From Candidatus Omnitrophota bacterium (GTDB lineage Bacteria; Omnitrophota; Gorgyraeia; Zapsychrales; JANLHA01): 64,000 nt of DNA. Location: the NCBI GenBank assembly GCA_038222225.1, contig JBBRHV010000005.1, positions 1,824-65,823 of the forward strand. The letters run 5' to 3'. Position numbers and translations under genes: made by a program. Below the pieces are notes generated by a model. That model had not been told where the DNA came from, searched no databases, and was given only the letters and a program-made list of their open reading frames with translations. How positions within the stretch are numbered: position 1 is the stretch's first letter; the number at the start of each line of letters is the position of its first letter. Shown here piece after piece: positions 1 to 64,000 of this stretch.

Positions 1-1413
1 GCCTTAATCATATCATCAACCATTTTTTCAGAACCTAGGATCTCCCGATAGTGATGAATATCTGCCTGCAGAGCCTTATATTCTTCATCGATCTTTGAGC
101 GCTCAAGAGCCGTTAAGCGCTGAAGCTGCATTTCCAAAATCGCCTGCGCCTGCATGTCCGAAAGCTTGAATTTTTTCATCAAGCTCACTTTCGCTTCCGG
201 CGTCGTTTTTGCCTTACGGATCGTTAGAATAATCTCATCAATGGCATCGATGGCGATCTTTAAACCCTCTAAAATATGGGCGCGTTTCAAAGCCCGGTCC
301 AGCTCAAAGTGCGTCCTTCGTCGAATTACTTCTCGGCGGTGAACGACATATTCAACCATCAGCTGACGCAAATTCAAAACTTTGGGGGTATTGTGAACCA
401 GCGCCAAATTGATAATCCCGAAGGTCGTTTCAAGCTGCGTATGTTTATACAGATAATTCAAAATGATTTGCGGCTCAACGTCACGCCTTAATTCGATCAC
501 AATCCGTATGCCGTCTTTATCCGACTCATCCCTGATATCCGTAATTCCATCGACCGCTTTATTCTGAACCAGATCGACAATATTGGTAATCAGGTTTGTT
601 TTGTTGACCTGATAAGGAATTTCCGTAATAACAATGGTGTCTTTATTCCCCTTCTGCCGCTCAATAACCGCCTTTGCCCTCAATGTTACTTTTCCCCGAC
701 CGGTTAAATACGCCGATTTAATCCCGTCGCGGCCGCAGATAATGCCAGCGGTTGGAAAATCCGGCCCTTTAACAAACCTCATCAAATCTTTAACGGCCGC
801 CTCTGGATTGTCCAGAAGATAGGCAATCCCGTCGCACACCTCATGCAGGTTGTGCGGCGCCATGTTCGTCGCCATCCCGACGGCAATTCCGCTTGAGCCG
901 TTCACCAGCAGGTTCGGGAGAACCGCCGGCAAAACCTGGGGCTCTTTTAATGTCGAGTCAAAGTTCGGGTCGTAATCAACGGTGTTTTTTTCAATGTCAG
1001 ACAGCATCTGCGATGAAACAGCGGCCAGCCTTGCCTCGGTATAACGCATCGCAGCGGCTGAATCCCCGTCGATCGAACCGAAGTTTCCCTGTCCGTCAAT
1101 CAGGGGATACCGCAGAGAGAAATCCTGCACCATGCGAACCATCGTGTCATAAACGGCCGTGTCCCCGTGAGGATGGTATTTACCCAAAACTTCACCGACA
1201 ATACGCGCGCTTTTTTTATACGACTTGTTAAAATCCAGGTTCAGGTCGTTCATCGCGTATAAAATCCGGCGGTGCACCGGCTTGAGGCCGTCTCTCACAT
1301 CCGGCAAAGCGCGCCCGACGATAACGCTCATGGAATACGCCATATACGAGCGCTTCATTTCTTCTTCCACAAAAACCGGCACCACTTTTTCTTTGATCGC
1401 TAAACTGTTCATC
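1..1413 (-). CDS. gyrA: DNA gyrase subunit A, N-terminal part (continues beyond window start)
   Basis: The minus-strand translation from the ATG whose complement lies at about 1411-1413 reads [54 protein letters not shown]...[12 protein letters not shown], the canonical GyrA N-terminus. The frame is open to position 1. It is not in the ORF track because it is truncated by the window edge. Confidence 0.9.
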
Positions 1414-1442
1414 TACTTATAAGCCTTTCTTTAAAAGCGCTT

Positions 1443-4147
<2,705 letters not shown>

Positions 4148-4151
4148 AATT

Positions 4152-5240
4152 TTAAATCCGCATCGGAAGAGCTAAATACAAATAATCGTTTGTCCGAATC
4201 ACCCCGGCCTTGTCTGGGCCCATCAACTCTAAATTTATATCCTCTTGTTCGATGTTTTTCAAGACATCAATTAAAAATTGTGGGTTAAAGCCCACCACCA
4301 ACTCTTTTCCGCTGTATTCGATCCCGACTTCCTCCCGGGACTCCCCAACATTCGGAGTGGATTTTGAAACAACCAGCTTGTTTGAAAAAACCTCGCATTT
4401 GATGGCCTGAAAATCCGGAGTTGCCAGCAAATTCGCCCTTCGGATAGCGCTTAACAATTTCTGCGTGTTAACCTTTATTTTTTGCGGCGCCGGTTCTGGG
4501 ATGACCTGGTTGTAGTTTGGGAACTCTCCTTCTATGATCCGAGTCGCAATCAAAACGCCCTCAATATCAAACAAAACCTGATTTACTCCGCAAACAATAG
4601 ACACGGTCCCTTCTTCGGACAAATTTCTGTGAATTTCCTGAATTGCCTTAATAGGAATAATAACAGAAATGTTCTCTTTTGAAGGAACCTGCAGCTGCTT
4701 TTCGTTTTTCGCCAAGCGCCTGCCGTCTGTGGCGACCATACAGACCTTATTTTCTTTAATATCCATTAAAATTCCGTTTAAAACATAGCGGGACTCTTCA
4801 TGCGATACCGCAAAAGAGGTCATGCGGATCATTTCTTTCAGATCTTTTTGGTTTATGACGATAGCTTCTTTATTTTTAAAATCCGGAAATTTAGGAAATT
4901 CTTCTTTCGGCAACCCAATCAGCTTAAAACGGCATTTCTGCCCTTCTATATCAATCTGGTGGTTTTTCTTCGCATTTATCACGATTTCCCCAGAAGGCAA
5001 TTCTTTGGCTATATCGCTAAATCTTTTAGCTGGAATTGTTATCGCACCTTCTTCAATAGTTTCCACAGGTAATTCACAGGAGATGCCTATATCTAAATCT
5101 GTTGTATTTAAACGAAGAACGTTCCGTTTTGTTTCTATCAACATGTTGGATAAAATTGGAAGCGTGGCCTTGGAAGAGACTACATTTTGTACAATTTGAA
5201 TTCCCTGAATTAATGTATCTTTGTCAATTTTCACCTTCAT
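4152..5240 (-). CDS. dnaN: DNA polymerase III beta sliding clamp
   Basis: 362-aa ORF with three-domain clamp architecture, adjacent to dnaA. Confidence 0.95.
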   Translation of the reverse strand: MKVKIDKDTLIQGIQIVQNVVSSKATLPILSNMLIETKRNVLRLNTTDLDIGISCELPVETIEEGAITIPAKRFSDIAKELPSGEIVINAKKNHQIDIEGQKCRFKLIGLPKEEFPKFPDFKNKEAIVINQKDLKEMIRMTSFAVSHEESRYVLNGILMDIKENKVCMVATDGRRLAKNEKQLQVPSKENISVIIPIKAIQEIHRNLSEEGTVSIVCGVNQVLFDIEGVLIATRIIEGEFPNYNQVIPEPAPQKIKVNTQKLLSAIRRANLLATPDFQAIKCEVFSNKLVVSKSTPNVGESREEVGIEYSGKELVVGFNPQFLIDVLKNIEQEDINLELMGPDKAGVIRTNDYLYLALPMRI

Positions 5241-5403
5241 ACATCACCTTTTCTTGTTTTGAACAGGGGGTTTAACGTGTTATTTAGTAATGTCATATTA
5301 GTCGTAATAGGGCCTGTGTATAACTATACAAAAATAAAAACCATTGAAAATAAACAACTTATATTAAATATGCTTGTTTACAAGTGGTGTGTTTCCCGTG
5401 TGG

Positions 5404-6744
5404 TTACTGTTTAATAAATGTGATTATCCGATCAATCTGTTTTTTAAGATCGCCATTTTCATCAAGAGCCTTTTCGATCTTGCGGAAAGCATGAAGAATG
5501 GTTGTATGGTCTTTTCCTCCAAAAAGCCCGCCGATTTCCGGAAGCGATAAATTAGTCATTTTTCTTGATAAATACATGGAAATTTGTCTAGGAAGAATGA
5601 TGTTTTTGTTTCTCTTTTTAGATTTAAGCTCGCTTAAGGGAAGATCAAAAAACCGGGCCACTTCTTTTTGAATAGTATCTACGCTAACGATCTTGGATGT
5701 TTCGTGCACCATGTCTTTTAAAACGGTTTTGGCGGTTTCCAGGCTCACAGGGCGCTCCTCTAATAAAGAATAGGCGACAACACGGATCAGAGCCCCCTCC
5801 AGTTCACGGATATTTGTTTTGATTTGTTCCGCAATAAAAAAAATCACGTCTTCCGGGACTTTAACCGGCTCTCGTTCCAGTTTTTTTCTTAGAATCGCAA
5901 CGCGTGTTTCAAAATCCGGCGGATGAATGTCTGCAATTAAACCCCAAGCGAAACGGGAAACTAGGCGCTCTTCCAGATTGGCAATCTCTTTTGGCGGCCG
6001 GTCTGAGGAAATGACGATTTGCTTGTGGCTATTATGAAGAGTGTTAAAGGTGTGAAAAAATTCTTCCTGGGTGGCTTCTTTCCCGGCTATGAAATGGATA
6101 TCGTCGATTAAAATAACATCAATGTTCCGGTATTTTTGGCGGAACTGCGTCGTGGATCTGTTTTTGATGGAGTCGATCAATTCATTGGTGAAATATTCAG
6201 AAGACAGATAAACGCATTTTTTTTCAGGAAACCTTTTTTTAATTTCATGAGCCACAGACTGCATCAGATGAGTTTTTCCTAATCCGACCTGACTATAAAG
6301 GAAAAGCGGGTTATATGATTTCGCCGGAGATTCGGCGACGGCCTTACAGGCCGCAAAAGCAAAGCGGTTAGATGGGCCGATCACAAAATTGTCGAAAGAA
6401 AAACGCGACGCCAGACTCAGAGACGGACGCGGTTCGCTGTCTCTTCCCTCTTGCTGGTACGGTGAAGGGCTTTCTGCGGCGGGTATTTTGGGTGCTTCTT
6501 TGGACAGCGAAGCGTTCACGGTTACGATGACGGACATCGGGCTTTCGGAATGCGAACTTAAAATTTGGCGGATCGTTGAAAGATAGTGATCTTCGAGCCA
6601 GGTTTTGAAAAAATCGTCTGGGGTTTCTAAGACTAGAACGTTCTCTTCTTCTCGTATGTGGATAGACGAGAACCAGGACTCATAGGAAGATGTTCCGATT
6701 TCATTTTTTATTTCATCTTGAATTGTTAGCCAAGTTGCAGACAT
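5404..6744 (-). CDS. dnaA: Chromosomal replication initiator DnaA
   Basis: 446-aa ORF with AAA+ Walker A (GLGKTHL) and a C-terminal DnaA-box-binding domain (ISMYLSRKMTNLSLPEIGGLFGGKDHTTILHAFRKI). Confidence 0.97.
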   Translation of the reverse strand: MSATWLTIQDEIKNEIGTSSYESWFSSIHIREEENVLVLETPDDFFKTWLEDHYLSTIRQILSSHSESPMSVIVTVNASLSKEAPKIPAAESPSPYQQEGRDSEPRPSLSLASRFSFDNFVIGPSNRFAFAACKAVAESPAKSYNPLFLYSQVGLGKTHLMQSVAHEIKKRFPEKKCVYLSSEYFTNELIDSIKNRSTTQFRQKYRNIDVILIDDIHFIAGKEATQEEFFHTFNTLHNSHKQIVISSDRPPKEIANLEERLVSRFAWGLIADIHPPDFETRVAILRKKLEREPVKVPEDVIFFIAEQIKTNIRELEGALIRVVAYSLLEERPVSLETAKTVLKDMVHETSKIVSVDTIQKEVARFFDLPLSELKSKKRNKNIILPRQISMYLSRKMTNLSLPEIGGLFGGKDHTTILHAFRKIEKALDENGDLKKQIDRIITFIKQ

Positions 6745-7076
6745 GTATGTCCGTATGGTTGTGGATGAGTTCCCTTTTCATAAAGTAATTCACAAAATGT
6801 GTAATTTATAACTCTATGGAAAAAGGAACGTTAGGTCCGGTTGAAATTTTTAGTGCACAGGTTTTCCACAGCTGTGAATTTCTTTTTCGGTTTCTTTTTG
6901 CTGTGGAAAAGTGAAATCATTATAGCAAACTCTTTAGTGATTGCAACTGTAAATCTTCTTTGAGGAAAACAATGAAAAATAAAGCTTAGCTAACTTGTTA
7001 CAAATCAAGGGTTTTTCACTCTTTGCGGCATTAAACATCTTGACTGTAAAAAAGACTATGCTATAATTTACAAATT
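6745..7076. promoter_or_regulatory. Candidate oriC / dnaA-rpmH divergent control region with DnaA-box-like 9-mers
   Basis: TGTGGATGA (about 6760-6768), TTTTCCACA (about 6862-6870) and TGTGGAAAA (about 6903-6911) each match the TTATCCACA consensus at 8 of 9 positions. The interval is AT-rich, and the gene-strand polarity switches exactly here. Confidence 0.5.
7040..7067 (+). promoter_or_regulatory. Sigma70-like promoter for rpmH (TTGACT-16-TATAAT)
   Basis: ttgact at 7040-7045 and tataat at 7062-7067, with a 16-nt spacer, about 10 nt upstream of the rpmH ATG. Confidence 0.6.
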
Positions 7077-7214
7077 ATGAAAAAGCATCTTAAAACACCA
7101 ACATTGATTAAAGGCAAGCGGACGCACGGGTTTCGAGCGCGCATGGCAACGGAAGACGGCAGGGACGTGTTAAGCCGCCGGAGAGCTAAAGGCCGTGCCA
7201 AGCTTTCTAAATAA
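7077..7214 (+). CDS. rpmH: 50S ribosomal protein L34
   Basis: 45-aa ORF ([45 protein letters not shown]), below the 60-aa cut-off of the ORF track. It is a classic L34 sequence. Confidence 0.9.
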
Positions 7215-7458
7215 ACACAATTTATCGACGAGCTTTACGTTCATTCTGAAAAGCCTCGTCTGTTTTTTTATTCAGTCCTATCAGAAGATAAGTCATTTGT
7301 GTTTACCGCGAGCTTGTCGGTTTTATCCCACATGTTCTTCGTATGCCTTGGAGGCCGTAGAGCGCTTCGGACTATTTAAGGGAGGATGGAAGGCCGCCAC
7401 GAGGGTTGTGCGGTGCAATCCTTTTTTAAAAGGGGGATACGATCCGGTAGAGGATTAA
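7195..7458 (+). CDS. yidD: Membrane protein insertion efficiency factor YidD
   Basis: Conserved [51 protein letters not shown] core. The start is uncertain; the GTG at 7195 overlaps the rpmH 3' end. Confidence 0.8.
7226..7269 (+). terminator. Rho-independent hairpin plus T-run after rpmH (attenuator inside the 5' end of yidD)
   Basis: Stem gacgagcttt...aaagcctcgtc followed by tgttttttta. This is analogous to the partial terminator that follows rpmH in other bacteria. Confidence 0.55.
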
Positions 7459-7463
7459 CTATT

Positions 7464-9101
7464 ATGGAAAAACGATTTGCGTTAGCGTTGGGGTTGTCTT
7501 TTTTGTTTTTCGTTGTTTGGGGGAGGATTTTCCCGGCAGTAAACTCACCAGTAAGCCTACAACAAACAAAAACCATTGAAAACAAAGAAGTTGCATCGTT
7601 TTCAGTCGGATCCGCAGAGCCGGCTCCTCAATCGCCCATTCAGGCGGCAGAGAGCAGTAAAAATATTCCAGAAGAAGTCTTGACTATTGAGAATGACAAG
7701 ATTCGGGTGTTTATCAGCAATCTTGGCGCCCGAATTGTAAAAGTCGAATTTAAGGAGTATGCTGGGGAAGAGTTTTTTGTTAATTCGGGAGCCGTTCTGG
7801 AATACAGAACAAAAACATATGCGATTGCAAGCAAGGATGGACAAAAAATCAGTCTGATTGGACGTTTTGAAGGTGTAAGCGTTGCTACAAGCTATGAACT
7901 ATCAGAAAACGAATATACTATTTTTGATAAAACAAGAATTTTAAATGAAACAAATGAGGCAAAAGTTGTTAATGCGGAAATTGAGCATGTTTACCTTGAC
8001 GGAGAGTGGCTGAAGGAAACGGTTGATGCTACAACTGGAGAAAAGAAGGACATTGGGCGAGACAAAAACCTTTTAGAATATTCTATCTATAGTAATGGCA
8101 ACGTTTTACGTAAAACAGGGGCCTTCGAATTCAAGGAAAAGGAAAAAAAGCAAGAGTTTTTAAGCGCCGAGTGGTTTGGCTATCGAAACAGATATTTTTG
8201 CTTTATTTCCCGCCCAGATTATACTAATGAAGGGTTCGTTGTAAATCCTATTGATAAGAATCAGCTTTCGCTTTTTGCCATATCTAAGGAAGTCGCCTTG
8301 AATAGGGGAGAGGCGGTTGAGCGTAATAGTTTTATTTATGTAGGGCCACAAAAAGCGTCGGATTTGTCAAAATATAGTGGAAATCTTGAGAAAATCCAGG
8401 TGTATTTTCGTTTTGAATTTTTGGATGCTATTGCAAAAATCATACAGGATGCCATTATATTTTTTCATAAGGGGATACCCAATTGGGGCGTTTGTATTAT
8501 CTTGGTGAGCATTTTGATCTATGGTTTGATGTATCCGCTGACATTCAAAAGCCTGCTTTCTATGAAAAAAATGCAGTCTTTGCAGCCAAAAATTCAAACT
8601 ATTCGGGAAAAGCACGAAGAGAATCCTCAGAAGCTTAATCAGGAAATCATGAAGCTTTATGCAGAGCACAAGATTAACCCTCTTGGAGGTTGTTTGCCTA
8701 TTTTTTTACAGATGCCGATTTTTATTGGGCTTTATCAGGTTTTGTGGCGATCGGTTTGGTTTAAGGGGGCGGGGTTTTTGTGGATTAAAGACCTGTCTGA
8801 GCCGGATCGCTTGATGCTTTTTAGTAAGCATTTCCCGGTTGTTGGAAATGAGCTTAATATTTTACCGTTGGTTATGATGGTTTTGATGTTTGTTCAGCAG
8901 AAAATGTCGACGAGAAGCATGGCAACGACCGACCCGAATCAGCTTGCTCAGCAGAAAATGATGACAACGATTTTTCCCTTGTTTTTAGGGTTTATCTTTT
9001 ATAAACTAGCTAGTGGATTGTCTCTGTATTTCACCATGTTTTATATGATGTCAATTGTCTCACAGATGTTAGTAGCTAAGCACATGAACAAGGATGCGTG
9101 A
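7464..9101 (+). CDS. yidC: Membrane protein insertase YidC (large periplasmic domain type)
   Basis: Start MEKRFALALGLSFLFF (N-terminal TM), a large periplasmic beta-sandwich region, and the conserved C-terminal 5-TM core (PLTFKSLLSMKKMQSLQPKIQ...GGCLPIFLQMPIFIGLY). The track ORF begins earlier at 7386 in the same frame. Confidence 0.95.
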   Translation: MEKRFALALGLSFLFFVVWGRIFPAVNSPVSLQQTKTIENKEVASFSVGSAEPAPQSPIQAAESSKNIPEEVLTIENDKIRVFISNLGARIVKVEFKEYAGEEFFVNSGAVLEYRTKTYAIASKDGQKISLIGRFEGVSVATSYELSENEYTIFDKTRILNETNEAKVVNAEIEHVYLDGEWLKETVDATTGEKKDIGRDKNLLEYSIYSNGNVLRKTGAFEFKEKEKKQEFLSAEWFGYRNRYFCFISRPDYTNEGFVVNPIDKNQLSLFAISKEVALNRGEAVERNSFIYVGPQKASDLSKYSGNLEKIQVYFRFEFLDAIAKIIQDAIIFFHKGIPNWGVCIILVSILIYGLMYPLTFKSLLSMKKMQSLQPKIQTIREKHEENPQKLNQEIMKLYAEHKINPLGGCLPIFLQMPIFIGLYQVLWRSVWFKGAGFLWIKDLSEPDRLMLFSKHFPVVGNELNILPLVMMVLMFVQQKMSTRSMATTDPNQLAQQKMMTTIFPLFLGFIFYKLASGLSLYFTMFYMMSIVSQMLVAKHMNKDA

Positions 9102-9295
9102 TTGCAGTGGAAAAGAACCTTCGAAAAAAATGGCTCTTTGAGGGAAACACCGTGGAAGAGGCAATTCAAAAAGGTCTCAAGGAAACGGGGTTTTCTAAAG
9201 AAGACGTAGATATTAAAGTTGTTAATGAAGAACAAAAGGGCCTGTTCGGGATGGAAGGGGCGAATCCTGCAAAGATTATTATCGTAAAGAAGTAA
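9098..9295 (+). CDS. Jag N-terminal-domain-only protein (truncated Jag/KhpB homolog)
   Basis: 65 aa resembling only the Jag_N domain (FEGNTVEEAIQKGLKETGFSKEDVDIKV..EEQKGLFG). No KH or R3H domains follow, and it overlaps the yidC stop by 4 nt. Confidence 0.6.
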   Translation: MIAVEKNLRKKWLFEGNTVEEAIQKGLKETGFSKEDVDIKVVNEEQKGLFGMEGANPAKIIIVKK

Positions 9296-9328
9296 AACTT
9301 TAAAAAGAGCTTTTGTTTTTAGAATAGA

Positions 9329-9344
9329 CGTTTCACGTGAAACG
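9329..9344. promoter_or_regulatory. parS centromere-like site (cGTTTCACGTGAAACg)
   Basis: 16-bp perfect palindrome matching the tGTTTCACGTGAAACa consensus in its 14 central positions. Confidence 0.8.
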
Positions 9345-9404
9345 TTTTTCTTTTTTACAGACACTTTGGACATTTTAGATTGGACAAATTAATGTCCAAT
9401 CTGT

Positions 9405-9420
9405 TGTTTCACGTGGAACA
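9405..9420. promoter_or_regulatory. parS-like site (TGTTTCACGTGgAACA, one mismatch)
   Basis: Matches the parS consensus at 15 of 16 positions, 30 bp upstream of parA. Confidence 0.7.
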
Positions 9421-9449
9421 TTAAGAGAAACATATTCAAGGGGGTTTTT

Positions 9450-10301
9450 ATGGCCAAAATTATTTCTGTCTGTAATCAGAAGGGAGGCACAGGAAAAACC
9501 ACAACAGCAGTAAATTTGTCGTATGCCCTTTCGCAGGCAGGATATCGCATACTTCTGGTTGATACAGACCCACAGGGAAACGCGACAAGCGGGGTTGGTG
9601 TTAATAAAAATGTTTTAGAAAAATCTGTCTATGATATTTTACTGAACAAGGCGCCGATTGAAGAAGCTTGTATTAAGAATGTTTTTAAAAACCTAGATTT
9701 GATTCCATGTAATATTGATCTTACCGGCGCAGAAATCGAGCTTGTCGGAGCTCTTTCGCGTGAGACGCGCTTGAAAAAGGCGCTTAAGGGCGTTTCGGAG
9801 CAGTATGATTTTATATTTATAGACTCTCCGCCGTCTTTGGGGTTATTAACACTAAATTCTCTGGTTGCCAGCAACTCTATTATTGTTCCAATACAGTGCG
9901 AGTTTTATGCTTTAGAGGGGGTTTCTCAGCTTTTGAACACCTTAAATCTTATTAAGGATGGTTTAAATCCGGGGCTTTTTATTGAAGGCGTTTTGCTCAC
10001 CATGGCAGATTATCGAACAAATTTGACAAACGAAGTGATTAATGAAATTAAAAGCTTTTTTAAGGATAAGGTGTATGGCTCGATCATACCGCGCAATATT
10101 AAGCTGAGCGAAGCGCCGAGTTTCGGGAAGCCCATTATGCTGTATCACGGGGCATCTATCGGGGCAAAAAAATATTTAGAGCTTGCCCAGGAACTTCTTA
10201 ATAGAAACGGAATAGACCGTAACATATTGGAAACAAAGAACTTACAAGAATCCGATCCGATGGAAGACCACATAGAAGACTCCATGGAAACTGTGGAATA
10301 A
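9450..10301 (+). CDS. parA: Chromosome partitioning ATPase ParA/Soj
   Basis: Deviant Walker A (KGGTGKTT) and ParA family architecture. Confidence 0.95.
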   Translation: MAKIISVCNQKGGTGKTTTAVNLSYALSQAGYRILLVDTDPQGNATSGVGVNKNVLEKSVYDILLNKAPIEEACIKNVFKNLDLIPCNIDLTGAEIELVGALSRETRLKKALKGVSEQYDFIFIDSPPSLGLLTLNSLVASNSIIVPIQCEFYALEGVSQLLNTLNLIKDGLNPGLFIEGVLLTMADYRTNLTNEVINEIKSFFKDKVYGSIIPRNIKLSEAPSFGKPIMLYHGASIGAKKYLELAQELLNRNGIDRNILETKNLQESDPMEDHIEDSMETVE

Positions 10302-10325
10302 TTTCGGGATAAAGGAGCCGGTATT

Positions 10326-11186
10326 ATGGAAAAGCGGTCTGTTTTGGGAAAAGGGCTATCAGCGCTGATACCAGATCATGTCGAAGGCGCGGAAAGTTCG
10401 ATTTCCTCTCGAGAAATTAAAGCCGTTCCCGTTACAAAGGTTGTGCATAATAGCCTGCAGCCACGTATTGAATATGAGCCTGAAAAATTAGAAGAGCTGA
10501 AAAATTCGATTCGGGAAAAGGGAGTTTTGCAGCCTATTTTAGTGCGGCCGAAAAATGACGGGTATGAAGTTATCGCCGGAGAACGGCGCTTAAGAGCGGC
10601 ACAGGCCTTAGGGCTGGAAGAAATCCCTGTTCTGATTAAGGATGTCAGCGACGAAGAGGCGCTGGTTTTAGCCTTGATCGAAAATATTCAGCGCGAAGAC
10701 CTTAATCCCATTGAAGAGGGAAGGGCCTACAAACGGCTGATGGATGATTTTCATTTGAATCAAGAACAGGTCGCCGATGCCGTGGGCAAGGAGCGCCCGA
10801 CGGTAAGCAATATACTGCGGCTTTTAAAGCTGCCTCAGGCGATTCAGGACGCTGTTGCAAAAAAAATGATCTCGATGGGGCATGCCCGGACGCTTTTAAG
10901 CATTGAAGGCAAGGAAAAACAATATGAGATTTTCTTGCAATTTTTAGAAGGCGGAATCAGCGTACGTCAGGCGGAGCAGATTAGCAAAGCTTCTTTTCCC
11001 GACCAGAAAAAGAAAAAAAAGAAACCGGCGGATAAAGATTATGAGATTGTCCGTTTGGAAGAAGAGCTGCAACAGGCGCTAGGAACGAAGGTTAAAATTG
11101 ACGCGCAGAAAAAACGAGGAAAGATCATCATTGAATATTATTCCTTAGAGGATTTAGACCGAATTTTAGAAAAAATTCGGTCATAA
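10326..11186 (+). CDS. parB: Chromosome partitioning protein ParB/Spo0J
   Basis: ParB N-terminal GERRLRAAQ motif and an HTH, immediately downstream of parA. Confidence 0.95.
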   Translation: MEKRSVLGKGLSALIPDHVEGAESSISSREIKAVPVTKVVHNSLQPRIEYEPEKLEELKNSIREKGVLQPILVRPKNDGYEVIAGERRLRAAQALGLEEIPVLIKDVSDEEALVLALIENIQREDLNPIEEGRAYKRLMDDFHLNQEQVADAVGKERPTVSNILRLLKLPQAIQDAVAKKMISMGHARTLLSIEGKEKQYEIFLQFLEGGISVRQAEQISKASFPDQKKKKKKPADKDYEIVRLEEELQQALGTKVKIDAQKKRGKIIIEYYSLEDLDRILEKIRS

Positions 11187-11227
11187 AGTGCGGATAAAAA
11201 AGTTTTAATGTCAATGGAGGAAACACT

Positions 11228-12049
11228 ATGATCAAGGGCATGACAGGGTTTGGTAGCGCCCAGATGGTTGCGGGAAAAATTCGGGGAATGATCGAGATCA
11301 AGAGCGTCAACCACCGCTATTTAGATCTCATGTTTTATTTGCCGATCGGATTTGGTTCGATCGAAGACCGCATTCGTAATCTGGTTGAAAAAAACGCCAA
11401 TCGCGGCCGTGTCACAATTTCAGTGAAGATCACGGATAAGCCGCAGCATAAATTGTCTTTTAATCGCGAAGCGGTGACGCAGTATTTGACTTATGCGCGT
11501 TCTCTGAAGAAGGAATTTCATTTGGAGAACGACTTAACCCTTTCAGATTTGATCAAGCTTCCCGGGGTTGTGGAATCTCAAGAAGTTTTGGTGAATCCGG
11601 AAAAAATTTGGCCGGTTTTTGAAAAAAGTTTAACCCGCGCAATTATGAGCATGGACCGCATGCGCAGGCGGGAGGGGCTGAGTTTAGCGAAGGACACGGG
11701 GAGCGTTTTGAAGCGCATGTTAAAGCGGATCAATGAGATAGGAATCAGAGAAAAGGCAGTTTTGAAACAGAAGAAAAAAGAGCTTTCCAATGAAGAGTTT
11801 TCAAATTTTCAAAAGGGCGTGGATGTCAATGAAGAGATTTCCCGCCTGAAGCATTATATCGAAGAATTTAAAAATCTTTTAAAGTCCACGGTGAGCGTTG
11901 GTAAAAAGCTGGATTTTGTTGCACAGGAAATGCAGCGAGAAACGAATACGATCGGTTCGAAATTTCAGGATAAAATCGTGTCGAATTGCGTGATTTCTTT
12001 GAAAAGCAAAATTGAAAAATTACGGGAGCAAGCGCAGAACATTGAATAA
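11228..12049 (+). CDS. yicC: YicC-family stress-induced protein
   Basis: Conserved N-terminus (MTGFG...IEIKSVNHRYLD) and a C-terminal DUF1732-like region. Confidence 0.85.
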   Translation: MIKGMTGFGSAQMVAGKIRGMIEIKSVNHRYLDLMFYLPIGFGSIEDRIRNLVEKNANRGRVTISVKITDKPQHKLSFNREAVTQYLTYARSLKKEFHLENDLTLSDLIKLPGVVESQEVLVNPEKIWPVFEKSLTRAIMSMDRMRRREGLSLAKDTGSVLKRMLKRINEIGIREKAVLKQKKKELSNEEFSNFQKGVDVNEEISRLKHYIEEFKNLLKSTVSVGKKLDFVAQEMQRETNTIGSKFQDKIVSNCVISLKSKIEKLREQAQNIE

Positions 12050-12065
12050 TGTTTGCTGTGCGGGC

Positions 12066-12650
12066 ATGATGAGAAAAGGACGAATTATCATTTTATCCGG
12101 TCCATCCGGAGCTGGAAAGACGAGCATTCATGAGCGCCTTTTGAAATCTAAGGCATTGAAAGGAAAGGTGATTCGTTCGGTTTCGATGACCACGAGGAGT
12201 CCCCGTCAAGGGGAAAAAAACGGCGTGGATTACTGGTTCGTTTCAAAGAAGATGTTTGCCTATAAAAGACGAGCGGGCCATTTTCTAGAATCGGAACAGG
12301 TGTTTGACGAATATTACGGGACGCCAGGCTGGCAAGTCAGGACGGCCTTAAAGACCGGAAAAAGCGTGCTGTTATGTATTGATGTTCAAGGAGCGAAAAC
12401 CGTTTTGGCGAAATGCTCGGAAGCGATTTCGGTTTTTGTCAAAGCCCCTTCCCTGAAGGAACTCACGCTACGGCTAAAAAAAAGGGCAACGGAAAAGGAA
12501 AAGGACTTGCGAAAGAGGCTGGATCGCGTTCGAAAGGAGCTGAGGGAGGCGGACCGCTATGATCTAATAGTTGTCAACACCTCGTTGCCTCAAGCGTGTT
12601 GTGAAGTGGAGCAGTTTTTGATCAAAGCCTTGAAAACAAAAAGGTTTTGA
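12066..12650 (+). CDS. gmk: Guanylate kinase
   Basis: P-loop SGPSGAGKTS and the gmk family motif. The start is taken at the MMRKGRII ATG; the track ORF starts upstream at 12012 in the same frame. Confidence 0.9.
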   Translation: MMRKGRIIILSGPSGAGKTSIHERLLKSKALKGKVIRSVSMTTRSPRQGEKNGVDYWFVSKKMFAYKRRAGHFLESEQVFDEYYGTPGWQVRTALKTGKSVLLCIDVQGAKTVLAKCSEAISVFVKAPSLKELTLRLKKRATEKEKDLRKRLDRVRKELREADRYDLIVVNTSLPQACCEVEQFLIKALKTKRF

Positions 12651-12745
12651 CAAAAAAAAGGCAGTATGATATATATATTAACTTCTTTAAAAAATAAAAT
12701 GGGCAGGCTTTTAATAAAATATAAAAAAGTAAGGAGTATTAAGAG

Positions 12746-13015
12746 ATGGGACATCCTCCGATTGAAGAGTTGCTGCCGAAAGCCGGCATGAGTATTTATA
12801 AGTTAGTGCGCTTGGCATCTGTTCGGGCTTCTGAATTAGCAAGCGGCCGCAAGCCCTTGATTGATGTTCCGTTGAACGCAAAGACCGCAACCATTGCTTT
12901 AGAGGAAATTCGTGCCGGGATGGTTGTTCGTGCAGAAGTTCAAGAGCAATTCAGGCCGGTCAAACAACCTCCGGTAGTGAAGGTGGAGCTAGAAGACGAA
13001 GAAGCTCAGGCATAG
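12746..13015 (+). CDS. rpoZ: DNA-directed RNA polymerase subunit omega
   Basis: Conserved SIYKLVRLASVRASEL core, and the gmk-rpoZ linkage. Confidence 0.9.
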   Translation: MGHPPIEELLPKAGMSIYKLVRLASVRASELASGRKPLIDVPLNAKTATIALEEIRAGMVVRAEVQEQFRPVKQPPVVKVELEDEEAQA

Positions 13016-13023
13016 GTCAAAGT

Positions 13024-13569
13024 ATGACTCAGAATAAACGAACAATTGTTGTGTGCGTGACAGGAAGCATTGCAGCCTACAGATCTGCAGAGATTGTTCG
13101 GTTGCTTAAAAAAAAGGGATATGGCGTTAAGGTTGTGATGACGAAGGAAGCGGAATATTTTATCGGTCAAACGACCCTTGAAGCATTGTCCGGCGAGAAA
13201 GTATGGAGTTCGATGTTTGATAAAGAGGCATGGCAGGGAGCCTTGGGACACATTGAATTAGCCAAAGCGGATTTGGTTTTGGTCGCTCCGGCCACAGCGA
13301 ATATTATCGGAAAAATTGCCTCTGGCATTGCGGATGATTTGACGACCTGTTTAGTGATGGCCACTACTGCCCCGGTTGTGTTTGCCCCGGCGATGAATGA
13401 AAATATGTATAACAATCCGATTGTTCAGGAGAATTGTCAAAAACTGAAGAAGCACGGTGCGCATTTTGTCGGACCGGCAACTGGGGACTTGGCCTGCGGA
13501 GTTCACGGAACAGGACATATTGCAGAGACCGAAGAGATTATCGAAACGGTTCAGAAAATTGTTCCTTGA
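13024..13569 (+). CDS. coaC: Phosphopantothenoylcysteine decarboxylase-type flavoprotein (stand-alone CoaC half)
   Basis: 181-aa flavoprotein fold (VTGSIAAYRSAEIVRLL, PAMNENMY). No CoaB domain is fused, and the position after rpoZ is conserved. Confidence 0.8.
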   Translation: MTQNKRTIVVCVTGSIAAYRSAEIVRLLKKKGYGVKVVMTKEAEYFIGQTTLEALSGEKVWSSMFDKEAWQGALGHIELAKADLVLVAPATANIIGKIASGIADDLTTCLVMATTAPVVFAPAMNENMYNNPIVQENCQKLKKHGAHFVGPATGDLACGVHGTGHIAETEEIIETVQKIVP

Positions 13570-13576
13570 AATTTTT

Positions 13577-13647
<71 letters not shown>

Positions 13648-13845
13648 TTATGAAGATTGAGTTTATGGAGAGAGCGGAAGTGAACGAACATAAACTCATA
13701 ACTGAATTAATCCTGCAAAGCAGGATCTTAAAGATGAGTTGCCTTTTGGCCTTTCTTCGCTAAATAATATGCTGGTTTGGCTTTGCAGGGCCCAATTCGC
13801 GCATAAATTTAAGTTCGTTAAAGCCCCATAAACTTAGTGCTTATT

Positions 13846-13928
13846 GGGCAAGTGGTGGAATGGCATACACGCAGGACTTAAAATCCTGTGGCCGCAAGGT
13901 CGTGTGGGTTCGACTCCCACCTTGCCCA
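13846..13928 (+). tRNA. tRNA-Leu (UAA), long variable arm
   Basis: Acceptor gggcaag/cttgccc, anticodon stem cagga/tcctg with loop ctTAAaa, long variable arm, T-arm gtgggttcgactcccac. Confidence 0.85.
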
Positions 13929-13976
13929 TAATGATAAAATTGAAGGTTGGTTGATAGGAATAAAGAAGTGTTTTTG

Positions 13977-13993
13977 GGACCCGTAGCTCAGTT
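13977..13993 (+). pseudogene. Orphan 5' fragment of tRNA-Val (17-nt identity to acceptor + D-arm of the downstream tRNA-Val)
   Basis: ggacccgtagctcagtt is identical to the first 17 nt of the tRNA-Val at 14079. The sequence then diverges and shows no cloverleaf. Confidence 0.4.
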
Positions 13994-14078
13994 TTAGCCA
14001 GAGGCTGATACGCCTCAGGCGGAGGTTAGAGAGGCTGGGCAGAGAGAGCGGGAAAAATTTTGAATTGGTGAAATGTTA

Positions 14079-14155
14079 GGACCCGTAGCTCAGTTGGTTA
14101 GAGCGCTTCCTTGACATGGAAGAGGTCACAAGTTCGAGTCTTGTCGGGTCCACCA
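14079..14155 (+). tRNA. tRNA-Val (GAC) with encoded CCA
   Basis: Acceptor ggacccg/cgggtcc, anticodon stem cttcc/ggaag with loop ttGACat, T-arm aagttcgagtctt, ending ...a-cca. Confidence 0.85.
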
Positions 14156-14207
14156 GAATTCAGTAGATGTTTTGAAGTTTAATTATTAGAAATAGTTCGG
14201 GAAATTT

Positions 14208-15941
14208 ATGGAATATAAAAATTATTTAGATACACTCAGGCATAGTTGCGCGCATGTTATGGCGCAGGCGGTGACATCTCTTTGGCCTGACGTGAAGGTG
14301 GCGATTGGTCCGGCGATTGAAAACGGGTTTTATTATGATTTTGATAAAGCTGAACCGTTCACGGATCAGGATCTGAAAAAAATAGAGAAAGAGATGCAAC
14401 GGATTGTTAACCGCAATCCGAAGCTGGTTCAGACGTTTATGCCTCGGCAAGAAGCGCTTACGTTCTTTGAAAAACACAACGAAATTTATAAAATCGAACT
14501 CATTGCAGGGTTGGAGGATGAGCAGGTTTCTATTTTTACAACCGGTGAGGGCGATTTTGTTGATTTGTGCAAAGGACCGCATGTGCAGAGCGCCGGTGAA
14601 ATCAAGGCGTTTAAACTGCTTTCCGTAGCCGGGGCCTATTGGCGCGGAGATGAAAAAAGGCAGATGTTGCAGCGGATTTACGGAACGTGTTTTGAGGCCA
14701 AAGAAGAGCTGGAGGCCTATCTGAATATGCTGAAAGAGGCGGAGAGACGCGACCATCGAAAGCTCGGAGCTCAGATGGAGCTGTTTCAGATTTATCATGA
14801 ACAGGCTGGGGCTGGGTTGGTTTTTTATCATCCTCAAGGAGCGATGCTGCGTAAGATCATTGAAGATTATGTCCGCGAAAAGCATTTGAAAAGCGGCTAT
14901 CAATTTGTGCAAACGCCCAACATTTTAAAGGGCAAGCTTTGGGAACAAAGCGGGCATGCGGAATATTATCGCGAGAACATGTATTATTTTCATGTGGATG
15001 AAGAGGAATATGCGGTTAAGCCCATGAATTGCCCGGGGCACATGCTCATTTATAATTCAAAGCTTCATTCGTACCGGGAATTTCCGATCCGGTTTTTTGA
15101 ATTGGGAACGGTTTACCGGCAGGAAAAGGCCGGCGTGCTGCATGGACTTTTAAGGGTGCGGGGCTTTACACAGGATGATGCGCATATTTTTTGCCGCGGC
15201 GATCAGCTAAAAAGCGAGATCATCGGTGTTTTAGACTTCGTCTTTGATATGATGAAGGATTTTGGGTTTCAAAATATGGATATTGAAGTCAGCACCAAAC
15301 CGGAAAAATATATCGGCCGGGATGAGGATTGGCTTCATGCGACGGACGCGCTGGAAAGCTCGCTGAAGGAAAAGGCCATCGCGTATAAGATCAATGCAGG
15401 CGACGGTGCGTTCTATGGACCGAAGATCGATATTAAGCTGAAAGATGCCATCGGACGTTCTTGGCAGTGCGCCACGATTCAATGTGATTTTTCTTTGCCG
15501 GAGCGATTTGATTTGACATATATGGATGAAGACGGAACGGCGAAACGGCCGATTATGATCCACCGCGCGGTGCTGGGCAGCGTGGAGCGGTTTATCGGAA
15601 CTCTGATCGAGCATTATGCCGGGAATTTTCCCGCGTGGCTGGCGCCGACGCAGGTCATTGTGATTCCGATCAAGGCAGAGCATGAGGCGTATGCGCAAAG
15701 TGTGATTGAGGATTTACAAAAACAGCAGGTTCGCGTTATAATGGATAGCCGAAATGAGAGTTTAAGCAAGCGGATCCGCGAAAGCACCATGAAAAAGGTT
15801 CCTTATGTTTTGGTGGTGGGAGACAAAGAGCAAACGGAAAAGATGATTTCAGTGCGCAAGCGCGGCAATGAAGATTTAGGGAGCAGGAGCGTTGCGATTT
15901 TTTCACAGCTTATTTTAAAAGAGATACAACACAAGATATAA
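14208..15941 (+). CDS. thrS: Threonyl-tRNA synthetase (lacks N-terminal TGS domain)
   Basis: Begins at the editing-domain HSCAH motif and carries class II catalytic motifs plus a C-terminal anticodon-binding domain. At 577 aa it is shorter than the roughly 640-aa canonical enzyme. Confidence 0.95.
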   Translation: MEYKNYLDTLRHSCAHVMAQAVTSLWPDVKVAIGPAIENGFYYDFDKAEPFTDQDLKKIEKEMQRIVNRNPKLVQTFMPRQEALTFFEKHNEIYKIELIAGLEDEQVSIFTTGEGDFVDLCKGPHVQSAGEIKAFKLLSVAGAYWRGDEKRQMLQRIYGTCFEAKEELEAYLNMLKEAERRDHRKLGAQMELFQIYHEQAGAGLVFYHPQGAMLRKIIEDYVREKHLKSGYQFVQTPNILKGKLWEQSGHAEYYRENMYYFHVDEEEYAVKPMNCPGHMLIYNSKLHSYREFPIRFFELGTVYRQEKAGVLHGLLRVRGFTQDDAHIFCRGDQLKSEIIGVLDFVFDMMKDFGFQNMDIEVSTKPEKYIGRDEDWLHATDALESSLKEKAIAYKINAGDGAFYGPKIDIKLKDAIGRSWQCATIQCDFSLPERFDLTYMDEDGTAKRPIMIHRAVLGSVERFIGTLIEHYAGNFPAWLAPTQVIVIPIKAEHEAYAQSVIEDLQKQQVRVIMDSRNESLSKRIRESTMKKVPYVLVVGDKEQTEKMISVRKRGNEDLGSRSVAIFSQLILKEIQHKI

Positions 15942-15970
15942 TGAATTGAACCATAAAGAGGAGGTGCTGT

Positions 15971-16490
15971 CATTCAAAAGTTCGTCCGAGTTAATGAGCG
16001 CATAAGAGCGCCAGAGCTTCGAGTTATTGGTCCGAATTCAGAGCAGTTGGGCGTTGTGGTTTTAAAGAGAGCCTTGGAGCTGGCCCTAGAACAAGAGCTT
16101 GACCTGGTTGAAGTAGCCCCAACGGCAAAACCCCCGGTTTGCCGAATCATGGATTACAGTAAATATAAATATGACCAGGAAAAGAAAGAGCGCCGAGTTA
16201 AAAAGAATCAAAAAGTTTCACATCTGAAACAGATTCGGATCAAGCCGCACATTGACGACCACGATTATCAGGTCAAACTGAAACAGGTTTTGAGTTTTTT
16301 GAACAAACATGATAAGGTCAAAGTGAACTTGTTTTTCCGTGGCCGTGAAATGGCGTTTAGGGATCAAGGAGAAGCGCTGATCAAGCGCTTCATTCAGGAT
16401 ACGGCAGAAGTAGGCGTGCCGGAAAAAAATCCTATGATGGAAGGTCGGATGCTTTCTGTTGTTTTAGCACCGAAAGCAGACAAACAGTAA
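15971..16490 (+). CDS. infC: Translation initiation factor IF-3 (AUU start codon)
   Basis: Reading from ATT at about 15971, preceded by the RBS aagaggagg, gives IQKFVRVNERIRAPELRVIGPNSEQLGVVV..., the IF3 N-domain. The track ORF at 16047 is the same frame from an internal Met. Confidence 0.9.
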
Positions 16491-16585
16491 ACCGAGGTTT
16501 AGCACAGTCGGTATAGAATTCTGCAGCAATTCGTTATTTCAACAGCGCGCAGAGAATGTAAATGTAGGAGAAAGGAAAAAGGGAA

Positions 16586-16789
16586 ATGCCTAAATTAAAG
16601 ACAAATCGATCGGCTGCCAAGCGGTTTAAGATCACCAAAACCGGCAAGATCAAGAAACGCAGCGCCAATCGCGGACATATTTTGGGAAAGATGTCCCGAA
16701 AACGTAAACGAAATTTACGTCAAAGCAGTTATTTGGACAAGGTGGAAGAAAAGAGAATAAGGAGGTTGTTGCCATATGGTACGAATTAA
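16586..16789 (+). CDS. rpmI: 50S ribosomal protein L35
   Basis: MPKLKTNRSAAKRFKITKTGKIKKRSANRGH, the L35 signature. Confidence 0.9.
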   Translation: MPKLKTNRSAAKRFKITKTGKIKKRSANRGHILGKMSRKRKRNLRQSSYLDKVEEKRIRRLLPYGTN

Positions 16790-17162
16790 AGCATCCGTTG
16801 CCAGCCGTGCGCGCAAAAAACGCACTATGAAACAGGCTAGAGGGCAATTTGGGCATAGAAGCAAAAGGTTTAGTCAGGCGATCCGTTCCCTTATTAAGGG
16901 TATGGCGTATGCCTATCGGGACCGAAAGGTGAAAAAACGTGAATATAAGGCACTTTGGATTGTCCGTATTAATGCCGCATGTCGCGCAGCCGGGATAACT
17001 TACAGCCGTTTTATGAATGGTTTAACTCGGGCAGGCGTCACTATTAACCGAAAAATGCTGGCCGAAGTGGCAGCCACAGATGAGCAGGGGTTCAACGCTT
17101 TACTTGAACTGTCGAAATCATCCCAAGGCGTGGGTGCTGCTCCTCAAACAGCAACAGCATAA
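16776..17162 (+). CDS. rplT: 50S ribosomal protein L20
   Basis: MVRIKASVASRARKKR...YAYRDRKVKKREYKALWIVRINAACR, the L20 signature. Confidence 0.95.
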   Translation: MVRIKASVASRARKKRTMKQARGQFGHRSKRFSQAIRSLIKGMAYAYRDRKVKKREYKALWIVRINAACRAAGITYSRFMNGLTRAGVTINRKMLAEVAATDEQGFNALLELSKSSQGVGAAPQTATA

Positions 17163-17187
17163 TATGTACGGATATCGGAAAGATATG

Positions 17188-17223
17188 CGGCCCTATTCAT
17201 TTTGAGTAGGGCCGTATTTTTTT
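17188..17223 (+). terminator. Rho-independent terminator after rplT
   Basis: Stem cggccc...gggccg followed by tatttttttt. Confidence 0.7.
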
Positions 17224-17231
17224 AAAAGGAT

Positions 17232-17456
17232 ATGGATAGCGCCTCACTAAAAATTTTAACTGATTTATTCGTTCCAGTTTTGATGTGTTATGCGGCGGTT
17301 TTTTTAGGCTTTTTATATATACGTCATAAACTGGCGAAGGGACGATCGAAGAAAACAAAATCTGCGTTAGCCAAGATCGTTTTATGGATTTCGATCGGCG
17401 CGATTGTCGCATTTTTTATCGGCGTGTCTCAGCTGGCAGGAACCATTACGTTCTAA
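17232..17456 (+). CDS. Small hypothetical membrane protein (2 predicted TM helices)
   Basis: 74-aa ORF with two hydrophobic segments. I recognise no family. Confidence 0.4.
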   Translation: MDSASLKILTDLFVPVLMCYAAVFLGFLYIRHKLAKGRSKKTKSALAKIVLWISIGAIVAFFIGVSQLAGTITF

Positions 17457-17482
17457 CAGTTCCGGCATAAAGGGAGAGTCCT

Positions 17483-18838
17483 ATGAGAATTATTATTGTT
17501 GGAGCCGGAGTCATCGGCTCAAATCTTGCGAAAGAACTTTCACGTGATCACGAAGTTTATTTGATTGAAGAAGACAAAGCCGCTGCGGCTAAAGTCGAAG
17601 AAAAATTGGACGTGAAAGTTGTCGTCGGCAACGGATCGGATCCATCGGTTTTGACCAAGGTTCCGGTTCATAACGCGGACCTGGTGATTGCGGTCACAAC
17701 CTCGGATGAGACCAATGTGGTTGTCTGTTCTTTGGCCGGAGCGTACGGCGCCAAGCACAAGGTCGCGCGCGTGCGAAACGCATCGCTGGCGAGGGCGCTG
17801 GAGCGATATCGCGGAAAAAATTTTGATATTGATGAGATCATTAATCCGGAAGAGTTGGCGGCAAAAACGATTTTGCAAAGCCTGAAAACACCGGGCGCCC
17901 GTGAGGTGGCGGATTTTGCAAGTGGTAGAATTCTGTTCCGGGTTTTTAATATTTTAGCCGGGTCTCCTTTGGACGGGATGAAACTGTCTTCTCTGCAGGA
18001 GGAGGAATTTCCCTGGCCGTTTTTGATCGTGGCTGTGATGCGAAACCGCGAGGTTTTTTTTCCGAAAGGAGATGCCGTTCTGCAGGCGGAGGACCGCATC
18101 TATGTTCTTCTGCCGAAGCAGTCGGCCGGCGAGTTTTTGACCTTTGTGGATTCAGATGTCCGAAAATGCAAAAAAGTTGTGATTTATGGGGCCGGACAGA
18201 TCGGTCAGAGGCTGGCAACACTTTTGTCCCCGGAAATGGAGGATGTTTGGGTTTTGGATGAGCGTCCGGACAAGGCGGAGGATGCTGCGGCGAAACTGGA
18301 AAAGGTGCGCGTGATCCAGGGCTCGGCCTGTGAAAGCGATATTTTAAAGGAGTGTGGGATCGAAACGGCGGATGCTTTCATTGCCGTGACCGAGGCGGAT
18401 CATTTGAATCTGGTCAGCGCGGTTCTTGCGAAAAAAATGGGCGCCAGAACAACGCTCATTACGACCGCCGCTTCGGATTTTATGTCGATCGTTGGTTTGA
18501 TGAATATTGATGTTGTGACTAATCCGCGGTTTTTGGCGGTTGACCAGATCCTGCGGTTTGTCCGCGGAGCAGGGATCAGCGCGGTGAGCTCGTTTGCGGA
18601 ATGCGACGCGGAGGCCATTGAGTTAATTTCTGAAGAAGGGTCTCCGATCACGCAGGCGCCCTTAAAGAAGCTTTCCTTTCCGAAGGACTCGTTGGTCGGG
18701 GCAGTCTGCCGAGGAGAGGAAGTCGTATTAGCGAACGGCGACCTGCAGATCCAGGCCGGAGAAAAGGTGATTGTTTTTTGCCGGGAGGCAGCGATCAAGA
18801 AAATGAAAGCGCTTTTTACGAAGAAACACATCTTTTAG
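17483..18838 (+). CDS. trkA: Trk potassium uptake protein TrkA (tandem RCK/NAD-binding)
   Basis: Two Rossmann GxGxxG motifs (IIIVGAGVIGSNLA, VVIYGAGQIGQRLA) and a TrkA_C domain. Confidence 0.9.
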   Translation: MRIIIVGAGVIGSNLAKELSRDHEVYLIEEDKAAAAKVEEKLDVKVVVGNGSDPSVLTKVPVHNADLVIAVTTSDETNVVVCSLAGAYGAKHKVARVRNASLARALERYRGKNFDIDEIINPEELAAKTILQSLKTPGAREVADFASGRILFRVFNILAGSPLDGMKLSSLQEEEFPWPFLIVAVMRNREVFFPKGDAVLQAEDRIYVLLPKQSAGEFLTFVDSDVRKCKKVVIYGAGQIGQRLATLLSPEMEDVWVLDERPDKAEDAAAKLEKVRVIQGSACESDILKECGIETADAFIAVTEADHLNLVSAVLAKKMGARTTLITTAASDFMSIVGLMNIDVVTNPRFLAVDQILRFVRGAGISAVSSFAECDAEAIELISEEGSPITQAPLKKLSFPKDSLVGAVCRGEEVVLANGDLQIQAGEKVIVFCREAAIKKMKALFTKKHIF

Positions 18839-18853
18839 AAAGAGACGCAGCGA

Positions 18854-20308
18854 ATGCATAAAAAACTTATTTTTTATATTGTTTCTCGCATTTTTCTGAT
18901 TGTCAGCTTTTTTTTGTTTTTGCCGTTAGGGTGGGCAGCGCACGATAATCGGTTTAGTGTCGAAACCAATGCGTTTGTTGTTGTTATTTTAGTCGGATTT
19001 TTACTGGTCGCAATCGGACGAAGTCTGTTCTTTGTGAAGAAAATCGATTTCCAGGTCATGAATACCAAAGACGCTTTAGGCGCTGTCGGCCTTATTTGGA
19101 TCTGTTTGTCGCTATGGGGGGCGTTGCCGCTTTGGTTAAGCAACGTAGTCCCTTGCTTTACAGATGCTGTGTTTGAAATCGTCAGTGGGTTTACGACCAC
19201 AGGGGCCTCGATTTTTACCGATGTTGAGATCCTTCCTCGTGGGATTTTATTTTGGAGAAGCCTGACGCATTGGCTGGGAGGGGTCGGGGTTGTGGTTTTA
19301 TACGTAGCCCTTTTGCCGGCGTTCGGCGGAAGCGCCTATCAGCTTTATAAAGCTGAGACCTCGGGGGTGTCCAAAGATCGGGTGGTTCCGCGCCTTAAGG
19401 AAAACGCGAAGATTCTTTGGGTCGTTTTTTGTTTTCTTTCCCTGGCGTGCTTTTTGTTTTTATTTTTTGGTGGAATGCCGGTTTTTGATGCCCTTTGCCA
19501 CACCTTCGGCGCTATTGCCACCGGCGGGTTTTCGACAAAAAACGCCAGTATCGGAGCTTATGGGCCCTATGTTCAATGGGTGATCACGGTTTTTATGTTT
19601 TTAGGGGGCGTCAATTTTTTGCTGTATTACCGTCTTTTTTTAGGGAACCCGCTTTCGTTATTGAAGGATGAAGAGTTCCGTGCTTTTGGCAGCGGGGTTG
19701 CCTTTTTTTCCGTCGTATTTGCGCTGGTGCTATGGAAGTCCCAGCTCAGCAGCGCGCCTTTCAGGGATGCTTCTTTTCAGGTTGTTTCGATCTTGACAGC
19801 GACGGGTTTTGCCACAAAGGATTTTGATCTTTGGCCGGATCTTTTAAGGGGATTGCTGCTGTTTTTTATGTTTGTCGGAGCGTGTGCCGGGTCTACTAGC
19901 GGGGGGTTTAAAATCGTGAGGCTGCTTTTGACCTCGAAGGTCGGGATTCATTCCATAACAAAATCGATCTTCCCAAATGCGGTTGTTCCGATCCGCTATA
20001 ACGGAACAGCCGTCTCAGAAAAAATGGTCTTAAGCGTTTTAACGTATTTCAGTTTATATATGTTTTTGATCTTTTCGGGAACTTTTTTTCTGCTGATGTT
20101 TGATTCGACCGATATGCTTACGGCTGTCTCTGCGGTGGTTTCGGCGATCAGCAGCGTTGGACCGGGGTTGGCGCACGTTGGGCCCATGCAGAATTTTGCC
20201 TGGTTATCTATTCCGAGCAAATGGGTTTTGATTTTTTTGATGCTGGCCGGGCGCCTGGAGCTGTATGCGATTTTGATTTTATTCATTCCGGCCACCTGGA
20301 GGAAATAA
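18854..20308 (+). CDS. trkH: Trk potassium transporter membrane subunit TrkH
   Basis: 484-aa polytopic protein with repeated TrkH/KtrB pore-loop GG motifs (TTTGAS, ATGGFS, TATGFA). Confidence 0.9.
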   Translation: MHKKLIFYIVSRIFLIVSFFLFLPLGWAAHDNRFSVETNAFVVVILVGFLLVAIGRSLFFVKKIDFQVMNTKDALGAVGLIWICLSLWGALPLWLSNVVPCFTDAVFEIVSGFTTTGASIFTDVEILPRGILFWRSLTHWLGGVGVVVLYVALLPAFGGSAYQLYKAETSGVSKDRVVPRLKENAKILWVVFCFLSLACFLFLFFGGMPVFDALCHTFGAIATGGFSTKNASIGAYGPYVQWVITVFMFLGGVNFLLYYRLFLGNPLSLLKDEEFRAFGSGVAFFSVVFALVLWKSQLSSAPFRDASFQVVSILTATGFATKDFDLWPDLLRGLLLFFMFVGACAGSTSGGFKIVRLLLTSKVGIHSITKSIFPNAVVPIRYNGTAVSEKMVLSVLTYFSLYMFLIFSGTFFLLMFDSTDMLTAVSAVVSAISSVGPGLAHVGPMQNFAWLSIPSKWVLIFLMLAGRLELYAILILFIPATWRK

Positions 20309-20387
20309 TCAGCGGGTCGGAGCTGGCATCACAGTTGGTTTAATGTTATAATGCAGCAGCATTTTTATTTTACGATAAGGACAGGCG

Positions 20388-21425
20388 ATGTCTTGGAATT
20401 TTGAACAGATCCGACAGGATGCACGGCAGGAACTCGAAGCGCTCAACGACGTGCGCGTCCTAGAAGAGTTTCGTATTAAATATTTGGGCAAGAAAGGCCT
20501 GGTGCAAGAGATTTATGCGTCTTTGGCGCAGGCGTCTGCCGAAGAGAAGCCCTTGCTCGGGAAGAACGCTAATATTTTAAAAAATGATCTGTCTCAGATG
20601 TTTGATCTGCGCAAGAACGTCATTGAAGATTTTGGCAGACAGCAGAGACGCAAGGTCATAGACGTGACCCTTCCGGGGATTGCGCAGCCCGTCGGTGTCA
20701 GGCACGTGTTAAACCAGACCATGGATCAGATCTGCGAGATCTTCGAAGGATTCGGGTTTGTGATCGAAGAAGGTCCGGAGGTGGAAACCGAGTTTCATAA
20801 TTTTGACGCGTTGAACATTCCTAAAGATCATCCGTCACGCGACGGGTTTGATACATTTTATGTGGATGAAAGAGATCCTGAGGAGCAAGGCGTTTATCAG
20901 CTCTTGCGCAGCCAGACATCCCCTGTTCAAATCCGGGTTATGAAGACGCATACGCCGCCGTTGGCGGTGGTGGTTCCGGGGCGGGTGTATCGTCCGGATG
21001 CCGTGGATGCCAGTCATTCGTTCATGTTTCATCAGATTGAGGGATTGCTGGTGGATCAGACGGTGCGTTTTTCCGATCTGAAAGGGCTGATTGAAGCGTT
21101 TTTGAAACGGCTGTTCGGCAGGGATATTCATATGCGGTTCCGTCCGCATTTTTTTCCGTTTACCGAGCCGTCGGCAGAGGTGGACATTTCTTGCTATCTC
21201 TGCAAGGGCAAGGGATGCTCGGCTTGCAAACGGACCGGATGGATCGAAGTGATGGGCTGCGGGATGGTTCATCCAAAGGTGTTTGAGGCTGCCGGGTATC
21301 CGAAAGGCAAATATACCGGGCTGGCGTTTGGCCTGGGGGTTGAGCGGCTAACAATGCTGAAGTACGGCATTCATGATATTCGTTTATTTTTTGAAAACGA
21401 CATGCGGTTTTTAAAACAGTTTTGA
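20388..21425 (+). CDS. pheS: Phenylalanyl-tRNA synthetase alpha subunit
   Basis: Class II core motifs (FHQIEGL, GLAFGLGVERL). Confidence 0.97.
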   Translation: MSWNFEQIRQDARQELEALNDVRVLEEFRIKYLGKKGLVQEIYASLAQASAEEKPLLGKNANILKNDLSQMFDLRKNVIEDFGRQQRRKVIDVTLPGIAQPVGVRHVLNQTMDQICEIFEGFGFVIEEGPEVETEFHNFDALNIPKDHPSRDGFDTFYVDERDPEEQGVYQLLRSQTSPVQIRVMKTHTPPLAVVVPGRVYRPDAVDASHSFMFHQIEGLLVDQTVRFSDLKGLIEAFLKRLFGRDIHMRFRPHFFPFTEPSAEVDISCYLCKGKGCSACKRTGWIEVMGCGMVHPKVFEAAGYPKGKYTGLAFGLGVERLTMLKYGIHDIRLFFENDMRFLKQF

Positions 21426-21556
21426 AAAGCAATTAACAGTGAACAGATAACAATTAAAAATTATTGTGCGCGCTCTGGCGCGCTTTAGCTGCGAAGCAGT
21501 TCCTCAATTGTTCATTTTTAGCTGTTAGTTGTTAATTGAATTTAAGGATTTTTGAG

Positions 21557-23587
21557 ATGAAGATCAGTTTAGATTGGATCAAAGATTATGTTTCGTTCAA
21601 CATTCCAGTGTCGGACCTTGTCCATAAACTGACCATGGCCGGGCTCGAAGCGGAAAAAATTGAAACTGTCGGAAAAGACACGGTCATTGAATTTGAGATC
21701 ACGCCCAACCGGCCGGATTGCCTAAGCATGGTCGGCATTGCGCGGGAGATCGCTGCTGTGTTAAAAAAACCGTTAAGTTCACCGAAATTCGCGCGAAGAA
21801 CTTTACCGGACAAGAAAAGCGATGTTGCTATTGAAGCGGCCGACGTGTGTAAGCGATATATCGGCGCTCTCATTGAGGGCGTTTCTGTCGGACAATCTCC
21901 GGCTTTGATCAGAACGCGGCTGCAGGTGCTGGGGAACCGGCCGATCAGCAATATCGTGGACATCACAAATTATTGTTTGTTTGAATTGGGGCATCCTTTG
22001 CATGCCTTTGATTATGATAAGCTCAAAGGCGGCAAGATCATTGTCCGCTACGCGCGCCGGGGAGAAACGATCGTGACTCTTGACGGACAAAAGCGCGAGC
22101 TGGACCCGTCGGTTCTGGTGATCGCCGATGAAGAGCGGCCGGTAGCGTTGGCTGGGATCATGGGTGGGGCGAACAGCGAAGTCACTTCTTCCACCACGAG
22201 AATTTTACTGGAAAGCGCCTGGTTTGATCCGGTGCTGATCCGTCGAACTTCGCGAAAGCTGGGAGTCTCCAGCGACTCGTCGTACCGTTTTGAGCGGGGC
22301 GCGGCGTATGACAATGTGCAAACCGGGGCGCGGCGCGCCATGGATCTGATTTTGGAACATGCCGGCGGGAGCGTTAAAGCTTATAAAGATGTGCAAAAAG
22401 CAGGCGCAGTGAAAAAGAGCTCGTCCATTCTCATGAACGTTTCGGAAGTGAACGGGTTTTTAGGGGCCAAACTTCCGGCCGCGGAAATGAAAAGAATTTT
22501 AAAAGCTTTGGGGTTTCAGGTGGCGGCGTCTTCTAAGAGCGCGCTGCGGGTCACGCCTCCGGGCTTTCGCGCGGATATTCGTTTGGTCGAGGATTGTTAT
22601 GAAGAGATCGCGCGGGTTGTGGGATACGACAAACTGCCGTCTTCTTTGCCGCTGGTCACCATTACTTCGATGTGTTCCAATGAGCGTCGGAAAAAACGGG
22701 CGGTGGTTTGTGAGGCGCTGTTAAAGCAGGGCCTGCAGGAAATTTTAACGTACAGCATGGTGAGTCGGGACGCGAATGGAAAAAGCGGCTGCACGGATTT
22801 ACGGGCAATGTCCATTCTAAATCCTCTGTCGCAGGAGCAGGAAATGATGCGGGCCAGTCTTTTGCCGAGCTTTTTGACGGCCATCGTGAAGAATATGAAT
22901 CACGGGCAAAAAGACCTGCAGATTTTTGAGGCCGGAAAGGCCTACCTGCCCGGAGGAGAGAAAGAGCGCTTGGCTCTGGCCCTCACCGGACTCGCCAGGC
23001 ACGGTTGGAGAGACGAGCAAAAGGCAACCTGTGATTTTTTTGACCTGAAAGGGGCGGTGGAGCAGGCCTGTGCTGCGCTGAAGCTGGAGCCGCCGGCCTT
23101 TGTGGAACTGAAAGACGCCAGGTTTGAAGAAGGACAGGCGGCTGCGGTTTGGCTCGGCAAAAAGAATATCGGTTCAGCCGGGCGCCTGAAGGCAGACATC
23201 CTTAAGGTCTGGGACGTGAAGGCTGAGGAGGTTTTTTTCGCGGAATTGGATCTAGAGGCGCTCTACGCGCTCAAGCCAAAGCCGGCAGTCTATGTTCCGC
23301 TTGACCAGTTTCCGGCGGTGACCAGAGACGTGAGCTTGGCGATTGAACAAAAGATTTCCTTTCAGAGCGTTAAAGAGGTGATCGCTTTCCTAGACATGAA
23401 GATCCTCAAGGACATTCTTTTTAAGGAAGAATATGTTGGAGAAAAGATACCGGCCGGATGCCGAGGCGTGGTTTTTTCTGTTGTGTATCAGGCTCAAGAG
23501 CGGACGCTGACGGAAACCGAGGTTGAAGGCGCTCATCAGCAGCTGTTGGCTGCCCTGATTCAAAATTTAAAGGCCATCATTCGTTAA
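21557..23587 (+). CDS. pheT: Phenylalanyl-tRNA synthetase beta subunit (short form)
   Basis: Start MKISLDWIKDYV. It has B3/B4, B5 and C-terminal FDX-ACB-like regions. About 676 aa, so the N-terminal EMAP-like tRNA-binding domain appears absent. Confidence 0.93.
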   Translation: MKISLDWIKDYVSFNIPVSDLVHKLTMAGLEAEKIETVGKDTVIEFEITPNRPDCLSMVGIAREIAAVLKKPLSSPKFARRTLPDKKSDVAIEAADVCKRYIGALIEGVSVGQSPALIRTRLQVLGNRPISNIVDITNYCLFELGHPLHAFDYDKLKGGKIIVRYARRGETIVTLDGQKRELDPSVLVIADEERPVALAGIMGGANSEVTSSTTRILLESAWFDPVLIRRTSRKLGVSSDSSYRFERGAAYDNVQTGARRAMDLILEHAGGSVKAYKDVQKAGAVKKSSSILMNVSEVNGFLGAKLPAAEMKRILKALGFQVAASSKSALRVTPPGFRADIRLVEDCYEEIARVVGYDKLPSSLPLVTITSMCSNERRKKRAVVCEALLKQGLQEILTYSMVSRDANGKSGCTDLRAMSILNPLSQEQEMMRASLLPSFLTAIVKNMNHGQKDLQIFEAGKAYLPGGEKERLALALTGLARHGWRDEQKATCDFFDLKGAVEQACAALKLEPPAFVELKDARFEEGQAAAVWLGKKNIGSAGRLKADILKVWDVKAEEVFFAELDLEALYALKPKPAVYVPLDQFPAVTRDVSLAIEQKISFQSVKEVIAFLDMKILKDILFKEEYVGEKIPAGCRGVVFSVVYQAQERTLTETEVEGAHQQLLAALIQNLKAIIR

Positions 23588-23598
23588 AGAAATTCCTC

Positions 23599-23626
23599 CT
23601 GGCGCCCAGTGGTGGCGCTTTTCTGC
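23599..23626 (+). terminator. Rho-independent terminator after pheT
   Basis: Stem ggcgcc/ggcgc with loop cagtggt, followed by ttttct. Confidence 0.7.
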
Positions 23627-23646
23627 GGTTGTGATATAATACAATT

Positions 23647-23803
23647 CCCTGCGGTGCTCGTTAGGACTATTATAAACGAACCAATGCAATGACTATGGGA
23701 GCTTTACTTCTGACTGTCCCTTGGGGCAGCTAGGGAGGCACCCACTTGGTGAACCCGGTTCGCCTATGTCAGTAGTCCGACGGCATTTGCGGGGATTTTT
23801 TAT
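23647..23803 (+). ncRNA. Candidate ~155-nt structured sRNA or leader with its own extended -10 promoter (tgaTATAAT at 23632-23640)
   Basis: There is a promoter immediately after the pheT terminator. The 5' end (ccctgcgg) can pair with the 3' end (ttgcgggg), which is followed by attttttat. I recognise no protein-coding frame or riboswitch/RNase P/tmRNA signature. Confidence 0.25.
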
Positions 23804-23968
23804 GATTTGACGCCTTGATTCATCCCGGATTTCCGCGGTGAATCATCCTGATTCCTTCGATGCGGTGTTTTACTCAGGGCGGTGACCACGACCTCGGCAG
23901 AACGCCGAAGGAATCAACGGGGTTGCCTCGAAAAGGAAAGGCCGCGGGCGTGTCCGTGTGAATCCAAT

Positions 23969-25339
23969 ATGAACACAAAAAAAACAAAAACCAGCACAGA
24001 AACAGCTTCAGCGGATCTGTTTGAAGAAGAGCGAGAAGCCCGGATCTTTCAAACACGGCCGCTGAGCGTGCGCATGCGCCCTCAAACGCTGGACGAATAT
24101 GTGGGCCAAAACCATATTCTCGGCGAAGGAAAGCTGCTGACCAGGGCCATTGAGTCGGACCGGATCAGCTCTCTGATTTTATACGGACCTCCCGGCACAG
24201 GAAAAACGACCCTTGCTTATTGTATCAGCCGGCGAACGGACGCGGTGTTTGAACGGGTCAACGCCGTAGCGTCCAACGTCGAAGAGCTGCGCAAGATCAT
24301 TGCCGCGGCCCAGAATCGCAGGGCCAATTCCGGACACCGGACCATTGTGTTCATTGATGAAATTCACCGTTTCAATAAAGCCCAGCAGGATGTTCTGATG
24401 CCGGACGTTGAAAACGGAAATATTGTTTTGATCGGTGCCACCACCATGAACCCATTTTTTTCTTTAGTCAGCCCCTTGTTGTCACGGTCCTTGGTCTTTG
24501 AGTTGGAACCTCTTTCTCCACAGGATATTCTGGCATTGCTCAAGAGGGCTCTTTCGGATCAACAACGCGGGCTGGGCCAGATCAGCATTCAGGCCGATGC
24601 GGAGGCCTTAGAATTTCTCGCCGAAGTCGCAGACGGCGATGCCCGTCGGGCATTAAATGCTTTGGAAATCGGATGTTTAACAACCCCTCCAAGTAAAACC
24701 GGGGAACGGCATTTTTCTATTGAAGAGGCTCAAGCATCGATTCAGACAAAGCAAGTCCGTTATGATAAAGACGGCGATGCGCATTATGATACGATTTCAG
24801 CTTTCATTAAATCCATGAGAGGCTCTGATCCGGACGCGGCCCTGTATTGGCTTGCCAAGATGATTTATGCCGGAGAAGACCCCAGATTTATTGCCCGCCG
24901 GATCTGCATTTGTGCTTCTGAAGATGTCGGCAACGCTGACCCGCAGGCGCTGGTTTTGGCAATCGCGGTTTTTCAAGCGGTCGAAACGCTGGGCATGCCG
25001 GAGGCGCGCATTCCGTTGGCACAGGCCGTTGTTTATGTGGCCTGCGCCCCAAAATCCAACGCATCTTATATTGGCATTGAAAAGGCCTTAGAAGATGTAA
25101 AGGCCAAAAGGGTTCAAGAAGTTCCGGTTCATTTAAAAGACGCCAGCTATCCGGGAGCCAAAAAGCTTGGTCATGGTCAGGGATATAAATATGTCCATGA
25201 CTACCAAGACCATTTTATTGATCAAGTTTATATGCCGAAAGACGTGCATTATTACGATCCGACTGAGCAGGGTTATGAGGCTGAAATAAAGGAACGGCTA
25301 AATGGGCTAAAAAACACTAAAAATGACAAAAAAATGTGA
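23969..25339 (+). CDS. rarA: Replication-associated recombination protein A (AAA+ ATPase RarA/MgsA)
   Basis: Walker A (GPPGTGKTT), Walker B (IVFIDEIHRFNK) and the MgsA C-terminal domain. Start chosen at MNTKKTK; the track ORF extends upstream from 23882. Confidence 0.9.
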   Translation: MNTKKTKTSTETASADLFEEEREARIFQTRPLSVRMRPQTLDEYVGQNHILGEGKLLTRAIESDRISSLILYGPPGTGKTTLAYCISRRTDAVFERVNAVASNVEELRKIIAAAQNRRANSGHRTIVFIDEIHRFNKAQQDVLMPDVENGNIVLIGATTMNPFFSLVSPLLSRSLVFELEPLSPQDILALLKRALSDQQRGLGQISIQADAEALEFLAEVADGDARRALNALEIGCLTTPPSKTGERHFSIEEAQASIQTKQVRYDKDGDAHYDTISAFIKSMRGSDPDAALYWLAKMIYAGEDPRFIARRICICASEDVGNADPQALVLAIAVFQAVETLGMPEARIPLAQAVVYVACAPKSNASYIGIEKALEDVKAKRVQEVPVHLKDASYPGAKKLGHGQGYKYVHDYQDHFIDQVYMPKDVHYYDPTEQGYEAEIKERLNGLKNTKNDKKM

Positions 25340-25484
25340 TTTTTGATGGTTTTTTTATAAAAGCCTTTGATGTATATTTCGAAAAATTCTGTTGAGAACC
25401 CAAGTCAAAAATGATACTATAATAATCAAATTAATACTTATAATCATATTAAATATGATTACGTGTACCTTTTGGGTGTCTTGA

Positions 25485-26042
25485 GTGTTGACTTTAAAAA
25501 AAGAAATAAGACAAAGAATTCTTGAGTTGTTGAAACAGCAAAAGGAGGAACAACGGCTTTTAAAAAGCCGCGCTATTGCAGAGCGAGTTGTCAAACTGCA
25601 AGAGTTTCAAAAGGCAAAAGTGATTGTGTTTTATGCATCGCTTGCAGGAGAGGTCGACACATTCGGCCTGATGAAGAAAGCGCTAGATTTGGACAAGGAT
25701 GTTGTATTGCCGTGTGTTTTGTCGGGTACGCATACATTGGAGTTCAGACGTATCCAAGACTTAGACAACGACTTAGAATATGGCCCCTATAATATTCAAC
25801 AACCAAACCGGAACAAAACCCAATCCATTCAACCTGAGTTGGTGGATCTTGTTATTGTGCCCGGCATTGCTTTTGATCGAAGCAACAATCGTCTTGGCCG
25901 GGGGGTCGGATACTACGATCGGTTTTTAGCAAACTTGTCTGCGGATGTCCCTAGCGTTGGTCTCGCGTTTGATTTTCAGATTCTGGAACGCTTGCCCACC
26001 GACCTTCATGATGTTCCTGTTCAACAGGTCATTTCTGCCTAA
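25485..26042 (+). CDS. 5-formyltetrahydrofolate cyclo-ligase
   Basis: 185 aa with the 5-FCL signature ([29 protein letters not shown]). Confidence 0.85.
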
Positions 26043-26109
26043 ACAAATAAACGGTTTATTTTATTCAGACAAGGGTGAACCTTGTTTCTGTCATAGAGGG
26101 GAGTCTTAT

Positions 26110-27678
26110 ATGAACTTAGAAAACACGCATTTAGTTACAGCATTTGCATCATTCGCATTAGGAATTTGCTTAGGGATTTTATGGCGGACCTATTTCGCCA
26201 ACAAAAGGATTCGCAAGGCCGAAGACAAAGCCCGTAAGCTTACGGAATTTTCGGAACGTGAAGCGGAAGCGCATAAGAAAGAAGCAGAATTAGCAGGAAA
26301 AGACCTGCTGATCAAGCTGCGTCAGGATTTTGAAAAGGAAACAAAAACCCGGCGGGAAGAGCTGGTTGTGTTGGAAAAACGCCTGCATCAGAAAGAAGAA
26401 AACATTGAGAAGCGTGTTGATCTTCTGGAAAAGAAGGAAAAGGACATTGATTCGAGAGTCGGCGCCTTGCGCAAGGATGAAGAACGGAACAAGCTGCGCG
26501 ATCAAGATTTGAATAATTTGATTGAAGAAGAGAAAAAACGTTTGCAGGAGATCTCTTCGATGACATCCGAACAGGCCAAGGAGCTGCTTTTAAAGCGCAT
26601 GGATGAAGAAATCGTTCATGAAAAGGCGACCCGCTTGCGTCAGATGGAAGAGGACATCAAGGAGAACAGCGAAAAAACAGCGCGTCAGATTCTTACAACC
26701 GCTATTCAGCGCTGCGCTTCGGATCATACCGCCGAAACGACCTTGAGCGTGGTGCCTCTCCCTAACGATGAAATGAAAGGCCGCATTATCGGCCGTGAAG
26801 GGCGCAATATCCGGGCCCTTGAGATGGCAACGGGAGTGGATATTATTATTGATGACACGCCGGAGGCGGTTACGATCTCAGGGTTTGATATGGTTCGTCG
26901 TGAAATTGCCCGCATTGCGCTGGAAAAGCTCATAGCTGACGGGCGGATTCATCCCGGACGCATTGAAGAGGTTGTGGAAAAGGCCAAGCTGGAAATTGAA
27001 AAAATTATTAAAGAAGAGGGCGATAAGGCCGCTTTTGAGATGGGGATTCACCGTATGCATCCTGAGCTTCTTCGGCTGGTCGGAAAATTAAAATACCGCA
27101 CCAGTTTTGGTCAGAATGCACTGATTCATACCAAAGAGGTTGCCCGTATCATGTCTTTAATGGCCACCCAGCTTGGTTTTGATCCTAAAATTGCGCTTCG
27201 CGTCGGGCTTTTGCATGATATCGGGAAAGTCGTGTCTCAGGAAATTGAGGAAGGAACGCATGCTGTTGTCGGTGCGAACCTTGCGAAGAAGCATGGAGAA
27301 AATGAAGTGGTGGTCAACGCCATTGCCTCGCATCATGAAGAGGTCGAATGCAATTCGCTTTACGGTGTTTTACTTTGTGCGGCCGATGCGGTCAGCGCAT
27401 CCCGTCCGGGCGCCCGTGCGGAAACGCTGGATATTTATGTGAAGAGATTGGAAAGCCTGGAAAAAATCGCCAATGCGTTTAAAGGCGTCGAGAAGTCCTA
27501 CGCGCTTCAAGCCGGACGCGAGGTCCGTGTTTTAGTGGAACCGGGGAAGGTGAATGACGATGAAGCGATCGTGATGGCGCGTGATATTCGTAAGCGCGTT
27601 GAGCAGGAGCTGGAATATCCGGGGCAGATCAAAGTCATTGTGGTGCGTGAAACGCGAGCGATTGAATACGCGAAATAA
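26110..27678 (+). CDS. rny: Ribonuclease Y
   Basis: N-terminal TM anchor, a coiled coil, a KH domain ([15 protein letters not shown]) and an HD domain (LLHDIGK...HH). Start at MNLENTHL; the track ORF begins at 25945 in the same frame. Confidence 0.9.
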
Positions 27679-27682
27679 AATA

Positions 27683-27958
27683 GGGCACTGAGACACTATG
27701 TCACCAAGACACTAGAAAAGGAAAAAGATATAAAAATAAAACATGAAAAAGCGCAAACATGATGGATGCGAGACTTTAGTTTATAGGCGGGTTGATTTTT
27801 AAAGGTTGTTTTTTTTGTTGAGTTTTTTAGTGCTTTAGCATCTTTGTGTTTTTTTAGTGTCTTGGTGACATAGTGTCTTGGTTTTTATCTTGCGTGTCTT
27901 AGTGGCGAGTGTCGTGGCGTCTGGGTGTCGTAGTGTCTTGGGTTTTTAGTGTCTTCTA
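27683..27958. repeat. Iteron-like array of (A/C)GTGTC(T/G)T(G/A)G motifs, including a perfect 24-bp inverted repeat
   Basis: agacactatgtcaccaagacacta (27691-27714) is the exact reverse complement of tagtgtcttggtgacatagtgtct (27855-27878). Five further direct copies lie between 27893 and 27955, spaced about 8-21 bp (mostly about 16 bp) apart. Confidence 0.6.
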
Positions 27959-27970
27959 AGAGGTTTTTAA

Positions 27971-28777
27971 ATGATGAATATCCTTTGCATCGGAGATGTG
28001 GTCGGCAAGGCCGGGCGGCAGGTTTTGGAAGAAGAACTTCCAAAGCTGAAGGAGGAATTTGCGCTGGACGCGGTCATCGTCAATGCTGAAAATGCTGCCG
28101 GAGGATCCGGCCTTACGGAGAGAATGGCCAAACAACTTTTCCGCATCGGCTGTGACGCGATCACCCTCGGGGATCATGTGTGGGACCGGGAAGAGTTGCT
28201 TGAGTATTTGAAAGAGGAACCCCGCGTTTTGCGCCCGGCCAATTTCCCCGATGAGGTTCCCGGGGCAGGCTCGGTGGTGATCACGACACAGAAGGGCGTG
28301 CGCATTGGGGTGGTCAGTCTTTTGGGGAGGGTTTTTGTAAAGTATTACACAGAGTGCCCTTTCCGCACCGCGGAACGGCACATTGAGAAGTTGAAGAAGG
28401 AGACCTCGATCATTTTTGTTGATTTTCATGCCGAGGCAACCAGCGAAAAGATCGCCATGGGATGGTTTCTCGATGGAAAGGTGTCGGCTGTTGTCGGGAC
28501 GCATACGCATATTCAGACGGCGGATGAAAGAATTCTTCCCAAAGGGACGGCGTATATTACAGATTTGGGCATGACCGGCCCGTATGATTCGGTGATCGGC
28601 CAGAAGAAAGAAAAAATTATTAAACGGTTCTTAACTGGGCTGCCAGCCCGGTTTGAAGTCGCTAAAGATGATTCCGTTTTGCACGGCGTGATTGTTTCGC
28701 TGGATGAACAAAGCGGAGCTGCGCAGAAGATCATCCGTATACAAAGGAGGCTTGTATGTCTGCCTGGGAAGGACTGA
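27971..28777 (+). CDS. ymdB: YmdB-like metallophosphoesterase (2',3'-cyclic-nucleotide phosphodiesterase family)
   Basis: Conserved N-terminus (ILCIGDVVGKAGR) and GDHVWD, GTHTHIQTADERIL motifs. The rny-ymdB linkage matches that in Bacillus. Confidence 0.85.
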   Translation: MMNILCIGDVVGKAGRQVLEEELPKLKEEFALDAVIVNAENAAGGSGLTERMAKQLFRIGCDAITLGDHVWDREELLEYLKEEPRVLRPANFPDEVPGAGSVVITTQKGVRIGVVSLLGRVFVKYYTECPFRTAERHIEKLKKETSIIFVDFHAEATSEKIAMGWFLDGKVSAVVGTHTHIQTADERILPKGTAYITDLGMTGPYDSVIGQKKEKIIKRFLTGLPARFEVAKDDSVLHGVIVSLDEQSGAAQKIIRIQRRLVCLPGKD

Positions 28778-29139
28778 ACCGGAGAAAATTTCCAAGAGCC
28801 AAATATCCGTGTATGGTGACGATATGGATTGGGGCCGAGGATGAAGAGGTTTGTTTAACACATACAGAGAACCTGGGAATCGGCGGGGTCTGCTTGATTT
28901 TAAATCAGCGACTGGAAAGAACCGCCGAAGTCGGGCTTGAAATTGATCTTTTGGACTTAAAGGATCATGTGAAGTGCCGCGGAAAAGTGATGTGGGTGGT
29001 TGAGCGCAAGGGAAAAGACGCAAGCAGCCCGTTCACATATGATATCGGGATTGAATTTCTTAATATCGGCGAATTCGATCGCAGCCGTATTCAAGCGATT
29101 GTTAAGCGATTAGAAAAATACCCACAAAATCGGGCGTAA
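28756..29139 (+). CDS. PilZ-domain c-di-GMP-binding protein
   Basis: Contains an RxxxR motif (RRKFPR) and a D/NxSxGG-like motif (ENLGIGGV). It overlaps the ymdB 3' end by 22 nt. Confidence 0.7.
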   Translation: MSAWEGLNRRKFPRAKYPCMVTIWIGAEDEEVCLTHTENLGIGGVCLILNQRLERTAEVGLEIDLLDLKDHVKCRGKVMWVVERKGKDASSPFTYDIGIEFLNIGEFDRSRIQAIVKRLEKYPQNRA

Positions 29140-29143
29140 CGAA

Positions 29144-30421
29144 ATGACTATCAAGACACGATTTGCCCCAAGTCCAACCGGATTTTTGCATATTGGCGGG
29201 GCGCGTACAGCATTGTTCAACTGGATGTACGCACGTTCGCAGGGAGGGTGTTTTGTTTTGCGGATCGAAGATACCGATCAAGAACGGTCTAAGCGCGAAT
29301 ATCTCGATGAGATTGTGGACAGCATGGAGTGGCTGGGATTTGCCTGGGACGAATTGTATCAGCAAAGCGACCGTTTTGATCTGTATCGGCAGTATGCACA
29401 GAAGCTTTTAGATGAGGGCAAGGCGTATACGGATGGCCCGGCGGTGATCTTAAAAATCCCGCAAATGCAGCTTAAGTTTTTTGATTTAATTCGCGGCGAG
29501 GTTGAATTTAACTCGGAAACGATCAAGGATCAGGTTCTGATCAAATCGGATGGATCTCCAACGTATAGTTTTGCCTGTGTTGTTGATGATGCGCTGATGG
29601 AGATCTCGCATGTGATCCGCGGTGAAGATCACATTTCTAATACCCCTAAGCAGCTTGCGATCTATCAGGCCCTTGATCTGAAGCCGCCGAAATTTGCGCA
29701 CCTTCCTTTGATCATGGATGAAGAGGGCGGACGGATGTCCAAGCGCAGCGGCGCGACCGCGGTGAGTGATTACCGCAGGCAGGGATTTTTGCCGGACGCC
29801 TTGGTCAACTATCTGATGCTTTTAGGCTGGTCACCCGGGGACAATCAGGAAGTGATCTCTTTGCCGTCGGCTGTGAAAAAGTTTTCGATTAAAAAAGTCA
29901 ATAAGGCGGCGGCCGCGTTTTCGATGGACAAATTGAAATGGCTGAACGCGGAGTATCTCAAGACCATGCCGCTGGAACAACTCGTTGAATTTGTCGTTCC
30001 GTTTTTAAAGGAACGGGGCTGGATCGCGGAGGATTATGATAGAAACTGGATTTTAAATATTGTAGAATTATATAAAAGCCGGATGGCTGACATTGAAGAG
30101 TTTTTGGTCCGCACGGCCTATTTATTTCAGGAGGATTTTTCCGTGTCTGATGCGATGAAGGAAAAACAGCTCACCGTTGAGCAGACGGCTTGTTTTCCGG
30201 ATTTTGCGGAGAATTTAAAAAGAGTGGATCCGTTTTCAAAGGAATTGGTAGAACAGGCTTTTCGCCGTTGTGTTGAGGAACAGAATTTGAAAATGTCAGA
30301 GGCGGTTCATCCGGTCAGGGTCGCGTTGACCGGAAGCGATGTGGGGCCGGGCCTTTTTGAAACCATGGCGGTTTTAGGAAAAGAAAAAACATTGAAGAGA
30401 CTTCAGCTGGTAGGAGCATAA
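29144..30421 (+). CDS. gltX: Glutamyl-tRNA synthetase (short form)
   Basis: HIGH motif (PSPTGFLHIGGARTA) and KMSKS (RMSKRSG). At 425 aa it is shorter than the usual ~470-490 aa. Confidence 0.9.
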   Translation: MTIKTRFAPSPTGFLHIGGARTALFNWMYARSQGGCFVLRIEDTDQERSKREYLDEIVDSMEWLGFAWDELYQQSDRFDLYRQYAQKLLDEGKAYTDGPAVILKIPQMQLKFFDLIRGEVEFNSETIKDQVLIKSDGSPTYSFACVVDDALMEISHVIRGEDHISNTPKQLAIYQALDLKPPKFAHLPLIMDEEGGRMSKRSGATAVSDYRRQGFLPDALVNYLMLLGWSPGDNQEVISLPSAVKKFSIKKVNKAAAAFSMDKLKWLNAEYLKTMPLEQLVEFVVPFLKERGWIAEDYDRNWILNIVELYKSRMADIEEFLVRTAYLFQEDFSVSDAMKEKQLTVEQTACFPDFAENLKRVDPFSKELVEQAFRRCVEEQNLKMSEAVHPVRVALTGSDVGPGLFETMAVLGKEKTLKRLQLVGA

Positions 30422-30434
30422 CAAGGGGGCGGGC

Positions 30435-30578
30435 ATGAAACGATTTGTTTTCGCGGTTTTTTTATTGTGTTTTGTAACGGCGGGATGCGCGTCGGGCTCA
30501 GGCCAGAAAACGCCGCTGGAAAAGACAGTTGATGTGGTTGAGAAGGCCGATGCCTGGGTCCAGGAAAATTTATGGTAA
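30435..30578 (+). CDS. Small predicted lipoprotein (47 aa)
   Basis: MKRFVFAVFLLCFVTAGCASGSG..., a signal peptide with a lipobox (TAGC), preceded by the RBS gggggc. It is below the ORF-track size cut-off. Confidence 0.4.
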   Translation: MKRFVFAVFLLCFVTAGCASGSGQKTPLEKTVDVVEKADAWVQENLW

Positions 30579-30626
30579 AACGAAGTTGGGTTTGTTATTA
30601 TTGATCTTTCAATTCTGAGTATTTTT

Positions 30627-30697
30627 TGCCCTGTCGTTCAATGGTAGGACACGAGAATCTGGATCTCGGTATCATGGTTCGATCCCATGCGGGGCAG
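30627..30697 (+). tRNA. tRNA-Gln (CUG)
   Basis: Manual cloverleaf: acceptor tgccctg/cggggca, D-stem gttc/ggac, anticodon stem cgaga/tctcg with loop atCTGga, T-arm catggttcgatcccatg. No CCA is encoded. Confidence 0.8.
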
Positions 30698-30845
30698 TAC
30701 TTCATTTCGCGCCCCCCGGAAGAGGGACGCGAAATTATTTGACCCTCGTTTAAAAAAGAACCTGTGGGCGCACACGGGTTCGCCGGCCCTGCGAAGCAGG
30801 GAGCCCAGGCGGCGAAAAATGACTCTAACAAACAGTTGAGTTTTA

Positions 30846-32537
30846 ATGACCGAACCTATCAATGAAAAATCTTTAGATTTTATCCGTCAGATCGTTGCGG
30901 AGGATGTTAAAAACGGGACGCACGGTGGAAAAGTCGTAACGCGCTTTCCGCCGGAACCTAACGGATATCTGCATATCGGCCATGCCAAATCGATCTGCTT
31001 GAATTTCGGCGTTGCCCAGGAATTCGATGGCCGCTGCCATCTTCGTTTCGACGATACTAATCCGATCAAAGAAGAGCAGGAATATATTGATTCGATCAAA
31101 ACCGATGTGCGCTGGTTGGGGTTTGATTGGGGCCAGCATGAATATTATGCCTCGGACTATTTCGATCAGCTTCATGCGTTTGCTGTTCAGCTGATCAAAA
31201 AAGGAAAGGCCTACGTGGATGACCTTTCTATGGAGCAGATCCGTGAATACCGGGGAACATTGACGGAAGCCGGCAAGCCGAGCCCCTACCGTGACCGTTC
31301 CGTTGAGGACAATCTGGAGCTTTTTGAAGGAATGAAAGCGGGCAAATTTCAAGAAGGCGAAAAAGTTTTGCGCGCGAAAATGGATATGGCCGCTCCCAAC
31401 ATCAACATGCGCGATCCGGTGATGTATCGCATTTTGCATGCGTCCCATCCGCGTACGGGGGACAAATGGTGCATTTATCCGATGTATGATTTCGCTCACG
31501 GACAATCGGATTCGATCGAAGGGATCACGCATTCGATCTGCACACTGGAATTTGAAAATCACAAACCGCTCTATGACTGGTTTATCCGGGAACTCGGGAT
31601 CTTTCCGTCTCATCAATATGAATTTGCGCGTTTGAATCTGACATATACGGTTTTAAGCAAACGAAAATTATTGGAACTGGTCAACGCCAAAGCGGTAGAC
31701 GGGTGGGATGACCCGCGCATGCCGACGTTAAGCGGAATCCGCCGCCGGGGATACACGCCGGAAGCGATCCAGGAATTTTGCAAACGGATCGGCGTGGCTC
31801 GGGTGGACGGCGTGATCGACGTGTCTCTGCTGGAATATTGTTTGAGAGAAGATTTAAACCGGCGCGCGCAGCGGGTGATGGCAGTTTTGAAGCCCTTGAA
31901 AGTGGTTATTACGAATTATCCTGAAGGACAAACCGAACAACTGGAGGCTGTGAACAATCCTGAAGATGAGAGCGCCGGGACAAGGAGGATTCCGTTTTCG
32001 CGCGAGCTCTACATCGAGCAGGAGGATTTCATGGAGGAGCCTCCGAAGAACTTTTACCGGTTAGGTCCGGGCCGTGAGGTCCGGTTACGGTATGGGTATT
32101 TTATTCGTTGTGAAGAGGTCGTTAAAGACAGTAATGGCCGGGTTGTTGAGCTGCGATGCACATATGACCCAGAGACCAGGGGAGGCAATGCCCCTGACGG
32201 GCGAAAGGTCAAAGGAACGATCCATTGGGTGTCGGCCTCTGAATCGATTCAAGCCGAGGTTCGGTTGTATGACCGGCTGTTCAGTGTTGAAAACCCCAAT
32301 GCTGTTGACGAGGGACAGGATTTTAAATTCCATTTGAATCCAGATTCAATGGTGATATTAAACGGATGCCGCTTAGAGCCTTTCCTGAACAATGCCGTAG
32401 GTGAGACCCCTTATCAGTTTGAACGCAAAGGATATTTTTGTTTGGACTGCAAGCTTTCGAAAGACGGAAAGCTTGTTTTTAACCGGACGGTTTCACTGAA
32501 AGACGCCTGGGCAAAAATCTCGCAAAAAAATCAATAA
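30846..32537 (+). CDS. glnS: Glutaminyl-tRNA synthetase
   Basis: HIGH motif ([14 protein letters not shown]) and MSK-type motif (VLSKRKL), with the GlnRS-specific domain organisation. Confidence 0.95.
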
Positions 32538-32616
32538 CGCCGTTTTGGGCAGATGACGATAGCTGGAAAACGCTTGGCTTAGGGCAAGCAGGTCTAAGGT
32601 TTTTAAAGGACTGTGT

Positions 32617-34251
32617 ATGAACGCATTATTTTTAGTCGGGCTGGTGGTTTTTTTGGGGACCATCAGCGGGAAAGTGTTTCAAAAACTTCACATCCCTCAG
32701 GTGGTCGGTTATATCTTGTTGGGGCTTATTGTCGGGAAATCATCGTTGCATATTTTTGAAGGGCCGATCGTTGATTCTTTGATGCAGGTGGTGAGCTTCA
32801 CGCTGGGGATTATCGGATTCATCATCGGCGGTGAACTGAAGGCCGATGTGTTCAAGCGGTATGGGCGTAGCATTTATGCCATCCTGTTAGGGGAGGGATT
32901 GTTTGCCTTTCTCTTCGTTGCTGTCGCGATTACCTTGATCACGCATAAATTGTATTTGGGCCTGATCTTTGGAGCCATTGCGTCAGCCACTGACCCGGCA
33001 TCAACGATCAATGTCTTATGGGAGTATCGTTCTAAGGGGCCTTTAACCACAACGCTGAGTTCGATTGTGGCCTTGGATGACGGTTTGGCGTTGTTGATTT
33101 ATGGTTTTGCCGTTGTCTTTTCCAAGGCATTGATCACCAAGGCGTCCTTTTCTTTTTTGTCTTCTGTGGCGGGCCCTTTGTGGGAGATCGCTCAATGTCT
33201 GCTGGTGGGTGTTGTGGCGGGGGTGATTGTTTCTAAGACTATTGTACGGATTCGGGAAAAGGATTTGGCCGTGGCGTTTATTTTGGGTGTGATCGCCGTC
33301 GTTGCCGGCGTAGCCTTGTGGTTTGAGTTGGATTTGATCCTTTGCTGTATGTCGTTGGGGGCCACGATCGCGAATTTGATCCCGAATAAGAGCGAAAAGC
33401 TTTTCGCCTCGATCAAGGAAATGAGCGTCGCGTTGTATATTCTGTTCTTTGTTGTGATCGGCGCGCAGCTCGATATTTCGATTTTTTTGAAGTCTTCCCT
33501 GCTTCTGTTGGTGATCGGATATTTGCTTGCCAGAGGATTGGGTAAGGTTTTGGGCGCAACGTTTGGAGGAATGATCGCGCACGCCAGGCCTGAAGTCGTC
33601 CGTTATACGGGATTGGGGCTTTTTACTCAAGGCGGAGTCGCGATGGGCCTGGCTCTATCGGTTGCCCATGGAATTTCGACGATATCGCCTGAGGGGCAGG
33701 AAGCCAGCATATTGATCATGAATGTGGTAGCTGCCACCACATTTATTGTTCAGTTGTTCGGTCCGTCCTGTGTAAAATTTAGTATTTTGAAAGCGCATGA
33801 GGCGTATAAAAATGTGACCAAGGAAGACGTGATTGAATCGTTGAAGGTCAGCGATGTGATGCAGAAAAGTTTTGTGCCGATCCCCGAATGTGCCCCGCTA
33901 GCGGAAGTGATCCGGATCATCAAGAACGAAGAAGCGCATTACTTGCCGGTGATTGACTCGCGCAATCAAAGCATCGGGTCGGTCTCTCTCAACAATATCA
34001 AAGATGCCATTTTAGAAGAAGAGCTGAATAATCTGCTGGTTGCCGGGGATATCGCGATTTTTGATTATTGGGCCATTGCCCAAGACCGTCCGCTGCGGGA
34101 CGCGATTCAGATTTTTGAAGAGCGGTATCTTGATTACCTGCCGGTGATTAAGGCCGAAGGCACAAAAGAAGTGGTTGGGATCTTAGAACATCAGCATTTG
34201 GCCGGGGCCATCAATCGGGAACTGCTGGCCCGCCAGGGTTCTAGCGAATAA
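32617..34251 (+). CDS. Cation/proton antiporter (CPA/Kef-NhaP type) with C-terminal CBS-domain pair
   Basis: Roughly 11-12 TM helices with the Na_H_Exchanger fold, followed by two CBS-like repeats (VSDVMQKSFVPI...; IAIFDYWAIAQDRPLRDAIQIFEE). Confidence 0.8.
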   Translation: MNALFLVGLVVFLGTISGKVFQKLHIPQVVGYILLGLIVGKSSLHIFEGPIVDSLMQVVSFTLGIIGFIIGGELKADVFKRYGRSIYAILLGEGLFAFLFVAVAITLITHKLYLGLIFGAIASATDPASTINVLWEYRSKGPLTTTLSSIVALDDGLALLIYGFAVVFSKALITKASFSFLSSVAGPLWEIAQCLLVGVVAGVIVSKTIVRIREKDLAVAFILGVIAVVAGVALWFELDLILCCMSLGATIANLIPNKSEKLFASIKEMSVALYILFFVVIGAQLDISIFLKSSLLLLVIGYLLARGLGKVLGATFGGMIAHARPEVVRYTGLGLFTQGGVAMGLALSVAHGISTISPEGQEASILIMNVVAATTFIVQLFGPSCVKFSILKAHEAYKNVTKEDVIESLKVSDVMQKSFVPIPECAPLAEVIRIIKNEEAHYLPVIDSRNQSIGSVSLNNIKDAILEEELNNLLVAGDIAIFDYWAIAQDRPLRDAIQIFEERYLDYLPVIKAEGTKEVVGILEHQHLAGAINRELLARQGSSE

Positions 34252-34271
34252 AGCACACACTGCAAAAATAC

Positions 34272-34323
34272 TTGCCATCAGGCCGATTCCAGGTATAATA
34301 TCAAATTGTTAAAAAATTCACGA
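34272..34323 (+). promoter_or_regulatory. rex promoter (TTGCCA-16-TATAAT) with Rex-operator-like site TTGTTAAAAAATTCACGA
   Basis: The -35 is at 34272-34277 and the -10 at 34294-34299. The palindromic site at 34306-34323 resembles the Rex consensus TTGTGAAnnnnTTCACAA. Confidence 0.6.
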
Positions 34324-34342
34324 TTAACTAAGGCAGCGGTGA

Positions 34343-34978
34343 ATGAAAAGATTTCCACAGCGCACTATTATACGGGCTTTTATTTATTTGAGGGCGCTTG
34401 ACGCCCTTATTGAAGACGGGCGGGTGTATGTATCTTCCGGCGAGCTTGCCACAATAACATCGCTCACGGATGTTCAGATCCGTAAAGATATTTCGGCTTT
34501 TGGAAAAGTCGGAAAGCCTCGCGTTGGTTATGATACGCGCCGTTTGAAACAGCTTTTGGAAGAGTTTGTGGTTCAGAATGTTGTTCATGTGGTTTTGTTT
34601 GGGGTTGGAAATTTGGGTTCCGCCATTTTGCGGTATCCCGGATTTCAGGAAGACAAAATTAAGATTGTGGCTGCTTTTGACAGTGACCCGGAAAAAGGCG
34701 ACAAAGCCATTAACGGAATTTCAATCTATCCGCTTGATAAAGCCAAGATGATCATTCAAAAGAAACATGTGGAAATCGGCGTGATCGCTGTTCCCAAACA
34801 AGCCAGTCAGCAGATTGCCGACCTTTTGGTGTCCTGCGGGGTAGAGTGCGTCGTGAATTTTTCACCGACGAATATCAGCGTGCCTAAAGGCACGTTTGTG
34901 AAGAATATTGACCTGGCGGTAGAGTTTTTAGCGCTTTTTTGTGATATGAGTTCAAAGAAGGCCGCTCAACATGCATGA
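34343..34978 (+). CDS. rex: Redox-sensing transcriptional repressor Rex
   Basis: N-terminal winged helix (ELATITSLTDVQIRKDISAFG) and a C-terminal Rossmann NADH-sensing domain (VVLFGVGNLGSAIL). Confidence 0.9.
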   Translation: MKRFPQRTIIRAFIYLRALDALIEDGRVYVSSGELATITSLTDVQIRKDISAFGKVGKPRVGYDTRRLKQLLEEFVVQNVVHVVLFGVGNLGSAILRYPGFQEDKIKIVAAFDSDPEKGDKAINGISIYPLDKAKMIIQKKHVEIGVIAVPKQASQQIADLLVSCGVECVVNFSPTNISVPKGTFVKNIDLAVEFLALFCDMSSKKAAQHA

Positions 34979-35324
34979 GCTTTCCATTGCCAGCGCACTG
35001 ATGGAGCAGATCATTTCGGAAGCGGAAAAGCATGAGCTTTCGCATATCGATGAGGTAGAGATTCATGCTGGCATTTTACGTCAGGTGATTCCCGAGGTCA
35101 TGCAGGAAGCGTTTCGGGAGGTGTCTGTGAAAACAGTTGCGGAAGGTGCGCTCCTGATCATTGTTGAAATTGAAGCGCAGGCCCGTTGCCGGAAATGCCA
35201 AACAGTGTTTGAGCCCACCTTAGATTCTTTTTTGTGTCCGCACTGTCAGATCGCGGATGTGGACATTCTTAAAGGCGACGAGATTATTCTGGCGGCGATC
35301 ATGTCTAACAGCGTAAATTTATAA
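34971..35324 (+). CDS. hypA: Hydrogenase nickel incorporation protein HypA
   Basis: MHELSIA N-terminus (Ni site) and two C-terminal CxxC motifs (CRKC...CPHC). Confidence 0.85.
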   Translation: MHELSIASALMEQIISEAEKHELSHIDEVEIHAGILRQVIPEVMQEAFREVSVKTVAEGALLIIVEIEAQARCRKCQTVFEPTLDSFLCPHCQIADVDILKGDEIILAAIMSNSVNL

Positions 35325-35333
35325 GGATGGATT

Positions 35334-36017
35334 ATGAAAATTAATATTGTGAAAAATGTTTTAAAGGCCAACGACCTGGTGGCGCAGGCGAACCGGAAAA
35401 CTTTTAAGGAGAAGGGTGTCTTGGCGGCGAATTTTATCAGTTCTCCCGGAAGCGGTAAAACCACGCTTCTGGAGAAAACCCTTACGGCTTTAGGGGAGCA
35501 GCAGCATAAGGCAACGGTGATCGTCGGTGATTTGCAGACAACCCGGGATGCGCAGCGGCTGGAGCCGTTTGCTTACCAGGTGGTGCAGATCAACACGGGG
35601 ACGAGCTGTCATTTATATGCCAATCAGGTTGCCGAGAGCCTGCCGAAGCTTGACCTGGAAGCGGTTGAATATGTCTTTATTGAGAATGTGGGCAACATGG
35701 TCTGTCCGGGTGAGTTTGACCTGGGTGAAAACATCAAGGTCATTCTTTTGAGCCTGCCGGAAGGGGACGATAAGGTGGCGAAATACCCGACGATTTTCCG
35801 TGCCGCGGATGTGGTGTTGCTGACAAAGACCGATTTAGAACCGGTGATGTCTTTTGATAAAAAGCAGGTTTATGACGATATTTCGCGTTTGAATGCCAAT
35901 ATTGAGATTATTGAGGTTTCTGCCAAAACAGGAGAAGGACTGTCTTGTTGGGTTGAGTGGCTTAAAAAGAGACGCAAGGAAGGAATTGGCGCACAAGTAA
36001 AGTTTATAACGGAATAG
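35334..36017 (+). CDS. hypB: Hydrogenase nickel incorporation GTPase HypB
   Basis: P-loop GSPGSGKTTLL, CH motif, and G-domain ENVGNMVCP. Confidence 0.9.
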   Translation: MKINIVKNVLKANDLVAQANRKTFKEKGVLAANFISSPGSGKTTLLEKTLTALGEQQHKATVIVGDLQTTRDAQRLEPFAYQVVQINTGTSCHLYANQVAESLPKLDLEAVEYVFIENVGNMVCPGEFDLGENIKVILLSLPEGDDKVAKYPTIFRAADVVLLTKTDLEPVMSFDKKQVYDDISRLNANIEIIEVSAKTGEGLSCWVEWLKKRRKEGIGAQVKFITE

Positions 36018-36043
36018 GCGGGAGGTAGGTGTAAAAAATCTCC

Positions 36044-36101
36044 TTGCAACATAAGGAGAAATTGATATAATAATTTCTTATAATTGTTAAAATTTTCACG
36101 A
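36044..36101 (+). promoter_or_regulatory. hox operon promoter (TTGCAA-16-TATAAT) with second Rex-operator-like site TTGTTAAAATTTTCACGA
   Basis: The -35 is at 36044-36049 and the -10 at 36066-36071. The operator at 36084-36101 is nearly identical to the one upstream of rex. Confidence 0.6.
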
Positions 36102-36160
36102 TTTAAAGGTTGAACCGTAAAGCTCTGTTTAACATTTTGAAAAAAATAAGGGCCTCTCTT

Positions 36161-37975
36161 ATGACTAAAGAACTTCAAAGTACAATTCAAGTAATTTGTA
36201 AACAATGCGGGAATGACAAGGCGCGCATGATGGATGTTATGACCGCGGTTCAGAAAAAGCACGGTTGTATTTCCAGCCAGGCTATGGATTTGATCGCCAA
36301 GCAGCTGAAGGTCGACCGGATCGATGTGGAAAGCGCAGCCACGTTTTATTCATTTTTATCCACAAAGCCTAAGGGCAAAACGGTCATTCGGCTGTGTAAT
36401 GACATTGTTGATATGATGCAGGGCGCAAAGGAAGTTGCGGCTGCGCTTGAGCAGGAGTTGGGCATCAAATTCGGCGAACAAACTCCGGATGGAAACATTT
36501 CATTGGAATACACCCCTTGCATCGGAATGTGCGATCAGGCTCCGGCAGCTTTAATCAATGATGTGGTGATGACCTATTTATCAAGCGACAAGGCTCGGGA
36601 GATCGTGCGTGAGCTCAAGAAACACAATGATCCTAAAAAAATTGCTTGTCGTGTCGGTGATGGCAATAACGCCCATGAGCTTGTGCGCTCCATGGTTCAT
36701 AACGGTTTGCGCAAAAAAGGGGACGTGATTTTTGGTGAGCATGCGGCAAATGGCGGCCTGAAAAAAGCCCTGGGGATCAGCCCGGTTGAGGTCATTCGGG
36801 AAATCAAAACGGCCCGCTTAAGAGGCCGCGGCGGAGCAGGATTTCCGACGGGTATGAAATGGGAATTTACGCGTGCCGCGGAAGGTGAAAAGAAATATGT
36901 TCTCTGTAACGCAGATGAGGGAGAACCGGGAACATTTAAAGACCGGATCCTTTTGACCGAAAAGTATGACCTGATGTTTGAAGGTATGACCATCGGCGCT
37001 TACGCGATCGGGGCGCAAGAAGGCATCGTATATTTGCGGGGTGAATATGCGTATTTGAAAGATTTTTTAAACGCCATGCTTGCCAAAAGACGGGCGGACG
37101 GCTTATTGGGAAAAAATGTTTTAGGCAAAAGTGGTTTTGATTTTGATATCCGGATCCAGCTCGGAGCCGGGGCTTATATTTGCGGGGAAGAAACATCTTT
37201 GATTAGTTCGGCAGAGGGCCTAAGAGGGGATCCTAAGACCCGTCCGCCATTTCCTGCACAAAAGGGATATTTAGGTTGTCCGACAACAGTGAACAATGTG
37301 GAAACATTCTGCTGTGTGGCCCGTATATTAGAGAAGGGAGCCGCATGGTTCTCACAGGTGGGGACACCTGGAAGCCCTGGAACAAAATTATTGAGCGTTT
37401 CCGGCGATTGTGCTAGCCCGGGAATTTACGAGTTTCCCTTTGGGATTAAAGTGGAAGAGATGCTGCAGGCTGTCGGCGCTCAGGATGTACAGGCCGTGTT
37501 GATGGGCGGTCCATCAGGTCAGTTTATTGGGGCAGCGGATTTTAAGCGCGCGATTTGTTATGATGATTTGGCTACGGGCGGTTCAGTGGTAATCTTTAAT
37601 AAGACACGCGACCTGTTGGGGCTCGTCGATTATTACATGGACTTCTTTGTGGAAGAAAGCTGCGGATACTGTACGCCATGCCGTGTCGGCAATGTGTTGT
37701 TGAAAAATGGCGTTGATAAGATCCGCGGGGGCCGGGGGGATTTGGCCGATTTAGCGTATTTAGAGGATCTGGGGAAGTCGATCAAATTGACCAGCCGCTG
37801 CGGTTTAGGGCAGACATCGCCTAATCCGGTGGTAACGACCATTAAGAACTTCCGCGGTATCTATGAAAAAATTATAAAAGAACAGAAGGCGGGCATGATA
37901 TCAACGTTTGATATTCATGACGCGTTGAAGCAGGGCGAAGAAGCATCGGGACGAAAATCAGAGATCTTTAAATAA
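36161..37975 (+). CDS. hoxF: NAD(P)-linked bidirectional [NiFe] hydrogenase diaphorase subunit HoxF (NuoE-like plus NuoF-like fusion)
   Basis: N-terminal thioredoxin-like 2Fe-2S domain, the NuoF FMN/NADH module (GRGGAGFPTGMKW, GAYICGEETSLISSAEG), and a C-terminal 4Fe-4S CxxCxxC. The ATG at 36161 is preferred over the upstream TTG at 36110. Confidence 0.85.
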   Translation: MTKELQSTIQVICKQCGNDKARMMDVMTAVQKKHGCISSQAMDLIAKQLKVDRIDVESAATFYSFLSTKPKGKTVIRLCNDIVDMMQGAKEVAAALEQELGIKFGEQTPDGNISLEYTPCIGMCDQAPAALINDVVMTYLSSDKAREIVRELKKHNDPKKIACRVGDGNNAHELVRSMVHNGLRKKGDVIFGEHAANGGLKKALGISPVEVIREIKTARLRGRGGAGFPTGMKWEFTRAAEGEKKYVLCNADEGEPGTFKDRILLTEKYDLMFEGMTIGAYAIGAQEGIVYLRGEYAYLKDFLNAMLAKRRADGLLGKNVLGKSGFDFDIRIQLGAGAYICGEETSLISSAEGLRGDPKTRPPFPAQKGYLGCPTTVNNVETFCCVARILEKGAAWFSQVGTPGSPGTKLLSVSGDCASPGIYEFPFGIKVEEMLQAVGAQDVQAVLMGGPSGQFIGAADFKRAICYDDLATGGSVVIFNKTRDLLGLVDYYMDFFVEESCGYCTPCRVGNVLLKNGVDKIRGGRGDLADLAYLEDLGKSIKLTSRCGLGQTSPNPVVTTIKNFRGIYEKIIKEQKAGMISTFDIHDALKQGEEASGRKSEIFK

Positions 37976-37995
37976 TCTAACTATAAGGGATCGTT

Positions 37996-38709
37996 ATGAG
38001 CGACAAAACATTGACATTTACAATTGACGGAGTTGAAGTAAAGGGCTGCCCCGGGCAGACCATCATGCAGGTGGCCGATGAGGCAGGGATTTATATTCCG
38101 CGCCTGTGTTATTGGGACGGGTTAAAGCCGCACGGAAGTTGCCGTTTGTGTACGGTGCTGGTCAATGGACGTCCGCAAGCGGCCTGCACACAGCCGATCG
38201 CGCAGGGGATGGCCGTTGAGCACAACACCGAAGAGCTCAAAGAGCGTCGCCGGGATATTGTGGACATGCTGTTTGTCGAAGGCAATCATTTTTGTATGGT
38301 TTGTGAGAAAAGTGGCAATTGCGAGCTTCAGGCCCAGGCCTATCGTTTGGGAATTGTAGCTCCGAAATATCCATTTCAGTTTCCGGTGTGCACGGTGGAT
38401 GCAACGCATCCGGATATTTTTATTGACCGCAATCGCTGCATTTTGTGCGGACGATGTGTTCAGGCCTCGATCGATTTAGACGGAAAACATGTTTTTGATT
38501 TTGTAGGCCGCGGCAAGAATAAAAGAATCGCGGTTAATGCCGAAGCCCGTTTGGCTGATACAGATCTGGACATTACGGACAAGGCAACTGAAGTGTGCCC
38601 GGTTGGGGCGATTATTAAGAAGCGTGTCGGGTATGCAATACCGGTGGGCCAGCGCCTTTATGACAAAAAGCCTATCGGCTCTGACATTGAAGCGAAACAA
38701 ACAAAGTAA
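37996..38709 (+). CDS. hoxU: Hydrogenase diaphorase iron-sulfur subunit HoxU (NuoG N-terminal-like)
   Basis: 2Fe-2S ferredoxin (CRLC) and 4Fe-4S motifs (CILCGRC, CEKSGNC). Confidence 0.85.
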   Translation: MSDKTLTFTIDGVEVKGCPGQTIMQVADEAGIYIPRLCYWDGLKPHGSCRLCTVLVNGRPQAACTQPIAQGMAVEHNTEELKERRRDIVDMLFVEGNHFCMVCEKSGNCELQAQAYRLGIVAPKYPFQFPVCTVDATHPDIFIDRNRCILCGRCVQASIDLDGKHVFDFVGRGKNKRIAVNAEARLADTDLDITDKATEVCPVGAIIKKRVGYAIPVGQRLYDKKPIGSDIEAKQTK

Positions 38710-38728
38710 CCGTTTTGAACAAGGATTT

Positions 38729-39280
38729 ATGATCATGGAAAAACCCAAAGTTGCAACAGCGTCATTGGCCGGATGTTTTGGTTGTCATATGTCGATCTTG
38801 GACATTGATGAACGGATCTTACAGCTCATTGAGCTGGTGGATTTCGACAAGTCCCCCATCGACGATATCAAAGAATTTACCGGTCGTTGCCGGATCGGTT
38901 TGATCGAAGGTGGATGTTCAACCGAAGAGAATGTTCATGTGCTGCAAAAATTCCGTAAGAACTGCGATATTCTCATCTCAGTCGGTGAATGCGCGATTAC
39001 TGGCGGAGTTCCGGCCATGCGCAATGGCATTCCCCTCAAGGAATGCTTGGAGGAGGCGTATCTTAACGGACCGACGGTCTACAATCCCGCAAGAACGCTG
39101 CCGAAGGATCCCGAAATTCCTTTATGTTTGGATCAGGTGTATCCGTGTCATCATGTGGTTAAGATTGATTATCATCTTCCGGGCTGTCCGCCGTCTGCGG
39201 ATTTGATCTGGGAGGCATTGGTTGCGCTGCTGAGCGACAAACCGATAGAATTGCCGTATGAACTTATTAAGTACGATTAA
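38729..39280 (+). CDS. hoxY: [NiFe] hydrogenase small subunit HoxY
   Basis: ASLAGCFGCHMS proximal cluster motif. About 183 aa, typical of a group 3 small subunit. Confidence 0.8.
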   Translation: MIMEKPKVATASLAGCFGCHMSILDIDERILQLIELVDFDKSPIDDIKEFTGRCRIGLIEGGCSTEENVHVLQKFRKNCDILISVGECAITGGVPAMRNGIPLKECLEEAYLNGPTVYNPARTLPKDPEIPLCLDQVYPCHHVVKIDYHLPGCPPSADLIWEALVALLSDKPIELPYELIKYD

Positions 39281-39298
39281 TCAAAATGGAGATGTGCT

Positions 39299-40735
39299 GT
39301 GGATAGAAAAAATTTAAAACGAGTTGTTATTGAACCGGTGACCCGCGTTGAAGGTCACGGGAAGGTTTCAATTCTTCTTGATGAAAATGATATTGTTCAG
39401 CAGGCCAGACTTCATATTGTGGAATTCCGGGGGTTTGAGCGGTTTGTGAAAGGGCGTCCGTATTGGGAAGTTCCGGTCATGATCCAGCGTTTATGCGGGA
39501 TCTGTCCGGTCAGCCATCACCTGTGTGCGGCGAAGGCCATGGACCGCATTGTCGGCGGTGAGAATTTGACTCCGACGGCGGAAAAGATCCGGCGCTTGAT
39601 GCATTACGGCCAGACATTTCAATCGCATGCATTGCATTTTTTTCATTTGGTTTCACCTGATTTGCTGTTTGGATTTGAGGCTGATCCGGCGATCCGCAAT
39701 GTGATCGGCGTAGCCAAGAAGTTTCCGGAGTTGGCCGTTCAAGGCGTGATGATGCGCAAATACGGCCAGGAAATTATTAAAGCCACGGCAGGCAAAAAGA
39801 TCCACGGCACCGGGGCGGTTCCGGGTGGGGTCAATAAGAACTTGTCCATCTCCGAGCGCGATGCGCTTTTAAAGGATTTAGATCAAATGGTGATTTGGGC
39901 CAGAAGCGCTTTGAAGCTGGCTAAAGAATATACGGTAACAAATTTTGATAAAGTTAAGGATTTTGGTTCTTTTGATTCGAACCATTTAGGCCTTGTGCGT
40001 GAGGATGGATGTTTGGATTTATATAACGGAAATCTGCGTGCGGTGGATTCTCAAGGCAATACGATTTTTGATCAGGTCAATCCTTTGGATTATGCCGAGC
40101 ATTTGGCTGAAGAGGTCAAGGATTGGTCGTACATGAAGTTTCCGTTCATCAAAAAGATCGGTCCGGAAAACGGATGGTATCGAGTCGGACCGTTGGCGCG
40201 CATCAATATCTGTGATTTTATCGATACGCCGGAAGCGGAAAAAGAACGCCAGGAATTTAAAGCGTTGACCAACGGCAAACCGAACAATATCACGATGGCC
40301 TATCATTGGACGCGTATGATCGAAACACTGCATTCGATCGAAAAAATTAAAGAGCTTCTTCATGATCCGGATTTGCAGGGCACGGATCTGGTGGTTAAGG
40401 GCAAGCGCCGTGAAGAGACGGTCGCCATCCTCGAGGCTCCGAGAGGAACATTGTTCCATCATTATAAAGTGAACAAAGATGATCAGGTCGTGATGGCGAA
40501 TTTGATCGTTTCAACGACCAGCAATAATGAGCCGATGAACCGTGCGGTTCAGCGTGTGGCCAAAGATTCGCTGAACGGAAAAGTCATTACCGAAGGGCTT
40601 TTGAACCATATTGAAGTGGCTATCCGCGCTTATGATCCGTGCTTGTCATGCGCGACACATGCGCTTGGTCAGATGCCGCTGGTGGTCAGCCTGTTTGATC
40701 ATGAAGGCAATCTGCTTGATAAAAAGGTGAAGTAA
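39299..40735 (+). CDS. hoxH: [NiFe] hydrogenase large subunit HoxH
   Basis: N-terminal L1 motif RLCGICPVSHH and C-terminal L2 motif DPCLSCATHA. Confidence 0.9.
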   Translation: MDRKNLKRVVIEPVTRVEGHGKVSILLDENDIVQQARLHIVEFRGFERFVKGRPYWEVPVMIQRLCGICPVSHHLCAAKAMDRIVGGENLTPTAEKIRRLMHYGQTFQSHALHFFHLVSPDLLFGFEADPAIRNVIGVAKKFPELAVQGVMMRKYGQEIIKATAGKKIHGTGAVPGGVNKNLSISERDALLKDLDQMVIWARSALKLAKEYTVTNFDKVKDFGSFDSNHLGLVREDGCLDLYNGNLRAVDSQGNTIFDQVNPLDYAEHLAEEVKDWSYMKFPFIKKIGPENGWYRVGPLARINICDFIDTPEAEKERQEFKALTNGKPNNITMAYHWTRMIETLHSIEKIKELLHDPDLQGTDLVVKGKRREETVAILEAPRGTLFHHYKVNKDDQVVMANLIVSTTSNNEPMNRAVQRVAKDSLNGKVITEGLLNHIEVAIRAYDPCLSCATHALGQMPLVVSLFDHEGNLLDKKVK

Positions 40736-40737
40736 TC

Positions 40738-41205
40738 ATGCCGGTGGGACAATCATCCAGAGTGCTGGTCATCGGCTTTGGAAATCCCGGAAGGCTGGAT
40801 GACGGTTTAGGCCCGGCCTTGGCAGCAGAGCTCGAGGTTTTAAATCTTTCTGATGTCACGGTAGACGCTAATTATCAGCTGACCGTTGAGGATTCCGATG
40901 CAGTTAAAGATCATGATGTGGTGATCTTTGCCGATGCATCGGTGGATTGCCGGGAGCCATTTGAATTTTATCCGATCCTTCCTGAGGCTAAAACGCACTT
41001 TTCAAGTCATTTCTTGGCGCCGGAAGACGTGTTGGGGCTGGCGCAGGACGCTTTTTCCGCCCGCACACGGGGTTTTGTGCTGGCGATCCGCGGTTATGAA
41101 TTTAATGAATTTGGTGAAAGGCTTTCACAGCAGGCAGCGACTAATCTACAGGCAGCAAAGCAGTTCTTAGTGGACCGTATTCAGAAACGGGATTTTGACA
41201 GCTAA
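40738..41205 (+). CDS. hoxW: Hydrogenase maturation endopeptidase (HoxW/HycI family)
   Basis: 155 aa with the LVIGFGNPGRLDDGLG motif, immediately after the large subunit. Confidence 0.8.
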   Translation: MPVGQSSRVLVIGFGNPGRLDDGLGPALAAELEVLNLSDVTVDANYQLTVEDSDAVKDHDVVIFADASVDCREPFEFYPILPEAKTHFSSHFLAPEDVLGLAQDAFSARTRGFVLAIRGYEFNEFGERLSQQAATNLQAAKQFLVDRIQKRDFDS

Positions 41206-41233
41206 CGGAAGAACTTTTCACAGGAGAATAATC

Positions 41234-41608
41234 ATGCAAGACGGAAAACATGTGATTTTGGTTATTGATGATGAGCAGGATATTTTAAAGGTCGTTCAGG
41301 CGTTTCTTGAAAATCACGGCTATTCTGTTTTAACAGCCAGCTCCGCCGAAGAAGGTGTAAAGATTTATAAAAAGGGGCACCCGGACCTGATCATCGTCGA
41401 TTTAATGATGGAAGAGGTTGATGCCGGGGTGAATTTTGTTAAAGAGGTAAAATTATTGGGAAATACAGCGTCGGTTTATCTTTTGAGCGGCGCAGGTGAT
41501 AGCATGGCGGATAGTATTGATTATGAGGCAATGGGCTTTAGCGGTGTTTTTCAAAAACCCATTGACCGCCAGCGCCTGTTGAGTACGATTCATTCAAAAT
41601 TATCCTAA
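41234..41608 (+). CDS. Stand-alone CheY-like response regulator receiver domain
   Basis: DD acidic pocket, phospho-acceptor Asp in IIVDLMM, and conserved Lys in FQKP. About 124 aa with no output domain. The RBS is aggaga. Confidence 0.75.
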   Translation: MQDGKHVILVIDDEQDILKVVQAFLENHGYSVLTASSAEEGVKIYKKGHPDLIIVDLMMEEVDAGVNFVKEVKLLGNTASVYLLSGAGDSMADSIDYEAMGFSGVFQKPIDRQRLLSTIHSKLS

Positions 41609-41687
41609 GACTACGTCTGAGTATGAGAATGCCTTCCTTTGAAGCGCCATCCAATCGGACGCGCTGTTCTTCAATGGACATAATGCT

Positions 41688-43994
41688 ATGAAGGATCCTT
41701 TTGCCAATACAACGCGGTTGCGTATCCTGATCCGGGGGGCAGTTCAGGGCGTCGGATTCCGCCCGACGGTTTTTCGTTTGGCGAAAGAGCGCGGTCTTTT
41801 CGGTTGGGTGCGTAATACAACGCACGGTGTGATCATTGAAGCCGAAGGACCGGAAACAAAGTGCCGAGAATTTTTATCATCCCTTCATATCGAAAAACCT
41901 GTTCATGCATTCTTTCAAAGCCTCGAGGTGTCTTATCTGGATCCCGCAGGATATCAAGATTTCCAAATTCTGGAGAGTGAACCAGGGGAGCCGACAGCTC
42001 TGATTTTGCCTGACCTGGCGATGTGTCTGCAGTGCCGGGCCGATATTTCCGATCCCAAGAATAGTCGTTACCGTTATCCGTTCACTAATTGTACGCAATG
42101 CGGCCCGCGATACAGTATTATGGAAGCGCTTCCCTATGACCGCATCCACACAACAATGAAAAATTTTCAGATGTGTCCGCAGTGTGAAAACGAATATCAC
42201 GATCCGCATAACCGGCGCTTTCATGCCCAGCCTAACGCCTGTCCTGCTTGCGGACCTCAGGTTGAGCTTTGGGATTCGAAAGGAACTGTTCTTGAACGGA
42301 ACGATGCGGCGATAATGATGGCCGAGCATGAAATTTTGAAGGGGAAGATCGTTGCGCTAAAGGGGCTGGGAGGTTTCCAGCTAGCCGTCGATGCGCGCAA
42401 TGCAGAAGCGGTCAAGCGGCTGCGACAGCGCAAACACCGTTCGGCAAAGCCCTTTGCGGTGATGTTCCCGGATTTAAAATCTGTTGAGCGGGAGTGTCAT
42501 GTTTCTGATGAAGAGAAACGTCTTTTGACTTCGGGAGCCGCTCCGATTGTTTTATTGGAAAAACGCGCTGCCTGCGTTTGTAAAGAGGCGGCCCCAGGCA
42601 ATCCTTATCTCGGCGTGATGCTCCCCTATACGCCGCTGCATCATCTTGTGATGTCTGATCTGCAAATCCCGGTTGTTATGACCAGCGGAAATGTTTCGGA
42701 GGATCCGATGTGCATCGATGAACAGCAGGCGTTGGAGGACTTAAAAAATATTGCCGAGGCGTTTCTTGTTCACAACCGTCCGATCGCGCGCGCGGTGGAT
42801 GATTCCGTCGCTCGCATTGTTTTAAATCGGGAATTGATTTTGCGCCGGGCGCGAGGGTATGCCCCATTGCCGATCCTGATTCGGTCTGATGGAAATGACT
42901 TTGACGCGGTTGCGGTCGGCGCGCATTTAAAAAATGCAGTCGCCGTTAAGAAGGGAAAAAATATTTTTTTGAGTCAGCATATTGGAGATCTTGAGACGGA
43001 ACCTTCTTATGAGGCTTTTGTGCGCACGATCACCGATTTGAAGACCATGTATGCTGTTAAGCCACAAGCGGTTTTCTGTGACCGTCATCCGGATTATTTA
43101 TCGACTCAATATGCCCGCAAACAGCAGGCGGCGCCGATCGAGATTCAGCATCACGTGGCGCATGTTTTTTCCTGCATGGCGGAAAACGATCTTACCGCCC
43201 CCGTGTTGGGCGTGGCCTGGGACGGCACCGGATATGGCTTGGACAACACGGTGTGGGGCGGAGAGTTTTTTGAGATTCAAGAGAAAAGCATAACGCGGAC
43301 GGCGTCGTTGCGGCCTTTTCCGCTTCCCGGCGGGGAAAAAGCGGTTCTTGAGCCGCGCCGTTGCGCGCTCGGTCTGTTATACGAGTCATCACGCGGGCAT
43401 GTGGAGTATTACCAGGATATGGAATTTTTAAAATGTTTTTCTGAAACAGAGCTGAAGAATCTCATTCAAATTCTGCGCAATCAAAAGCAGTCTCCTTTTA
43501 CCTCAAGCGTGGGGCGCCTTTTTGATGCGGTGGCATCGTTTGTGGGCATCCGGCAGGTTTTGGAATTTGAAGGGCAGGCGGCGATGGAGGTTGAGTTTGC
43601 GGCAGAGAGAGCGCATTCTGAAAATTACTATCAATATGAGCTGACGGAGAAGGATCAACGGGACAGTCCGTATTCGGCGCAGCGGCAGGTGGATATTGCG
43701 TTGATCGATGCGGTTTCCTCTGATTTAAAAAATGGTGTGGCAACAGATGAGATCTGCGGCCGTTTTCATAACACATTGGTAGAGGCGCTGGTTTCGGTGG
43801 CAAGGCGCGCAAAGATTTCGAAAGTCGTTTTAAGCGGAGGCTGTTTTCAGAACCGCTACCTTTTGGAACGGGCGGTCCGGCGTTTAAAGGAGGATGGTTT
43901 TCATCCCTATTGGCATCAGCGCATTCCGCCCAACGACGGCGGGATCGCGCTTGGCCAGATCGCGGCGGGCTTGGGACAACGGCAATGGGTGTGA
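41688..43994 (+). CDS. hypF: Carbamoyltransferase HypF
   Basis: Acylphosphatase domain, two CxxC-x18-CxxC zinc fingers, and YrdC- and Kae1-like domains, over 768 aa. Confidence 0.95.
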   Translation: MKDPFANTTRLRILIRGAVQGVGFRPTVFRLAKERGLFGWVRNTTHGVIIEAEGPETKCREFLSSLHIEKPVHAFFQSLEVSYLDPAGYQDFQILESEPGEPTALILPDLAMCLQCRADISDPKNSRYRYPFTNCTQCGPRYSIMEALPYDRIHTTMKNFQMCPQCENEYHDPHNRRFHAQPNACPACGPQVELWDSKGTVLERNDAAIMMAEHEILKGKIVALKGLGGFQLAVDARNAEAVKRLRQRKHRSAKPFAVMFPDLKSVERECHVSDEEKRLLTSGAAPIVLLEKRAACVCKEAAPGNPYLGVMLPYTPLHHLVMSDLQIPVVMTSGNVSEDPMCIDEQQALEDLKNIAEAFLVHNRPIARAVDDSVARIVLNRELILRRARGYAPLPILIRSDGNDFDAVAVGAHLKNAVAVKKGKNIFLSQHIGDLETEPSYEAFVRTITDLKTMYAVKPQAVFCDRHPDYLSTQYARKQQAAPIEIQHHVAHVFSCMAENDLTAPVLGVAWDGTGYGLDNTVWGGEFFEIQEKSITRTASLRPFPLPGGEKAVLEPRRCALGLLYESSRGHVEYYQDMEFLKCFSETELKNLIQILRNQKQSPFTSSVGRLFDAVASFVGIRQVLEFEGQAAMEVEFAAERAHSENYYQYELTEKDQRDSPYSAQRQVDIALIDAVSSDLKNGVATDEICGRFHNTLVEALVSVARRAKISKVVLSGGCFQNRYLLERAVRRLKEDGFHPYWHQRIPPNDGGIALGQIAAGLGQRQWV

Positions 43995-44038
43995 TATAAT
44001 GCCGTTTTACAGGTGGCATTTTAAAAAGAGGGTGTGGA

Positions 44039-44284
44039 ATGTGTTTAGCGGTTCCCGGAAAAATTGTAGAGATCATCAATGACGATCCGCTGGAGCGCTC
44101 CGGAAAGGTCAGCTTCGGCGGCATTACCCGTGAAGTCAATTTGGCCTGTGTTCCTGAGGCCAACCCCGGCGAGTATGTTATTGTCCATGTTGGCATGGCC
44201 TTAAGCGTGGTTGATGAAGCGGAAGCACAGCAGATGTTAGAGTATATTCAGTCGGAAGACGACCTTCGCAAAGAGGGACTATGA
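44039..44284 (+). CDS. hypC: Hydrogenase maturation factor HypC
   Basis: [13 protein letters not shown]-terminus. Confidence 0.85.
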
Positions 44285-45369
44285 AATATATTGATGAATA
44301 TCGAGATGCGGGGCTTGTGAAGACTCTGGCCGAAAAGGTGAGGCGCGTTGTGACGCGGCCATGGACGATCATGGAAGTTTGCGGCGGGCAGACGCATGCC
44401 ATTATCAAGTTCGGCATTGATCAGATTTTGCCTAAAGAAATCACGCTGGTTCACGGCCCCGGATGCCCGGTGTGCGTGACATCCGTTGAGGCCATTGATC
44501 AGGCGGTGTTTATCGCAGCCCAGCCCAATGTGATTTTTTGTTCGTTCGGTGACATGTTGAGGGTTCCGGGAACAAAAAAAGATTTGTTGACCGTTAAAGC
44601 TGAGGGCGGGGATGTGCGCAGCGTGTATTCTCCGATGGACGCGGTCGCAATCGCTCAAAAAAATCCAGAGCGCCACGTTGTTTTTTTTGCTGTTGGATTT
44701 GAAACAACCGCTCCGGCCAACGCCAGCGCTATTCATTATGCGCAGGTGCATCAGGTGACAAATATGTCGTTTTTAGTTTCGCATGTTTTGGTTCCGCCGG
44801 TGATCGAGGCGGTTGTTTCATCAAAGAACAATCATATTCAGGGATTTCTGGCCGCTGGACATGTCTGCACGGTGATGGGCTATCATCAATACGAGCGTTT
44901 GGCGAGAGATTATCACATTCCGATCGTGGTGACCGGGTTTGAGCCGCTGGATATTCTGCAGGGGGTTCTGGCGTGCGTGACCCAGCTTGAGAAGGGGGAG
45001 ACGCGTGTTGAAAATGAATATGCCCGTGTTGTGCGCGCCGAAGGAAATCTGCTCGCGCAGGAGATCATGAAAAAAGTGTTTCAGCTTTCCGATCAGAAAT
45101 GGCGGGGGTTGGGAGTTATTCCCGATAGCGGTTTAAAATTGGCAGACAGTTATAACGCGTATGACGCACAAGTTGTGTTTGATGTCAGTCATATTCAGGC
45201 GGAGGAAAATCCGGAGTGTCAGGCAGGCCAGATTCTGCAGGGCTTGAAGAAGTCGGTGGAATGTCCGGCTTTTGGAACGCGTTGCACACCCGAGCATCCG
45301 TTGGGCGCGCCGATGGTGTCTTCCGAAGGCGCCTGCGCGGCGTATTATAAATACAGGAAAAGACACTAA
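44281..45369 (+). CDS. hypD: Hydrogenase maturation factor HypD
   Basis: CGGQTHA, GPGCPVC and CPVC Fe-S motifs. Confidence 0.95.
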
Positions 45370-45545
45370 GACACCGGGCAGTTTCTAGTGTTATAGTGTC
45401 TTAGCCCTGCGGAATTCGCAGAATTCCCGGGATTGGTCTCCCACGCAAAATAAAATTTTGAATGGGACATTATCTTGGCAAATCTGTGATTTGCTCAAGG
45501 CTAAGACAAGCTTTCAGTTTGTGTAGGATATCCTGGTGTCTTTTA
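45362..45545. repeat. Copies of the CTAAGACAC/GTGTCTTAG motif family in the hypD-hypE intergenic region
   Basis: agacactaagacacc lies at the hypD 3' end, and the inverted pair ctaagacac(21 nt)gtgtcttag follows. Further copies are ggctaagacaag and ggtgtctttt, the same motif as in the 27.7-27.96 kb array. Confidence 0.45.
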
Positions 45546-45558
45546 TAAGGAAACACAA

Positions 45559-46593
45559 ATGTTTAATTGTCCGATCCCGAAATCTGATCACGAAAAAATT
45601 TTACTTGGCCATGGTAGCGGCGGAGTCTTGATGCATCAGCTGATTGAAAAAGTTTTTAAAAAGACTTTTGAGAATCCGCTGCTTGCTCAAAATCATGACA
45701 GCACAGTTCTGGACTTTTCTGGAGCAAGGCTGGCCGTCACCACGGATTCCTATGTTATTCATCCGTTGTTTTTTCCCGGCGGGGATATTGGTTCCTTGGC
45801 GGTGCACGGGACAGTGAACGATCTGGCCATGTCCGGCGCCAAGCCGCTGTATCTGACGGTGGGATTTATTTTGGAAGAAGGGTTTGCGGTCGAAGATTTG
45901 CGGCGCATTGTTCAGTCCATGCAGAACGCAGCAGAGGAATCCAATATTCAGATCATTGCCGGCGACACCAAGGTCGTGGATCGCGGCAAAGGCGACGGGG
46001 TCTTTATTAACACAACCGGTATCGGAGTTGTTGAGCATGCCTTAAATATTTCTCCGCGCAGCGTTCAGCCTGGGGATGCGATCATTTTAAGTGGGGATAT
46101 CGGTCGGCACGGCATTGCGATCATGGCCCAACGGGAAGGTTTGCAGTTTGAATCCACCATTGAGAGTGATTCGGCATCTTTGTCAGCCATGATTCTTCCG
46201 CTTTTTCAAAAAAAGATTGATGTTCATTGTTTGCGTGATTTAACCCGTGGCGGGCTGGCCACCGCACTTAATGAGATCGCGCAAGATTCAGGTTTTCACA
46301 TCACGATTGAAGAGAACGAAATCCGCGTGGAGGAACAGGTCCGCGGCGCATGTGAGATCTTAGGCCTGGATCCGCTTTATGTCGCTAACGAAGGGCGCTG
46401 CATTGTTTTTGTTCCGGCTGAGCAGGCCGCAGAGACGCTTTCCACTTTAAGGGAGCATCAGCAAGGCCGGCAGGCGGTCGCGATCGGCTGTGTCTCTGAG
46501 ATACAAGACAAGCGGGTGACTTTAAAAAGTTCGCTAGGCACGGTCCGCATTATTGATATGCTTTCCGGCGAACAGCTTCCGCGGATTTGCTGA
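45559..46593 (+). CDS. hypE: Hydrogenase maturation factor HypE
   Basis: AIR-synthase-like fold with the C-terminal PRIC cysteine. Confidence 0.95.
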
Positions 46594-46691
46594 TTCAAAG
46601 GGCGCTGGTTTTTTATACTTGACAAATGCAAAGAAAATTGTATACTTTAGCTAGTTAATCAACTTAGTCTGGATTTTGTTGGGGAGGTAGC

Positions 46692-47114
46692 ATGCGTATT
46701 TCTGCCAAATGTGATTATGCCTGCCGGGCTTTGCTGGAGCTTTCTTTGCATTGGCCTAAAAAAGAGCCGTTGCAACTTCAGAATATTTCCGGTAAGCAAA
46801 ATATTCCGGTCAAATATCTGGTTCAGATCTTTATTCAGCTCAAAAGAGACGGGCTTGTCGTAAGCTCCAGAGGAAAAGACGGAGGATATCTTTTAGGAAA
46901 AACGCCGGACGCGATAAGCTTGGGTGACGTTATGCGATGTATGGGAGGAGCGCTTTTATCGAGATCCGATGCTTTAAGGAAAGAACCGTCTGTTTTTAGT
47001 GGGGTATGGGATCAGCTTGAAGGAGCAATGACCACAGTGGTTGATCATGTCACATTTGAAGATATTTGTGCAAAAAGCCAAGAGAAAGATAAAATTTTAA
47101 TTTTTCAGATATAA
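46692..47114 (+). CDS. Rrf2-family transcriptional regulator (IscR/CymR-like)
   Basis: MRISAKCDYACRALLELS... wHTH with the Rrf2 signature, preceded by a TTGACA-16-TATACT promoter. Confidence 0.8.
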   Translation: MRISAKCDYACRALLELSLHWPKKEPLQLQNISGKQNIPVKYLVQIFIQLKRDGLVVSSRGKDGGYLLGKTPDAISLGDVMRCMGGALLSRSDALRKEPSVFSGVWDQLEGAMTTVVDHVTFEDICAKSQEKDKILIFQI

Positions 47115-47169
47115 AAAAATTTTAACTTTAATATTACTAAAATAGTCAACAAGATAAGGTAGGTGGAAA

Positions 47170-47391
47170 TTGGAAAATAAAATGCGCGCTTTGGCTAAAG
47201 CCATTACTTGGAGATTATTTGGGTTTATCTCAACTATCGTGATTGTTTATATATATAGCAAGAACATAAAAGAAGCATTGATGGTTGGCGTAGGAGTCGA
47301 TGGTGTAAAGGTGGTTTTGTATTATGTTCATGAGCGTATTTGGAATCGAGTCAATTTTGGAAGAAAAATTATACCAGAATTCAATATTTAA
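47170..47391 (+). CDS. Small predicted membrane protein (possibly DUF2061-like)
   Basis: 73-aa ORF with two hydrophobic helices, located between the Rrf2 regulator and cysH. Confidence 0.35.
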   Translation: MENKMRALAKAITWRLFGFISTIVIVYIYSKNIKEALMVGVGVDGVKVVLYYVHERIWNRVNFGRKIIPEFNI

Positions 47392-47417
47392 GAAATTTAA
47401 AATAGGATTTTAGAGTT

Positions 47418-48149
47418 ATGAAAAAGGAAAACTTTTTAGAAATTAACAGAGATTTTTCACAGCTGAGCCCAGAAGAAGTTCTTTCATGGGCGTTATCGAA
47501 ATTTGACAAGGAGCGTTTGGCGTTTTCCTCAAGCATGGGGGCGGAAGATCAGGTAATCACGCACATGCTTAAGACCATGGGTTTGAGCATATCAATTTTT
47601 ACAATTGATACAGGGCGCTTATATCCAGAAACGTATGATCTTATTAAGAGAACAGAACAAAAATATGGTTTTCGTTACGATATTTTAGAACCAGAACAAA
47701 CAAAAGTTAATGGCATGGTTTCTGAACATGGGGAAAATTTATTTTATGAAAGTTTAGAATTAAGAAAAATGTGCTGTCATGTAAGAAAACTGGAGCCTCT
47801 TCGCAAAAAAATGTTTACGCTTGATGCCTGGATTTGCGGATTAAGGAAAGAACAATCCGTCACAAGGGCTGAGATTGGAAAAATTGAATGGGACGAAACA
47901 TTTGGAGTTGTTAAAATCAATCCGCTTACGGATTGGACAGAAGATCAGGTTTGGTCTTATATTCGAAAGAACAATATCCCGTATCACGCACTTCATGACA
48001 GCGGATATCCCAGTATCGGATGTGCGCCGTGTACCCGGGCCATTCAGCCTGGTGAAGATGTCAGGGCAGGACGCTGGTGGTGGGAAAATCCCCAGAACCG
48101 TGAATGCGGTTTGCATAGGGGGCCTAAGAAAAAAGGAAATTTGCAATGA
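47418..48149 (+). CDS. cysH: Adenylylsulfate (APS) reductase, thioredoxin-dependent, [4Fe-4S]-type CysH
   Basis: PAPS-reductase fold with the catalytic ECGLH motif, plus the Cys pair CC (KMCCHV) and CxxC (GCAPCT) that are diagnostic of APS-specific Fe-S enzymes. Confidence 0.85.
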
Positions 48150-49030
48150 TGGACACATTAGCGCGCCTTGAAGCAAAAAGTGTTTATATTCTCCGTGAGG
48201 CCTATCGCGAGTTTAAACAGCTGGCCATGTTATGGTCAGTTGGGAAAGACAGCACCGTCCTGTTATGGTTGACGCGTAAAGCTTTTTTTGGGCATGTTCC
48301 TATGCCATTGGTCCATATTGATACGCATTTTAAAATTCCAGAAATGATTGCTTACCGGGACCGCTTGGCCGCCGAATGGCATCTGAATTTGATTTACGGA
48401 GAGAACGCCGAGGCCTTGGCGAATAAGGAGACGTTTCCCGACGGCAACGTAGATCGTTTGACCTGCTGCCGGAAATTGAAAAGCGAAGCCCTTAAAAAAA
48501 CAATTTCCGGAGAATGGCCGCGTTATCGTTTTGATCATAGTCTTGGAAAATATGTGCAGGACGCCAATACGGAAGGGTATACTGGCGTTATTGTCGGCGC
48601 ACGCGCAGATGAAGAAGGGAGCCGGTCTAAGGAGCGGTATTTTTCTCCACGCGACCGGCAGAGCGACTGGGATGTGGCGGGTCAGCCGCCGGAACTTTGG
48701 AATCAATTTAAGACTGATTTTGCGCCGGGCACGCATGTTCGGATTCATCCTCTTTTAGATTGGACAGAGCTGAATATTTGGGAATATATTCAGAGAGAAA
48801 ACATCCCGATCATTGATCTTTATTTTGACAAAGGAAAAGGCTTGCGGTATCGTTCTTTAGGCTGTGCCCCTTGCACGGGGACGGTTGTTTCGTCAGCCAA
48901 AAATGTCGCTGAGATTATTGAGGAACTTAAGAACGGAAAATTTGTAAATATTGCTGAACGTAGCGGCCGCGCTCAAGATAAAGAAGACGGCGGTGGATTA
49001 GAAACATTGCGTCGAGAGGGGTATATGTAA
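48146..49030 (+). CDS. cysD: Sulfate adenylyltransferase subunit 2
   Basis: PP-loop SVGKDS and the CysD family architecture. It overlaps the cysH stop by 4 nt. Confidence 0.9.
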
Positions 49031-49032
49031 TC

Positions 49033-50865
49033 ATGAAAAACACAACAGCCAGAATATTGGAACCGACTCGTGGCGGGATTGAGAAAGAAGAGCAGATGAC
49101 GATTGTCATCGTGGGGCATGTTGATCACGGAAAAAGCACGGTGATCGGCCGGCTTCTTGCAGATACGCGCTCGTTGCCCGAAGGCAAGCTTGAACAGGTG
49201 AAGCGAACGTGTGAAAGAAACGCAAGGCCGTTTGAATACGCCTTTCTTCTTGACGCCTTAAAGGATGAACAGGCTCAGGGAATCACCATTGATAGTGCCA
49301 GGGTTTTTTTCAAAACGCAGAAGAGGAGATATATTATTTTTGATGCCCCTGGACACATTGAGTTTTTGAAAAACATGGTAACCGGAGCGGCGCATGCTCA
49401 GGCCGCGCTTTTGGTTATTGATGCCCATGAAGGCATTAAGGAAAACTCCCGTCGGCACGGATATCTCTTGTCCATGTTAGGAGTTCGGCAGGTCAGCATT
49501 TTGGTGAACAAGATGGATCTTGTGGGGTGGAGCAAGGAAATTTTTGATGGTGTTGTTAAACAGTATTCAGAATTTCTTTTTTCCATCGGGGTTAAGCAGG
49601 TATCGTTTATTCCCATCAGCGCGTTTCACGGCGACAATCTTACCGAGAATTCATCAAGCGCGGGCTGGTATTCCGGATTGACGGTCCTTCAGCAGCTGGA
49701 TGCCTTTAACGTCCCACGGCCCTTGGAGGATTTGCCATTGCGGTACCCTGTGCAGGATATTTATAAATTTACCGAGGAGGGAGACGAGAGGCGCATCGTT
49801 GCCGGTACGATTGAATCAGGAACGGTTTGCGTGGGAGAGGACATCGTTTTTCTTCCGTCGAATAAAACGGCTGGAATTTTGTCAATCGAAGAGTTTAGCC
49901 GTCCACCTGCTGATAGTGCGCACGCCGGACAAGCGGTGGGGGTTACGCTGGATACGCAGCTTTACATTAAGCCCGGTGAGATCATGGTCAAAAAGACGGA
50001 GAGAAATCCATGCGTTTCAACTCGGTTTAAGGCAAATCTTTTTTGGTTGGGAAAAGCTCCGCTCATTAAGAATAAACGGTATTATCTGAAGTTGTCCACC
50101 GCGCGTGTACCGGCCCAGGTTTCCGAGATCTACACAGTTATTGATGCCGCGGAACTTTCTACCACGGCACAAGACGGGCAGGTGAACACTAATGAGGTTG
50201 CGGAGATCGTTGTAGAGACTGAAAAGCCAATTGCTTTTGATCTTGCCGGAGAGATCGAAGCAACGACACGTTTTGTGATCATTGATAATTATGAAATTTC
50301 CGGTGGAGGCATTATAACTGAGGCGTTGAAATCATCGGCCGAGGTCCTGAAAGAGCATGTTCGTCAGCGTGAATTTATCTGGGTTAGGGGAGAAATCAGG
50401 GCGGCAGAACGGCAAAAAAGCATCGGGCATGGAGCGGCTTTTGTTCTTGTAAGCGGGCCCCAGGACACAGGTAAAATCGCTGCGGCCAAGGCGATTGAAT
50501 CCGTGCTGGTAAAGTCAGGCTATAACGCGTATTATCTTGGCGTTTCTAACCTGCTTTGCGGATTGGATGCCGATCTGCTGTTTAAATATGAAGATAAAGG
50601 AGAACATTTACGGCGTCTGGGAGAATTGGCGCACATTATGACGGATTCCGGTCTTATTTTTATAGCGACAGCATCAGATATCGATGAATATGATCTTGCG
50701 CGTTTACGGACATTAGCCGAACCGGTTAAGACATTAGCGATTCATTTTGGAAAAGAGGGAACAGGAGCTCTTGCTTCAGACGGATTTTTTTTGAACAACC
50801 CTTCCATAGATAAAGTGACGGCTCATGTTGTTGATTTGCTAAGAAAACATGATATTGTACCCTGA
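49033..50865 (+). CDS. cysN: Sulfate adenylyltransferase subunit 1 (GTPase CysN) fused to a degenerate APS-kinase-like C-terminal domain
   Basis: G1 motif GHVDHGKST and EF-Tu-like domains. The C-terminal ~180 aa are APS-kinase-like, but the P-loop is SGPQDTGKI rather than GxSGSGKST, and the DGDNxRxGL motif is degraded to [10 protein letters not shown]. Confidence 0.88.
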
Positions 50866-50887
50866 GGAAAGAGAGGGACTTCGTCAC

Positions 50888-51385
50888 ATGTCTGAAGGCA
50901 ATGCGAAAAAAAAGCGAGTTGATCGTCCGATGCGCTTTCTTCCGGTGGGAATTGATATTAAAGGCAAAAAAATTCTTGTTTTTGGCGGAGGGCGGATTGC
51001 TTTGCAGAAGCTGCGCACGATCCTTCTTTTTAACCCAAAAGTCACGGTTGTGGCGCCGAAAATTTTATCCGAGATAAAGGACATGGGAGTAGATTGGGTG
51101 GAAGAAATTTTTAGCCGGAATCATCTGGCAGAAGCATTTCTTGTTTATGCGTGCACTTCGGACCCGGAAACAAACCGTGTCATCGCGAGTGAGGCCGGCG
51201 AGAGAGGAATTCTCTGTAATGTCGCCGACGATACGGATGCCTGCGCTTTTATTTCTCCCGCGGTTGCTGTGGCTGATGATCTGGTTATTTCGGTTAATTC
51301 TCAGGGAAGAAATCCAAATCTGTCTAGGGTGGTAAGAGATTTTATTAAGGAGAGCGTTGATGAATTTCTGCATGGTCGGGATTGA
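50888..51385 (+). CDS. sirC: Precorrin-2 dehydrogenase / siroheme synthase N-terminal-like protein (SirC/CysG-N)
   Basis: Rossmann motif KKILVFGGGRIALQKL and the CysG N-terminal-domain architecture. Confidence 0.7.
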   Translation: MSEGNAKKKRVDRPMRFLPVGIDIKGKKILVFGGGRIALQKLRTILLFNPKVTVVAPKILSEIKDMGVDWVEEIFSRNHLAEAFLVYACTSDPETNRVIASEAGERGILCNVADDTDACAFISPAVAVADDLVISVNSQGRNPNLSRVVRDFIKESVDEFLHGRD

Positions 51386-52337
51386 TTATCATCAGGCGCC
51401 AGTGGCGGTGAGGGAGCGCGCTTTTCTTTCTCGGGATCGCGTCTCGGTAGTGGCGAGGGATCTTATGGCGCTGTTTAAGGCCCAAGGCGTTTTTATTTTA
51501 TCGACCTGTGCCCGGACAGAGATATACGCGCAGGGAATCAGCGTGGAAGAATTGCAGTCGGCTTTTATCATGCTTTGCCAAGGAGAAAAATCTTTTTTAG
51601 AATTACGTCAAGGCAGGGATGCCATTGCGCATCTTTTTACGGTTGCTTCTGGGGCGGAATCTCCGGTTTTTGGTGATTCGAATATTGTTCGTCAGATCAA
51701 GGAAGCGTATTTTTTGGGGCGGGAAACAGGAACGTTGACCAGGCTTCTTTCCCGGGTTTTGGAAAGGACGTTGTGCGCGGGTCGAGATATACGCAGGGCG
51801 TTGCAGCTCACACAGAGAGAAGGGGATGTTGCTGTTCGGGCAATTCAGCTGGCGATTCAAAAACATAAGGGCCTGAAGGGAAAAAATATTTATGTGATTG
51901 GGTGCGGCGTGGTCGGACAGTCTTTGATCGAAGAGCTGTGTCAGCAACGGGCACGGATTCAGATCGTAGCCAACCGACGGCATGATCGGGCGTCGTTCAT
52001 CGCGCAGGAACATGGCTGTTTGGCAGTACGCTTTGAAGATTTTTATAACGGTTTAGCCGAAGCAGATCTGATTTTTAGCGCCACCAACAGCCCTCATTAT
52101 GTTGTATCTAGGGATATGTTTGAGCGCAGGGTTCCTGCGGATAAAGAAATGGTTATTTTTGATTTGGCGGTCCCGCGGGATATTGACAATAACATTGAGG
52201 GGTTTTCGGGGGTTAGGATTTATACCATTGACGACATAGGAGCTCCGGGAGAGGAAAGGCTTGTTTCCCAGGCTCGGCATATTGCACATTGCAAAGCAAA
52301 GGCGTTTTTTGCCAGGGAGAAGATCCATGCGGTTTAG
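51357..52337 (+). CDS. hemA: Glutamyl-tRNA reductase (short form, lacks C-terminal dimerisation domain)
   Basis: N-terminus MVGIDYHQAPVAVRERAFLS, catalytic Cys in LSTCARTEIY, and a NADPH-binding domain. At 326 aa it is shorter than the ~420-aa canonical enzyme. Confidence 0.85.
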   Translation: MMNFCMVGIDYHQAPVAVRERAFLSRDRVSVVARDLMALFKAQGVFILSTCARTEIYAQGISVEELQSAFIMLCQGEKSFLELRQGRDAIAHLFTVASGAESPVFGDSNIVRQIKEAYFLGRETGTLTRLLSRVLERTLCAGRDIRRALQLTQREGDVAVRAIQLAIQKHKGLKGKNIYVIGCGVVGQSLIEELCQQRARIQIVANRRHDRASFIAQEHGCLAVRFEDFYNGLAEADLIFSATNSPHYVVSRDMFERRVPADKEMVIFDLAVPRDIDNNIEGFSGVRIYTIDDIGAPGEERLVSQARHIAHCKAKAFFAREKIHAV

Positions 52338-52983
52338 AATCGGTACGCGGCCGAGCCCTTTAGCATTAGCACAGGTGCAGGAGGTTGTCACGCTCATAAG
52401 ACACAAGGGAGTCGATATGGATGTTGACATCGTTCCTATTGATTCTGACGGAGATTTAGACAAAAAGACGCCGTTTATACAAATAGAAGGGACGGATTTT
52501 TTTACCCGTAGACTTGAGGAAGCCTTGCGCCGGAATGAGATTGATTTGGCGGTGCATAGCGCTAAAGATTTAGAAGATGATTTACCGGAAGATTTGACGA
52601 TCGCGTTGATGACACCGTCCTTGAGTTCTTGTGAGTGTCTGGTTGCTCGAGAGAAGGGGTATTCTTTGGAGACCTTACCGGAGGCAAGCCGCATTGGAAC
52701 GAGCAGCCGCAAAAGGCAGAAAGCCCTTTTTCGATACCGGGCAGATTTTGTTGTCAAAGGCATTCGAGGCAATATAGAGGAACGATTGCAGCAGTTGGAT
52801 CATGGTGATTATGAGGCTCTTATTATGGCGCATGCGGCTCTGTTACGGCTGGGGATGGAAGGACGAATCAGTGAGATTATTTCCGGGGACATTATGCCTC
52901 CGCATCCTTTGCAGGGCAGGATTGCGGTTCAAGTCTTGAGCGAGAGGGAGGATCTTTTGAAATTATTAGGGGAATTGTGCTGA
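52327..52983 (+). CDS. hemC: Porphobilinogen deaminase, domains 1-2 only (C-terminal domain 3 absent)
   Basis: MRFRIGTRPSPLALAQ N-terminus and the HSAKDLEDD motif. The ORF ends after about 219 aa at ...LLGELC, before the region that carries the dipyrromethane-cofactor cysteine in canonical HemC. Confidence 0.75.
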   Translation: MRFRIGTRPSPLALAQVQEVVTLIRHKGVDMDVDIVPIDSDGDLDKKTPFIQIEGTDFFTRRLEEALRRNEIDLAVHSAKDLEDDLPEDLTIALMTPSLSSCECLVAREKGYSLETLPEASRIGTSSRKRQKALFRYRADFVVKGIRGNIEERLQQLDHGDYEALIMAHAALLRLGMEGRISEIISGDIMPPHPLQGRIAVQVLSEREDLLKLLGELC

Positions 52984-54389
52984 TGAGAACCACTCAGGGA
53001 AAAGTATATTTAGTGGGAGCCGGAGCGGCGGGCAGGGACTTGATCACAGTTCGGGGCCTGGGTATTTTACAGCAGGCGAATGTTGTCATTTATGACTATC
53101 TTACGGATAGGGCGCTGTTGGCCGAAATAAAAGAAGGCGCTGAGAGTTTTAATTGCCGTGATTTCGGAAAGGATCGAGAAGGAACGTCTAAGGACGCGCA
53201 GGATAAGATTAATGGGATGCTGGTTTCCCGGGCAAGGCAGGGAAAGATGGTTGTCCGACTCAAGAACGGGGATCCGATGATTTTTGGGAGAGCGTCCGAA
53301 GAGCTTGAGGCATTGCGAAAAGCCAGAATAGAATTTGAAATCGTTCCTGGAATATCCGCGGCGCAGGCTGCCGCTGCGTATTCTGGGATTCCGCTGACTG
53401 ACCGCAGCAGCGCCAAGAGCGTTGTTTTTGTGACGGGGCACCAAGCGCAAGGGGAAACAGCGAATCCAGTTGATTGGAAAAGCATCTCAGCTAACGGCAC
53501 GATTGTTCTGTATATGGCGGTCAAGACTATCCCGCGCATTGCCGCAACTCTGATCCAGGCAGGAAAACCGGCGAATACGCCGGTAGCGGCAATCTCTCAT
53601 GCCGGCAGGATAGAGCAGACGATCGTGATCAGCCGGCTTAAAGCGATCGCCTCTGATGTAAAAAAAGGGGGCATTGTTTCTCCGGCAGTTTTTATTATCG
53701 GTGATGTGGTTCTCAGAGAAAAAGCGTTCAATTGGTTTAAAAAGAATCAGCGCATTTTATATACCGGTACTTCCGGGCACAGAACTTCGTCCCGGGGAAC
53801 GGTTTTTCAGCAAGCGTTGATCCAAATTAAACCGATCAAAGATTATACGCATTTCGATAAACACCTTTGCGGTATTGATTCTTTTGATTGGGTTATTTTT
53901 ACGAGCCGCCACAGCGTTCAGTATTTTTTTGAACGGCTTGCTAAAGTTGGGCGTGATTCACGGGCATTGCATGGCGTTGGAGTTGCCGCGATCGGGACAA
54001 TGACCGCGAAACGTCTTTTAGATTTTGGGATCACGGCGGATTTGATTTCCCGTCAGGAATCTTCCCGGGGGCTATTGGCCGCGCTTAAACGGAGCAAGAT
54101 TGAAGGAAAAAGAATTTTTTTTCCCCGATCTAATATCGCGGACAAAGAACTTCCTTTGCAGATCCGGGAGCTGGGCGCAAAAGTCGTTACGAGCGCGGCG
54201 TATCGCAATGTTTCTCCGGAAGGTCTTCCGAATTGGGAAGCGGGCTTTTTTGATGAGATTGTGTTTACAAGCCCTTCGGGAGTGCGCAATTTTATCAAAC
54301 GGTATGGCCACCCCCCTCGAAAAGTAAAGATCAGATGTATCGGAGGCGTCACACGGGCGCAGGCCAAACAATCAAGAGTGATTGCGTGA
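52977..54389 (+). CDS. cobA: Uroporphyrinogen-III C-methyltransferase / uroporphyrinogen-III synthase fusion (CobA-HemD)
   Basis: N-terminal SUMT domain (VYLVGAGAAGRDLITVRG, GDPMIFGR). The C-terminal ~220 aa are HemD-like. Confidence 0.85.
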   Translation: MLMRTTQGKVYLVGAGAAGRDLITVRGLGILQQANVVIYDYLTDRALLAEIKEGAESFNCRDFGKDREGTSKDAQDKINGMLVSRARQGKMVVRLKNGDPMIFGRASEELEALRKARIEFEIVPGISAAQAAAAYSGIPLTDRSSAKSVVFVTGHQAQGETANPVDWKSISANGTIVLYMAVKTIPRIAATLIQAGKPANTPVAAISHAGRIEQTIVISRLKAIASDVKKGGIVSPAVFIIGDVVLREKAFNWFKKNQRILYTGTSGHRTSSRGTVFQQALIQIKPIKDYTHFDKHLCGIDSFDWVIFTSRHSVQYFFERLAKVGRDSRALHGVGVAAIGTMTAKRLLDFGITADLISRQESSRGLLAALKRSKIEGKRIFFPRSNIADKELPLQIRELGAKVVTSAAYRNVSPEGLPNWEAGFFDEIVFTSPSGVRNFIKRYGHPPRKVKIRCIGGVTRAQAKQSRVIA

Positions 54390-55381
54390 TGGTTCAAAAC
54401 AAAAAGAAAACTCATTGGACTCAATGGAAGAGCAAGCTCATTGAGGATCCGGTATTGCCTTATTTTGTTATTGAGGGCAAGAGTACTGTTCAGCCGATCA
54501 AAAGCATGCCCGGAGTGAACAGGTTTTCTGTTGATGAGCTTGTGAAAGATGTTGATTCTGCCAGACAACTCGGAATAAAAACAATCTTGCTGTTCGGTGT
54601 TGTATCCAATAGAAAAAAAGATGATTTAGGAGGCAATGCTTTTTGTCCGGATGATCTTATTTCAAGGGCTGTGAAGGAGATAAAGGATAAAATTAGAGGG
54701 GTAACGGTGATAACAGATGTCTGTCTTTGCGCATACACCACGCATGGGCATTGCGGGATCTTAACGGGACATGAAGGGGCAATAGATAGACGTAAGACGC
54801 TTAAGGCGCTTTCGGAGATGGCCCTTCGGCATGCTGAGGCCGGGGCCGATTGGGTGGCTCCTTCTGCGATGGCAAAAGGTCAGGTGGCGGCTATCCGACA
54901 GAAACTTGATTCCAACGGATTTCATCGGGTCAACATACTTGGCTATTCGGCAAAATTCGCCTCTGTGTTTTATGGGCCGTTTCGGGAAGCGGCGAAGTCA
55001 GCGCCGGCCTTTGGAGACCGTCGGGAATATCAGTTTGCTTCGGCAGACAGCGCCCGCGCGTTGCGTAGAATTGCCGCAGACATAAGGGAGGGGGCGGATA
55101 TGGTGATGGTGAAGCCGGCCCTTGCGTATCTCGATGTGATTCGCCAAGCAAAAGAAAAATTTCGTGTTCCGGTGGCGGCGTATAATGTGAGCGGGGAATA
55201 CGCGCTGATGAAGCTCGGCGCAAAAAAAGGATATTGGGATGAACAGGCTGCTCTTGCTGAGATCATGACTTCGATCCGACGCGCCGGAGCGGATGTGATC
55301 ATCTCGTATCATGCCAAGGACATTGTTCGGCGGAAAAACGCAGAGAAAAAAACTCTAAAAAGTTTTAATGGGGGAGAGTAG
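54389..55381 (+). CDS. hemB: Porphobilinogen synthase (delta-aminolevulinate dehydratase)
   Basis: Conserved active-site region (VMVKPALAYLDVI, YNVSGEYAL). About 330 aa; the track ORF starts upstream at 54335 in the same frame. Confidence 0.9.
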   Translation: MVQNKKKTHWTQWKSKLIEDPVLPYFVIEGKSTVQPIKSMPGVNRFSVDELVKDVDSARQLGIKTILLFGVVSNRKKDDLGGNAFCPDDLISRAVKEIKDKIRGVTVITDVCLCAYTTHGHCGILTGHEGAIDRRKTLKALSEMALRHAEAGADWVAPSAMAKGQVAAIRQKLDSNGFHRVNILGYSAKFASVFYGPFREAAKSAPAFGDRREYQFASADSARALRRIAADIREGADMVMVKPALAYLDVIRQAKEKFRVPVAAYNVSGEYALMKLGAKKGYWDEQAALAEIMTSIRRAGADVIISYHAKDIVRRKNAEKKTLKSFNGGE

Positions 55382-55384
55382 AGA

Positions 55385-57070
55385 ATGAAAGCCAAAGAAG
55401 ATTTGACGCAGGTTGAAAAAGATAAGATCGAAATTGGGTTTGATGCTGATTTTAAGGAGATTGCCAAACGTTCGCTGGAGTCTATTCCACCAAATGAAGT
55501 GGCACTGTGGAAATGGGCCGGGGTTTATCAGCAGCTGCAAAAAGGGTTTTTTATGATCCGCCTGCGGATCCCGGGAGGCCTTATGACCAGCGAACAACTT
55601 GAGCGGGCCGCTGATCTGTCTTCGGAGCTGGCTCAGGACCAGCTGTGCATTACAACACGGCAGTGTTTGCAATTTCATTGGATCCGCAAGGAAGATATTC
55701 ATAAAATTTTGGAAGGAATGAAAGAAGTCGGGATCCTGACAAAAAATGCCTGCGGAGATGTGACCCGAAATGTGGTGACTTGTCCGCTTCCCGGTGTTTG
55801 TCCGCATGAGGAAGGGGACACGTTGAATATGCTGCAGCTGATCGCTGATGATCCGGAGATGTTGGATCAGCAGCGGAATTTGCCACGCAAGCATAAAATC
55901 AGCGTGGCAGGTTGCGGACGTGCCTGCGGGCAGACGCTGATGAACTGTCAGGGATGGCATCCGATTCATCGAGAAGGCCGAACGGGATGGAGGTTTTACG
56001 CGGGCGGAGGTTTGGGGGCTAAGCCGTATTTGGGAAAATTAATTTTTGATTGGGTTCCGGAAGATCTTGTGGTGGATGTCGCGCGTGCTGTGACAGAAGT
56101 ATTCCGCCGTTTGGGGAATCGTAAGGTCAGGGCTTTAGCGAGGCTGAAGATCGTTGTGGATCGTCTCGGGGTCAAGGGTTTTGCCCAGGAAGTTCTTCAG
56201 GAATTAAGCGATCGTAAGGTATCCGGCATCGCAGGAATCGTTGTTGCGGAGTCTTCCGCGGAAATAGAAGAGAGCTTTCTTCAGGGGCAAGCGGTTATCC
56301 CTCAGCGGCAGACGGGCCTTTATGCGGTCCGCGCGATGATTCAGCGCAGTGAATTAACAAGTCAGGAAGCGCGGAGGTTTGCACAGTGGGCGCAGGGGTA
56401 CGGAGACGGAACAGTTGTTTTTACACACCGGCAGAATTTGGTATTTCGCTCGGTTGCGTTCAATAAGACCGAAGAACTGTTGGGGTTGCTGAAAAATGCG
56501 GGGTATCGTATTGAGGGGTTTGAACACTTACCGGATATGGTTGCCTGCGTAGGAACAACGGTGTGTAACCTGGCGGTGTCGGATACGCCCAACACGTATC
56601 GGAGCATGATGGAGAAACTCACATCGGACGCGGATTGGTGGAAAAATATCGGGCCTTTAAGGATTAACATGAATGGTTGTCCTAATTCGTGCGGGCAGCA
56701 TGCGGTTGCGGATATCGGATTGCGCGGGCTGCGCAAAAGGACTGAACAGGGATCGGAGGAAGGATATAGTATTTTTGTCGGCGGCTCCTTGTCCGGCGCC
56801 GGGCATCTCGGGGAATACGTGTGTGATGCAACGGCTTCCCAGGTAATTGCGACCGTTAAGAAGATTTTGACAGTCTATCTTCAGAAGCGCTTGTCGCCGG
56901 AGGAATATTTTGGTGTTTTTTCTCGACGGGTAACCGGAGCCGGAATGAAAGACATGCTGGGAAGCAGAGAAGTCGAATCTGATTTTGTGCAGGAAAGAAA
57001 TCAGAAGTATCAGGCTGTTTTTCAAGCAACAATTGATTCGACCCGAGAACAAAAAAGAGATAAATCATGA
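55385..57070 (+). CDS. sir: Ferredoxin-type assimilatory sulfite (nitrite/sulfite) reductase hemoprotein, siroheme/[4Fe-4S]
   Basis: Two NIR_SIR ferredoxin-like half domains and the siroheme-cluster Cys motifs (CGDVTRN...C; CPNSCGQH). Confidence 0.85.
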   Translation: MKAKEDLTQVEKDKIEIGFDADFKEIAKRSLESIPPNEVALWKWAGVYQQLQKGFFMIRLRIPGGLMTSEQLERAADLSSELAQDQLCITTRQCLQFHWIRKEDIHKILEGMKEVGILTKNACGDVTRNVVTCPLPGVCPHEEGDTLNMLQLIADDPEMLDQQRNLPRKHKISVAGCGRACGQTLMNCQGWHPIHREGRTGWRFYAGGGLGAKPYLGKLIFDWVPEDLVVDVARAVTEVFRRLGNRKVRALARLKIVVDRLGVKGFAQEVLQELSDRKVSGIAGIVVAESSAEIEESFLQGQAVIPQRQTGLYAVRAMIQRSELTSQEARRFAQWAQGYGDGTVVFTHRQNLVFRSVAFNKTEELLGLLKNAGYRIEGFEHLPDMVACVGTTVCNLAVSDTPNTYRSMMEKLTSDADWWKNIGPLRINMNGCPNSCGQHAVADIGLRGLRKRTEQGSEEGYSIFVGGSLSGAGHLGEYVCDATASQVIATVKKILTVYLQKRLSPEEYFGVFSRRVTGAGMKDMLGSREVESDFVQERNQKYQAVFQATIDSTREQKRDKS

Positions 57071-59424
57071 AGCCAGAAAAAATATTTGAGGCCCGGAGGT
57101 GTTTAGAACAGGGAAAAAATGACGAGGCCATTGATCTCTTGAGGTCAGAAGAAGCGCCGCATCATGCTGAGGCTTGTGTATTGTTAGCCCGGGCGTATTA
57201 TCAGCGCGGGGATACACGAGGCGATATTTATAGCAGTCATTTTTTTGCCCAGCGGGCTTTGTCCCTTGGGTTGCAAACAGATGAAGTGTTGGCAATGTAC
57301 GCGGTGACCTCTTTTCAGAAAGAACAGTATACAGAGGCTGTTTTTGCGTTTGAACAGTTTGTGACCGCTGATTCGCCAGCCGGGACGATGTTGTTGTTTG
57401 GGTTGGCCCTGGTTTACAGCGGCAGGGAAATGGAAGGAAAACTTTGGATCGAGAAGGCTAGCCAAAAAGATCCAGCCTGTCAGGAGAAGGCGAAGGAGGG
57501 GGTTCTTTTTTCTCAGAAAGAAAAGACATTAAAGATATCGTCGACCGGGAACATGTATGAATCCCGTTTGGAGCAGCTAAAGTTTTCCGAGCAAGCAGAA
57601 ATCCCAGCCCTTTATGAGCATCAGCCGTTGTCGATGCTGCGCGGTCAGGGAGAGTCGCTAAAAGATTTTGATTGGATGGACAAGAATGTTCCCTGTCAGA
57701 AGGCCTGTCCGGCGGGAACAGATATTCCGGAATACTTGAACGCGATTTTTTTAAAAGAATATGACAGGGCTTACCGGATCAATCTGTGGGACAATGTTTT
57801 TCCCGGGGTTTTAGGACGTGTTTGTGCCCGGCCGTGTGAGGAAAAATGCCGCCATGGCTGGCCGGGGCTTGGACAGCCGGTTGCGATTTGTTGGAGTAAG
57901 CGGGCCGCGGCAGATCACAGGTCAAGTGAGACCGGACGGCTTAAAGCTCTTTTTTCTTCCAGTGGCAAGAGCGTTGCAGTCATTGGCGCTGGTGTGGCGG
58001 GCTTGGCAGCCGCCAGGCAGCTGGCCCTGTGTGGACATGCTGTCACTGTGTATGAAAAACATAAGATTCCGGGTGGGATGATGAATCAAGGAATTCCGGA
58101 GTTTCGTTTGCCTCGGGAGGTTATCCAAAGGGAAATAGAACAGGTTCTGGCTTGCGGGGTTCGTTTAGAATGCGGCAAGGACATTGGCAAAGATATTTTG
58201 TTTGAAGATTTTGTAAAATCTCATGAGGCGGTAATTGTGGCAGCCGGAACATTGCGCCCTAATAAGCTTGAGCTTCCCGGCGCTGAGATTTCCGGAATTT
58301 ATCATGGGCTGGAATTTTTGTTAAGCGTTAATGAGTATGGGCGGCGGGATATCGGGAAGAATGTCATTGTTATCGGAGGAGGCTTTACCGCGATGGATTG
58401 CGCCCGTACCGCTTGGCGGTTGGGGGCTAAAAGCGTCCGTGTTCTTTATCGCCGCTCAGTTGAGGAGATGCTGATTACGCCCGGCGAACTGGAGGAGTTG
58501 AGCCAGGAGGGTATACCTATGGAATTTTTAATAGGCCCTGTGGCATACCTTGGCCAGGCAGGTCAAGGCTTGAGTGCGGTACGTTTTATCCGTAATGAAC
58601 TGGGGGCGCCAGATCAAAGCGGACGACGGCGACCGGTGCCGATTCAAGGAAGCGAATTTAACGTTGAGGCTGATATGGTTCTTTTAGCTACCGGGCAATT
58701 TGCTGACACGTCTTGGATAGGAGGGCCGTTGAGCGATAAAATTTGCGATAGCTCGGGAAGGGTCTTGGGCACAGGGGGATGCCGGACAAATATCGAGAAT
58801 GTTTTTCTGGCCGGGGATTTCGCGCAGGGAGCGTCATCTTTGATTAGCGCAATTGCTCATGCCAAACAAACGGCACGTGAGGTTGACCGATTTTTGACCG
58901 GCAAAGAGCGGTTTAAGGATGTTGTGCGTGTTCAGGACGCACAGACCACCGGACGGATCCGCGAAATGGATGCTGTTCCCCGGGTTGATATGCCGGTCAT
59001 CACAACGGATCAAAGAGACCTGCGGGCTGAAGTCGAAAAAGGATTAGATCCGGCTTTAGCCATCGACGAAACTCAGCGCTGCTATCTTTGTCATTACAAA
59101 TTTGAGATTGATCAGGATAAGTGCATTTATTGCGATTGGTGTATTAAAGCTAAGCCGCGGCCTAATTGTATCCTGAAGGTTAAAGAAATTATCCGTGACG
59201 AAGAAGGGCGGACCAAAGATTTTGTATTTGCCAAGAGCAGCGAAGAAACTAAGTTTATTTATATTAATCAGGAAGATTGTATCCGTTGTCATGCCTGTGT
59301 TTTGGCTTGTCCGGTGGGGTGTATTCATGTTCAGAAGGTGTCCCTGCAGACAAAAGTTTGTGATGGTTCACAAAAAGGAAAGAGCGCTGGATCGAATTCT
59401 TGTGGTTCTTGCGGGTCTCGATAA
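57067..59424 (+). CDS. TPR-repeat / GltD-like NAD(P)H flavin oxidoreductase / 2x[4Fe-4S] ferredoxin fusion protein
   Basis: N-terminal ~200 aa of TPR-like repeats. The central region has GltD-type Fe-S Cys motifs (CQKACPAG, GRVCARPCEEKC) and two dinucleotide-binding motifs (VAVIGAGVAG, VIVIGGGFTAMD). The C-terminal region has CIYCDWC...CP and CIRCHACVLACP. Confidence 0.7.
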   Translation: MKPEKIFEARRCLEQGKNDEAIDLLRSEEAPHHAEACVLLARAYYQRGDTRGDIYSSHFFAQRALSLGLQTDEVLAMYAVTSFQKEQYTEAVFAFEQFVTADSPAGTMLLFGLALVYSGREMEGKLWIEKASQKDPACQEKAKEGVLFSQKEKTLKISSTGNMYESRLEQLKFSEQAEIPALYEHQPLSMLRGQGESLKDFDWMDKNVPCQKACPAGTDIPEYLNAIFLKEYDRAYRINLWDNVFPGVLGRVCARPCEEKCRHGWPGLGQPVAICWSKRAAADHRSSETGRLKALFSSSGKSVAVIGAGVAGLAAARQLALCGHAVTVYEKHKIPGGMMNQGIPEFRLPREVIQREIEQVLACGVRLECGKDIGKDILFEDFVKSHEAVIVAAGTLRPNKLELPGAEISGIYHGLEFLLSVNEYGRRDIGKNVIVIGGGFTAMDCARTAWRLGAKSVRVLYRRSVEEMLITPGELEELSQEGIPMEFLIGPVAYLGQAGQGLSAVRFIRNELGAPDQSGRRRPVPIQGSEFNVEADMVLLATGQFADTSWIGGPLSDKICDSSGRVLGTGGCRTNIENVFLAGDFAQGASSLISAIAHAKQTAREVDRFLTGKERFKDVVRVQDAQTTGRIREMDAVPRVDMPVITTDQRDLRAEVEKGLDPALAIDETQRCYLCHYKFEIDQDKCIYCDWCIKAKPRPNCILKVKEIIRDEEGRTKDFVFAKSSEETKFIYINQEDCIRCHACVLACPVGCIHVQKVSLQTKVCDGSQKGKSAGSNSCGSCGSR

Positions 59425-59439
59425 AGAGTCGGCGGAACA

Positions 59440-60714
59440 TTGAGGAAATCAATAGTTATGGGGTTGTCAAGCAAAGTGAACAACAAGAAATTATTACGCT
59501 CAGCCCGCGCGTGTTTGGTCGGAGGGGTCAACAGCCCTGTTCGCAGTTTTTCCGCGGTTGGGCAGGATTCGTTTATCATCAAAAAGGGGCGAGGGCCATA
59601 TCTGTATGATCATGATGGAAAACGCTATATCGATTACGTGCTGTCGTGGGGTGCGGCGATTTTTGGCCATGCGCATTCTCCGATTGTTAAGGCTGTTCAG
59701 GATAGTGCTCGCAATGGAACGCATTTTGGAGTTACAACTTGCGTAGAGATCGAATTAGCCCAAATGATTCAGGGGGCGATCTCTTTTGTTGAAAAGGTCC
59801 GTTTTGTGAATTCAGGGACCGAGGCGGTCATGGGTGCGGTGCGGCTGGCCAGGGGGTTTACCGGCAGAGACATTATTCTGAAATTTGAACATTCGTATCA
59901 TGGTCATGCTGATTATCTGTTGGCAAAGGCAGGATCAGGATTAGCAACACTTGGGATTCCGGCTAGTAAGGGGGTGCCTAAAGATTTCACCCGAAAAACA
60001 TTGATTGCCCCTGCCGGAGATTGGGAGGCCGTGGAAAGAATCTTTCAACGGCATGGCAAGCAGATTGCCGCTGTGCTGGTGGAGCCCGTTGGAGGGAATT
60101 ACGGCGTGACCCCTCCGGATCAGGAGTTTTTACAAAAATTGCGCCGGATAACACAGCGGAATGGAGCCCTGCTAATCTTTGATGAAGTGATTACAGGGTT
60201 TCGTTTTCATTATGGCGCGGCAGCGGATCTTTTTGGCGTTACGCCTGATTTGATCACGTTAGGAAAGATTATTGGAGGAGGGCTTCCGGTCGGGGCGTTT
60301 GCCGGCCCGGAAAAAATTATGCGGCACTTGGCTCCGTTAGGGCAGGTTTATCAGGCGTCAACCTTTGCCGGGAATCCGATTGTCATGGCAGCAGGGAAAG
60401 CAACGCTGAGGGCTCTTAAGGAGAAGAAAAAGGAGTATTCCCGGCTCAGTCGGTATGGAAATGTATTGGCCTCGACATTGAAAGAATCGCTTTCAAGAAG
60501 AAAGATGAATGTTTCTGTTGTTCAGCATCATTCGATGCTGAGCGTCAGATTTCTTGACGGCAGGGTATTTAGAAAGTTCTACCAGGGCATGTTTCAGCAA
60601 GGGATCTTTCTGGCCCCGTCTGAATTTGAAGTGAATTTTATTTCATTTGCCCATCAGGAGAAAGATATTCATCGCACGCAATCTGCGATGGAGCGCTCGA
60701 TCGCTGCGCTTTAA
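59440..60714 (+). CDS. hemL: Glutamate-1-semialdehyde 2,1-aminomutase
   Basis: GGVNSPVRSF N-terminus and the class III aminotransferase PLP Lys in LITLGKIIGGG. Confidence 0.9.
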   Translation: MRKSIVMGLSSKVNNKKLLRSARACLVGGVNSPVRSFSAVGQDSFIIKKGRGPYLYDHDGKRYIDYVLSWGAAIFGHAHSPIVKAVQDSARNGTHFGVTTCVEIELAQMIQGAISFVEKVRFVNSGTEAVMGAVRLARGFTGRDIILKFEHSYHGHADYLLAKAGSGLATLGIPASKGVPKDFTRKTLIAPAGDWEAVERIFQRHGKQIAAVLVEPVGGNYGVTPPDQEFLQKLRRITQRNGALLIFDEVITGFRFHYGAAADLFGVTPDLITLGKIIGGGLPVGAFAGPEKIMRHLAPLGQVYQASTFAGNPIVMAAGKATLRALKEKKKEYSRLSRYGNVLASTLKESLSRRKMNVSVVQHHSMLSVRFLDGRVFRKFYQGMFQQGIFLAPSEFEVNFISFAHQEKDIHRTQSAMERSIAAL

Positions 60715-60881
60715 GGAGGCATGGATGGAAAAGAAGCGCGTGGATGACGCTGTTTTTAAGAAGAGAGGTTTTTAAGGAACAAGCAGGAGGAAGATTACGG
60801 CGCTTGTAAACGTCGATAGAAAAAACGTAAATTTTTTACATGTTAATTGCAAGTGAAGTTCGATAAGAAAAGGAGGAAGAA

Positions 60882-61607
60882 ATGAGAGTTGGACGTATTC
60901 GTGTTATTGTTTTGATGGGGCTCTTTCTTGCAGTCTCCGGATCCAGCGCCTTGGCGGATTGGCGCAGTTATGTGTGGACCTATGAATATATGACCATGGC
61001 GAAAGGGGCAAAGGAAATCGAATATTATTTTACAACCGAAGTCCCGAAGGCTACGGCGTTCAATGTCAATACCATAAAGCATTGGCTTGAGCTGGAGTAT
61101 GGGATCACGGATCGATGGGATATCGCCGGGTACCTGCAGTACAAGCAGACCAACACAAAGACCAAAGATGATTTTAATTATGACGGGTTCAAGATCCGTA
61201 CACGGTATCGCTTTGGCGAAAAGGAGAAATATCTTTTAGATCCTCTTGTTTATTTTGAATTTAAGAAAGATGACAAAGGTGATACTCCGGATAAACTGGA
61301 AACGAAAGTTATTTTGGCCAAAGACATCAGGGATTTCAATTTTTCCTATAATCAGGTTCTTGAAACGCCGATCGAAAGTCACGGAAAGTCTGAGCATGGA
61401 TATGCGGCAGGGATCAGCCATTCTTTGACGAATCGGTTTAAGTTTGGGGTTGAATCTAAAGGGAACTATACGGATGATGTCTATTATTTGGGTCCGACCG
61501 TGTCGATGGCTCAGAAAAGATTTTGGGCAGGCGCGGGTGTGGTTTGGGGTCTTAATGATCGAAGCGATGATATTCAGACGCGCGTCATTGTAGGATTTCC
61601 TTTTTAA
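60882..61607 (+). CDS. Predicted outer-membrane beta-barrel protein (unknown family)
   Basis: Signal peptide (LMGLFLAVSGSSALA), alternating amphipathic beta strands, and a C-terminal Phe. Confidence 0.5.
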   Translation: MRVGRIRVIVLMGLFLAVSGSSALADWRSYVWTYEYMTMAKGAKEIEYYFTTEVPKATAFNVNTIKHWLELEYGITDRWDIAGYLQYKQTNTKTKDDFNYDGFKIRTRYRFGEKEKYLLDPLVYFEFKKDDKGDTPDKLETKVILAKDIRDFNFSYNQVLETPIESHGKSEHGYAAGISHSLTNRFKFGVESKGNYTDDVYYLGPTVSMAQKRFWAGAGVVWGLNDRSDDIQTRVIVGFPF

Positions 61608-61713
61608 GGAGAATTTTAAAAATGAAAAGCAAAAAGGATGTGGTCAAAAAAAATTGACATAGGGTAGGGGGGTATGGTATATTTAAAGTGCGAACAAGAA
61701 GGAGAACGCAGTT

Positions 61714-61998
61714 ATGTCAGCTAACCCTACGCATAGCGACCAAATAGTGGCCCTTAAAAGGATCGAAGGTCAGGTTAAAGGTCTGCAGAAAATGATCGAA
61801 GAAAATCGGTATTGCGTGGACATTCTAACGCAAACCGCTTCGGTGGTGGGGGCCTTGTTAAGGGTTCAGGACAAGGTTTTAGAAAAACATCTGCAAATGT
61901 GTGTTAAAAATACTTTAGAGGGAACCTCTGAAGCGGAGAAACAGAAGAAAATTAATGAGATGCTTGAGCTGATGAAAAAGTTCAGAAGGAATGTGTGA
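61714..61998 (+). CDS. csoR: CsoR/RcnR-family (DUF156) metal-sensing transcriptional repressor, Cu(I)-type C-H-C ligand set
   Basis: RIEGQVKGLQKMIEENRYCVDILTQ signature. Cys in RYC plus H-x3-C in KHLQMC match the CsoR Cys36/His61/Cys65 pattern. Confidence 0.75.
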   Translation: MSANPTHSDQIVALKRIEGQVKGLQKMIEENRYCVDILTQTASVVGALLRVQDKVLEKHLQMCVKNTLEGTSEAEKQKKINEMLELMKKFRRNV

Positions 61999-62425
61999 AA
62001 TGAATACGCGTTTAAGACAGGGTGTGAGCATCGGCCTGATTGTTTTTTTTGTAGCGTCTTCTATTCTTTGCTGCTGCTTTTCAAAGAGCTCGCAGGCTTT
62101 TGAGCAAAGTGCTAATTCAAGCTTTTCGATTTTTCAGAACAATCAAGAAAGCCATTCGTGCTGTCAGCAAAGGGCCCAACAGAACACGTCTTCCCATCAC
62201 AAACAATGTCAATGCGGAAAGATCGTAGGATTAGTTGTTGAACAAAAGGGAGAGGCCCTAAATGAACATAAGAGTTCGTTCACAACAGATCACGATGTGT
62301 GGGCGATCATGGCCCTTTCCAATTGGACGACCCCCGATGAAACATTCAAAAATACCGGTCAGGATTTAAAAACCACCAAAAGACACAGTCCTTTTTATAT
62401 TCAAACTCATCAGTTAAGAATTTAA
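61991..62425 (+). CDS. Cys/His-rich small membrane-anchored protein (putative metal-binding)
   Basis: N-terminal hydrophobic segment followed by CCC, CC, HH and CQC motifs. I recognise no family. Confidence 0.4.
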   Translation: MCEMNTRLRQGVSIGLIVFFVASSILCCCFSKSSQAFEQSANSSFSIFQNNQESHSCCQQRAQQNTSSHHKQCQCGKIVGLVVEQKGEALNEHKSSFTTDHDVWAIMALSNWTTPDETFKNTGQDLKTTKRHSPFYIQTHQLRI

Positions 62426-62578
62426 TATTTATTTGCAGATATTGCGCTTGGATATTCTCTGCTTCAATGGATATCCACGAATTCGCTTTTTGTTCTATGT
62501 AAGAGTAGAATGAACGAAGCTCAAAGAACAATCATCGGCACGAAAAAGAAGGCATTATTTTTGAAGGAGGGAATAGAG

Positions 62579-63922
62579 ATGTTGTTTAAAAAAGAAAAAG
62601 TCAGCCTGGTTGTGCTTATCGCGGTGATGATGTGCAGCAGTTTAAGTTATGGCGCCAGCGGCGGCATGAGCAGAAAAAAACAATTGCGCCAGCAGGAACG
62701 TTTTTTTACCAAAGACGATCATTCCTCAGAGATGCCGATCACAGAGCAATCAACGGTTGATGATTATATTGCGTTAGGATTGCACAATAATCCGGATCTT
62801 CGCAGCCGGTTTTATCAGTGGAAAGCCGTCTATGAACAGATTGCCCAGGAGTTCTCCTTATCTGATCCGCAGTTTTCTTATACAAAATATAGCAGCGAAT
62901 CGGATAAGGAAGAAGCGTTTGCGGTCGGCCAGATGATTCCTTGGCCGGGCAAGCTCTTGGACCGTAAATCCAAAGCAGAGGCCGCCAGTGATGCGTCCTA
63001 TTATAATTTTCAGGCCAAGAGATTAGAGATCGTTCGTCAGATCAGCGAGGCGTATTATGAATACACATATCTGTCGAAAGCGATTTTGATCACGCAGGAA
63101 AACATGAAATTGCTTAAAAATTTTGAAAGCGTTGCTCAAACGAAATATAAATCCGGTTCAACCAAGAATGGGGATTTGCTGAAGATACAAGTCGAGCTAG
63201 GGAAGTTGCAGAATGAGCTGACAAGCATGGAAGACATGCAGCTGCCTTTAATGGCAAGGCTGAATGCTTTTTTGAGCCGTCCTGCCAACGCACAGTTGCC
63301 TTGGCCGAAGGACTCTTTGGAAAACGCGGCGCTGGAGGCGAGCTATGCGGACGTTGAGGCGCTGATTCAGCAGGCTCAAGACACGAATCCTGAATTGGCA
63401 GCGGCTGAAAAAAACATTGAAGCTGGACGAACGCAGCTGAAATTGTCCCGGCAGGGATACATTCCTGATCTTATGGTGACTTTGACGGATGAGAAGATGC
63501 GCCCTTCCGGCATGGGAGGAGAGGACGATTCATGGATGGTGATGGCTTCCGTTAATGTTCCTTTCTGGTTCGGACGCGTTAACTCAGAGATCCGGCAAGC
63601 GAAGGCTGACGTAAAGGCTTTTGAGAATGAAAAGGAAAACAAGACCAATGATTTGGGTTTCGAAATCTCGATGGTGCATTATAAACTGCGTGATTCTTTG
63701 CGTCAATCGCAGCTGTATCAGGGGGCGTTGATTCCCAAGGCGGTTCAAACATTGAACGCGACCCAGTCCGGTTATGAATCCGGGGATATGGAGTTTTTAT
63801 CTTTGATCGATGCGCAGCGCATGCTTTTGGAATTTCAATTGGCGTATTACCGGCACAATGCGGATTTTTATCAGCGTTTGGCAGAATTGAAAAGTTTGAT
63901 CGGAACAGGCACAGAAAAATAA
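62579..63922 (+). CDS. TolC/CzcC-family outer membrane efflux factor
   Basis: Signal peptide (MLFKKEKVSLVVLIAVMMCSSLSYG) followed by the two-repeat OEP architecture. The track ORF starts upstream at 62510 in the same frame. Confidence 0.8.
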   Translation: MLFKKEKVSLVVLIAVMMCSSLSYGASGGMSRKKQLRQQERFFTKDDHSSEMPITEQSTVDDYIALGLHNNPDLRSRFYQWKAVYEQIAQEFSLSDPQFSYTKYSSESDKEEAFAVGQMIPWPGKLLDRKSKAEAASDASYYNFQAKRLEIVRQISEAYYEYTYLSKAILITQENMKLLKNFESVAQTKYKSGSTKNGDLLKIQVELGKLQNELTSMEDMQLPLMARLNAFLSRPANAQLPWPKDSLENAALEASYADVEALIQQAQDTNPELAAAEKNIEAGRTQLKLSRQGYIPDLMVTLTDEKMRPSGMGGEDDSWMVMASVNVPFWFGRVNSEIRQAKADVKAFENEKENKTNDLGFEISMVHYKLRDSLRQSQLYQGALIPKAVQTLNATQSGYESGDMEFLSLIDAQRMLLEFQLAYYRHNADFYQRLAELKSLIGTGTEK

Positions 63923-63947
63923 ATTTTTTAAAAACGGAGGGGTTGAG

Positions 63948-64000
63948 ATGAACACAGAGCGTATGAAAATTTTCAAAGATCGCGCGTCTCAGTTTTGGCA
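63948..64000 (+). CDS. Start of a downstream gene (truncated by window end; possibly the efflux periplasmic adaptor)
   Basis: ATG with RBS acggagggg. Only 17 codons are visible (MNTERMKIFKDRASQFW). Confidence 0.3.
   Translation, partial: MNTERMKIFKDRASQFW

What the first reader, a model, noticed from the sequence alone, without database searches (positions are those of the whole stretch)
41234..41608. Orphan CheY-like receiver embedded between the hydrogenase protease gene and hypF
A single-domain response regulator lies inside the hox-hyp gene string and overlaps the hoxW stop. It has an intact acidic pocket, a phospho-acceptor Asp and the conserved Lys. No histidine kinase or DNA-binding output is encoded nearby. 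This suggests phosphorylation-dependent protein-protein control of hydrogenase maturation or activity. That would differ from the HoxA/HoxJ-type transcriptional control known for other NAD-linked hydrogenases.
Basis: inference. Interest (0 to 1): 0.6.

Follow-up and report, generated by a model that had tools for sequence, protein, structure and literature searches.

The report
Hydrogenase-operon single-domain response regulator
A small phosphorylation-switch protein is encoded as the sixth gene of an NAD-linked hydrogenase operon in this window and in most related operons sampled from several bacterial phyla, which points to an undescribed signalling input to this enzyme.

Summary
The ORF at 41234-41608 (+) is a real 124-aa single-domain response regulator (Pfam Response_reg E=1.9e-21; confident AF2 receiver fold). 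Its catalytic residues are D12, D13, D56, S85 and K108-P109, and they are kept in 123-126 of 126 distinct relatives.

One detail of the finding is wrong. The gene does not overlap hoxW: the hoxW stop is at 41203-41205, an AGGAG lies at 41222-41226, and the ATG is at 41234.

The linkage is to the hox structural operon, not to hyp. In 75 of 80 genomes found with the receiver as query, it directly follows hoxW, and the hyp genes sit anywhere or nowhere nearby. In a scan seeded with HoxW instead, 47 of 62 informative loci carry it. Fifteen do not, including near-identical hoxFUYHW-hypFCDE strings, so it is an optional accessory.

No histidine kinase lies in the 64-kb window. In 13 relatives, kinases of at least five different types flank the operon. 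A Rex repressor gene and two Rex-box-like sites in the window indicate that transcription is controlled separately.

Best reading (inferred, about 0.4): a phospho-switch that acts directly on the Hox enzyme, probably the HoxFU module, in the operon position that HoxI holds in Cupriavidus. I found no prior description. Interest is moderate to high.

The parts
41234..41608 (+). Single-domain response regulator gene (124 aa). Codons: D12/D13 at 41267-41272, phospho-acceptor D56 at 41399-41401, S85 at 41486-41488, K108 at 41555-41557.
   Evidence: Pfam PF00072 E=1.9e-21. Residue mapping to CheY. Residues invariant in relatives. AF2 pLDDT 86.5 with Foldseek TM about 0.8 to receiver structures.
41222..41226 (+). 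Shine-Dalgarno-like AGGAG, 7 nt before the ATG. The 28-nt hoxW-receiver spacer has no terminator-like hairpin.
   Evidence: Sequence read directly. Terminator scan.
40738..41205 (+). hoxW-type hydrogenase maturation endopeptidase gene. Its stop is at 41203-41205.
   Evidence: NCBIfam TIGR00072 at 58.5 bits against a 47.45 cutoff. It sits directly upstream of the receiver in 75 of 80 genome loci.
39299..40735 (+). hoxH, [NiFe] hydrogenase large subunit
   Evidence: Pfam NiFeSe_Hases. Precomputed PF27537 HoxH on orthologues.
38735..39280 (+). hoxY, hydrogenase small subunit (181 aa from the ATG at 38735)
   Evidence: Orthologues of 181 aa carry PF01058 Oxidored_q6. tblastn colinearity.
37996..38709 (+). 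hoxU, diaphorase Fe-S subunit
   Evidence: The best NCBIfam match is HoxU (PRK07569, E=1.8e-60, 204 bits), below that model's equivalog cutoff of 333.
36110..37975 (+). hoxF, a NuoE-like plus NuoF-like fused diaphorase subunit. The true start is probably ATG 36161, because orthologues are about 604 aa.
   Evidence: Pfam 2Fe-2S_thioredx, Complex1_51K and NADH_4Fe-4S. Orthologue lengths.
36084..36101 (+). Rex-box-like palindrome TTGTTAAAATTTTCACGA, between a promoter-like site (36044-36071) and hoxF
   Evidence: Pattern search, 2 mismatches to the consensus. Promoter scan.
34306..34323 (+). Second Rex-box-like palindrome TTGTTAAAAAATTCACGA, just upstream of rex
34343..34978 (+). rex, redox-sensing (NADH/NAD+) transcriptional repressor gene. 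It is the first gene of the rex-hypAB-hox-RR-hypFCDE string.
   Evidence: NCBIfam Rex at 198 bits against a 126 cutoff. Pfam Put_DNA-bind_N and CoA_binding.
34971..36017 (+). hypA (34971-35324) and hypB (35334-36017)
   Evidence: Pfam HypA and cobW/HypB
41688..46593 (+). hypF (41688-43994), hypC (44039-44284), hypD (44281-45369) and hypE (45559-46593)
   Evidence: Pfam HypF domains. tblastn colinearity with hyp genes of relatives.

Best explanation
The ORF encodes a phosphorylation-competent single-domain response regulator. It is a dedicated but optional accessory gene of a hoxFUYHW operon for a soluble NAD-linked [NiFe] hydrogenase, and it is co-transcribed as the sixth gene.

Proposed mechanism:
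1. A redox- or metabolite-sensing histidine kinase encoded elsewhere in this genome phosphorylates D56. A small phosphodonor such as acetyl phosphate could possibly do the same.
2. The phosphorylated form binds a product of its own operon, most probably the HoxF/HoxU diaphorase module.
3. Binding tunes enzyme activity or direction after translation. Transcription of the operon is set separately by Rex.

Functionally this would resemble HoxI, the loosely bound extra subunit encoded after hoxW in Cupriavidus necator.

Shown here: the identity of the protein, its intact catalytic residues, its operon position and its conserved linkage. Inferred: the phosphorylation source, the binding partner and the effect on the enzyme.
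For: - Identity and competence: Pfam E=1.9e-21, all five catalytic residues plus the cis-Pro kept in 123-126 of 126 distinct relatives, and a receiver fold.
- Operon membership: 28-nt spacer with an RBS and no terminator-like hairpin.
- Receiver-seeded synteny: at least 535 species-level genomes encode a relative. Of the best 80, 75 have the receiver directly after hoxW and 65 have the full colinear hoxF-U-Y-H-W-RR string. hyp genes lie before, after, on the opposite strand, or are absent.
- HoxW-seeded synteny, which is unbiased with respect to the receiver: 47 of 62 informative metagenomic loci carry it.
- The receiver travels with the operon while kinases do not. Kinases directly flank the operon in only 13 loci and fall into at least five unrelated architectures. 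This points to a constant partner encoded in the operon itself.
- Conservation: the receiver is 58.5% identical to the window copy (median). That is above HoxW (53%) and close to HoxF (63%).
- Co-evolution hint: the receiver distance matrix mirrors the operon's. The correlation is strongest with HoxF (r=0.68; partial r=0.41) and then HoxW (0.61; 0.30), and partial r is 0.11 or less for HoxU, HoxY and HoxH.
- No DNA-binding response regulator, Hpt protein or other output gene is conserved in the neighbourhood.
- Precedent for an extra subunit encoded in this position: operon hoxFUYHWI and enzyme HoxHYFUI2, with HoxI dissociating from HoxFU (PMC3189943).
Against: - No binding or activity data exist, and no complex could be modelled with these tools.
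- The mirror-tree signal is confounded by evolutionary rate. HoxF, HoxW and the receiver are the faster-evolving proteins, so they have the largest dynamic range.
- About 24% of closely related operons lack the receiver, including hoxFUYHW-hypFCDE strings with HoxH 80% identical to the window (L090, L095, L098). The enzyme therefore works without it.
- In one locus the slot after hoxW holds an OmpR-type DNA-binding regulator with a PAS kinase (L131). Transcriptional two-component control of this operon type therefore also occurs.
- The kinase of this genome is unknown.
- The predicted alpha4 region, which is the usual output face, is modelled with low confidence (pLDDT about 70).
Confidence: 0.4

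Rival explanations
1. Phosphorelay intermediate or phosphate sink. The receiver accepts phosphoryl groups from a sensor kinase and either passes them on (Spo0F-like) or drains them (CheY2- or DivK-like). This would shape the output of a DNA-binding regulator encoded elsewhere that controls hox transcription. Being made from the hox transcript, it would give feedback.
For: - Single-domain regulators commonly work this way (established knowledge of Spo0F and sink CheYs). Spo0F and DivK are among the structural neighbours.
- Some loci place classical two-component genes in the same neighbourhood: an OmpR-type regulator with a PAS kinase right after hoxW in L131, an extra receiver plus kinase upstream of hoxF in L049, and a NarL-type regulator next to the paralogue in L019.
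Against: - No Hpt protein or DNA-binding regulator is conserved near the operon.
- The flanking kinases are of at least five non-orthologous types. The receiver nonetheless stays 54-66% identical across phylum labels and moves with the operon. That fits a constant operon-encoded partner better than host-specific relay partners.
Confidence: 0.28
2. Maturation gate. The receiver controls HoxW-dependent C-terminal processing of HoxH, or Hyp-dependent cofactor insertion, so that active enzyme is made only under the right conditions.
For: - It always lies directly after hoxW (75 of 80 loci), and in this window directly before hypF.
- The second-highest partial correlation is with HoxW (0.30).
Against: - hyp genes are not linked to the receiver in most loci.
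- L071 has hoxH followed by the receiver with no hoxW between them.
- Fifteen of 62 closely related operons mature their enzyme without any such gene. In L090, L095 and L098 hoxW abuts hypF directly.
Confidence: 0.12
3. Kinase-independent metabolic sensor. The receiver autophosphorylates from acetyl phosphate, so fermentative flux through acetyl-CoA reports directly to the NADH-disposing hydrogenase. This is a variant of the best explanation with a different input.
For: - No kinase lies in 64 kb, and kinases are absent within 10 kb in 59 of 84 loci.
- The operon spreads across phylum labels without a fixed kinase.
- The T+1 residue is small (Ser, Gly or Ala) in 125 of 126 relatives. From general knowledge of receivers, this is compatible with access for small phosphodonors.
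Against: - Kinases do flank the operon in 13 loci. One unusual kinase-flavoprotein fusion flanks the receiver in two different hydrogenase contexts, which argues for kinase input at least there.
- Orphan regulators usually have unlinked kinases.
- Nothing specific to acetyl phosphate was tested.
Confidence: 0.12

Closest known systems
Stand-alone receiver proteins (CheY, Spo0F, DivK, CpdR type single-domain response regulators)
   Same: - About 120 aa with the receiver domain only.
- All catalytic residues are present.
- (beta-alpha)5 fold with TM about 0.8 to PhoP-N, MicA, CheY4, Spo0F and DivK.
   Different: - About 20-34% identity to the top 50 solved receiver structures.
- It reaches no NCBIfam model's cutoff.
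- No che, spo or div genes are nearby.
- The CheY switch residue Tyr106 is replaced by Val (V105, followed by F106).
- It carries family-specific invariant motifs: DLMMEE[IV]D[AS]G after the phospho-Asp, and S-x-x-G-D...D-Y...G across the alpha4 region.
- Its fixed context is a hydrogenase operon.
HoxI of the Cupriavidus necator soluble hydrogenase (operon hoxFUYHWI, enzyme HoxHYFUI2)
   Same: - A small extra gene placed directly after hoxW in a hoxFUYHW operon for a NAD-linked [NiFe] hydrogenase.
- HoxI is a loosely bound accessory subunit on the HoxFU side and is not needed for the catalytic core (PMC3189943). The receiver is likewise optional.
   Different: - Pfam finds only a receiver domain, with no cyclic-nucleotide-binding-like domain. 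A homology test against a HoxI sequence itself was not run.
- The input would be phosphorylation rather than nucleotide binding.
- Physical association of the receiver with the enzyme is untested.
HoxJ/HoxA and HupT/HupR hydrogen-responsive two-component control of [NiFe] hydrogenase genes
   Same: Two-component signalling is dedicated to a hydrogenase. The HupR receiver domain appears among the structural neighbours (2jk1).
   Different: - HoxA and HupR are NtrC-type regulators with AAA+ and DNA-binding domains. They work with a regulatory hydrogenase, HoxBC (PMC2974642).
- Here there is no output domain and no sensor hydrogenase.
- There is no fixed kinase either.
Rex control of NADH-dependent hydrogenases
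   Same: A Rex gene and two Rex-box-like sites sit at the two promoter-like sites of this cluster. This gives NADH/NAD+-responsive transcription of the same operon that carries the receiver.
   Different: - Rex is a separate DNA-binding system and is not linked to the receiver in most relatives.
- Rex genes occur near about 9 of 84 loci.
- Rex boxes occur upstream of hoxF in 6 of 63 loci.

Membership tests
Response regulator receiver domain (CheY-like superfamily, PF00072) | Significant match to the family profile over its full length | tested here: met
   76.8 bits against a 30.2 cutoff, E=1.9e-21. Residues 8-119 cover profile positions 1-110 of 111.
Response regulator receiver domain (CheY-like superfamily, PF00072) | Catalytic quintet: two acidic residues after beta1, phospho-acceptor Asp at the end of beta3, Thr/Ser at the end of beta4, and Lys at the end of beta5 | tested here: met
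   D12, D13, D56, S85 and K108 (followed by P109) align with CheY D12, D13, D57, T87 and K109. They are conserved in 123-126 of 126 relatives.
Response regulator receiver domain (CheY-like superfamily, PF00072) | (beta-alpha)5 fold | tested here: met
   AF2 pLDDT 86.5 and pTM 0.84. Foldseek TM 0.79-0.84 to many receiver structures. Caveat: alpha4 (residues 86-103) is modelled mostly as coil with pLDDT about 70.
Response regulator receiver domain (CheY-like superfamily, PF00072) | Actual phosphorylation on the conserved Asp | not testable with these tools
   This needs a phosphotransfer or acetyl-phosphate assay.
Single-domain (stand-alone) response regulators | No output domain | tested here: met
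   The protein is 124 aa and the receiver covers residues 8-119. Most of the 120 best homologues are 124 aa and nearly all are 124-140 aa.
Single-domain (stand-alone) response regulators | A cognate histidine kinase | tested here: inconclusive
   None lies in the 64-kb window. In relatives, kinases directly flank the operon in 13 loci. Five types were seen:
- soluble GAF kinase
- membrane GAF kinase
- membrane kinase without a GAF domain
- sCache-HAMP kinase
- kinase fused to a flavoprotein disulfide reductase and a rhodanese domain
The rest of this genome is not available.
Chemotaxis CheY proper | che or flagellar gene context and the Tyr106 switch residue used for FliM binding | tested here: not met
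   No che genes are in the window or the related loci. V105 replaces Tyr106. It reaches no NCBIfam model's cutoff.
HoxA/HupR-type hydrogenase transcription activators | Receiver plus sigma54-interaction AAA+ domain plus HTH | tested here: not met
   Only a receiver domain is present.
HoxI-type accessory subunit of soluble NAD-reducing hydrogenase | Encoded directly after hoxW in a hoxFUYHW operon | tested here: met
   Window gene order. Seen in 75 of 80 genome loci and 47 of 62 HoxW-seeded loci. The hoxFUYHWI operon order is from PMC3189943.
HoxI-type accessory subunit of soluble NAD-reducing hydrogenase | Sequence homology to HoxI | tested here: not met
   Pfam finds only Response_reg. No HoxI sequence was available for a direct comparison, so this rests on domain content.
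HoxI-type accessory subunit of soluble NAD-reducing hydrogenase | Physical association with the HoxFU module | not testable with these tools
   There is only an indirect hint: the distance-matrix correlation is highest with HoxF.

The most novel reading that the evidence does not exclude
The receiver is a phosphorylation-switched regulatory subunit that docks on the HoxFU diaphorase of a soluble NAD-linked [NiFe] hydrogenase and gates electron flow between NAD(H) and H2. That would be direct two-component control of the activity of a central redox enzyme rather than of its genes. It would be carried as a portable module with the operon across phyla and plugged into whichever redox-sensing kinase the host provides, for example the kinase fused to a flavoprotein disulfide reductase and rhodanese.
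Probability: 0.33. Interest if true: 0.75.

Novelty: new variant of a known kind. Interest (0 to 1): 0.6.

Why it matters
NAD-linked bidirectional hydrogenases set the H2/NADH balance of many anaerobes and are used for cofactor recycling. Their known controls are transcriptional (HoxA/HoxJ, LexA/AbrB, Rex), plus the HoxI subunit in one lineage.

This work shows a conserved, phosphorylatable sixth gene in most sampled operons of this type. At least 535 species-level genomes encode a relative of the receiver. This points to an unstudied signalling input to the enzyme.

It also gives concrete objects to test:
- the receiver itself;
- its invariant surface motifs;
- candidate kinases that lie next to it in relatives;
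- natural operon variants with and without it.

If the receiver acts on the enzyme directly, it would be a rare case of two-component control of a redox enzyme's activity. It could also serve as a handle for switching heterologously expressed hydrogenases.

Tried and rejected
- Pairwise BLASTP of the receiver against E. coli CheY gave no useful alignment. I replaced it with a MAFFT profile-guided alignment.
- NCBIfam has no model specific for this family. The best matches are generic receivers far below their cutoffs, including the DVU0259/DivK family at 55 bits against 160.
- PDB searches by sequence and by fold returned only generic receivers at about 20-34% identity and gave no functional lead.
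- Seven literature searches turned up no description of a receiver in hox operons. They found only HoxA/HoxJ, the cyanobacterial regulators and HoxI (passages read).
- Looking up the window's own protein to name the organism returned only a 4.7-kb read-assembly contig with no taxon. The closest named relatives are Sedimentisphaerales, Phycisphaerae and Omnitrophota MAGs.
- The idea that Rex is the receiver's constant partner was rejected. Rex genes lie near only about 9 of 84 loci, and Rex boxes lie upstream of hoxF in 6 of 63.
- The idea that the gene is tied to hyp maturation genes was rejected, because hyp positions vary.
- The TTG-41195 start, which would overlap hoxW, was rejected because the homologues share the shorter N-terminus and most are 124 aa long.
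- The first metagenome scan failed with a server error and was repeated successfully.
- Complex modelling of the receiver with Hox subunits is not possible with the structure tool provided.
Full report
**1. What is at the coordinates**

The ORF 41234-41608 (+) encodes 124 aa. It starts at an ATG that lies 7 nt after an AGGAG at 41222-41226. Pfam assigns residues 8-119 to the response regulator receiver domain over the whole profile (76.8 bits, E=1.9e-21). No second domain is present.

The upstream ORF (40738-41205) is a hydrogenase maturation endopeptidase (TIGR00072). Its TAA stop is at 41203-41205, so the two genes are 28 nt apart and do not overlap. Only an in-frame TTG at 41195, listed mechanically, would overlap. 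Most of the closest homologues are 124 aa, and all 31 aligned relatives have the same M-[QKR]-[DE] N-terminus, so the ATG is the start.

Aligned to E. coli CheY, the catalytic residues correspond as follows:

| Receiver | CheY |
|---|---|
| D12 | D12 |
| D13 | D13 |
| D56 | D57 |
| S85 | T87 |
| K108-P109 | K109-P110 |

The CheY switch residue Tyr106 corresponds to V105, which is followed by F106.

An AlphaFold2 model built from 32 family members is confident (pLDDT 86.5, pTM 0.84) and has the receiver fold. The exception is the alpha4 region (residues 86-103), which is mostly coil at pLDDT about 70. Foldseek finds only ordinary receivers such as PhoP-N, MicA, RssB-N, CheY4, Spo0F and DivK, at TM about 0.8 and about 20-34% identity. 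The PDB sequence search agrees. The protein reaches no NCBIfam model's cutoff.

**2. The surroundings in the window**

The gene sits in a single same-strand string:

| Gene | Coordinates | Note |
|---|---|---|
| rex | 34343-34978 | redox-sensing repressor |
| hypA | 34971-35324 | |
| hypB | 35334-36017 | |
| hoxF | 36110-37975 | NuoE-NuoF fusion; true start probably ATG 36161 |
| hoxU | 37996-38709 | |
| hoxY | 38735-39280 | |
| hoxH | 39299-40735 | |
| hoxW | 40738-41205 | |
| receiver | 41234-41608 | |
| hypF | 41688-43994 | |
| hypC | 44039-44284 | |
| hypD | 44281-45369 | |
| hypE | 45559-46593 | |
| Rrf2 regulator | 46692-47114 | |

- No terminator-like hairpin separates hoxW, the receiver and hypF.
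- Two nearly identical Rex-box-like palindromes (TTGTTAAAANNTTCACGA, 2 mismatches to the consensus) lie at 34306-34323 and 36084-36101. Each is just downstream of one of the best promoter-like sites and just upstream of rex and hoxF respectively. Transcription of the cluster is therefore probably NADH/NAD+-responsive through Rex.
- No histidine kinase is encoded anywhere in the 64 kb. Pfam scans of 36 of the larger ORFs, the receiver included, show housekeeping, sulfate-assimilation and siroheme genes.
- An HMM of kinase cores built from 16 kinases of related loci hits no window ORF of 90 aa or more at E<=10. The same HMM recovers 30 kinases in the related loci.

**3. Is the linkage to the hydrogenase conserved?**

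Yes.

*Homologues.* A protein search finds more than 2000 homologues. The best 120 are mostly 124 aa long and 59-82% identical. The few that carry a source name are labelled Sedimentisphaerales, Phycisphaerae, Planctomycetes or Omnitrophica. Three context look-ups showed hoxF-U-Y-H-W-RR even where no hyp genes are adjacent.

*Receiver-seeded scan.* A scan of one genome per species found at least 535 genomes that encode a relative. I compared the window's Hox and Hyp proteins to the best 80 loci.
- Seventy-five have the receiver directly after hoxW on the same strand.
- Sixty-five show the complete colinear hoxF-U-Y-H-W-RR string. Most of the rest are cut by contig ends.
- The record titles carry labels of roughly nine phyla: Planctomycetota (including a Kuenenia label), Omnitrophota, Bacteroidota/Ignavibacteria, Spirochaetes, Thermodesulfobacteriota/Deltaproteobacteria, Myxococcota, Krumholzibacteriota, Verrucomicrobiota/Victivallales, Methylomirabilis and Chromatiales. 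MAG labels may be imprecise.
- The hyp genes are upstream, downstream, on the opposite strand, or absent within 10 kb. The conserved partner is therefore the structural operon, not the maturation genes.
- The five exceptions are two contigs that are too short, one locus with hoxH followed by the receiver and no hoxW (L071), and two paralogous copies (L019, L025).
- In L025 the copy faces a divergent Rex-headed cluster for a group-4-type [NiFe] hydrogenase.
- L019 has a similar Rex gene and ORF layout, but I did not annotate it.
- No informative locus lacks a hydrogenase link.

*HoxW-seeded scan.* The scan above was seeded with the receiver, so I ran the reverse test on metagenome contigs with HoxW as query. 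Of 62 loci with at least 550 nt after hoxW, 47 (76%) carry the family receiver there, and nine shorter contigs show its beginning. Fifteen lack it.
- Three of these (L090, L095, L098) are hoxFUYHW-hypFCDE strings whose HoxH is 80% identical to the window's. This is the window's arrangement minus the receiver.
- In other receiver-less loci the slot holds an OmpR-type regulator with a PAS kinase (L131), other receiver proteins including a receiver fused to a formate/nitrite transporter (L110), or a CBS-domain protein (L086).
- The receiver is thus frequent but optional. That argues against a structural or maturation role and for a regulatory add-on.

**4. Conservation pattern**

- Across 126 distinct relatives, D13, D56, S/T85, K108 and P109 are kept in all, and D12 in 123. 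This is not a pseudo-receiver.
- Family-specific invariant motifs follow the phospho-Asp (DLMMEE[IV]D[AS]G) and span the alpha4-beta5 region (S-x-x-G-D...D-Y...G-x-x-G-V-F-Q-K-P). That region is the usual output face of receivers.
- Median identity to the window copy is 58.5% for the receiver. The other proteins are HoxW 53%, HoxF 63%, HoxU 71%, HoxH 77% and HoxY 78%.
- The receiver's pairwise distance matrix over 65 operons correlates with every subunit (r=0.42-0.68), so it is inherited with the operon.
- The strongest correlations are with HoxF (0.68; partial 0.41) and HoxW (0.61; partial 0.30). Partial r is 0.11 or less for HoxU, HoxY and HoxH.
- This is only a hint, because the three faster-evolving proteins have the largest dynamic range.

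**5. Candidate kinases**

Clustering all flanking ORFs showed that nothing outside hox is conserved in more than about a quarter of loci. Kinases do recur, however: 25 of 84 loci have one within 10 kb, and 13 have one directly flanking the operon. They are of at least five unrelated types.

| Type | Size | Loci |
|---|---|---|
| Soluble GAF-HisKA-HATPase kinase; directly after the receiver on the same strand in L026, L031 and L075; two invariant Cys in the GAF domain | about 430 aa | L026, L031, L075 (orthologues further off in L048, L037) |
| Membrane GAF kinase | about 640 aa | L062, L037, L041, L015 |
| Membrane kinase upstream of hoxF | about 480-550 aa | L022, L056, L049 |
| sCache-HAMP kinase | about 615-650 aa | L011, L048 |
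| Fusion of HisKA-HATPase to a pyridine-nucleotide-disulfide oxidoreductase and a rhodanese domain | about 807 aa | L045, L025 |

The fusion kinase lies next to a hox-linked receiver in L045 and next to the group-4-linked paralogue in L025. The two copies are 56% identical over their full length. It is the best single candidate for a cognate redox-sensing kinase family. Whether this genome has one cannot be checked from the window.

**6. Mechanism**

*Shown:* a phosphorylation-competent stand-alone receiver, co-oriented and almost certainly co-transcribed with hoxFUYHW, that moves with that operon across phylum labels and is optional.

*Inferred:* the kinases vary while the receiver and the operon stay together, and no DNA-binding or Hpt partner is conserved nearby. 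The simplest constant partner is therefore a product of the operon itself. My best reading is that the phosphorylated receiver binds the enzyme, most likely the HoxFU diaphorase side, and tunes activity, while Rex sets transcription.

This parallels HoxI of Cupriavidus necator. HoxI is encoded directly after hoxW (hoxFUYHWI) and is a loosely bound extra subunit of the HoxHYFUI2 enzyme that dissociates from HoxFU (PMC3189943). The parallel is positional and functional. It is not homology.

I put this reading at about 0.4. The rivals are:
- a relay or sink role in a transcriptional two-component pathway (about 0.28), supported by classical two-component genes occupying the same slot in a few loci;
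- a HoxW or Hyp maturation gate (about 0.12), weakened by the receiver-less operons and the variable hyp positions;
- acetyl-phosphate input instead of a kinase (about 0.12), which is a variant of the main model.

**7. Comparison with what is known, and novelty**

- The protein is a member of the receiver superfamily and of the stand-alone class.
- It is not a chemotaxis CheY, because it has no che context and no Tyr106.
- It is not a HoxA/HupR-type activator, because it has no AAA+ or HTH domain.
- It is not homologous to HoxI on domain content.
- Seven full-text searches found nothing on a receiver in hox operons.
- The library misses many subscription papers, so 'undescribed' is provisional.
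- I rate it a new variant of a known kind: two-component signalling attached to a hydrogenase, but through a portable single-domain receiver built into the structural operon.

**8. Verdict**

The functional link to the hydrogenase is strongly supported by comparative genomics. The specific mechanism is open and directly testable. Interest 0.6.

Noticed in passing
window 34306-34323 and 36084-36101; rex at 34343-34978: Two nearly identical Rex-box-like palindromes (TTGTTAAAANNTTCACGA) sit just downstream of the best promoter-like sites, in front of rex-hypAB and in front of hoxF. The cluster is probably repressed by Rex in response to NADH/NAD+. Only 6 of 63 related loci have such a box within 350 nt of hoxF.
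   Followed up: partly
L025:7281-9701 (-) and L045:5589-8012 (-): An unusual protein of about 807 aa fuses a histidine-kinase core (HisKA and HATPase_c) to a pyridine-nucleotide-disulfide oxidoreductase (CoA-disulfide-reductase-like) and a rhodanese domain. The two copies are 56% identical over their full length. Both lie next to a receiver of this family, in two different hydrogenase contexts. It is a candidate redox-sensing cognate kinase.
   Followed up: partly
L025:943-7037 (-) with the receiver at 10001-10369; similar ORF layout in L019: A paralogue of the receiver (60% identical), from the same MAG as hox-linked L007, faces a Rex-headed cluster for a group-4-type membrane [NiFe] hydrogenase. 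That cluster carries Complex1_49kDa/NiFeSe, 30-kDa, 20-kDa, NuoH-like, ferredoxin and FAD/NAD-binding subunits. L019 has a Rex gene and a similar ORF layout but was not annotated.
   Followed up: partly
L110:933-2903 (+): In a locus without the family receiver, hoxW is followed by a 225-aa receiver protein and then a 427-aa fusion of a receiver domain to a formate/nitrite transporter (FNT) channel.
   Followed up: no
L090, L095, L098 (metagenome loci): These are hoxFUYHW-hypFCDE strings with HoxH 80% identical to the window but with hoxW directly abutting hypF and no receiver. They are natural minus-receiver counterparts of the window's arrangement.
   Followed up: partly
L026:10464-11774, L031:10464-11774, L075:10464-11753, L048:1820-3121 (-), L037:10765-12135: Soluble GAF-HisKA-HATPase kinases of about 430 aa. 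In L026, L031 and L075 they lie 91 nt after the receiver on the same strand. They carry two invariant cysteines in the GAF domain (motifs CDR and TCPL), which may be a redox or ligand site.
   Followed up: partly
window 41489-41542 (receiver residues 86-103): The alpha4 region, normally a helix on the output face of receivers, is predicted mostly as coil with lower confidence. Yet it carries invariant G88, D89, D96, Y97 and G101. It is either an atypical family-specific surface or a result of the shallow alignment.
   Followed up: no
window 36110-36161: The mechanical hoxF ORF starts at TTG 36110 (621 aa) and would begin only 9 nt after the Rex-box-like site. Orthologues are about 604 aa, so ATG 36161 is the likelier start. 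HoxF here is a fusion of NuoE-like and NuoF-like parts, as in four-subunit soluble hydrogenases.
   Followed up: partly
window 1443-6744 and 47418-59424: The window begins with gyrB, dnaN and dnaA on the minus strand, so it lies in a replication-origin region. After the Rrf2 regulator comes a sulfate-assimilation and siroheme block: PAPS-reductase-family proteins, a CysN/C-like GTPase-kinase, hemA/C/D/B-type genes, sulfite reductase and a GltD-like flavoprotein.
   Followed up: no

What the first reader, a model, noticed from the sequence alone, without database searches (positions are those of the whole stretch)
46692..60714. Sulfate assimilation and siroheme biosynthesis fused into one ~14-kb co-directional gene string
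An Rrf2 regulator is followed by a small membrane protein, APS reductase, cysD, cysN, a sirC-like gene, hemA, hemC, the cobA-hemD fusion, hemB, ferredoxin-type sulfite reductase, a TPR-GltD-ferredoxin protein and hemL. The tetrapyrrole genes present are exactly those needed to make uroporphyrinogen III, precorrin-2 and sirohydrochlorin from glutamyl-tRNA. The later heme steps (hemE, hemN, hemG, hemH) are absent from the cluster. This looks like a self-contained module that builds the siroheme cofactor together with its only obvious client, sulfite reductase. No sirohydrochlorin ferrochelatase (SirB/CbiX) is recognisable, so the short sirC-like protein may be bifunctional.
Basis: partly seen in the sequence, partly recalled or inferred. 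Interest (0 to 1): 0.6.

Follow-up and report, generated by a model that had tools for sequence, protein, structure and literature searches.

The report
Sulfate assimilation operon with built-in siroheme pathway
This is a real, tightly packed operon in an uncultured bacterium that puts the genes for reducing sulfate next to all the genes for making siroheme, the cofactor its sulfite reductase needs; the layout has a published precedent, but several of its proteins are unusual.

Summary
Thirteen co-directional genes (46692-60714) encode exactly the proteins listed, with overlapping or near-touching stop and start codons and one strong promoter-like site ahead of the Rrf2 gene.

Related PVC-group genomes, mostly Candidatus Omnitrophota and Kiritimatiellales, repeatedly link the same hem/siroheme genes to a siroheme sulfite reductase. 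Three different reductase types occur: NirA-type, a small 242-aa type, and AsrABC. This argues for functional coupling.

The arrangement itself is not new. Clostridium thermocellum has a described, co-regulated Rrf2-porphyrin/siroheme-sulfate locus (PMC4676874).

Three things are less ordinary:
- The TPR-GltD-ferredoxin protein has DsrL-like architecture with the NADP(H) YRR motif. It follows the sulfite reductase in 47 of 47 loci, so it is probably a dedicated NADPH electron donor. I found no paper describing this.
- SirC, HemA and HemC are all truncated. HemC lacks domain 3 and its cofactor cysteine. Relatives fuse these enzymes.
- The chelatase question stays open. The SirC-like protein keeps the catalytic Asp of bifunctional CysG/Met8p but lacks the helical domain that forms half of the substrate pocket.

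Whether the hem genes serve only siroheme cannot be decided from 64 kb.

The parts
46619..46646 (+). Promoter-like site, TTGACA-16 nt-TATACT (11 of 12 matches), 45 nt upstream of the Rrf2 start
   Evidence: The same CTTGACAA...TATA(C/T)T architecture heads the equivalent operons in L086 and L087.
46653..46664 (.). Near-palindromic operator-like element AGTTAATCAACT, just downstream of the -10 box. Candidate Rrf2 binding site (inferred).
   Evidence: Its reverse complement AGTTGATTAACT sits at the same position after the -10 box in L087. It is the only match in the window at up to 1 mismatch, against 0.29 expected by chance.
46692..47114 (+). Rrf2-family regulator without the three-Cys Fe-S ligand set (CymR-like)
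   Evidence: PF02082, E = 4e-28. Best specific NCBIfam model is CymR, 77.7 bits, below its 195-bit cut-off. There is no Cys between residues 84 and 125.
47170..47391 (+). DUF2061 small membrane protein, a recurrent companion of cysH
   Evidence: PF09834, E = 1e-14. Found next to cys genes in L009, L012, L021, L025, L030, L046, L086 and L087.
47418..48149 (+). CysH, thioredoxin-dependent Fe-S APS reductase
   Evidence: TIGR02055, 265 bits against a 235-bit cut-off. Cys119-Cys120, Cys202-x2-Cys205, and an ECGLH motif at Cys230.
48146..49030 (+). CysD, sulfate adenylyltransferase small subunit. This subtype has its own CC...CxxC signature.
   Evidence: NF003587, 348 bits. Cys107, 108, 240 and 243 are conserved in 7 of 7 close homologues. 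The ATGA overlap with cysH is visible.
49033..50865 (+). CysN GTPase subunit with a degenerate C-terminal APS-kinase-like domain
   Evidence: TIGR02034, 344 bits. The APS_kinase hit covers only profile positions 4-81 of 152. The P-loop reads GPQDTGKI.
50888..51385 (+). Short SirC-like precorrin-2 dehydrogenase, possibly also the chelatase. It is 165 aa as called in the source record; Omnitrophota homologues favour Met28 at 50930 (151 aa).
   Evidence: PF13241 and cysG_Nterm, profile positions 1-145 of 205. Aligns to CysG residues 2-146 with the K27, N101, D104, S128, P133, R137 and R140 equivalents kept. No Sirohm_synth_M or CysG_dimeriser hit even at E <= 1.
51360..52337 (+). HemA, glutamyl-tRNA reductase without the C-terminal dimerisation domain
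   Evidence: TIGR01035, 217 bits against a 210-bit cut-off, profile positions 3-314 of 416. Matches M. kandleri GluTR residues 5-304 of 404. The catalytic-Cys motif STCARTE is present.
52327..52983 (+). HemC, hydroxymethylbilane synthase consisting of domains 1 and 2 only (218 aa)
   Evidence: TIGR00212, profile positions 2-214 of 293. The E. coli alignment stops at residue 207 of 313. AlphaFold pLDDT is 94.9, with TM 0.89 to 1PDA over 217 columns. There are at least 120 homologue clusters of 215-225 aa.
52983..54389 (+). CobA-HemD fusion: uroporphyrinogen-III C-methyltransferase plus uroporphyrinogen-III synthase
   Evidence: PF00590 at residues 9-224 and PF02602 at 275-466. The start ATG overlaps the hemC stop (TGATG).
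54389..55381 (+). HemB, Zn-type porphobilinogen synthase. The ORF could also start at 54335.
   Evidence: PF00490, E = 2e-123. Cys130, 132 and 140 lie in the motif DVCLCAYTTHGHCG.
55385..57070 (+). NirA/Sir-type siroheme-[4Fe-4S] sulfite reductase hemoprotein with an extra Cys quartet in its N-terminal half
   Evidence: Two NIR_SIR_ferr + NIR_SIR repeats. Cys388, 394, 432 and 436 are invariant in 54 of 54 homologues. Cys133, 139, 177 and 181 are present all-or-none in 34 of 54. Nearest solved structures are plant nitrite reductase and M. tuberculosis NirA.
57067..59424 (+). TPR + DsrL-like iron-sulfur flavoprotein. Inferred NADPH:sulfite-reductase oxidoreductase.
   Evidence: Fer4_20, Pyr_redox_2 and Fer4 domains. 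The model shows nine N-terminal helices (3-148), an NfnB-like body and a C-terminal ferredoxin domain. The YRR motif at 461-463 is invariant. SiR lies directly upstream in 47 of 47 TPR-bearing homologues.
59440..60714 (+). HemL, glutamate-1-semialdehyde 2,1-aminomutase. An alternative ATG start is at 59458.
   Evidence: NF000818, 537 bits; TIGR00713, 519 bits.

Best explanation
The string is one sulfur-assimilation operon of a PVC-group bacterium, probably Candidatus Omnitrophota. The complete pathway from glutamyl-tRNA to sirohydrochlorin/siroheme is nested between the sulfate-activation genes and the siroheme-dependent sulfite reductase that consumes the product.

Proposed working:
1. Transcription starts at the promoter at 46619-46646 and is controlled by the first gene product, a cluster-less CymR-like Rrf2 repressor. 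It probably binds the near-palindrome that overlaps the transcription start (inferred).
2. CysDN makes APS, and the Fe-S APS reductase CysH makes sulfite.
3. HemA, HemL, HemB, HemC and HemD make uroporphyrinogen III. CobA makes precorrin-2. The short SirC-like protein oxidises precorrin-2 to sirohydrochlorin. These roles follow from family membership.
4. The iron-insertion step is unassigned.
5. The NirA-type hemoprotein reduces sulfite. It receives electrons from NADPH through the translationally coupled TPR-DsrL-like protein, along the route FAD, then N-terminal Fe-S clusters, then the C-terminal 2x[4Fe-4S] domain. The TPR domain acts as the docking module. This step is inferred from invariant gene pairing and architecture.

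The truncated SirC, HemA and HemC, which relatives fuse to one another, suggest that these enzymes work as a physically associated assembly (inferred).
For: Gene identities.

Operon structure:
- One 11-of-12 promoter match lies ahead of rrf2, and no enriched terminators lie inside the string.
- Stop/start overlaps such as ATGA and TGATG, or gaps of at most 15 nt, occur at cysH/cysD, cysD/cysN, sirC/hemA, hemA/hemC, hemC/cobA, hemD/hemB, hemB/SiR, SiR/DsrL-like and DsrL-like/hemL.

Recurrent coupling in relatives:
- L086 and L087 (Omnitrophota): DUF2061-cysH-sirC-hemA-hemC-cobA-hemB-hemL-small SiR-Rrf2.
- L088: sirC-hemA::hemC-asrA-asrB-asrC-cobA/hemD-hemB-hemL.
- L089: cobA-sirC-cysH-cysD-cysN.
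- Five Kiritimatiellales loci: hemL-hemB-hemC::cobA::hemD-sirC::hemA, divergent from SiR-DsrL-like-cysH.

Electron donor:
- SiR is immediately upstream in 47 of 47 TPR-bearing homologues, and in 0 of 21 TPR-less paralogues. This holds even where no other cys gene is nearby.
- The domain order matches the DsrL definition, and the NADP(H) YRR motif is invariant (PMC7596348).
- The TPR domain has only 38 matches among 1.84 billion representatives, and the best ones are N-terminal.

Precedent for co-regulation of such a locus: PMC4676874.
Against: - No expression data exist for this uncultured organism. Co-transcription and sulfur responsiveness are inferred only.
- The closest homologue of the DsrL-like protein (68% identity) sits in a cys operon that carries only cobA and no hemA, C, D, B or L. 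The hem nesting is therefore variable, not obligatory.
- The sulfite reductase is closer in sequence to plant nitrite reductases than to plant or E. coli sulfite reductases.
- The string has no chelatase and no sulfate transporter.
- The N-terminal Fe-S domain of the DsrL-like protein lacks two of the Cys ligands of the distal NfnB cluster (against PMC7596348).
- HemC lacks the domain that carries the cofactor cysteine in every characterised enzyme. Its activity is assumed from conservation, not shown.
Confidence: 0.65

Rival explanations
1. The hem block is simply the organism's general tetrapyrrole trunk operon, the sirC-hemA-hemC-cobA/hemD-hemB-hemL order known from clostridia. It would serve cobalamin and perhaps siroheme-dependent heme synthesis as much as sulfite reductase. 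Its position among cys genes would then reflect compaction or shared redox regulation, not dedication to one client.
For: The gene order matches the clostridial type, and C. thermocellum has it next to sulfate genes (PMC4676874). The closest cys operon and L089 carry only cobA, or cobA with sirC. Nothing in the window excludes other tetrapyrrole consumers.
Against: The SiR and DsrL-like genes are inserted inside the hem block, between hemB and hemL. Three unrelated siroheme sulfite reductase types are inserted in or attached to the same block in relatives. No cbi/cob or ahb gene lies in any of these loci.
Confidence: 0.25
2. The NirA-type enzyme and its DsrL-like partner do not assimilate sulfur. 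They would detoxify or respire sulfite, or reduce nitrite, with the cys genes merely adjacent.
For: DsrL proper works with dissimilatory DsrAB (PMC7596348). The best solved matches are nitrite reductases. L088 nests AsrABC, usually regarded as an anaerobic sulfite reductase, in the same operon without cys genes.
Against: In this window the pair is translationally coupled into a string with cysH, cysD, cysN and a CymR-like regulator. In about half of 54 related loci cysH, cysD or cysN lies within 5 kb. M. tuberculosis NirA, the next-best structural match, is a sulfite reductase by my own knowledge. No nitrate or nitrite transport or reduction genes are nearby.
Confidence: 0.08
3. The adjacency is fortuitous and the genes are not co-expressed.
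For: There is no experimental transcript evidence. Weak internal promoter-like matches exist.
Against: Nine junctions overlap or are separated by at most 15 nt. Only the outer promoter scores 11 of 12. The linkage recurs across orders of the PVC group.
Confidence: 0.02

Closest known systems
Clostridium thermocellum Clo1313_0107-0124 locus (PMC4676874)
   Same: An Rrf2-family regulator gene is followed by porphyrin/siroheme biosynthesis genes (including hemB and hemL), sulfate assimilation genes (APS reductase, cysD/N-type genes) and a ferredoxin-type nitrite/sulfite reductase. The blocks change expression together.
   Different: The order differs: hem genes first, then a sulfate ABC transporter, then the reduction genes. 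The window's string has no transporter. It inserts the reductase pair inside the hem block, and it has a DsrL-like partner and truncated SirC, HemA and HemC.
Bacillus subtilis cysH operon with sirA (ylnD), sirB (ylnE) and sirC (ylnF), and CymR control (my own knowledge, not checked here)
   Same: Sulfate activation and reduction genes are co-transcribed with the siroheme branch. A cluster-less Rrf2 regulator (CymR) governs sulfur genes.
   Different: Bacillus includes only the three steps after uroporphyrinogen III and has a separate SirB chelatase. hemAXCDBL is a separate operon, and the sulfite reductase is CysJI.
DsrL, NAD(P)H:acceptor oxidoreductase of DsrAB (PMC7596348)
   Same: Both have the NfnB/GltD-like N-terminal Fe-S domain, an FAD domain with an embedded NAD(P) domain, a linker and a C-terminal 2x[4Fe-4S] ferredoxin domain. 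The window's protein has the YRR motif of the NADP(H)-specific DsrL-2 type. Both partner a siroheme sulfite reductase.
   Different: The partner here is a monomeric assimilatory NirA-type enzyme, not DsrAB. There is an additional ~150-residue N-terminal TPR domain. The linker is shorter (about 55-60 residues against about 100). Two distal-cluster Cys positions are absent.
CysG(B) / Met8p bifunctional dehydrogenase-ferrochelatase, versus B. megaterium SirC (PMC7018833)
   Same: Both have the Rossmann fold plus the short dimerisation segment. The catalytic Asp (CysG D104) is kept; the paper says this Asp is conserved in bifunctional enzymes and replaced by Ser in monofunctional SirC. The P133, R137, R140, K27 and N101 equivalents are also kept.
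   Different: The protein ends near CysG residue 155, so the all-helical domain that contributes R162, K166, R175 and W179 to tetrapyrrole binding is missing. The DAPK loop reads DDTD. In relatives the protein is fused to HemA.
E. coli CysJI and plant/cyanobacterial ferredoxin-SiR
   Same: Both use a siroheme-[4Fe-4S] hemoprotein with the Cx5C...Cx3C ligand set and reduce sulfite by six electrons.
   Different: The proposed electron donor is neither a diflavin reductase (CysJ) nor free ferredoxin. It is an NfnB/DsrL-like Fe-S flavoprotein. The hemoprotein also carries a second Cys quartet in its N-terminal half.

Membership tests
Bifunctional precorrin-2 dehydrogenase / sirohydrochlorin ferrochelatase (CysG-B, Met8p) | NAD-binding Rossmann domain (PF13241, GxGxxA) | tested here: met
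   PF13241, E = 3e-28; TIGR01470, 96.5 bits against a 62.3-bit cut-off. The VFGGGRIA motif is visible.
Bifunctional precorrin-2 dehydrogenase / sirohydrochlorin ferrochelatase (CysG-B, Met8p) | Catalytic Asp (CysG D104 / Met8p D141-144), absent from monofunctional SirC | tested here: met
   NVAD aligns with CysG NVVD. The Asp is invariant in 8 relatives. The criterion comes from PMC7018833.
Bifunctional precorrin-2 dehydrogenase / sirohydrochlorin ferrochelatase (CysG-B, Met8p) | DAPK capping loop with Pro106 | tested here: not met
   The loop reads DDTD in the window and L088, and DKPL or DGPV in L086 and L087.
Bifunctional precorrin-2 dehydrogenase / sirohydrochlorin ferrochelatase (CysG-B, Met8p) | All-helical C-terminal domain supplying R162, K166, R175 and W179 to the tetrapyrrole pocket | tested here: not met
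   The protein ends about 9 residues after the position aligned with CysG 146. Profile coverage is 1-145 of 205. There is no PF14824 or PF10414 hit at E <= 1.
Bifunctional precorrin-2 dehydrogenase / sirohydrochlorin ferrochelatase (CysG-B, Met8p) | Iron insertion into sirohydrochlorin | not testable with these tools
   Needs an enzyme assay or complementation of a cysG mutant.
DsrL (PMC7596348 criteria) | N-terminal NfnB-type two-cluster domain | tested here: inconclusive
   PF14691 hit at residues 206-286. Cys210, 214, 253, 257, 261 and 275 are invariant. The two positions equivalent to NfnB Cys39 and Cys42 are not Cys.
DsrL (PMC7596348 criteria) | FAD Rossmann domain with an embedded NAD(P) domain; YRR motif for NADP(H) | tested here: met
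   PF07992 at residues 302-598. Matches NfnA/NfnB/GltD structures with E down to 3e-89. Y461, R462 and R463 are invariant in 26 sequences.
DsrL (PMC7596348 criteria) | [quoted passage not shown] | tested here: met
   Fer4 and Fer4_7 hits in residues 612-785. The CxxCxxCxxxCP motif is at 738-749, with Cys672, 675, 686, 689, 692 and 701 as well. The model shows a separate small domain at residues 670-765. The linker is shorter than in DsrL.
DsrL (PMC7596348 criteria) | Encoded in an organism with dsrAB and functionally tied to DsrAB | tested here: not met
   The gene is coupled to a NirA-type assimilatory reductase here and in 47 related loci. No dsr gene lies in the window. The rest of the genome could not be examined.
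Assimilatory siroheme sulfite/nitrite reductase (NirA/Sir/CysI superfamily) | Two NIR_SIR_ferr + NIR_SIR repeats and the Cx5C...Cx3C siroheme-[4Fe-4S] ligands | tested here: met
   Cys388, 394, 432 and 436 are invariant in 54 of 54 homologues.
Assimilatory siroheme sulfite/nitrite reductase (NirA/Sir/CysI superfamily) | Sulfite rather than nitrite as substrate | not testable with these tools
   Only context speaks for sulfite (cysH, cysD and cysN here and in many related loci). All NCBIfam equivalog scores are below their cut-offs.
Hydroxymethylbilane synthase (HemC) | Domains 1 and 2 with the catalytic Asp and the Arg cluster | tested here: met
   TIGR00212, 206 bits against a 164-bit cut-off. 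HSAKD, TRPSPLA, SSRKRQ and RGN are conserved. TM is 0.89 to 1PDA.
Hydroxymethylbilane synthase (HemC) | Domain 3 carrying the Cys that binds the dipyrromethane cofactor (E. coli Cys242; my own knowledge) | tested here: not met
   The protein ends at about E. coli residue 220, and there is no PF03900 hit. The next gene starts with the methyltransferase domain.
Glutamyl-tRNA reductase (HemA) | Catalytic domain with the active-site Cys, and the NADPH domain | tested here: met
   PF05201 and PF01488; TIGR01035 is above its cut-off; the STCARTE motif is present.
Glutamyl-tRNA reductase (HemA) | C-terminal dimerisation domain | tested here: not met
   Profile coverage is 3-314 of 416. Matches M. kandleri GluTR residues 5-304 of 404.
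Fe-S assimilatory APS reductase (CysH) | CC...CxxC cluster ligands and the ECGLH catalytic motif | tested here: met
   TIGR02055 is above its cut-off.
CymR-type (cluster-less) Rrf2 regulator | Rrf2 winged helix without the three conserved Cys ligands of IscR, NsrR and RirA | tested here: met
   PF02082. There is no Cys in residues 84-125. Identity with CymR itself is not established, at 77.7 bits against a 195-bit cut-off.

The most novel reading that the evidence does not exclude
The TPR-DsrL-like protein would be a third class of physiological electron donor for assimilatory sulfite reductase. It would be an NADPH-dependent NfnB/DsrL-type iron-sulfur flavoprotein docked through a family-specific TPR domain, widespread in Kiritimatiellota, Lentisphaerota, Verrucomicrobiota, Omnitrophota and some Proteobacteria. 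The same lineages would run the siroheme pathway with a set of minimal, mutually dependent enzymes. These include a hydroxymethylbilane synthase that has no domain 3 and no canonical cofactor cysteine, and a SirC-type enzyme whose missing half-pocket is supplied by a partner such as HemA.
Probability: 0.5. Interest if true: 0.6.

Novelty: new variant of a known kind. Interest (0 to 1): 0.42.

Why it matters
As a gene arrangement this is a variant of something already described, so the cluster itself is of modest interest. It is still useful in three ways.

- It shows that in a whole group of uncultured PVC bacteria tetrapyrrole synthesis is organised around sulfite reduction. That helps metabolic reconstruction of these genomes, where hem genes need not mean heme.
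- It points to a testable, apparently undescribed NADPH-to-sulfite-reductase electron route related to DsrL. This bears on how the dissimilatory DsrL-DsrAB partnership arose.
- It provides natural minimal versions of HemC, HemA and SirC. The HemC versions challenge the textbook requirement for the domain-3 cysteine. All could be tested by simple complementation.

Tried and rejected
- **Source contig.** Exact-protein look-ups found only a 2.7-kb Logan contig for the sulfite reductase and nothing for the DsrL-like protein. Cluster look-ups gave no names. Taxonomy therefore rests on the names of HemC and SirC homologues.
- **RNA elements.** Rfam at gathering thresholds found no riboswitch or leader in the string, only 6S RNA and tRNAs elsewhere.
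- **Terminators.** The terminator scan was no better than shuffled sequence and gave no convincing terminator after hemL.
- **Chelatase candidates.** The two unannotated downstream ORFs (60882-61607 and 61991-62425) give only weak outer-membrane or irrelevant hits at E <= 1. No CbiX, SirB or CbiK appears in any related locus inspected.
- **Frameshift artefacts.** I considered that the sirC/hemA and hemC/cobA junctions were frameshift errors splitting the fusion genes seen in Kiritimatiellales. I rejected this because each downstream gene has its own ATG, its own Shine-Dalgarno-like sequence and a canonical stop/start overlap. Separate short genes are also the rule in Omnitrophota.
- **Terminal Cys of HemC.** I considered the window HemC's terminal Cys as the cofactor site. 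I rejected this because it is not conserved.
- **Literature.** Searches for a GltD/NfnB/DsrL-like partner of assimilatory sulfite reductase, for domain-3-less HemC, and for Omnitrophota siroheme operons found nothing relevant.
- **Whole-genome questions.** A second hem operon, SirB/CbiX elsewhere, and ahb or cob genes could not be addressed, because only the window and 20-kb loci are readable.


Full report
**1. Observation**

The 13 ORFs lie on the + strand at the stated coordinates. Pfam and NCBIfam confirm every assignment:
- an Rrf2 regulator
- a 73-aa DUF2061 membrane protein
- CysH
- CysD
- CysN
- a short NAD_binding_7 / cysG_Nterm protein
- HemA
- HemC
- a TP_methylase + HEM4 fusion (CobA-HemD)
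- HemB
- a protein with two NIR_SIR_ferr + NIR_SIR repeats
- a 785-aa TPR + Fer4_20 + Pyr_redox_2 + Fer4 protein
- HemL

Sequence motifs fit these assignments:
- CysH has the CC...CxxC and ECGLH motifs of Fe-S APS reductases.
- HemA has the STCxRTE active-site motif.
- HemB has the Zn Cys triad.
- The reductase has the Cx5C...Cx3C siroheme-cluster ligands.

- CysN carries a degenerate APS-kinase-like tail.
- The SirC-like protein, HemA and HemC are all C-terminally truncated.

**2. Operon anatomy**

The window is the replication-origin region. gyrA, gyrB, dnaN and dnaA lie on the minus strand up to 6.7 kb, and the GC skew changes sign near 6 kb. Everything downstream, including the string, is co-directional with replication.

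Directly upstream of the string are hox-type [NiFe] hydrogenase and hyp maturation genes. hypD and hypE were verified. The others are my reading.

- The best promoter match in 17 kb (TTGACA-16-TATACT) lies at 46619-46646, between hypE and rrf2. A second 11-of-12 match lies at 61654, ahead of the next unit, a CsoR-like gene.
- From cysH to hemL, nine junctions are overlaps (ATGA, TGATG, up to 26 nt) or gaps of at most 15 nt, and Shine-Dalgarno-like sequences precede the internal starts.
- No riboswitch and no convincing internal terminator was found.
- A near-palindrome, AGTTAATCAACT, follows the -10 box. Its reverse complement occupies the same position in the equivalent promoter of a related locus, L087.
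- The Rrf2 protein has no Fe-S ligand cysteines, so it is CymR-like rather than IscR/NsrR-like.

Co-transcription and Rrf2 control are inferred, not shown.

**3. Relatives**

Named homologues of the short HemC and the short SirC are almost all from Candidatus Omnitrophota. The window therefore probably belongs to that phylum or a neighbour in the PVC group.

The hem/siroheme genes are repeatedly tied to a siroheme sulfite reductase:

| Locus | Gene order |
|---|---|
| L086, L087 | DUF2061-cysH-sirC-hemA-hemC-cobA-hemB-hemL-small SiR (242 aa)-Rrf2, followed by sulfhydrylase and cysteine-synthase-type genes |
| L088 (closest SirC, 63% identity) | sirC-hemA::hemC-asrA-asrB-asrC-cobA/hemD-hemB-hemL; AsrA and AsrC score above their NCBIfam cut-offs |
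| L089 | cobA-sirC-cysH-cysD-cysN |
| Five Kiritimatiellales loci | hemL-hemB-[hemC::cobA::hemD]-[sirC::hemA], divergent from SiR-DsrL-like-cysH |

Three different sulfite reductase types are attached to or inserted in the same hem block.

The nesting is not obligatory. The closest homologue of the DsrL-like protein sits in sbp-cysTWA-cysH-cysD-cysN-cobA-SiR-DsrL-like, with no hemA, C, D, B or L.

**4. Precedent**

A paper on Clostridium thermocellum (PMC4676874) describes an Rrf2 gene (Clo1313_0107) followed by:
- porphyrin/siroheme genes (0108-0113)
- a sulfate ABC transporter (0114-0117)
- APS reductase and sulfate-reduction genes (0118-0120)
- a nitrite/sulfite reductase (0124)

These blocks show parallel expression changes. 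From my own knowledge, the B. subtilis cysH operon also includes the three siroheme-branch genes. The general design is therefore known, and this window is a variant of it.

**5. The electron donor**

The 785-aa protein belongs to a well-populated full-length family. More than 120 clusters have over 50% identity across 95% or more of the length.

In 74 related loci with enough upstream DNA:
- All 47 homologues with a detectable TPR domain have the NirA-type reductase gene immediately upstream.
- Six more also have it, but their N-terminus is too diverged for tblastn.
- None of 21 TPR-less paralogues has it.

The pair also occurs alone, without other cys genes.

The protein's domain order matches the definition of DsrL, the NAD(P)H oxidoreductase partner of DsrAB (PMC7596348): NfnB-type Fe-S domain, FAD domain with embedded NAD(P) domain, linker, then a C-terminal 2x[4Fe-4S] domain. 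The YRR motif, which that paper links to NADP(H) specificity, is invariant here.

The extra N-terminal domain is modelled as nine helices with good confidence. It has only 38 matches among 1.84 billion representative proteins, and the best ones are N-terminal.

I infer a dedicated NADPH:sulfite-reductase oxidoreductase with the TPR domain as docking module. I found no paper describing this. The protein is DsrL-like in how it would work. It is not a DsrL by the published criteria, because its partner is not DsrAB.

**6. The reductase**

Its nearest solved structures are plant ferredoxin-nitrite reductases and M. tuberculosis NirA.

Besides the invariant C-terminal ligand set, it has a second quartet with identical spacing in its N-terminal half: Cys133, 139, 177 and 181. 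This quartet is present all together in 34 of 54 homologues and absent all together in the other 20. It is absent from the tobacco enzyme in the alignment. It may bind an additional cluster that receives electrons (speculative).

**7. The chelatase question**

No CbiX, SirB or CbiK is recognisable in the string, in the two unknown downstream ORFs, or in the related loci.

The SirC-like protein aligns with CysG residues 2-146 and keeps the K27, N101, D104, S128, P133, R137 and R140 equivalents. [quoted passage not shown] This favours bifunctionality.

Two points count against it:
- The DAPK loop is not conserved.
- The protein ends before the all-helical domain, which in CysG supplies five of the twelve tetrapyrrole contacts, including R162, K166, R175 and W179.

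Kiritimatiellales fuse this protein directly to HemA, so a partner may complete the pocket. I put bifunctionality at roughly one in three. The alternatives are a chelatase encoded elsewhere or a partner-dependent activity.

**8. Minimal enzymes**

- HemC (218 aa) stops at about E. coli residue 220 and has no domain 3.
- The model is very confident (pLDDT 94.9) and superposes on E. coli PBGD domains 1-2 (TM 0.89, 1.8 A).
- At least 120 homologue clusters share this length.
- The catalytic Asp and the Arg cluster are conserved. An invariant Cys lies in an ECLV motif in the Omnitrophota sequences and in L088. The Kiritimatiellales fusions have no Cys there.
- How the dipyrromethane primer is held is unexplained.
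- HemA lacks the dimerisation domain.

The different fusions seen in relatives (SirC::HemA, HemA::HemC, HemC::CobA::HemD) suggest that the truncated enzymes act as an assembly.

**9. Verdict**

As a gene arrangement this is a new variant of a known kind. The DsrL-like donor and the domain-3-less HemC are the parts most worth an experiment.

Noticed in passing
window 52327-52983; homologues P0124-P0243; L088 5214-6866: HemC has only domains 1 and 2 and lacks the domain that carries the cofactor cysteine in characterised enzymes. This is the norm in at least 120 clusters, mostly Omnitrophota. An invariant Cys in an ECLV motif is present in those, but not in the Kiritimatiellales HemC fusions.
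   Followed up: partly
L047 3382-6866, L059 4869-8320, L054, L070, L031; L088 5214-6866: Relatives encode fusion proteins of neighbouring pathway enzymes with the same truncations: SirC::HemA (about 450 aa), HemC::CobA::HemD (about 700 aa) and HemA::HemC (550 aa). In the window these are separate, overlapping genes.
   Followed up: partly
window 55385-57070 (Cys133, 139, 177, 181): The N-terminal half of the sulfite reductase carries a second Cx5C...Cx3C quartet with the same spacing as the siroheme-cluster ligands. It is present all-or-none in 34 of 54 homologues and absent from the solved plant enzyme in the alignment.
   Followed up: partly
window 48146-49030: CysD has a CC...CxxC signature (Cys107, 108, 240, 243) like that of the Fe-S APS reductase. 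It is conserved in all 7 close homologues (71-77% identity) and mostly absent from the more distant CysD type in related loci.
   Followed up: partly
window 50365-50865: The C-terminal domain of CysN resembles only the first half of APS kinase. Its P-loop is GPQDTGKI (no Ser/Thr after Lys), so it is probably not a kinase. That fits an APS-reductase pathway, which needs no PAPS.
   Followed up: partly
window 47170-47391; L009, L012, L021, L025, L030, L046, L086, L087: The DUF2061 small membrane protein recurs beside cysH or cysN in many PVC and proteobacterial loci. Its role in sulfur assimilation is unknown.
   Followed up: no
L088 6863-9703: An AsrABC-type anaerobic sulfite reductase is inserted inside the hem operon, between hemA::hemC and cobA/hemD, in the closest SirC relative. 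No cys genes are nearby, and a hemerythrin gene lies upstream.
   Followed up: partly
L086 7369-14313, L087 7511-14326: These Omnitrophota operons have CobA without a fused HemD, and no HemD match in 20 kb. They also have a 242-aa single-repeat sulfite reductase, and a GC-rich hairpin followed by a T-run between the promoter and the first gene.
   Followed up: no
window 1-7400: This is the chromosomal origin region. gyrA, gyrB, a small ORF, dnaN and dnaA lie on the minus strand, followed by a 640-nt gap and yidC, parA and parB on the plus strand. GC skew changes sign near 6 kb. Gene names are my reading of the translations.
   Followed up: no
window 23643-23799: A 6S RNA gene (77 bits against a gathering score of 46) lies between pheT and a rarA-like gene. 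Four tRNA genes lie at 13577-14152 and 30627-30697.
   Followed up: no
window 34343-46593: A Rex-like regulator, hypA, hypB, a NuoE/F-like diaphorase, the small and large subunits of a group-3-type [NiFe] hydrogenase, a maturation protease, a response regulator and hypF, C, D and E sit immediately upstream of the sulfur operon. Only hypD and hypE were checked with profiles.
   Followed up: no
window 60882-63922: The downstream unit has its own strong promoter-like site at 61654-61683. It encodes a 241-aa protein with a weak outer-membrane beta-barrel hit, a CsoR/RicR-like metal repressor, a 144-aa unknown protein and a TolC-like outer-membrane channel. This is probably a metal-efflux locus.
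   Followed up: no

What the first reader, a model, noticed from the sequence alone, without database searches (positions are those of the whole stretch)
57067..59424. Unusual TPR-GltD-like-ferredoxin fusion protein positioned as candidate electron donor for sulfite reductase
This 785-aa protein combines an N-terminal TPR-like region with a glutamate-synthase-small-subunit-type NAD(P)H/FAD module (two N-terminal Fe-S Cys motifs and two Rossmann motifs). It ends in two [4Fe-4S] ferredoxin motifs. It lies between the ferredoxin-type sulfite reductase and hemL, and its start overlaps the sir stop. No CysJ-like flavoprotein is present. This fusion could therefore shuttle NAD(P)H electrons to the ferredoxin-dependent sulfite reductase. 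I do not recognise this architecture from characterised sulfite reductase systems.
Basis: inference. Interest (0 to 1): 0.65.

Follow-up and report, generated by a model that had tools for sequence, protein, structure and literature searches.

The report
NADPH-linked reductase partner of sulfite reductase
This gene very probably encodes a previously uncharacterised iron-sulfur flavoprotein that feeds NADPH electrons, through its own built-in ferredoxin domain, to the assimilatory sulfite reductase encoded just upstream; it would replace the classical CysJ subunit in many bacteria of the Planctomycetes-Verrucomicrobia-Chlamydiae (PVC) group and some other lineages.

Summary
ORF 57067-59424 encodes a 785-aa protein with a TPR-like helical domain, a GltD/NfnB-type Fe-S plus FAD/NADPH module, a linker and a C-terminal 2x[4Fe-4S] ferredoxin domain. 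Its ATG overlaps the stop of a NirA-type sirohaem reductase (SIR).

- In 56 of 56 public loci with upstream DNA, homologs that carry the N-terminal domain lie directly downstream of SIR. The median gap is -4 nt.
- Three of three look-ups starting from SIR homologs found the same partner downstream.
- Two unrelated lineages fuse SIR and this reductase into one polypeptide inside cys operons. The fusion nested in the SIR-linked clade has lost the TPR domain.
- Paralogs without the TPR domain sit next to pyruvate or 2-oxoacid:ferredoxin oxidoreductases, or stand alone.
- Sixteen Cys (enough for four [4Fe-4S] clusters) are conserved in all these clades, and the NADPH-type YRR motif in all but the Aromatoleum homolog.

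The core has the architecture of DsrL, the NAD(P)H partner of dissimilatory DsrAB. It fails DsrL's own membership criteria and every curated family cut-off. No paper found describes the assimilatory pairing.

Verdict: a new variant of a known kind, a DsrL/KorC-type reductase acting as a CysJ analogue. No biochemistry was done. The docking role of the TPR domain is inferred.

The parts
57067..59424 (+). Whole gene: 785-aa TPR-like / GltD-like / ferredoxin-domain iron-sulfur flavoprotein, the proposed NADPH:sulfite-reductase reductase subunit
   Evidence: ORF and translation; Pfam; AlphaFold2 mean pLDDT 90.8, pTM 0.87; more than 120 full-length homologs at 51-68% identity
57067..57516 (+). N-terminal TPR-like helical domain (aa 1-150, nine helices). 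Its conserved motif is QRGDxRGDxYSS..FA..A; R47, G48, D49, G52 and D53 are invariant in the long-form homologs.
   Evidence: Pfam TPR_19 at 25.9 bits. Matches to consensus TPR proteins in the PDB at E 3e-6 to 1e-5. Helices in the AlphaFold2 model. Conservation. The domain was found only at the N-terminus of this architecture among 1.84 billion cluster representatives.
57649..57936 (+). N-terminal Fe-S domain (Fer4_20, aa ~195-290). Invariant C210, C214, C253, C257, C261, C275, plus D200, W203 and H263.
   Evidence: Pfam; alignment to NfnB 4ylf_B and the NfnABC subunit 9bov_A; conservation across clades
57964..58902 (+). FAD- and NAD(P)H-binding Rossmann module (aa ~300-612) with invariant Y461-R462-R463, the NADP(H)-preference motif
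   Evidence: Pfam Pyr_redox_2. Foldseek and phmmer hits to NfnI-L, NfnB, GltD and DPD. The YRR motif's meaning is taken from PMC7596348; its conservation is shown.
58903..59076 (+). Linker (aa ~613-670) between the flavoprotein body and the ferredoxin domain
   Evidence: AlphaFold2 secondary structure. It corresponds to the linker described for DsrL.
59077..59361 (+). Invariant C672-x2-C675 pair followed by the 2x[4Fe-4S] ferredoxin domain (C686, 689, 692, 701, 738, 741, 744, 748)
   Evidence: Pfam Fer4, Fer4_7 and Fer4_10. All ten Cys are conserved in the SIR-linked, PFOR-linked, stand-alone and distant-fusion clades and in the Aromatoleum homolog.
55385..57070 (+). Partner: 561-aa monomeric NirA-type sirohaem-[4Fe-4S] sulfite (or nitrite) reductase, translationally coupled to the target through an ATGA overlap
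   Evidence: Pfam NIR_SIR_ferr and NIR_SIR, two copies each. NCBIfam best matches are ferredoxin--nitrite reductase and the NirA family, both below cut-off. PDB best matches are 3b0h and 1zj8. The list of SIR homologs mirrors the list of target homologs, contig by contig.
46692..55381 (+). Upstream part of the same-strand gene string: Rrf2/CymR-like regulator, cysH (APS reductase type), cysD, cysN(C), sirC (CysG N-terminal domain type), hemA, hemC, cobA-hemD, hemB. These cover sulfate activation and reduction plus sirohaem synthesis.
   Evidence: Pfam and NCBIfam
59440..60714 (+). hemL (glutamate-1-semialdehyde aminomutase), 15 nt downstream of the target; the last gene of the string
   Evidence: Pfam Aminotran_3; ORF list

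Best explanation
The gene encodes the reductase subunit of a two-component, pyridine-nucleotide-dependent assimilatory sulfite reductase.

Proposed electron path (inferred):
1. NADPH, predicted from the invariant YRR motif, reduces the FAD of the GltD/NfnB-type module.
2. Single electrons pass through the two [4Fe-4S] clusters of the N-terminal Fe-S domain. The proximal cluster is predicted to be bound by C214, C253, C257 and C275. The distal cluster is predicted to be bound by C210 and C261 and probably completed by C672 and C675.
3. Electrons move on to the two [4Fe-4S] clusters of the C-terminal ferredoxin domain, which sits on a roughly 60-residue linker.
4. This built-in ferredoxin docks on the NirA-type sulfite reductase encoded upstream and delivers six electrons, one at a time, to its [4Fe-4S]-sirohaem centre.

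The protein therefore does the job of CysJ, or of free ferredoxin plus ferredoxin-NADP reductase, using a DsrL/KorC-type module.

The N-terminal TPR-like domain is proposed to be the adaptor that holds the reductase on SIR.

What is shown: the anatomy, conservation, synteny, fusions and clade structure. What is inferred: the direction of electron flow, NADPH use, the cluster assignments and the docking role of the TPR domain.
For: 1. Synteny. Among 80 genome loci, every homolog with the N-terminal domain and enough upstream DNA (56 loci) has SIR directly upstream on the same strand. The median SIR-stop to start distance is -4 nt, 29 pairs overlap, and 48 are within 30 nt. The same holds for MAGs labelled Armatimonadetes, Polyangiaceae and Auribacterota. 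It also holds in 3 of 3 look-ups started from SIR homologs.

2. Pathway context. cysH, cysD, cysNC, cysK and sirohaem genes recur around the pair. In the window the pair lies inside a cysH-cysDN-sirC-hemACDB-...-hemL string.

3. Fusions.
- P0121/P0241 (1161 aa) joins SIR to the reductase core and has lost the TPR domain. It appears in at least three independent assemblies, in cysH-cysD-cysNC-fusion operons, and is nested in the SIR-linked clade.
- A second, distant fusion clade (P0122-P0124, 37-40% identity, bootstrap 100) lies in cysH-cysK-fusion and cysK-fusion loci.

4. The N-terminal domain tracks the SIR partnership. It is absent from the paralogs linked to pyruvate:ferredoxin oxidoreductase (PFOR) (11 loci, clade bootstrap 100), from the stand-alone paralogs, and from the fusion. 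It is found nowhere else among 1.84 billion cluster representatives.

5. Cofactor budget. Sixteen Cys are conserved in all clades compared and in the Aromatoleum homolog. YRR is conserved in all of those clades, but the Aromatoleum homolog has VRS.

6. The SIR partner belongs to the ferredoxin-dependent NirA branch, which needs a one-electron Fe-S donor.

7. Precedent.
- DsrL has the same core architecture and is described as the NAD(P)H oxidoreductase partner of DsrAB (PMC7596348).
- A 35.6%-identical homolog with the full architecture is coupled to 2-oxoacid:acceptor oxidoreductase alpha and beta genes in Aromatoleum aromaticum EbN1.
Against: - There is no biochemical, genetic or expression evidence for any member.
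- AlphaFold2 on the natural fusion folds both modules (mean pLDDT 88.1) but does not place them relative to each other (pTM 0.58, disordered linker at aa 536-555), so no interface is supported.
- The monophyly of the SIR-linked clade has only 50% bootstrap support in a neighbour-joining tree.
- Some Kiritimatiellales loci carry a second, TPR-less copy right after the pair, which the docking idea does not explain.
- SIR's closest solved relatives are nitrite reductases, so sulfite as the substrate rests on operon context only.
- Whether these genomes lack CysJ or a ferredoxin-NADP reductase elsewhere could not be checked.
Confidence: 0.75

Rival explanations
1. It is a general NADPH:ferredoxin-type oxidoreductase, an Nfn-like or ferredoxin-NADP-reductase-like housekeeping enzyme. 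It would be co-transcribed with sulfate-assimilation genes only because both need reducing power, and would not be a dedicated subunit of SIR.
For: TPR-less paralogs occur alone or beside other ferredoxin-dependent enzymes, so the module is generic. AlphaFold2 gives no confident SIR-reductase interface.
Against: Adjacency is invariant and the genes overlap in 56 of 56 loci. SIR fusions arose independently in two lineages. A family-specific N-terminal domain is present only in the SIR-linked, unfused forms.
Confidence: 0.1
2. The pair is an NAD(P)H-dependent assimilatory nitrite reductase, a two-gene analogue of NirB, rather than a sulfite reductase.
For: SIR's best solved and curated matches are ferredoxin-nitrite reductases: 3b0h at 199 bits and PRK09566 at 249 bits. 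NirB shows that a flavoprotein module fused to a NIR_SIR module is an established design (P0202 architecture).
Against: The neighbours are consistently cysH, cysD, cysNC and cysK, and no nitrate or nitrite genes were seen. Mycobacterium tuberculosis NirA (1zj8, 157 bits here) is, from established literature recalled from memory, a sulfite reductase. All NCBIfam scores are far below the nitrite-reductase cut-offs.
Confidence: 0.07
3. It runs mainly in the opposite direction or in a branched mode. One option is a DsrL-1-like enzyme that takes electrons from a sulfide- or sulfite-handling sirohaem enzyme to NAD(P)+. Another is a flavin-based electron-bifurcating enzyme that couples NADPH oxidation to sulfite reduction and to reduction of a low-potential acceptor.
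For: The closest solved structures are the bifurcating NfnB, NfnI-L, NfnABC and StnABC subunits. DsrL-1A is biased towards NAD+ reduction (PMC7596348). The host appears to be an anaerobe carrying a Hox-type hydrogenase.
Against: No NfnA-like second subunit or second acceptor gene is conserved next to the pair. The operon context is biosynthetic, with cys and sirohaem genes. The YRR motif is of the type found in the NADPH-using DsrL-2 and NfnB.
Confidence: 0.05
4. It is a mis-assigned glutamate synthase small subunit, dihydropyrimidine dehydrogenase subunit or AegA/YgfK-type protein. This is the refuting scenario the first reader named.
For: The NCBIfam and Pfam matches are all to GltD-like families.
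Against: Every such family scores far below its curated cut-off, for example GOGAT_sm_gam at 218 against 447.7 and gltA at 290 against 471.75. None of the 80+ loci shows a gltB, preA or xanthine-dehydrogenase-type neighbour.
Confidence: 0.02

Closest known systems
DsrL (NAD(P)H:acceptor oxidoreductase of dissimilatory DsrAB sulfite reductase; Loeffler et al. 2020, PMC7596348)
   Same: The domain order of the core is the same: an N-terminal Fe-S domain, an FAD domain with an embedded NAD(P) domain, a linker and a C-terminal 2x[4Fe-4S] ferredoxin domain. It has a YRR motif like the DsrL-2 type. Its partner is a sirohaem sulfite reductase.
   Different: - The partner here is a monomeric assimilatory NirA-type SIR, not DsrAB.
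- The gene sits in a cys/sirohaem operon, not a dsr cluster.
- There is an extra N-terminal TPR-like domain.
- The positions that are Ser/Thr and Cys/Arg in DsrL (NfnB Cys39 and Cys42) are variable here.
- No DsrL sequence was available, so the phylogenetic distance was not measured.
Look-alikes linked to PFOR or 2-oxoacid oxidoreductases (KorC-type). Examples are Aromatoleum aromaticum EbN1 EBN1_RS21825 and the gammaproteobacterial PFOR-adjacent genes. Azoarcus evansii KorABC 2-oxoglutarate:NADP+ oxidoreductase is cited from memory only.
   Same: They have 35-56% identity over the whole core, and all 16 Cys are kept. They are translationally coupled to a ferredoxin-dependent enzyme.
   Different: They have no N-terminal TPR-like domain. 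The partner is a 2-oxoacid oxidoreductase. The physiological direction is probably towards NADP+ reduction. The EbN1 protein has VRS instead of YRR.
CysJ (the flavoprotein of E. coli-type NADPH sulfite reductase CysIJ)
   Same: The proposed role is the same: an NADPH-oxidising subunit that delivers single electrons to a sirohaem sulfite reductase haemoprotein encoded next to it.
   Different: The fold and cofactors are unrelated. CysJ is an FMN-flavodoxin plus FAD ferredoxin-NADP-reductase diflavin protein with no Fe-S. Here there is one FAD plus a predicted four [4Fe-4S] clusters, and no CysJ-type Pfam domain was detected.
NfnB / NfnI-L / GltD / DPD N-terminal module (GltD-like family; review PMC8097209)
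   Same: These are the best solved structural matches for aa ~205-620, with the same FAD/NADPH fold and N-terminal Fe-S domain.
   Different: They lack the C-terminal ferredoxin domain in this arrangement and lack the TPR domain. They work with NfnA, GltB or an FMN domain. The distal-cluster ligands differ.
NirB (NADH-dependent nitrite reductase large subunit)
   Same: It is a precedent for a pyridine-nucleotide flavoprotein module covalently or genetically joined to a NIR_SIR sirohaem module (for example the P0202 architecture).
   Different: NirB uses a different flavoprotein subtype with a [2Fe-2S] BFD-like domain. It is fused at the N-terminal side of the sirohaem module and has no ferredoxin domain.

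Membership tests
DsrL (criteria of PMC7596348) | [quoted passage not shown] | tested here: not met
   At locus level, the neighbour in the window and in 56 of 56 loci is a monomeric NirA-type SIR with the domain order 2x(NIR_SIR_ferr + NIR_SIR), surrounded by cys and hem genes. No dsr genes were seen. Whole genomes could not be scanned.
DsrL (criteria of PMC7596348) | All domains in order: N-terminal 2x[4Fe-4S] domain, FAD domain with embedded NAD(P) domain, roughly 100-aa linker, C-terminal 2x[4Fe-4S] ferredoxin domain | tested here: met
   Pfam Fer4_20, Pyr_redox_2 and Fer4. AlphaFold2 model. Sixteen conserved Cys. The additional N-terminal domain is not part of the DsrL definition.
DsrL (criteria of PMC7596348) | Not immediately linked to pyruvate or ketoisovalerate:ferredoxin oxidoreductase genes | tested here: met
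   There is no POR gene next to the target or to its SIR-linked homologs. The PFOR-linked paralogs form a separate clade.
DsrL (criteria of PMC7596348) | Ser/Thr at the NfnB Cys39 position and Cys or Arg at the Cys42 position | tested here: inconclusive
   By spacing from C210, the equivalent positions (D202 and D205 in the window protein) are variable: D/Q/H and E/A/G. The HMMER alignments to NfnB start only at C47, so the equivalence rests on spacing alone.
DsrL (criteria of PMC7596348) | Phylogenetic placement within the DsrL-1 or DsrL-2 clades | not testable with these tools
   No bona fide DsrL sequence or structure could be retrieved. The PDB holds none, and the AFDB library was unavailable.
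Glutamate synthase small subunit (GltD) / NADPH-GltA | Score above the curated NCBIfam cut-off, and a gltB partner gene | tested here: not met
   TIGR01317 scores 218.1 against 447.7, TIGR01318 scores 228.5 against 482.95, and TIGR01316 scores 289.9 against 471.75. No gltB lies in any locus.
CysJ (sulfite reductase flavoprotein) | Flavodoxin (FMN) plus FAD_binding_1 plus NAD_binding_1 domains | tested here: not met
   None of these Pfam families matches the protein.
TPR repeat proteins | Tandem helix-turn-helix repeats recognised by TPR profiles | tested here: inconclusive
   TPR_19 scores 25.9 bits against a cut-off of 25; other TPR models fall below cut-off. Matches to designed consensus TPR proteins have E-values of 3e-6 to 1e-5. 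The model shows nine helices at aa 3-150. Weak matches to generic TPR proteins run at 26-32% identity. TPR-like is justified; a canonical TPR is not proven.
Ferredoxin-dependent NirA/Sir family (the partner SIR) | Monomeric haemoprotein with two NIR_SIR_ferr + NIR_SIR repeats, scoring above the family cut-off | tested here: inconclusive
   The architecture is met. The best NCBIfam models score below cut-off: PRK09566 at 248.6 against 594, and PRK09567 at 240.7 against 523. The closest solved relatives are ferredoxin-dependent enzymes.
KorC-type / PFOR-linked NADP(H) module | Encoded next to a 2-oxoacid:ferredoxin oxidoreductase | tested here: not met
   The target and its clade are next to SIR. 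The PFOR-linked sequences form a separate clade with bootstrap 100.

The most novel reading that the evidence does not exclude
SIR plus this protein would be a third, so far unrecognised class of assimilatory sulfite reductase, alongside CysIJ and the enzymes that use free ferredoxin. In this class a DsrL/KorC-type Fe-S flavoprotein with a tethered ferredoxin domain is the NADPH-oxidising subunit. A family-specific TPR-like domain would act as the partner-selecting adaptor.

More broadly, the family would be a plug-in module that wires NADP(H) directly to otherwise ferredoxin-dependent enzymes: assimilatory SIR, DsrAB, PFOR and 2-oxoglutarate:ferredoxin oxidoreductase. Partner specificity would be set by add-on domains or by fusion. 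That would link the electron supply of assimilatory and dissimilatory sulfite reduction in evolutionary terms.
Probability: 0.6. Interest if true: 0.7.

Novelty: new variant of a known kind. Interest (0 to 1): 0.62.

Why it matters
Genome-based metabolic reconstructions call assimilatory sulfate reduction complete only when cysJ or a ferredoxin route is recognised. In many Verrucomicrobiota, Kiritimatiellia, Lentisphaerota, Omnitrophota and related MAGs this gene is annotated only as 'FAD-dependent oxidoreductase' or as a glutamate synthase or formate dehydrogenase subunit. One example of the consequence: the gene table of Pontiella sulfatireligans, which does assimilate sulfate, lists no sulfite reductase genes at all.

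Recognising the pair would have three effects:
- It would fix these annotations.
- It would define a testable new NADPH-sulfite reductase type that works with Fe-S clusters instead of FMN.
- It would give a natural example, with fusions and adaptor domains, of how one reductase module is re-targeted to different ferredoxin-dependent enzymes. That is useful for engineering NADPH-driven versions of such enzymes.

Tried and rejected
- **Glutamate synthase, DPD, AegA or YgfK assignment.** Rejected because all scores are far below the curated cut-offs and no partner genes are present.
- **Two apparent giant ORFs (L005, L021) as further fusions.** Rejected as high-GC read-through artefacts: the upstream translation is low-complexity junk.
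- **AlphaFold2 of the natural fusion P0121, to see whether the ferredoxin domain docks on SIR.** The modules fold, but pTM is 0.58, so there is no usable interface. Model coordinates are not exposed, so Cys-Cys distances could not be measured.
- **Obtaining DsrL for a joint tree.**
  - The PDB has no DsrL.
  - The plasmid search returned KorC-like and GltD-like genes but no DsrL.
- **Identifying the source organism.** The exact-match look-up found no record. The nearest relative is an Omnitrophica MAG at 68% identity.
- **Literature.** Eight full-text searches found no paper describing a GltD/DsrL-like partner of an assimilatory sulfite reductase. The Azoarcus evansii KorABC paper is not held.
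- **Pontiella desulfatans cysJ.** Whether the 'cysJ' listed for this species is a true CysJ or this protein could not be decided from the table.

Full report
**1. The observation**

ORF 57067..59424 on the + strand encodes 785 aa. Its ATG overlaps the TGA of ORF 55385..57070 as ATGA. Pfam finds four features:
- a marginal TPR_19 match at aa 13-50 (25.9 bits, cut-off 25)
- Fer4_20 at aa 206-286
- Pyr_redox_2 at aa 302-598
- Fer4 at aa 731-753

The upstream protein has the NIR_SIR_ferr + NIR_SIR architecture twice over. The downstream gene is hemL.

The surrounding + strand string reads: Rrf2/CymR-like regulator, cysH (APS-reductase type), cysD, cysN(C), sirC, hemA, hemC, cobA-hemD, hemB, SIR, target, hemL. 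Together these cover sulfate activation and reduction and the whole sirohaem pathway.

No CysJ-type ORF was found among the ORFs scanned across the window. The rest of the window holds an origin-of-replication region, housekeeping genes and a Hox-type [NiFe] hydrogenase with hyp genes.

An AlphaFold2 model built on 71 homologs is confident: mean pLDDT 90.8, pTM 0.87. It shows:
- nine helices at aa 3-150
- a short low-confidence linker
- the GltD-like body
- a folded linker plus ferredoxin domain reaching about aa 764
- a disordered, non-conserved Cys-rich tail

**2. Anatomy and conservation**

In an alignment of 71 full-length homologs at 53-67% identity, the invariant residues include:
- six Cys in the N-terminal Fe-S domain: 210, 214, 253, 257, 261, 275
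- Y461-R462-R463
- a C672-x2-C675 pair
- six of the eight Cys of the ferredoxin domain (686, 689, 692, 701, 738, 741); the other two, C744 and C748, are conserved in at least 90% of the sequences

HMMER alignments to NfnB (4ylf_B) and to the NfnABC and StnABC subunits allow the following mapping:
- C210 and C214 correspond to NfnB Cys47 and Cys51.
- C253, C257 and C261 correspond to NfnB Cys90, Cys96 and Cys100.
- NfnB's Glu117 ligand aligns with K278. The invariant C275, three residues earlier, is the likely fourth ligand of the proximal cluster.

The positions corresponding by spacing to NfnB Cys39 and Cys42 are not conserved. The sixteen conserved Cys match exactly the requirement of four [4Fe-4S] clusters. 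I therefore infer that C672 and C675 complete the distal cluster together with C210 and C261. This could not be checked because model coordinates are not exposed.

According to the DsrL paper, the YRR motif accommodates the 2'-phosphate of NADP(H) in NfnB and marks the NADP(H)-preferring DsrL-2 type (PMC7596348).

**3. Comparative genomics: the key test**

The protein family is large. More than 120 full-length homologs share 51-68% identity, and they are named only generically: 'FAD-dependent oxidoreductase', 'glutamate synthase beta-like/ferredoxin', even 'formate dehydrogenase major subunit'.

A scan of one genome per species returned 80 loci. tblastn with the window's proteins and ORF analysis give a clear split.

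*Homologs with an N-terminal extension.*
- They come in a long form of about 770-830 aa and a short form of about 675-725 aa.
- Every one that has upstream DNA has SIR directly upstream on the same strand (56 loci).
- The median distance from SIR stop to target start is -4 nt, the same ATGA overlap as in the window. 29 pairs overlap and 48 lie within 30 nt.
- The hosts are mostly MAGs of Omnitrophica, Verrucomicrobiota, Kiritimatiellia and Lentisphaerae/Victivallales.
- Members labelled Armatimonadetes, Polyangiaceae and Auribacterota show the same pair.
- cysH, cysD, cysNC, cysK and sirohaem genes recur around the pair.

*The reverse test.* Starting from three SIR homologs at 54-59% identity, the downstream gene was the partner in all three cases. 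The SIR homolog list mirrors the target homolog list contig by contig.

*Homologs without the N-terminal domain (about 560-620 aa).*
- None of them has SIR directly upstream.
- Eleven proteobacterial loci have a roughly 1200-aa pyruvate:ferredoxin oxidoreductase (PFOR) immediately upstream.
- Others stand alone, or follow the SIR-target pair as a tandem second copy.

**4. Fusions**

In a Victivallales MAG, SIR and the reductase core form one 1161-aa ORF. That protein (P0121/P0241) recurs in NCBI, ENA and JGI assemblies, each time as cysH-cysD-cysNC-fusion. It has no TPR-like domain; SIR occupies that position. It nests inside the SIR-linked clade.

A second group of fusions (P0122-P0124, about 1110-1130 aa) shares only 37-40% identity with the first. 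It forms a separate clade (bootstrap 100) that is sister to all the other sequences. These fusions lie in cysH-cysK-fusion and cysK-fusion loci.

Two independent gene fusions inside cysteine-biosynthesis operons are strong evidence that the two proteins work as one enzyme.

**5. The N-terminal domain**

It is TPR-like: marginal Pfam support, matches to consensus TPR proteins, and nine helices in the model. It is nevertheless well conserved, with an RGDxRGDxYSS..FA..A motif.

The short-form proteins keep only the first roughly 85 residues, which include that motif.

An exhaustive HMMER search of 1.84 billion cluster representatives found only 45 hits. All the strong ones are N-termini of this same architecture; the rest are weak matches to generic TPR proteins.

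The domain is present when SIR is a separate polypeptide. It is absent when SIR is fused and absent from the paralogs that serve other partners. That pattern suggests a SIR-docking adaptor. This is an inference, and the tandem TPR-less copies remain unexplained.

**6. Mechanism proposed**

NADPH reduces FAD. Electrons then pass through the proximal and distal [4Fe-4S] clusters to the two clusters of the tethered ferredoxin domain, and from there to the [4Fe-4S]-sirohaem of SIR. Sulfite is reduced to sulfide.

SIR's closest solved relatives are ferredoxin-dependent NirA-type enzymes: plant nitrite reductases and M. tuberculosis NirA. They score far above CysI or plant SiR. This fits a one-electron Fe-S donor.

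Sulfite rather than nitrite as the substrate is inferred from the cys context.

AlphaFold2 of the natural fusion folds both halves but does not fix their relative position: pTM 0.58, with a disordered 20-residue linker. That is compatible with a mobile arrangement but is not evidence for one.

**7. Comparison with known systems**

*DsrL.* The core architecture is the one described for DsrL, the NAD(P)H oxidoreductase partner of dissimilatory DsrAB (PMC7596348). The authors of that paper explicitly set aside look-alikes encoded next to pyruvate or ketoisovalerate:ferredoxin oxidoreductases. Those correspond to the PFOR-linked clade seen here.

*A cultured-organism example.* Aromatoleum aromaticum EbN1 plasmid 2 carries a 595-aa homolog. 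It is 35.6% identical over 98% of the core and keeps all 16 Cys. Its stop overlaps the start of 2-oxoacid:acceptor oxidoreductase alpha and beta genes. From memory, this is the korCAB arrangement of the 2-oxoglutarate:NADP+ oxidoreductase of Azoarcus evansii. That paper is not held, so the link is a lead, not a result.

*Membership.* The target is not a DsrL by that paper's first criterion, since it has neither a dsrAB context nor a dsr cluster. It passes no curated NCBIfam cut-off: the best is PRK12771 at 407 against 516, and its paralogs behave the same way. It is unrelated to CysJ in fold.

*Solved structures.* They cover only the GltD-like body: NfnABC, StnABC, NfnI, NfnB, GltD and DPD.

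*Literature.* Eight full-text searches found no description of an assimilatory sulfite reductase with such a partner. A review of GltD-like proteins does not list one (PMC8097209). A 2026 survey of assimilatory sulfite reductases considers only NADPH (CysIJ-type) and ferredoxin/FNR-dependent enzymes (PMC13188885). The supplementary gene table for Pontiella sulfatireligans, which assimilates sulfate, lists no sulfite reductase genes, while MAGs labelled Pontiella carry the SIR-target pair.

**8. Verdict**

It is best filed as a new variant of a known kind: a DsrL/KorC-type NADP(H) Fe-S flavoprotein with a tethered ferredoxin domain, recruited through a family-specific TPR-like domain as the reductase subunit of a NirA-type assimilatory sulfite reductase. 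It is widespread in the PVC group.

What is missing is any biochemistry, a joint phylogeny with bona fide DsrL, a structural model of the complex, and whole-genome checks for alternative electron donors.

Noticed in passing
window 1443-12050: gyrB, dnaN and dnaA lie on the - strand (1443-6744). yidC, parA and parB follow on the + strand. GC skew changes sign at about 4-6 kb. The window appears to span the chromosomal replication origin.
   Followed up: no
window 34343-46593: A Rex-like regulator, hypB, a Hox-type NAD(P)-linked [NiFe] hydrogenase (a hoxF-like NuoE/F fusion, hoxU, hoxY, hoxH) and hypF/C/D/E lie directly upstream of the sulfate-assimilation operon. This suggests an anaerobic or microaerobic host that can exchange H2 with NAD(P)H.
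   Followed up: partly
window 47418-50865: cysH scores as a thioredoxin-dependent APS reductase (TIGR02055, 265 bits, above cut-off). The 610-aa CysN carries only the first half of an APS-kinase domain (Pfam APS_kinase profile positions 4-81 of 152). The pathway probably runs via APS, and the CysC part may be vestigial.
   Followed up: no
L036 6151-7866; L045 7170-8903; L072 1648-3414: In some Kiritimatiellales MAGs a second, TPR-less copy of the reductase (571-588 aa) follows the SIR-target pair in tandem. It branches inside the SIR-linked clade, so it is a recent duplication. Its role is unexplained.
   Followed up: partly
L074 9989-11815; L076 10037-11725; L078 9977-11665; L059, L065: TPR-less paralogs in PVC MAGs have no SIR or PFOR gene among their neighbours (partner unknown). 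Pfam was not run on those neighbours.
   Followed up: partly
L061, L063, L064, L066-L071, L073, L079 (e.g. L064 6351-11794); L091 4890-9594: In Gamma- and Alphaproteobacteria the TPR-less homolog (about 610 aa) is translationally coupled to a roughly 1200-aa PFOR. In Aromatoleum aromaticum EbN1 it is coupled to 2-oxoacid:acceptor oxidoreductase alpha and beta genes. These are likely pyruvate or 2-oxoacid:NADP+ oxidoreductase systems.
   Followed up: partly
window 59359-59424 (aa 765-785 of the target): A Cys-rich C-terminal tail, CDGSQKGKSAGSNSCGSCGSR, is not conserved in homologs and is disordered in the model.
   Followed up: no
proteins P0127-P0161 and others: A large group of roughly 820-aa NIR_SIR proteins carries a C-terminal TusA (PF01206) domain, in Nitrospira and Persephonella. 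This is another sulfite-reductase fusion, seen only as a list of hits.
   Followed up: no
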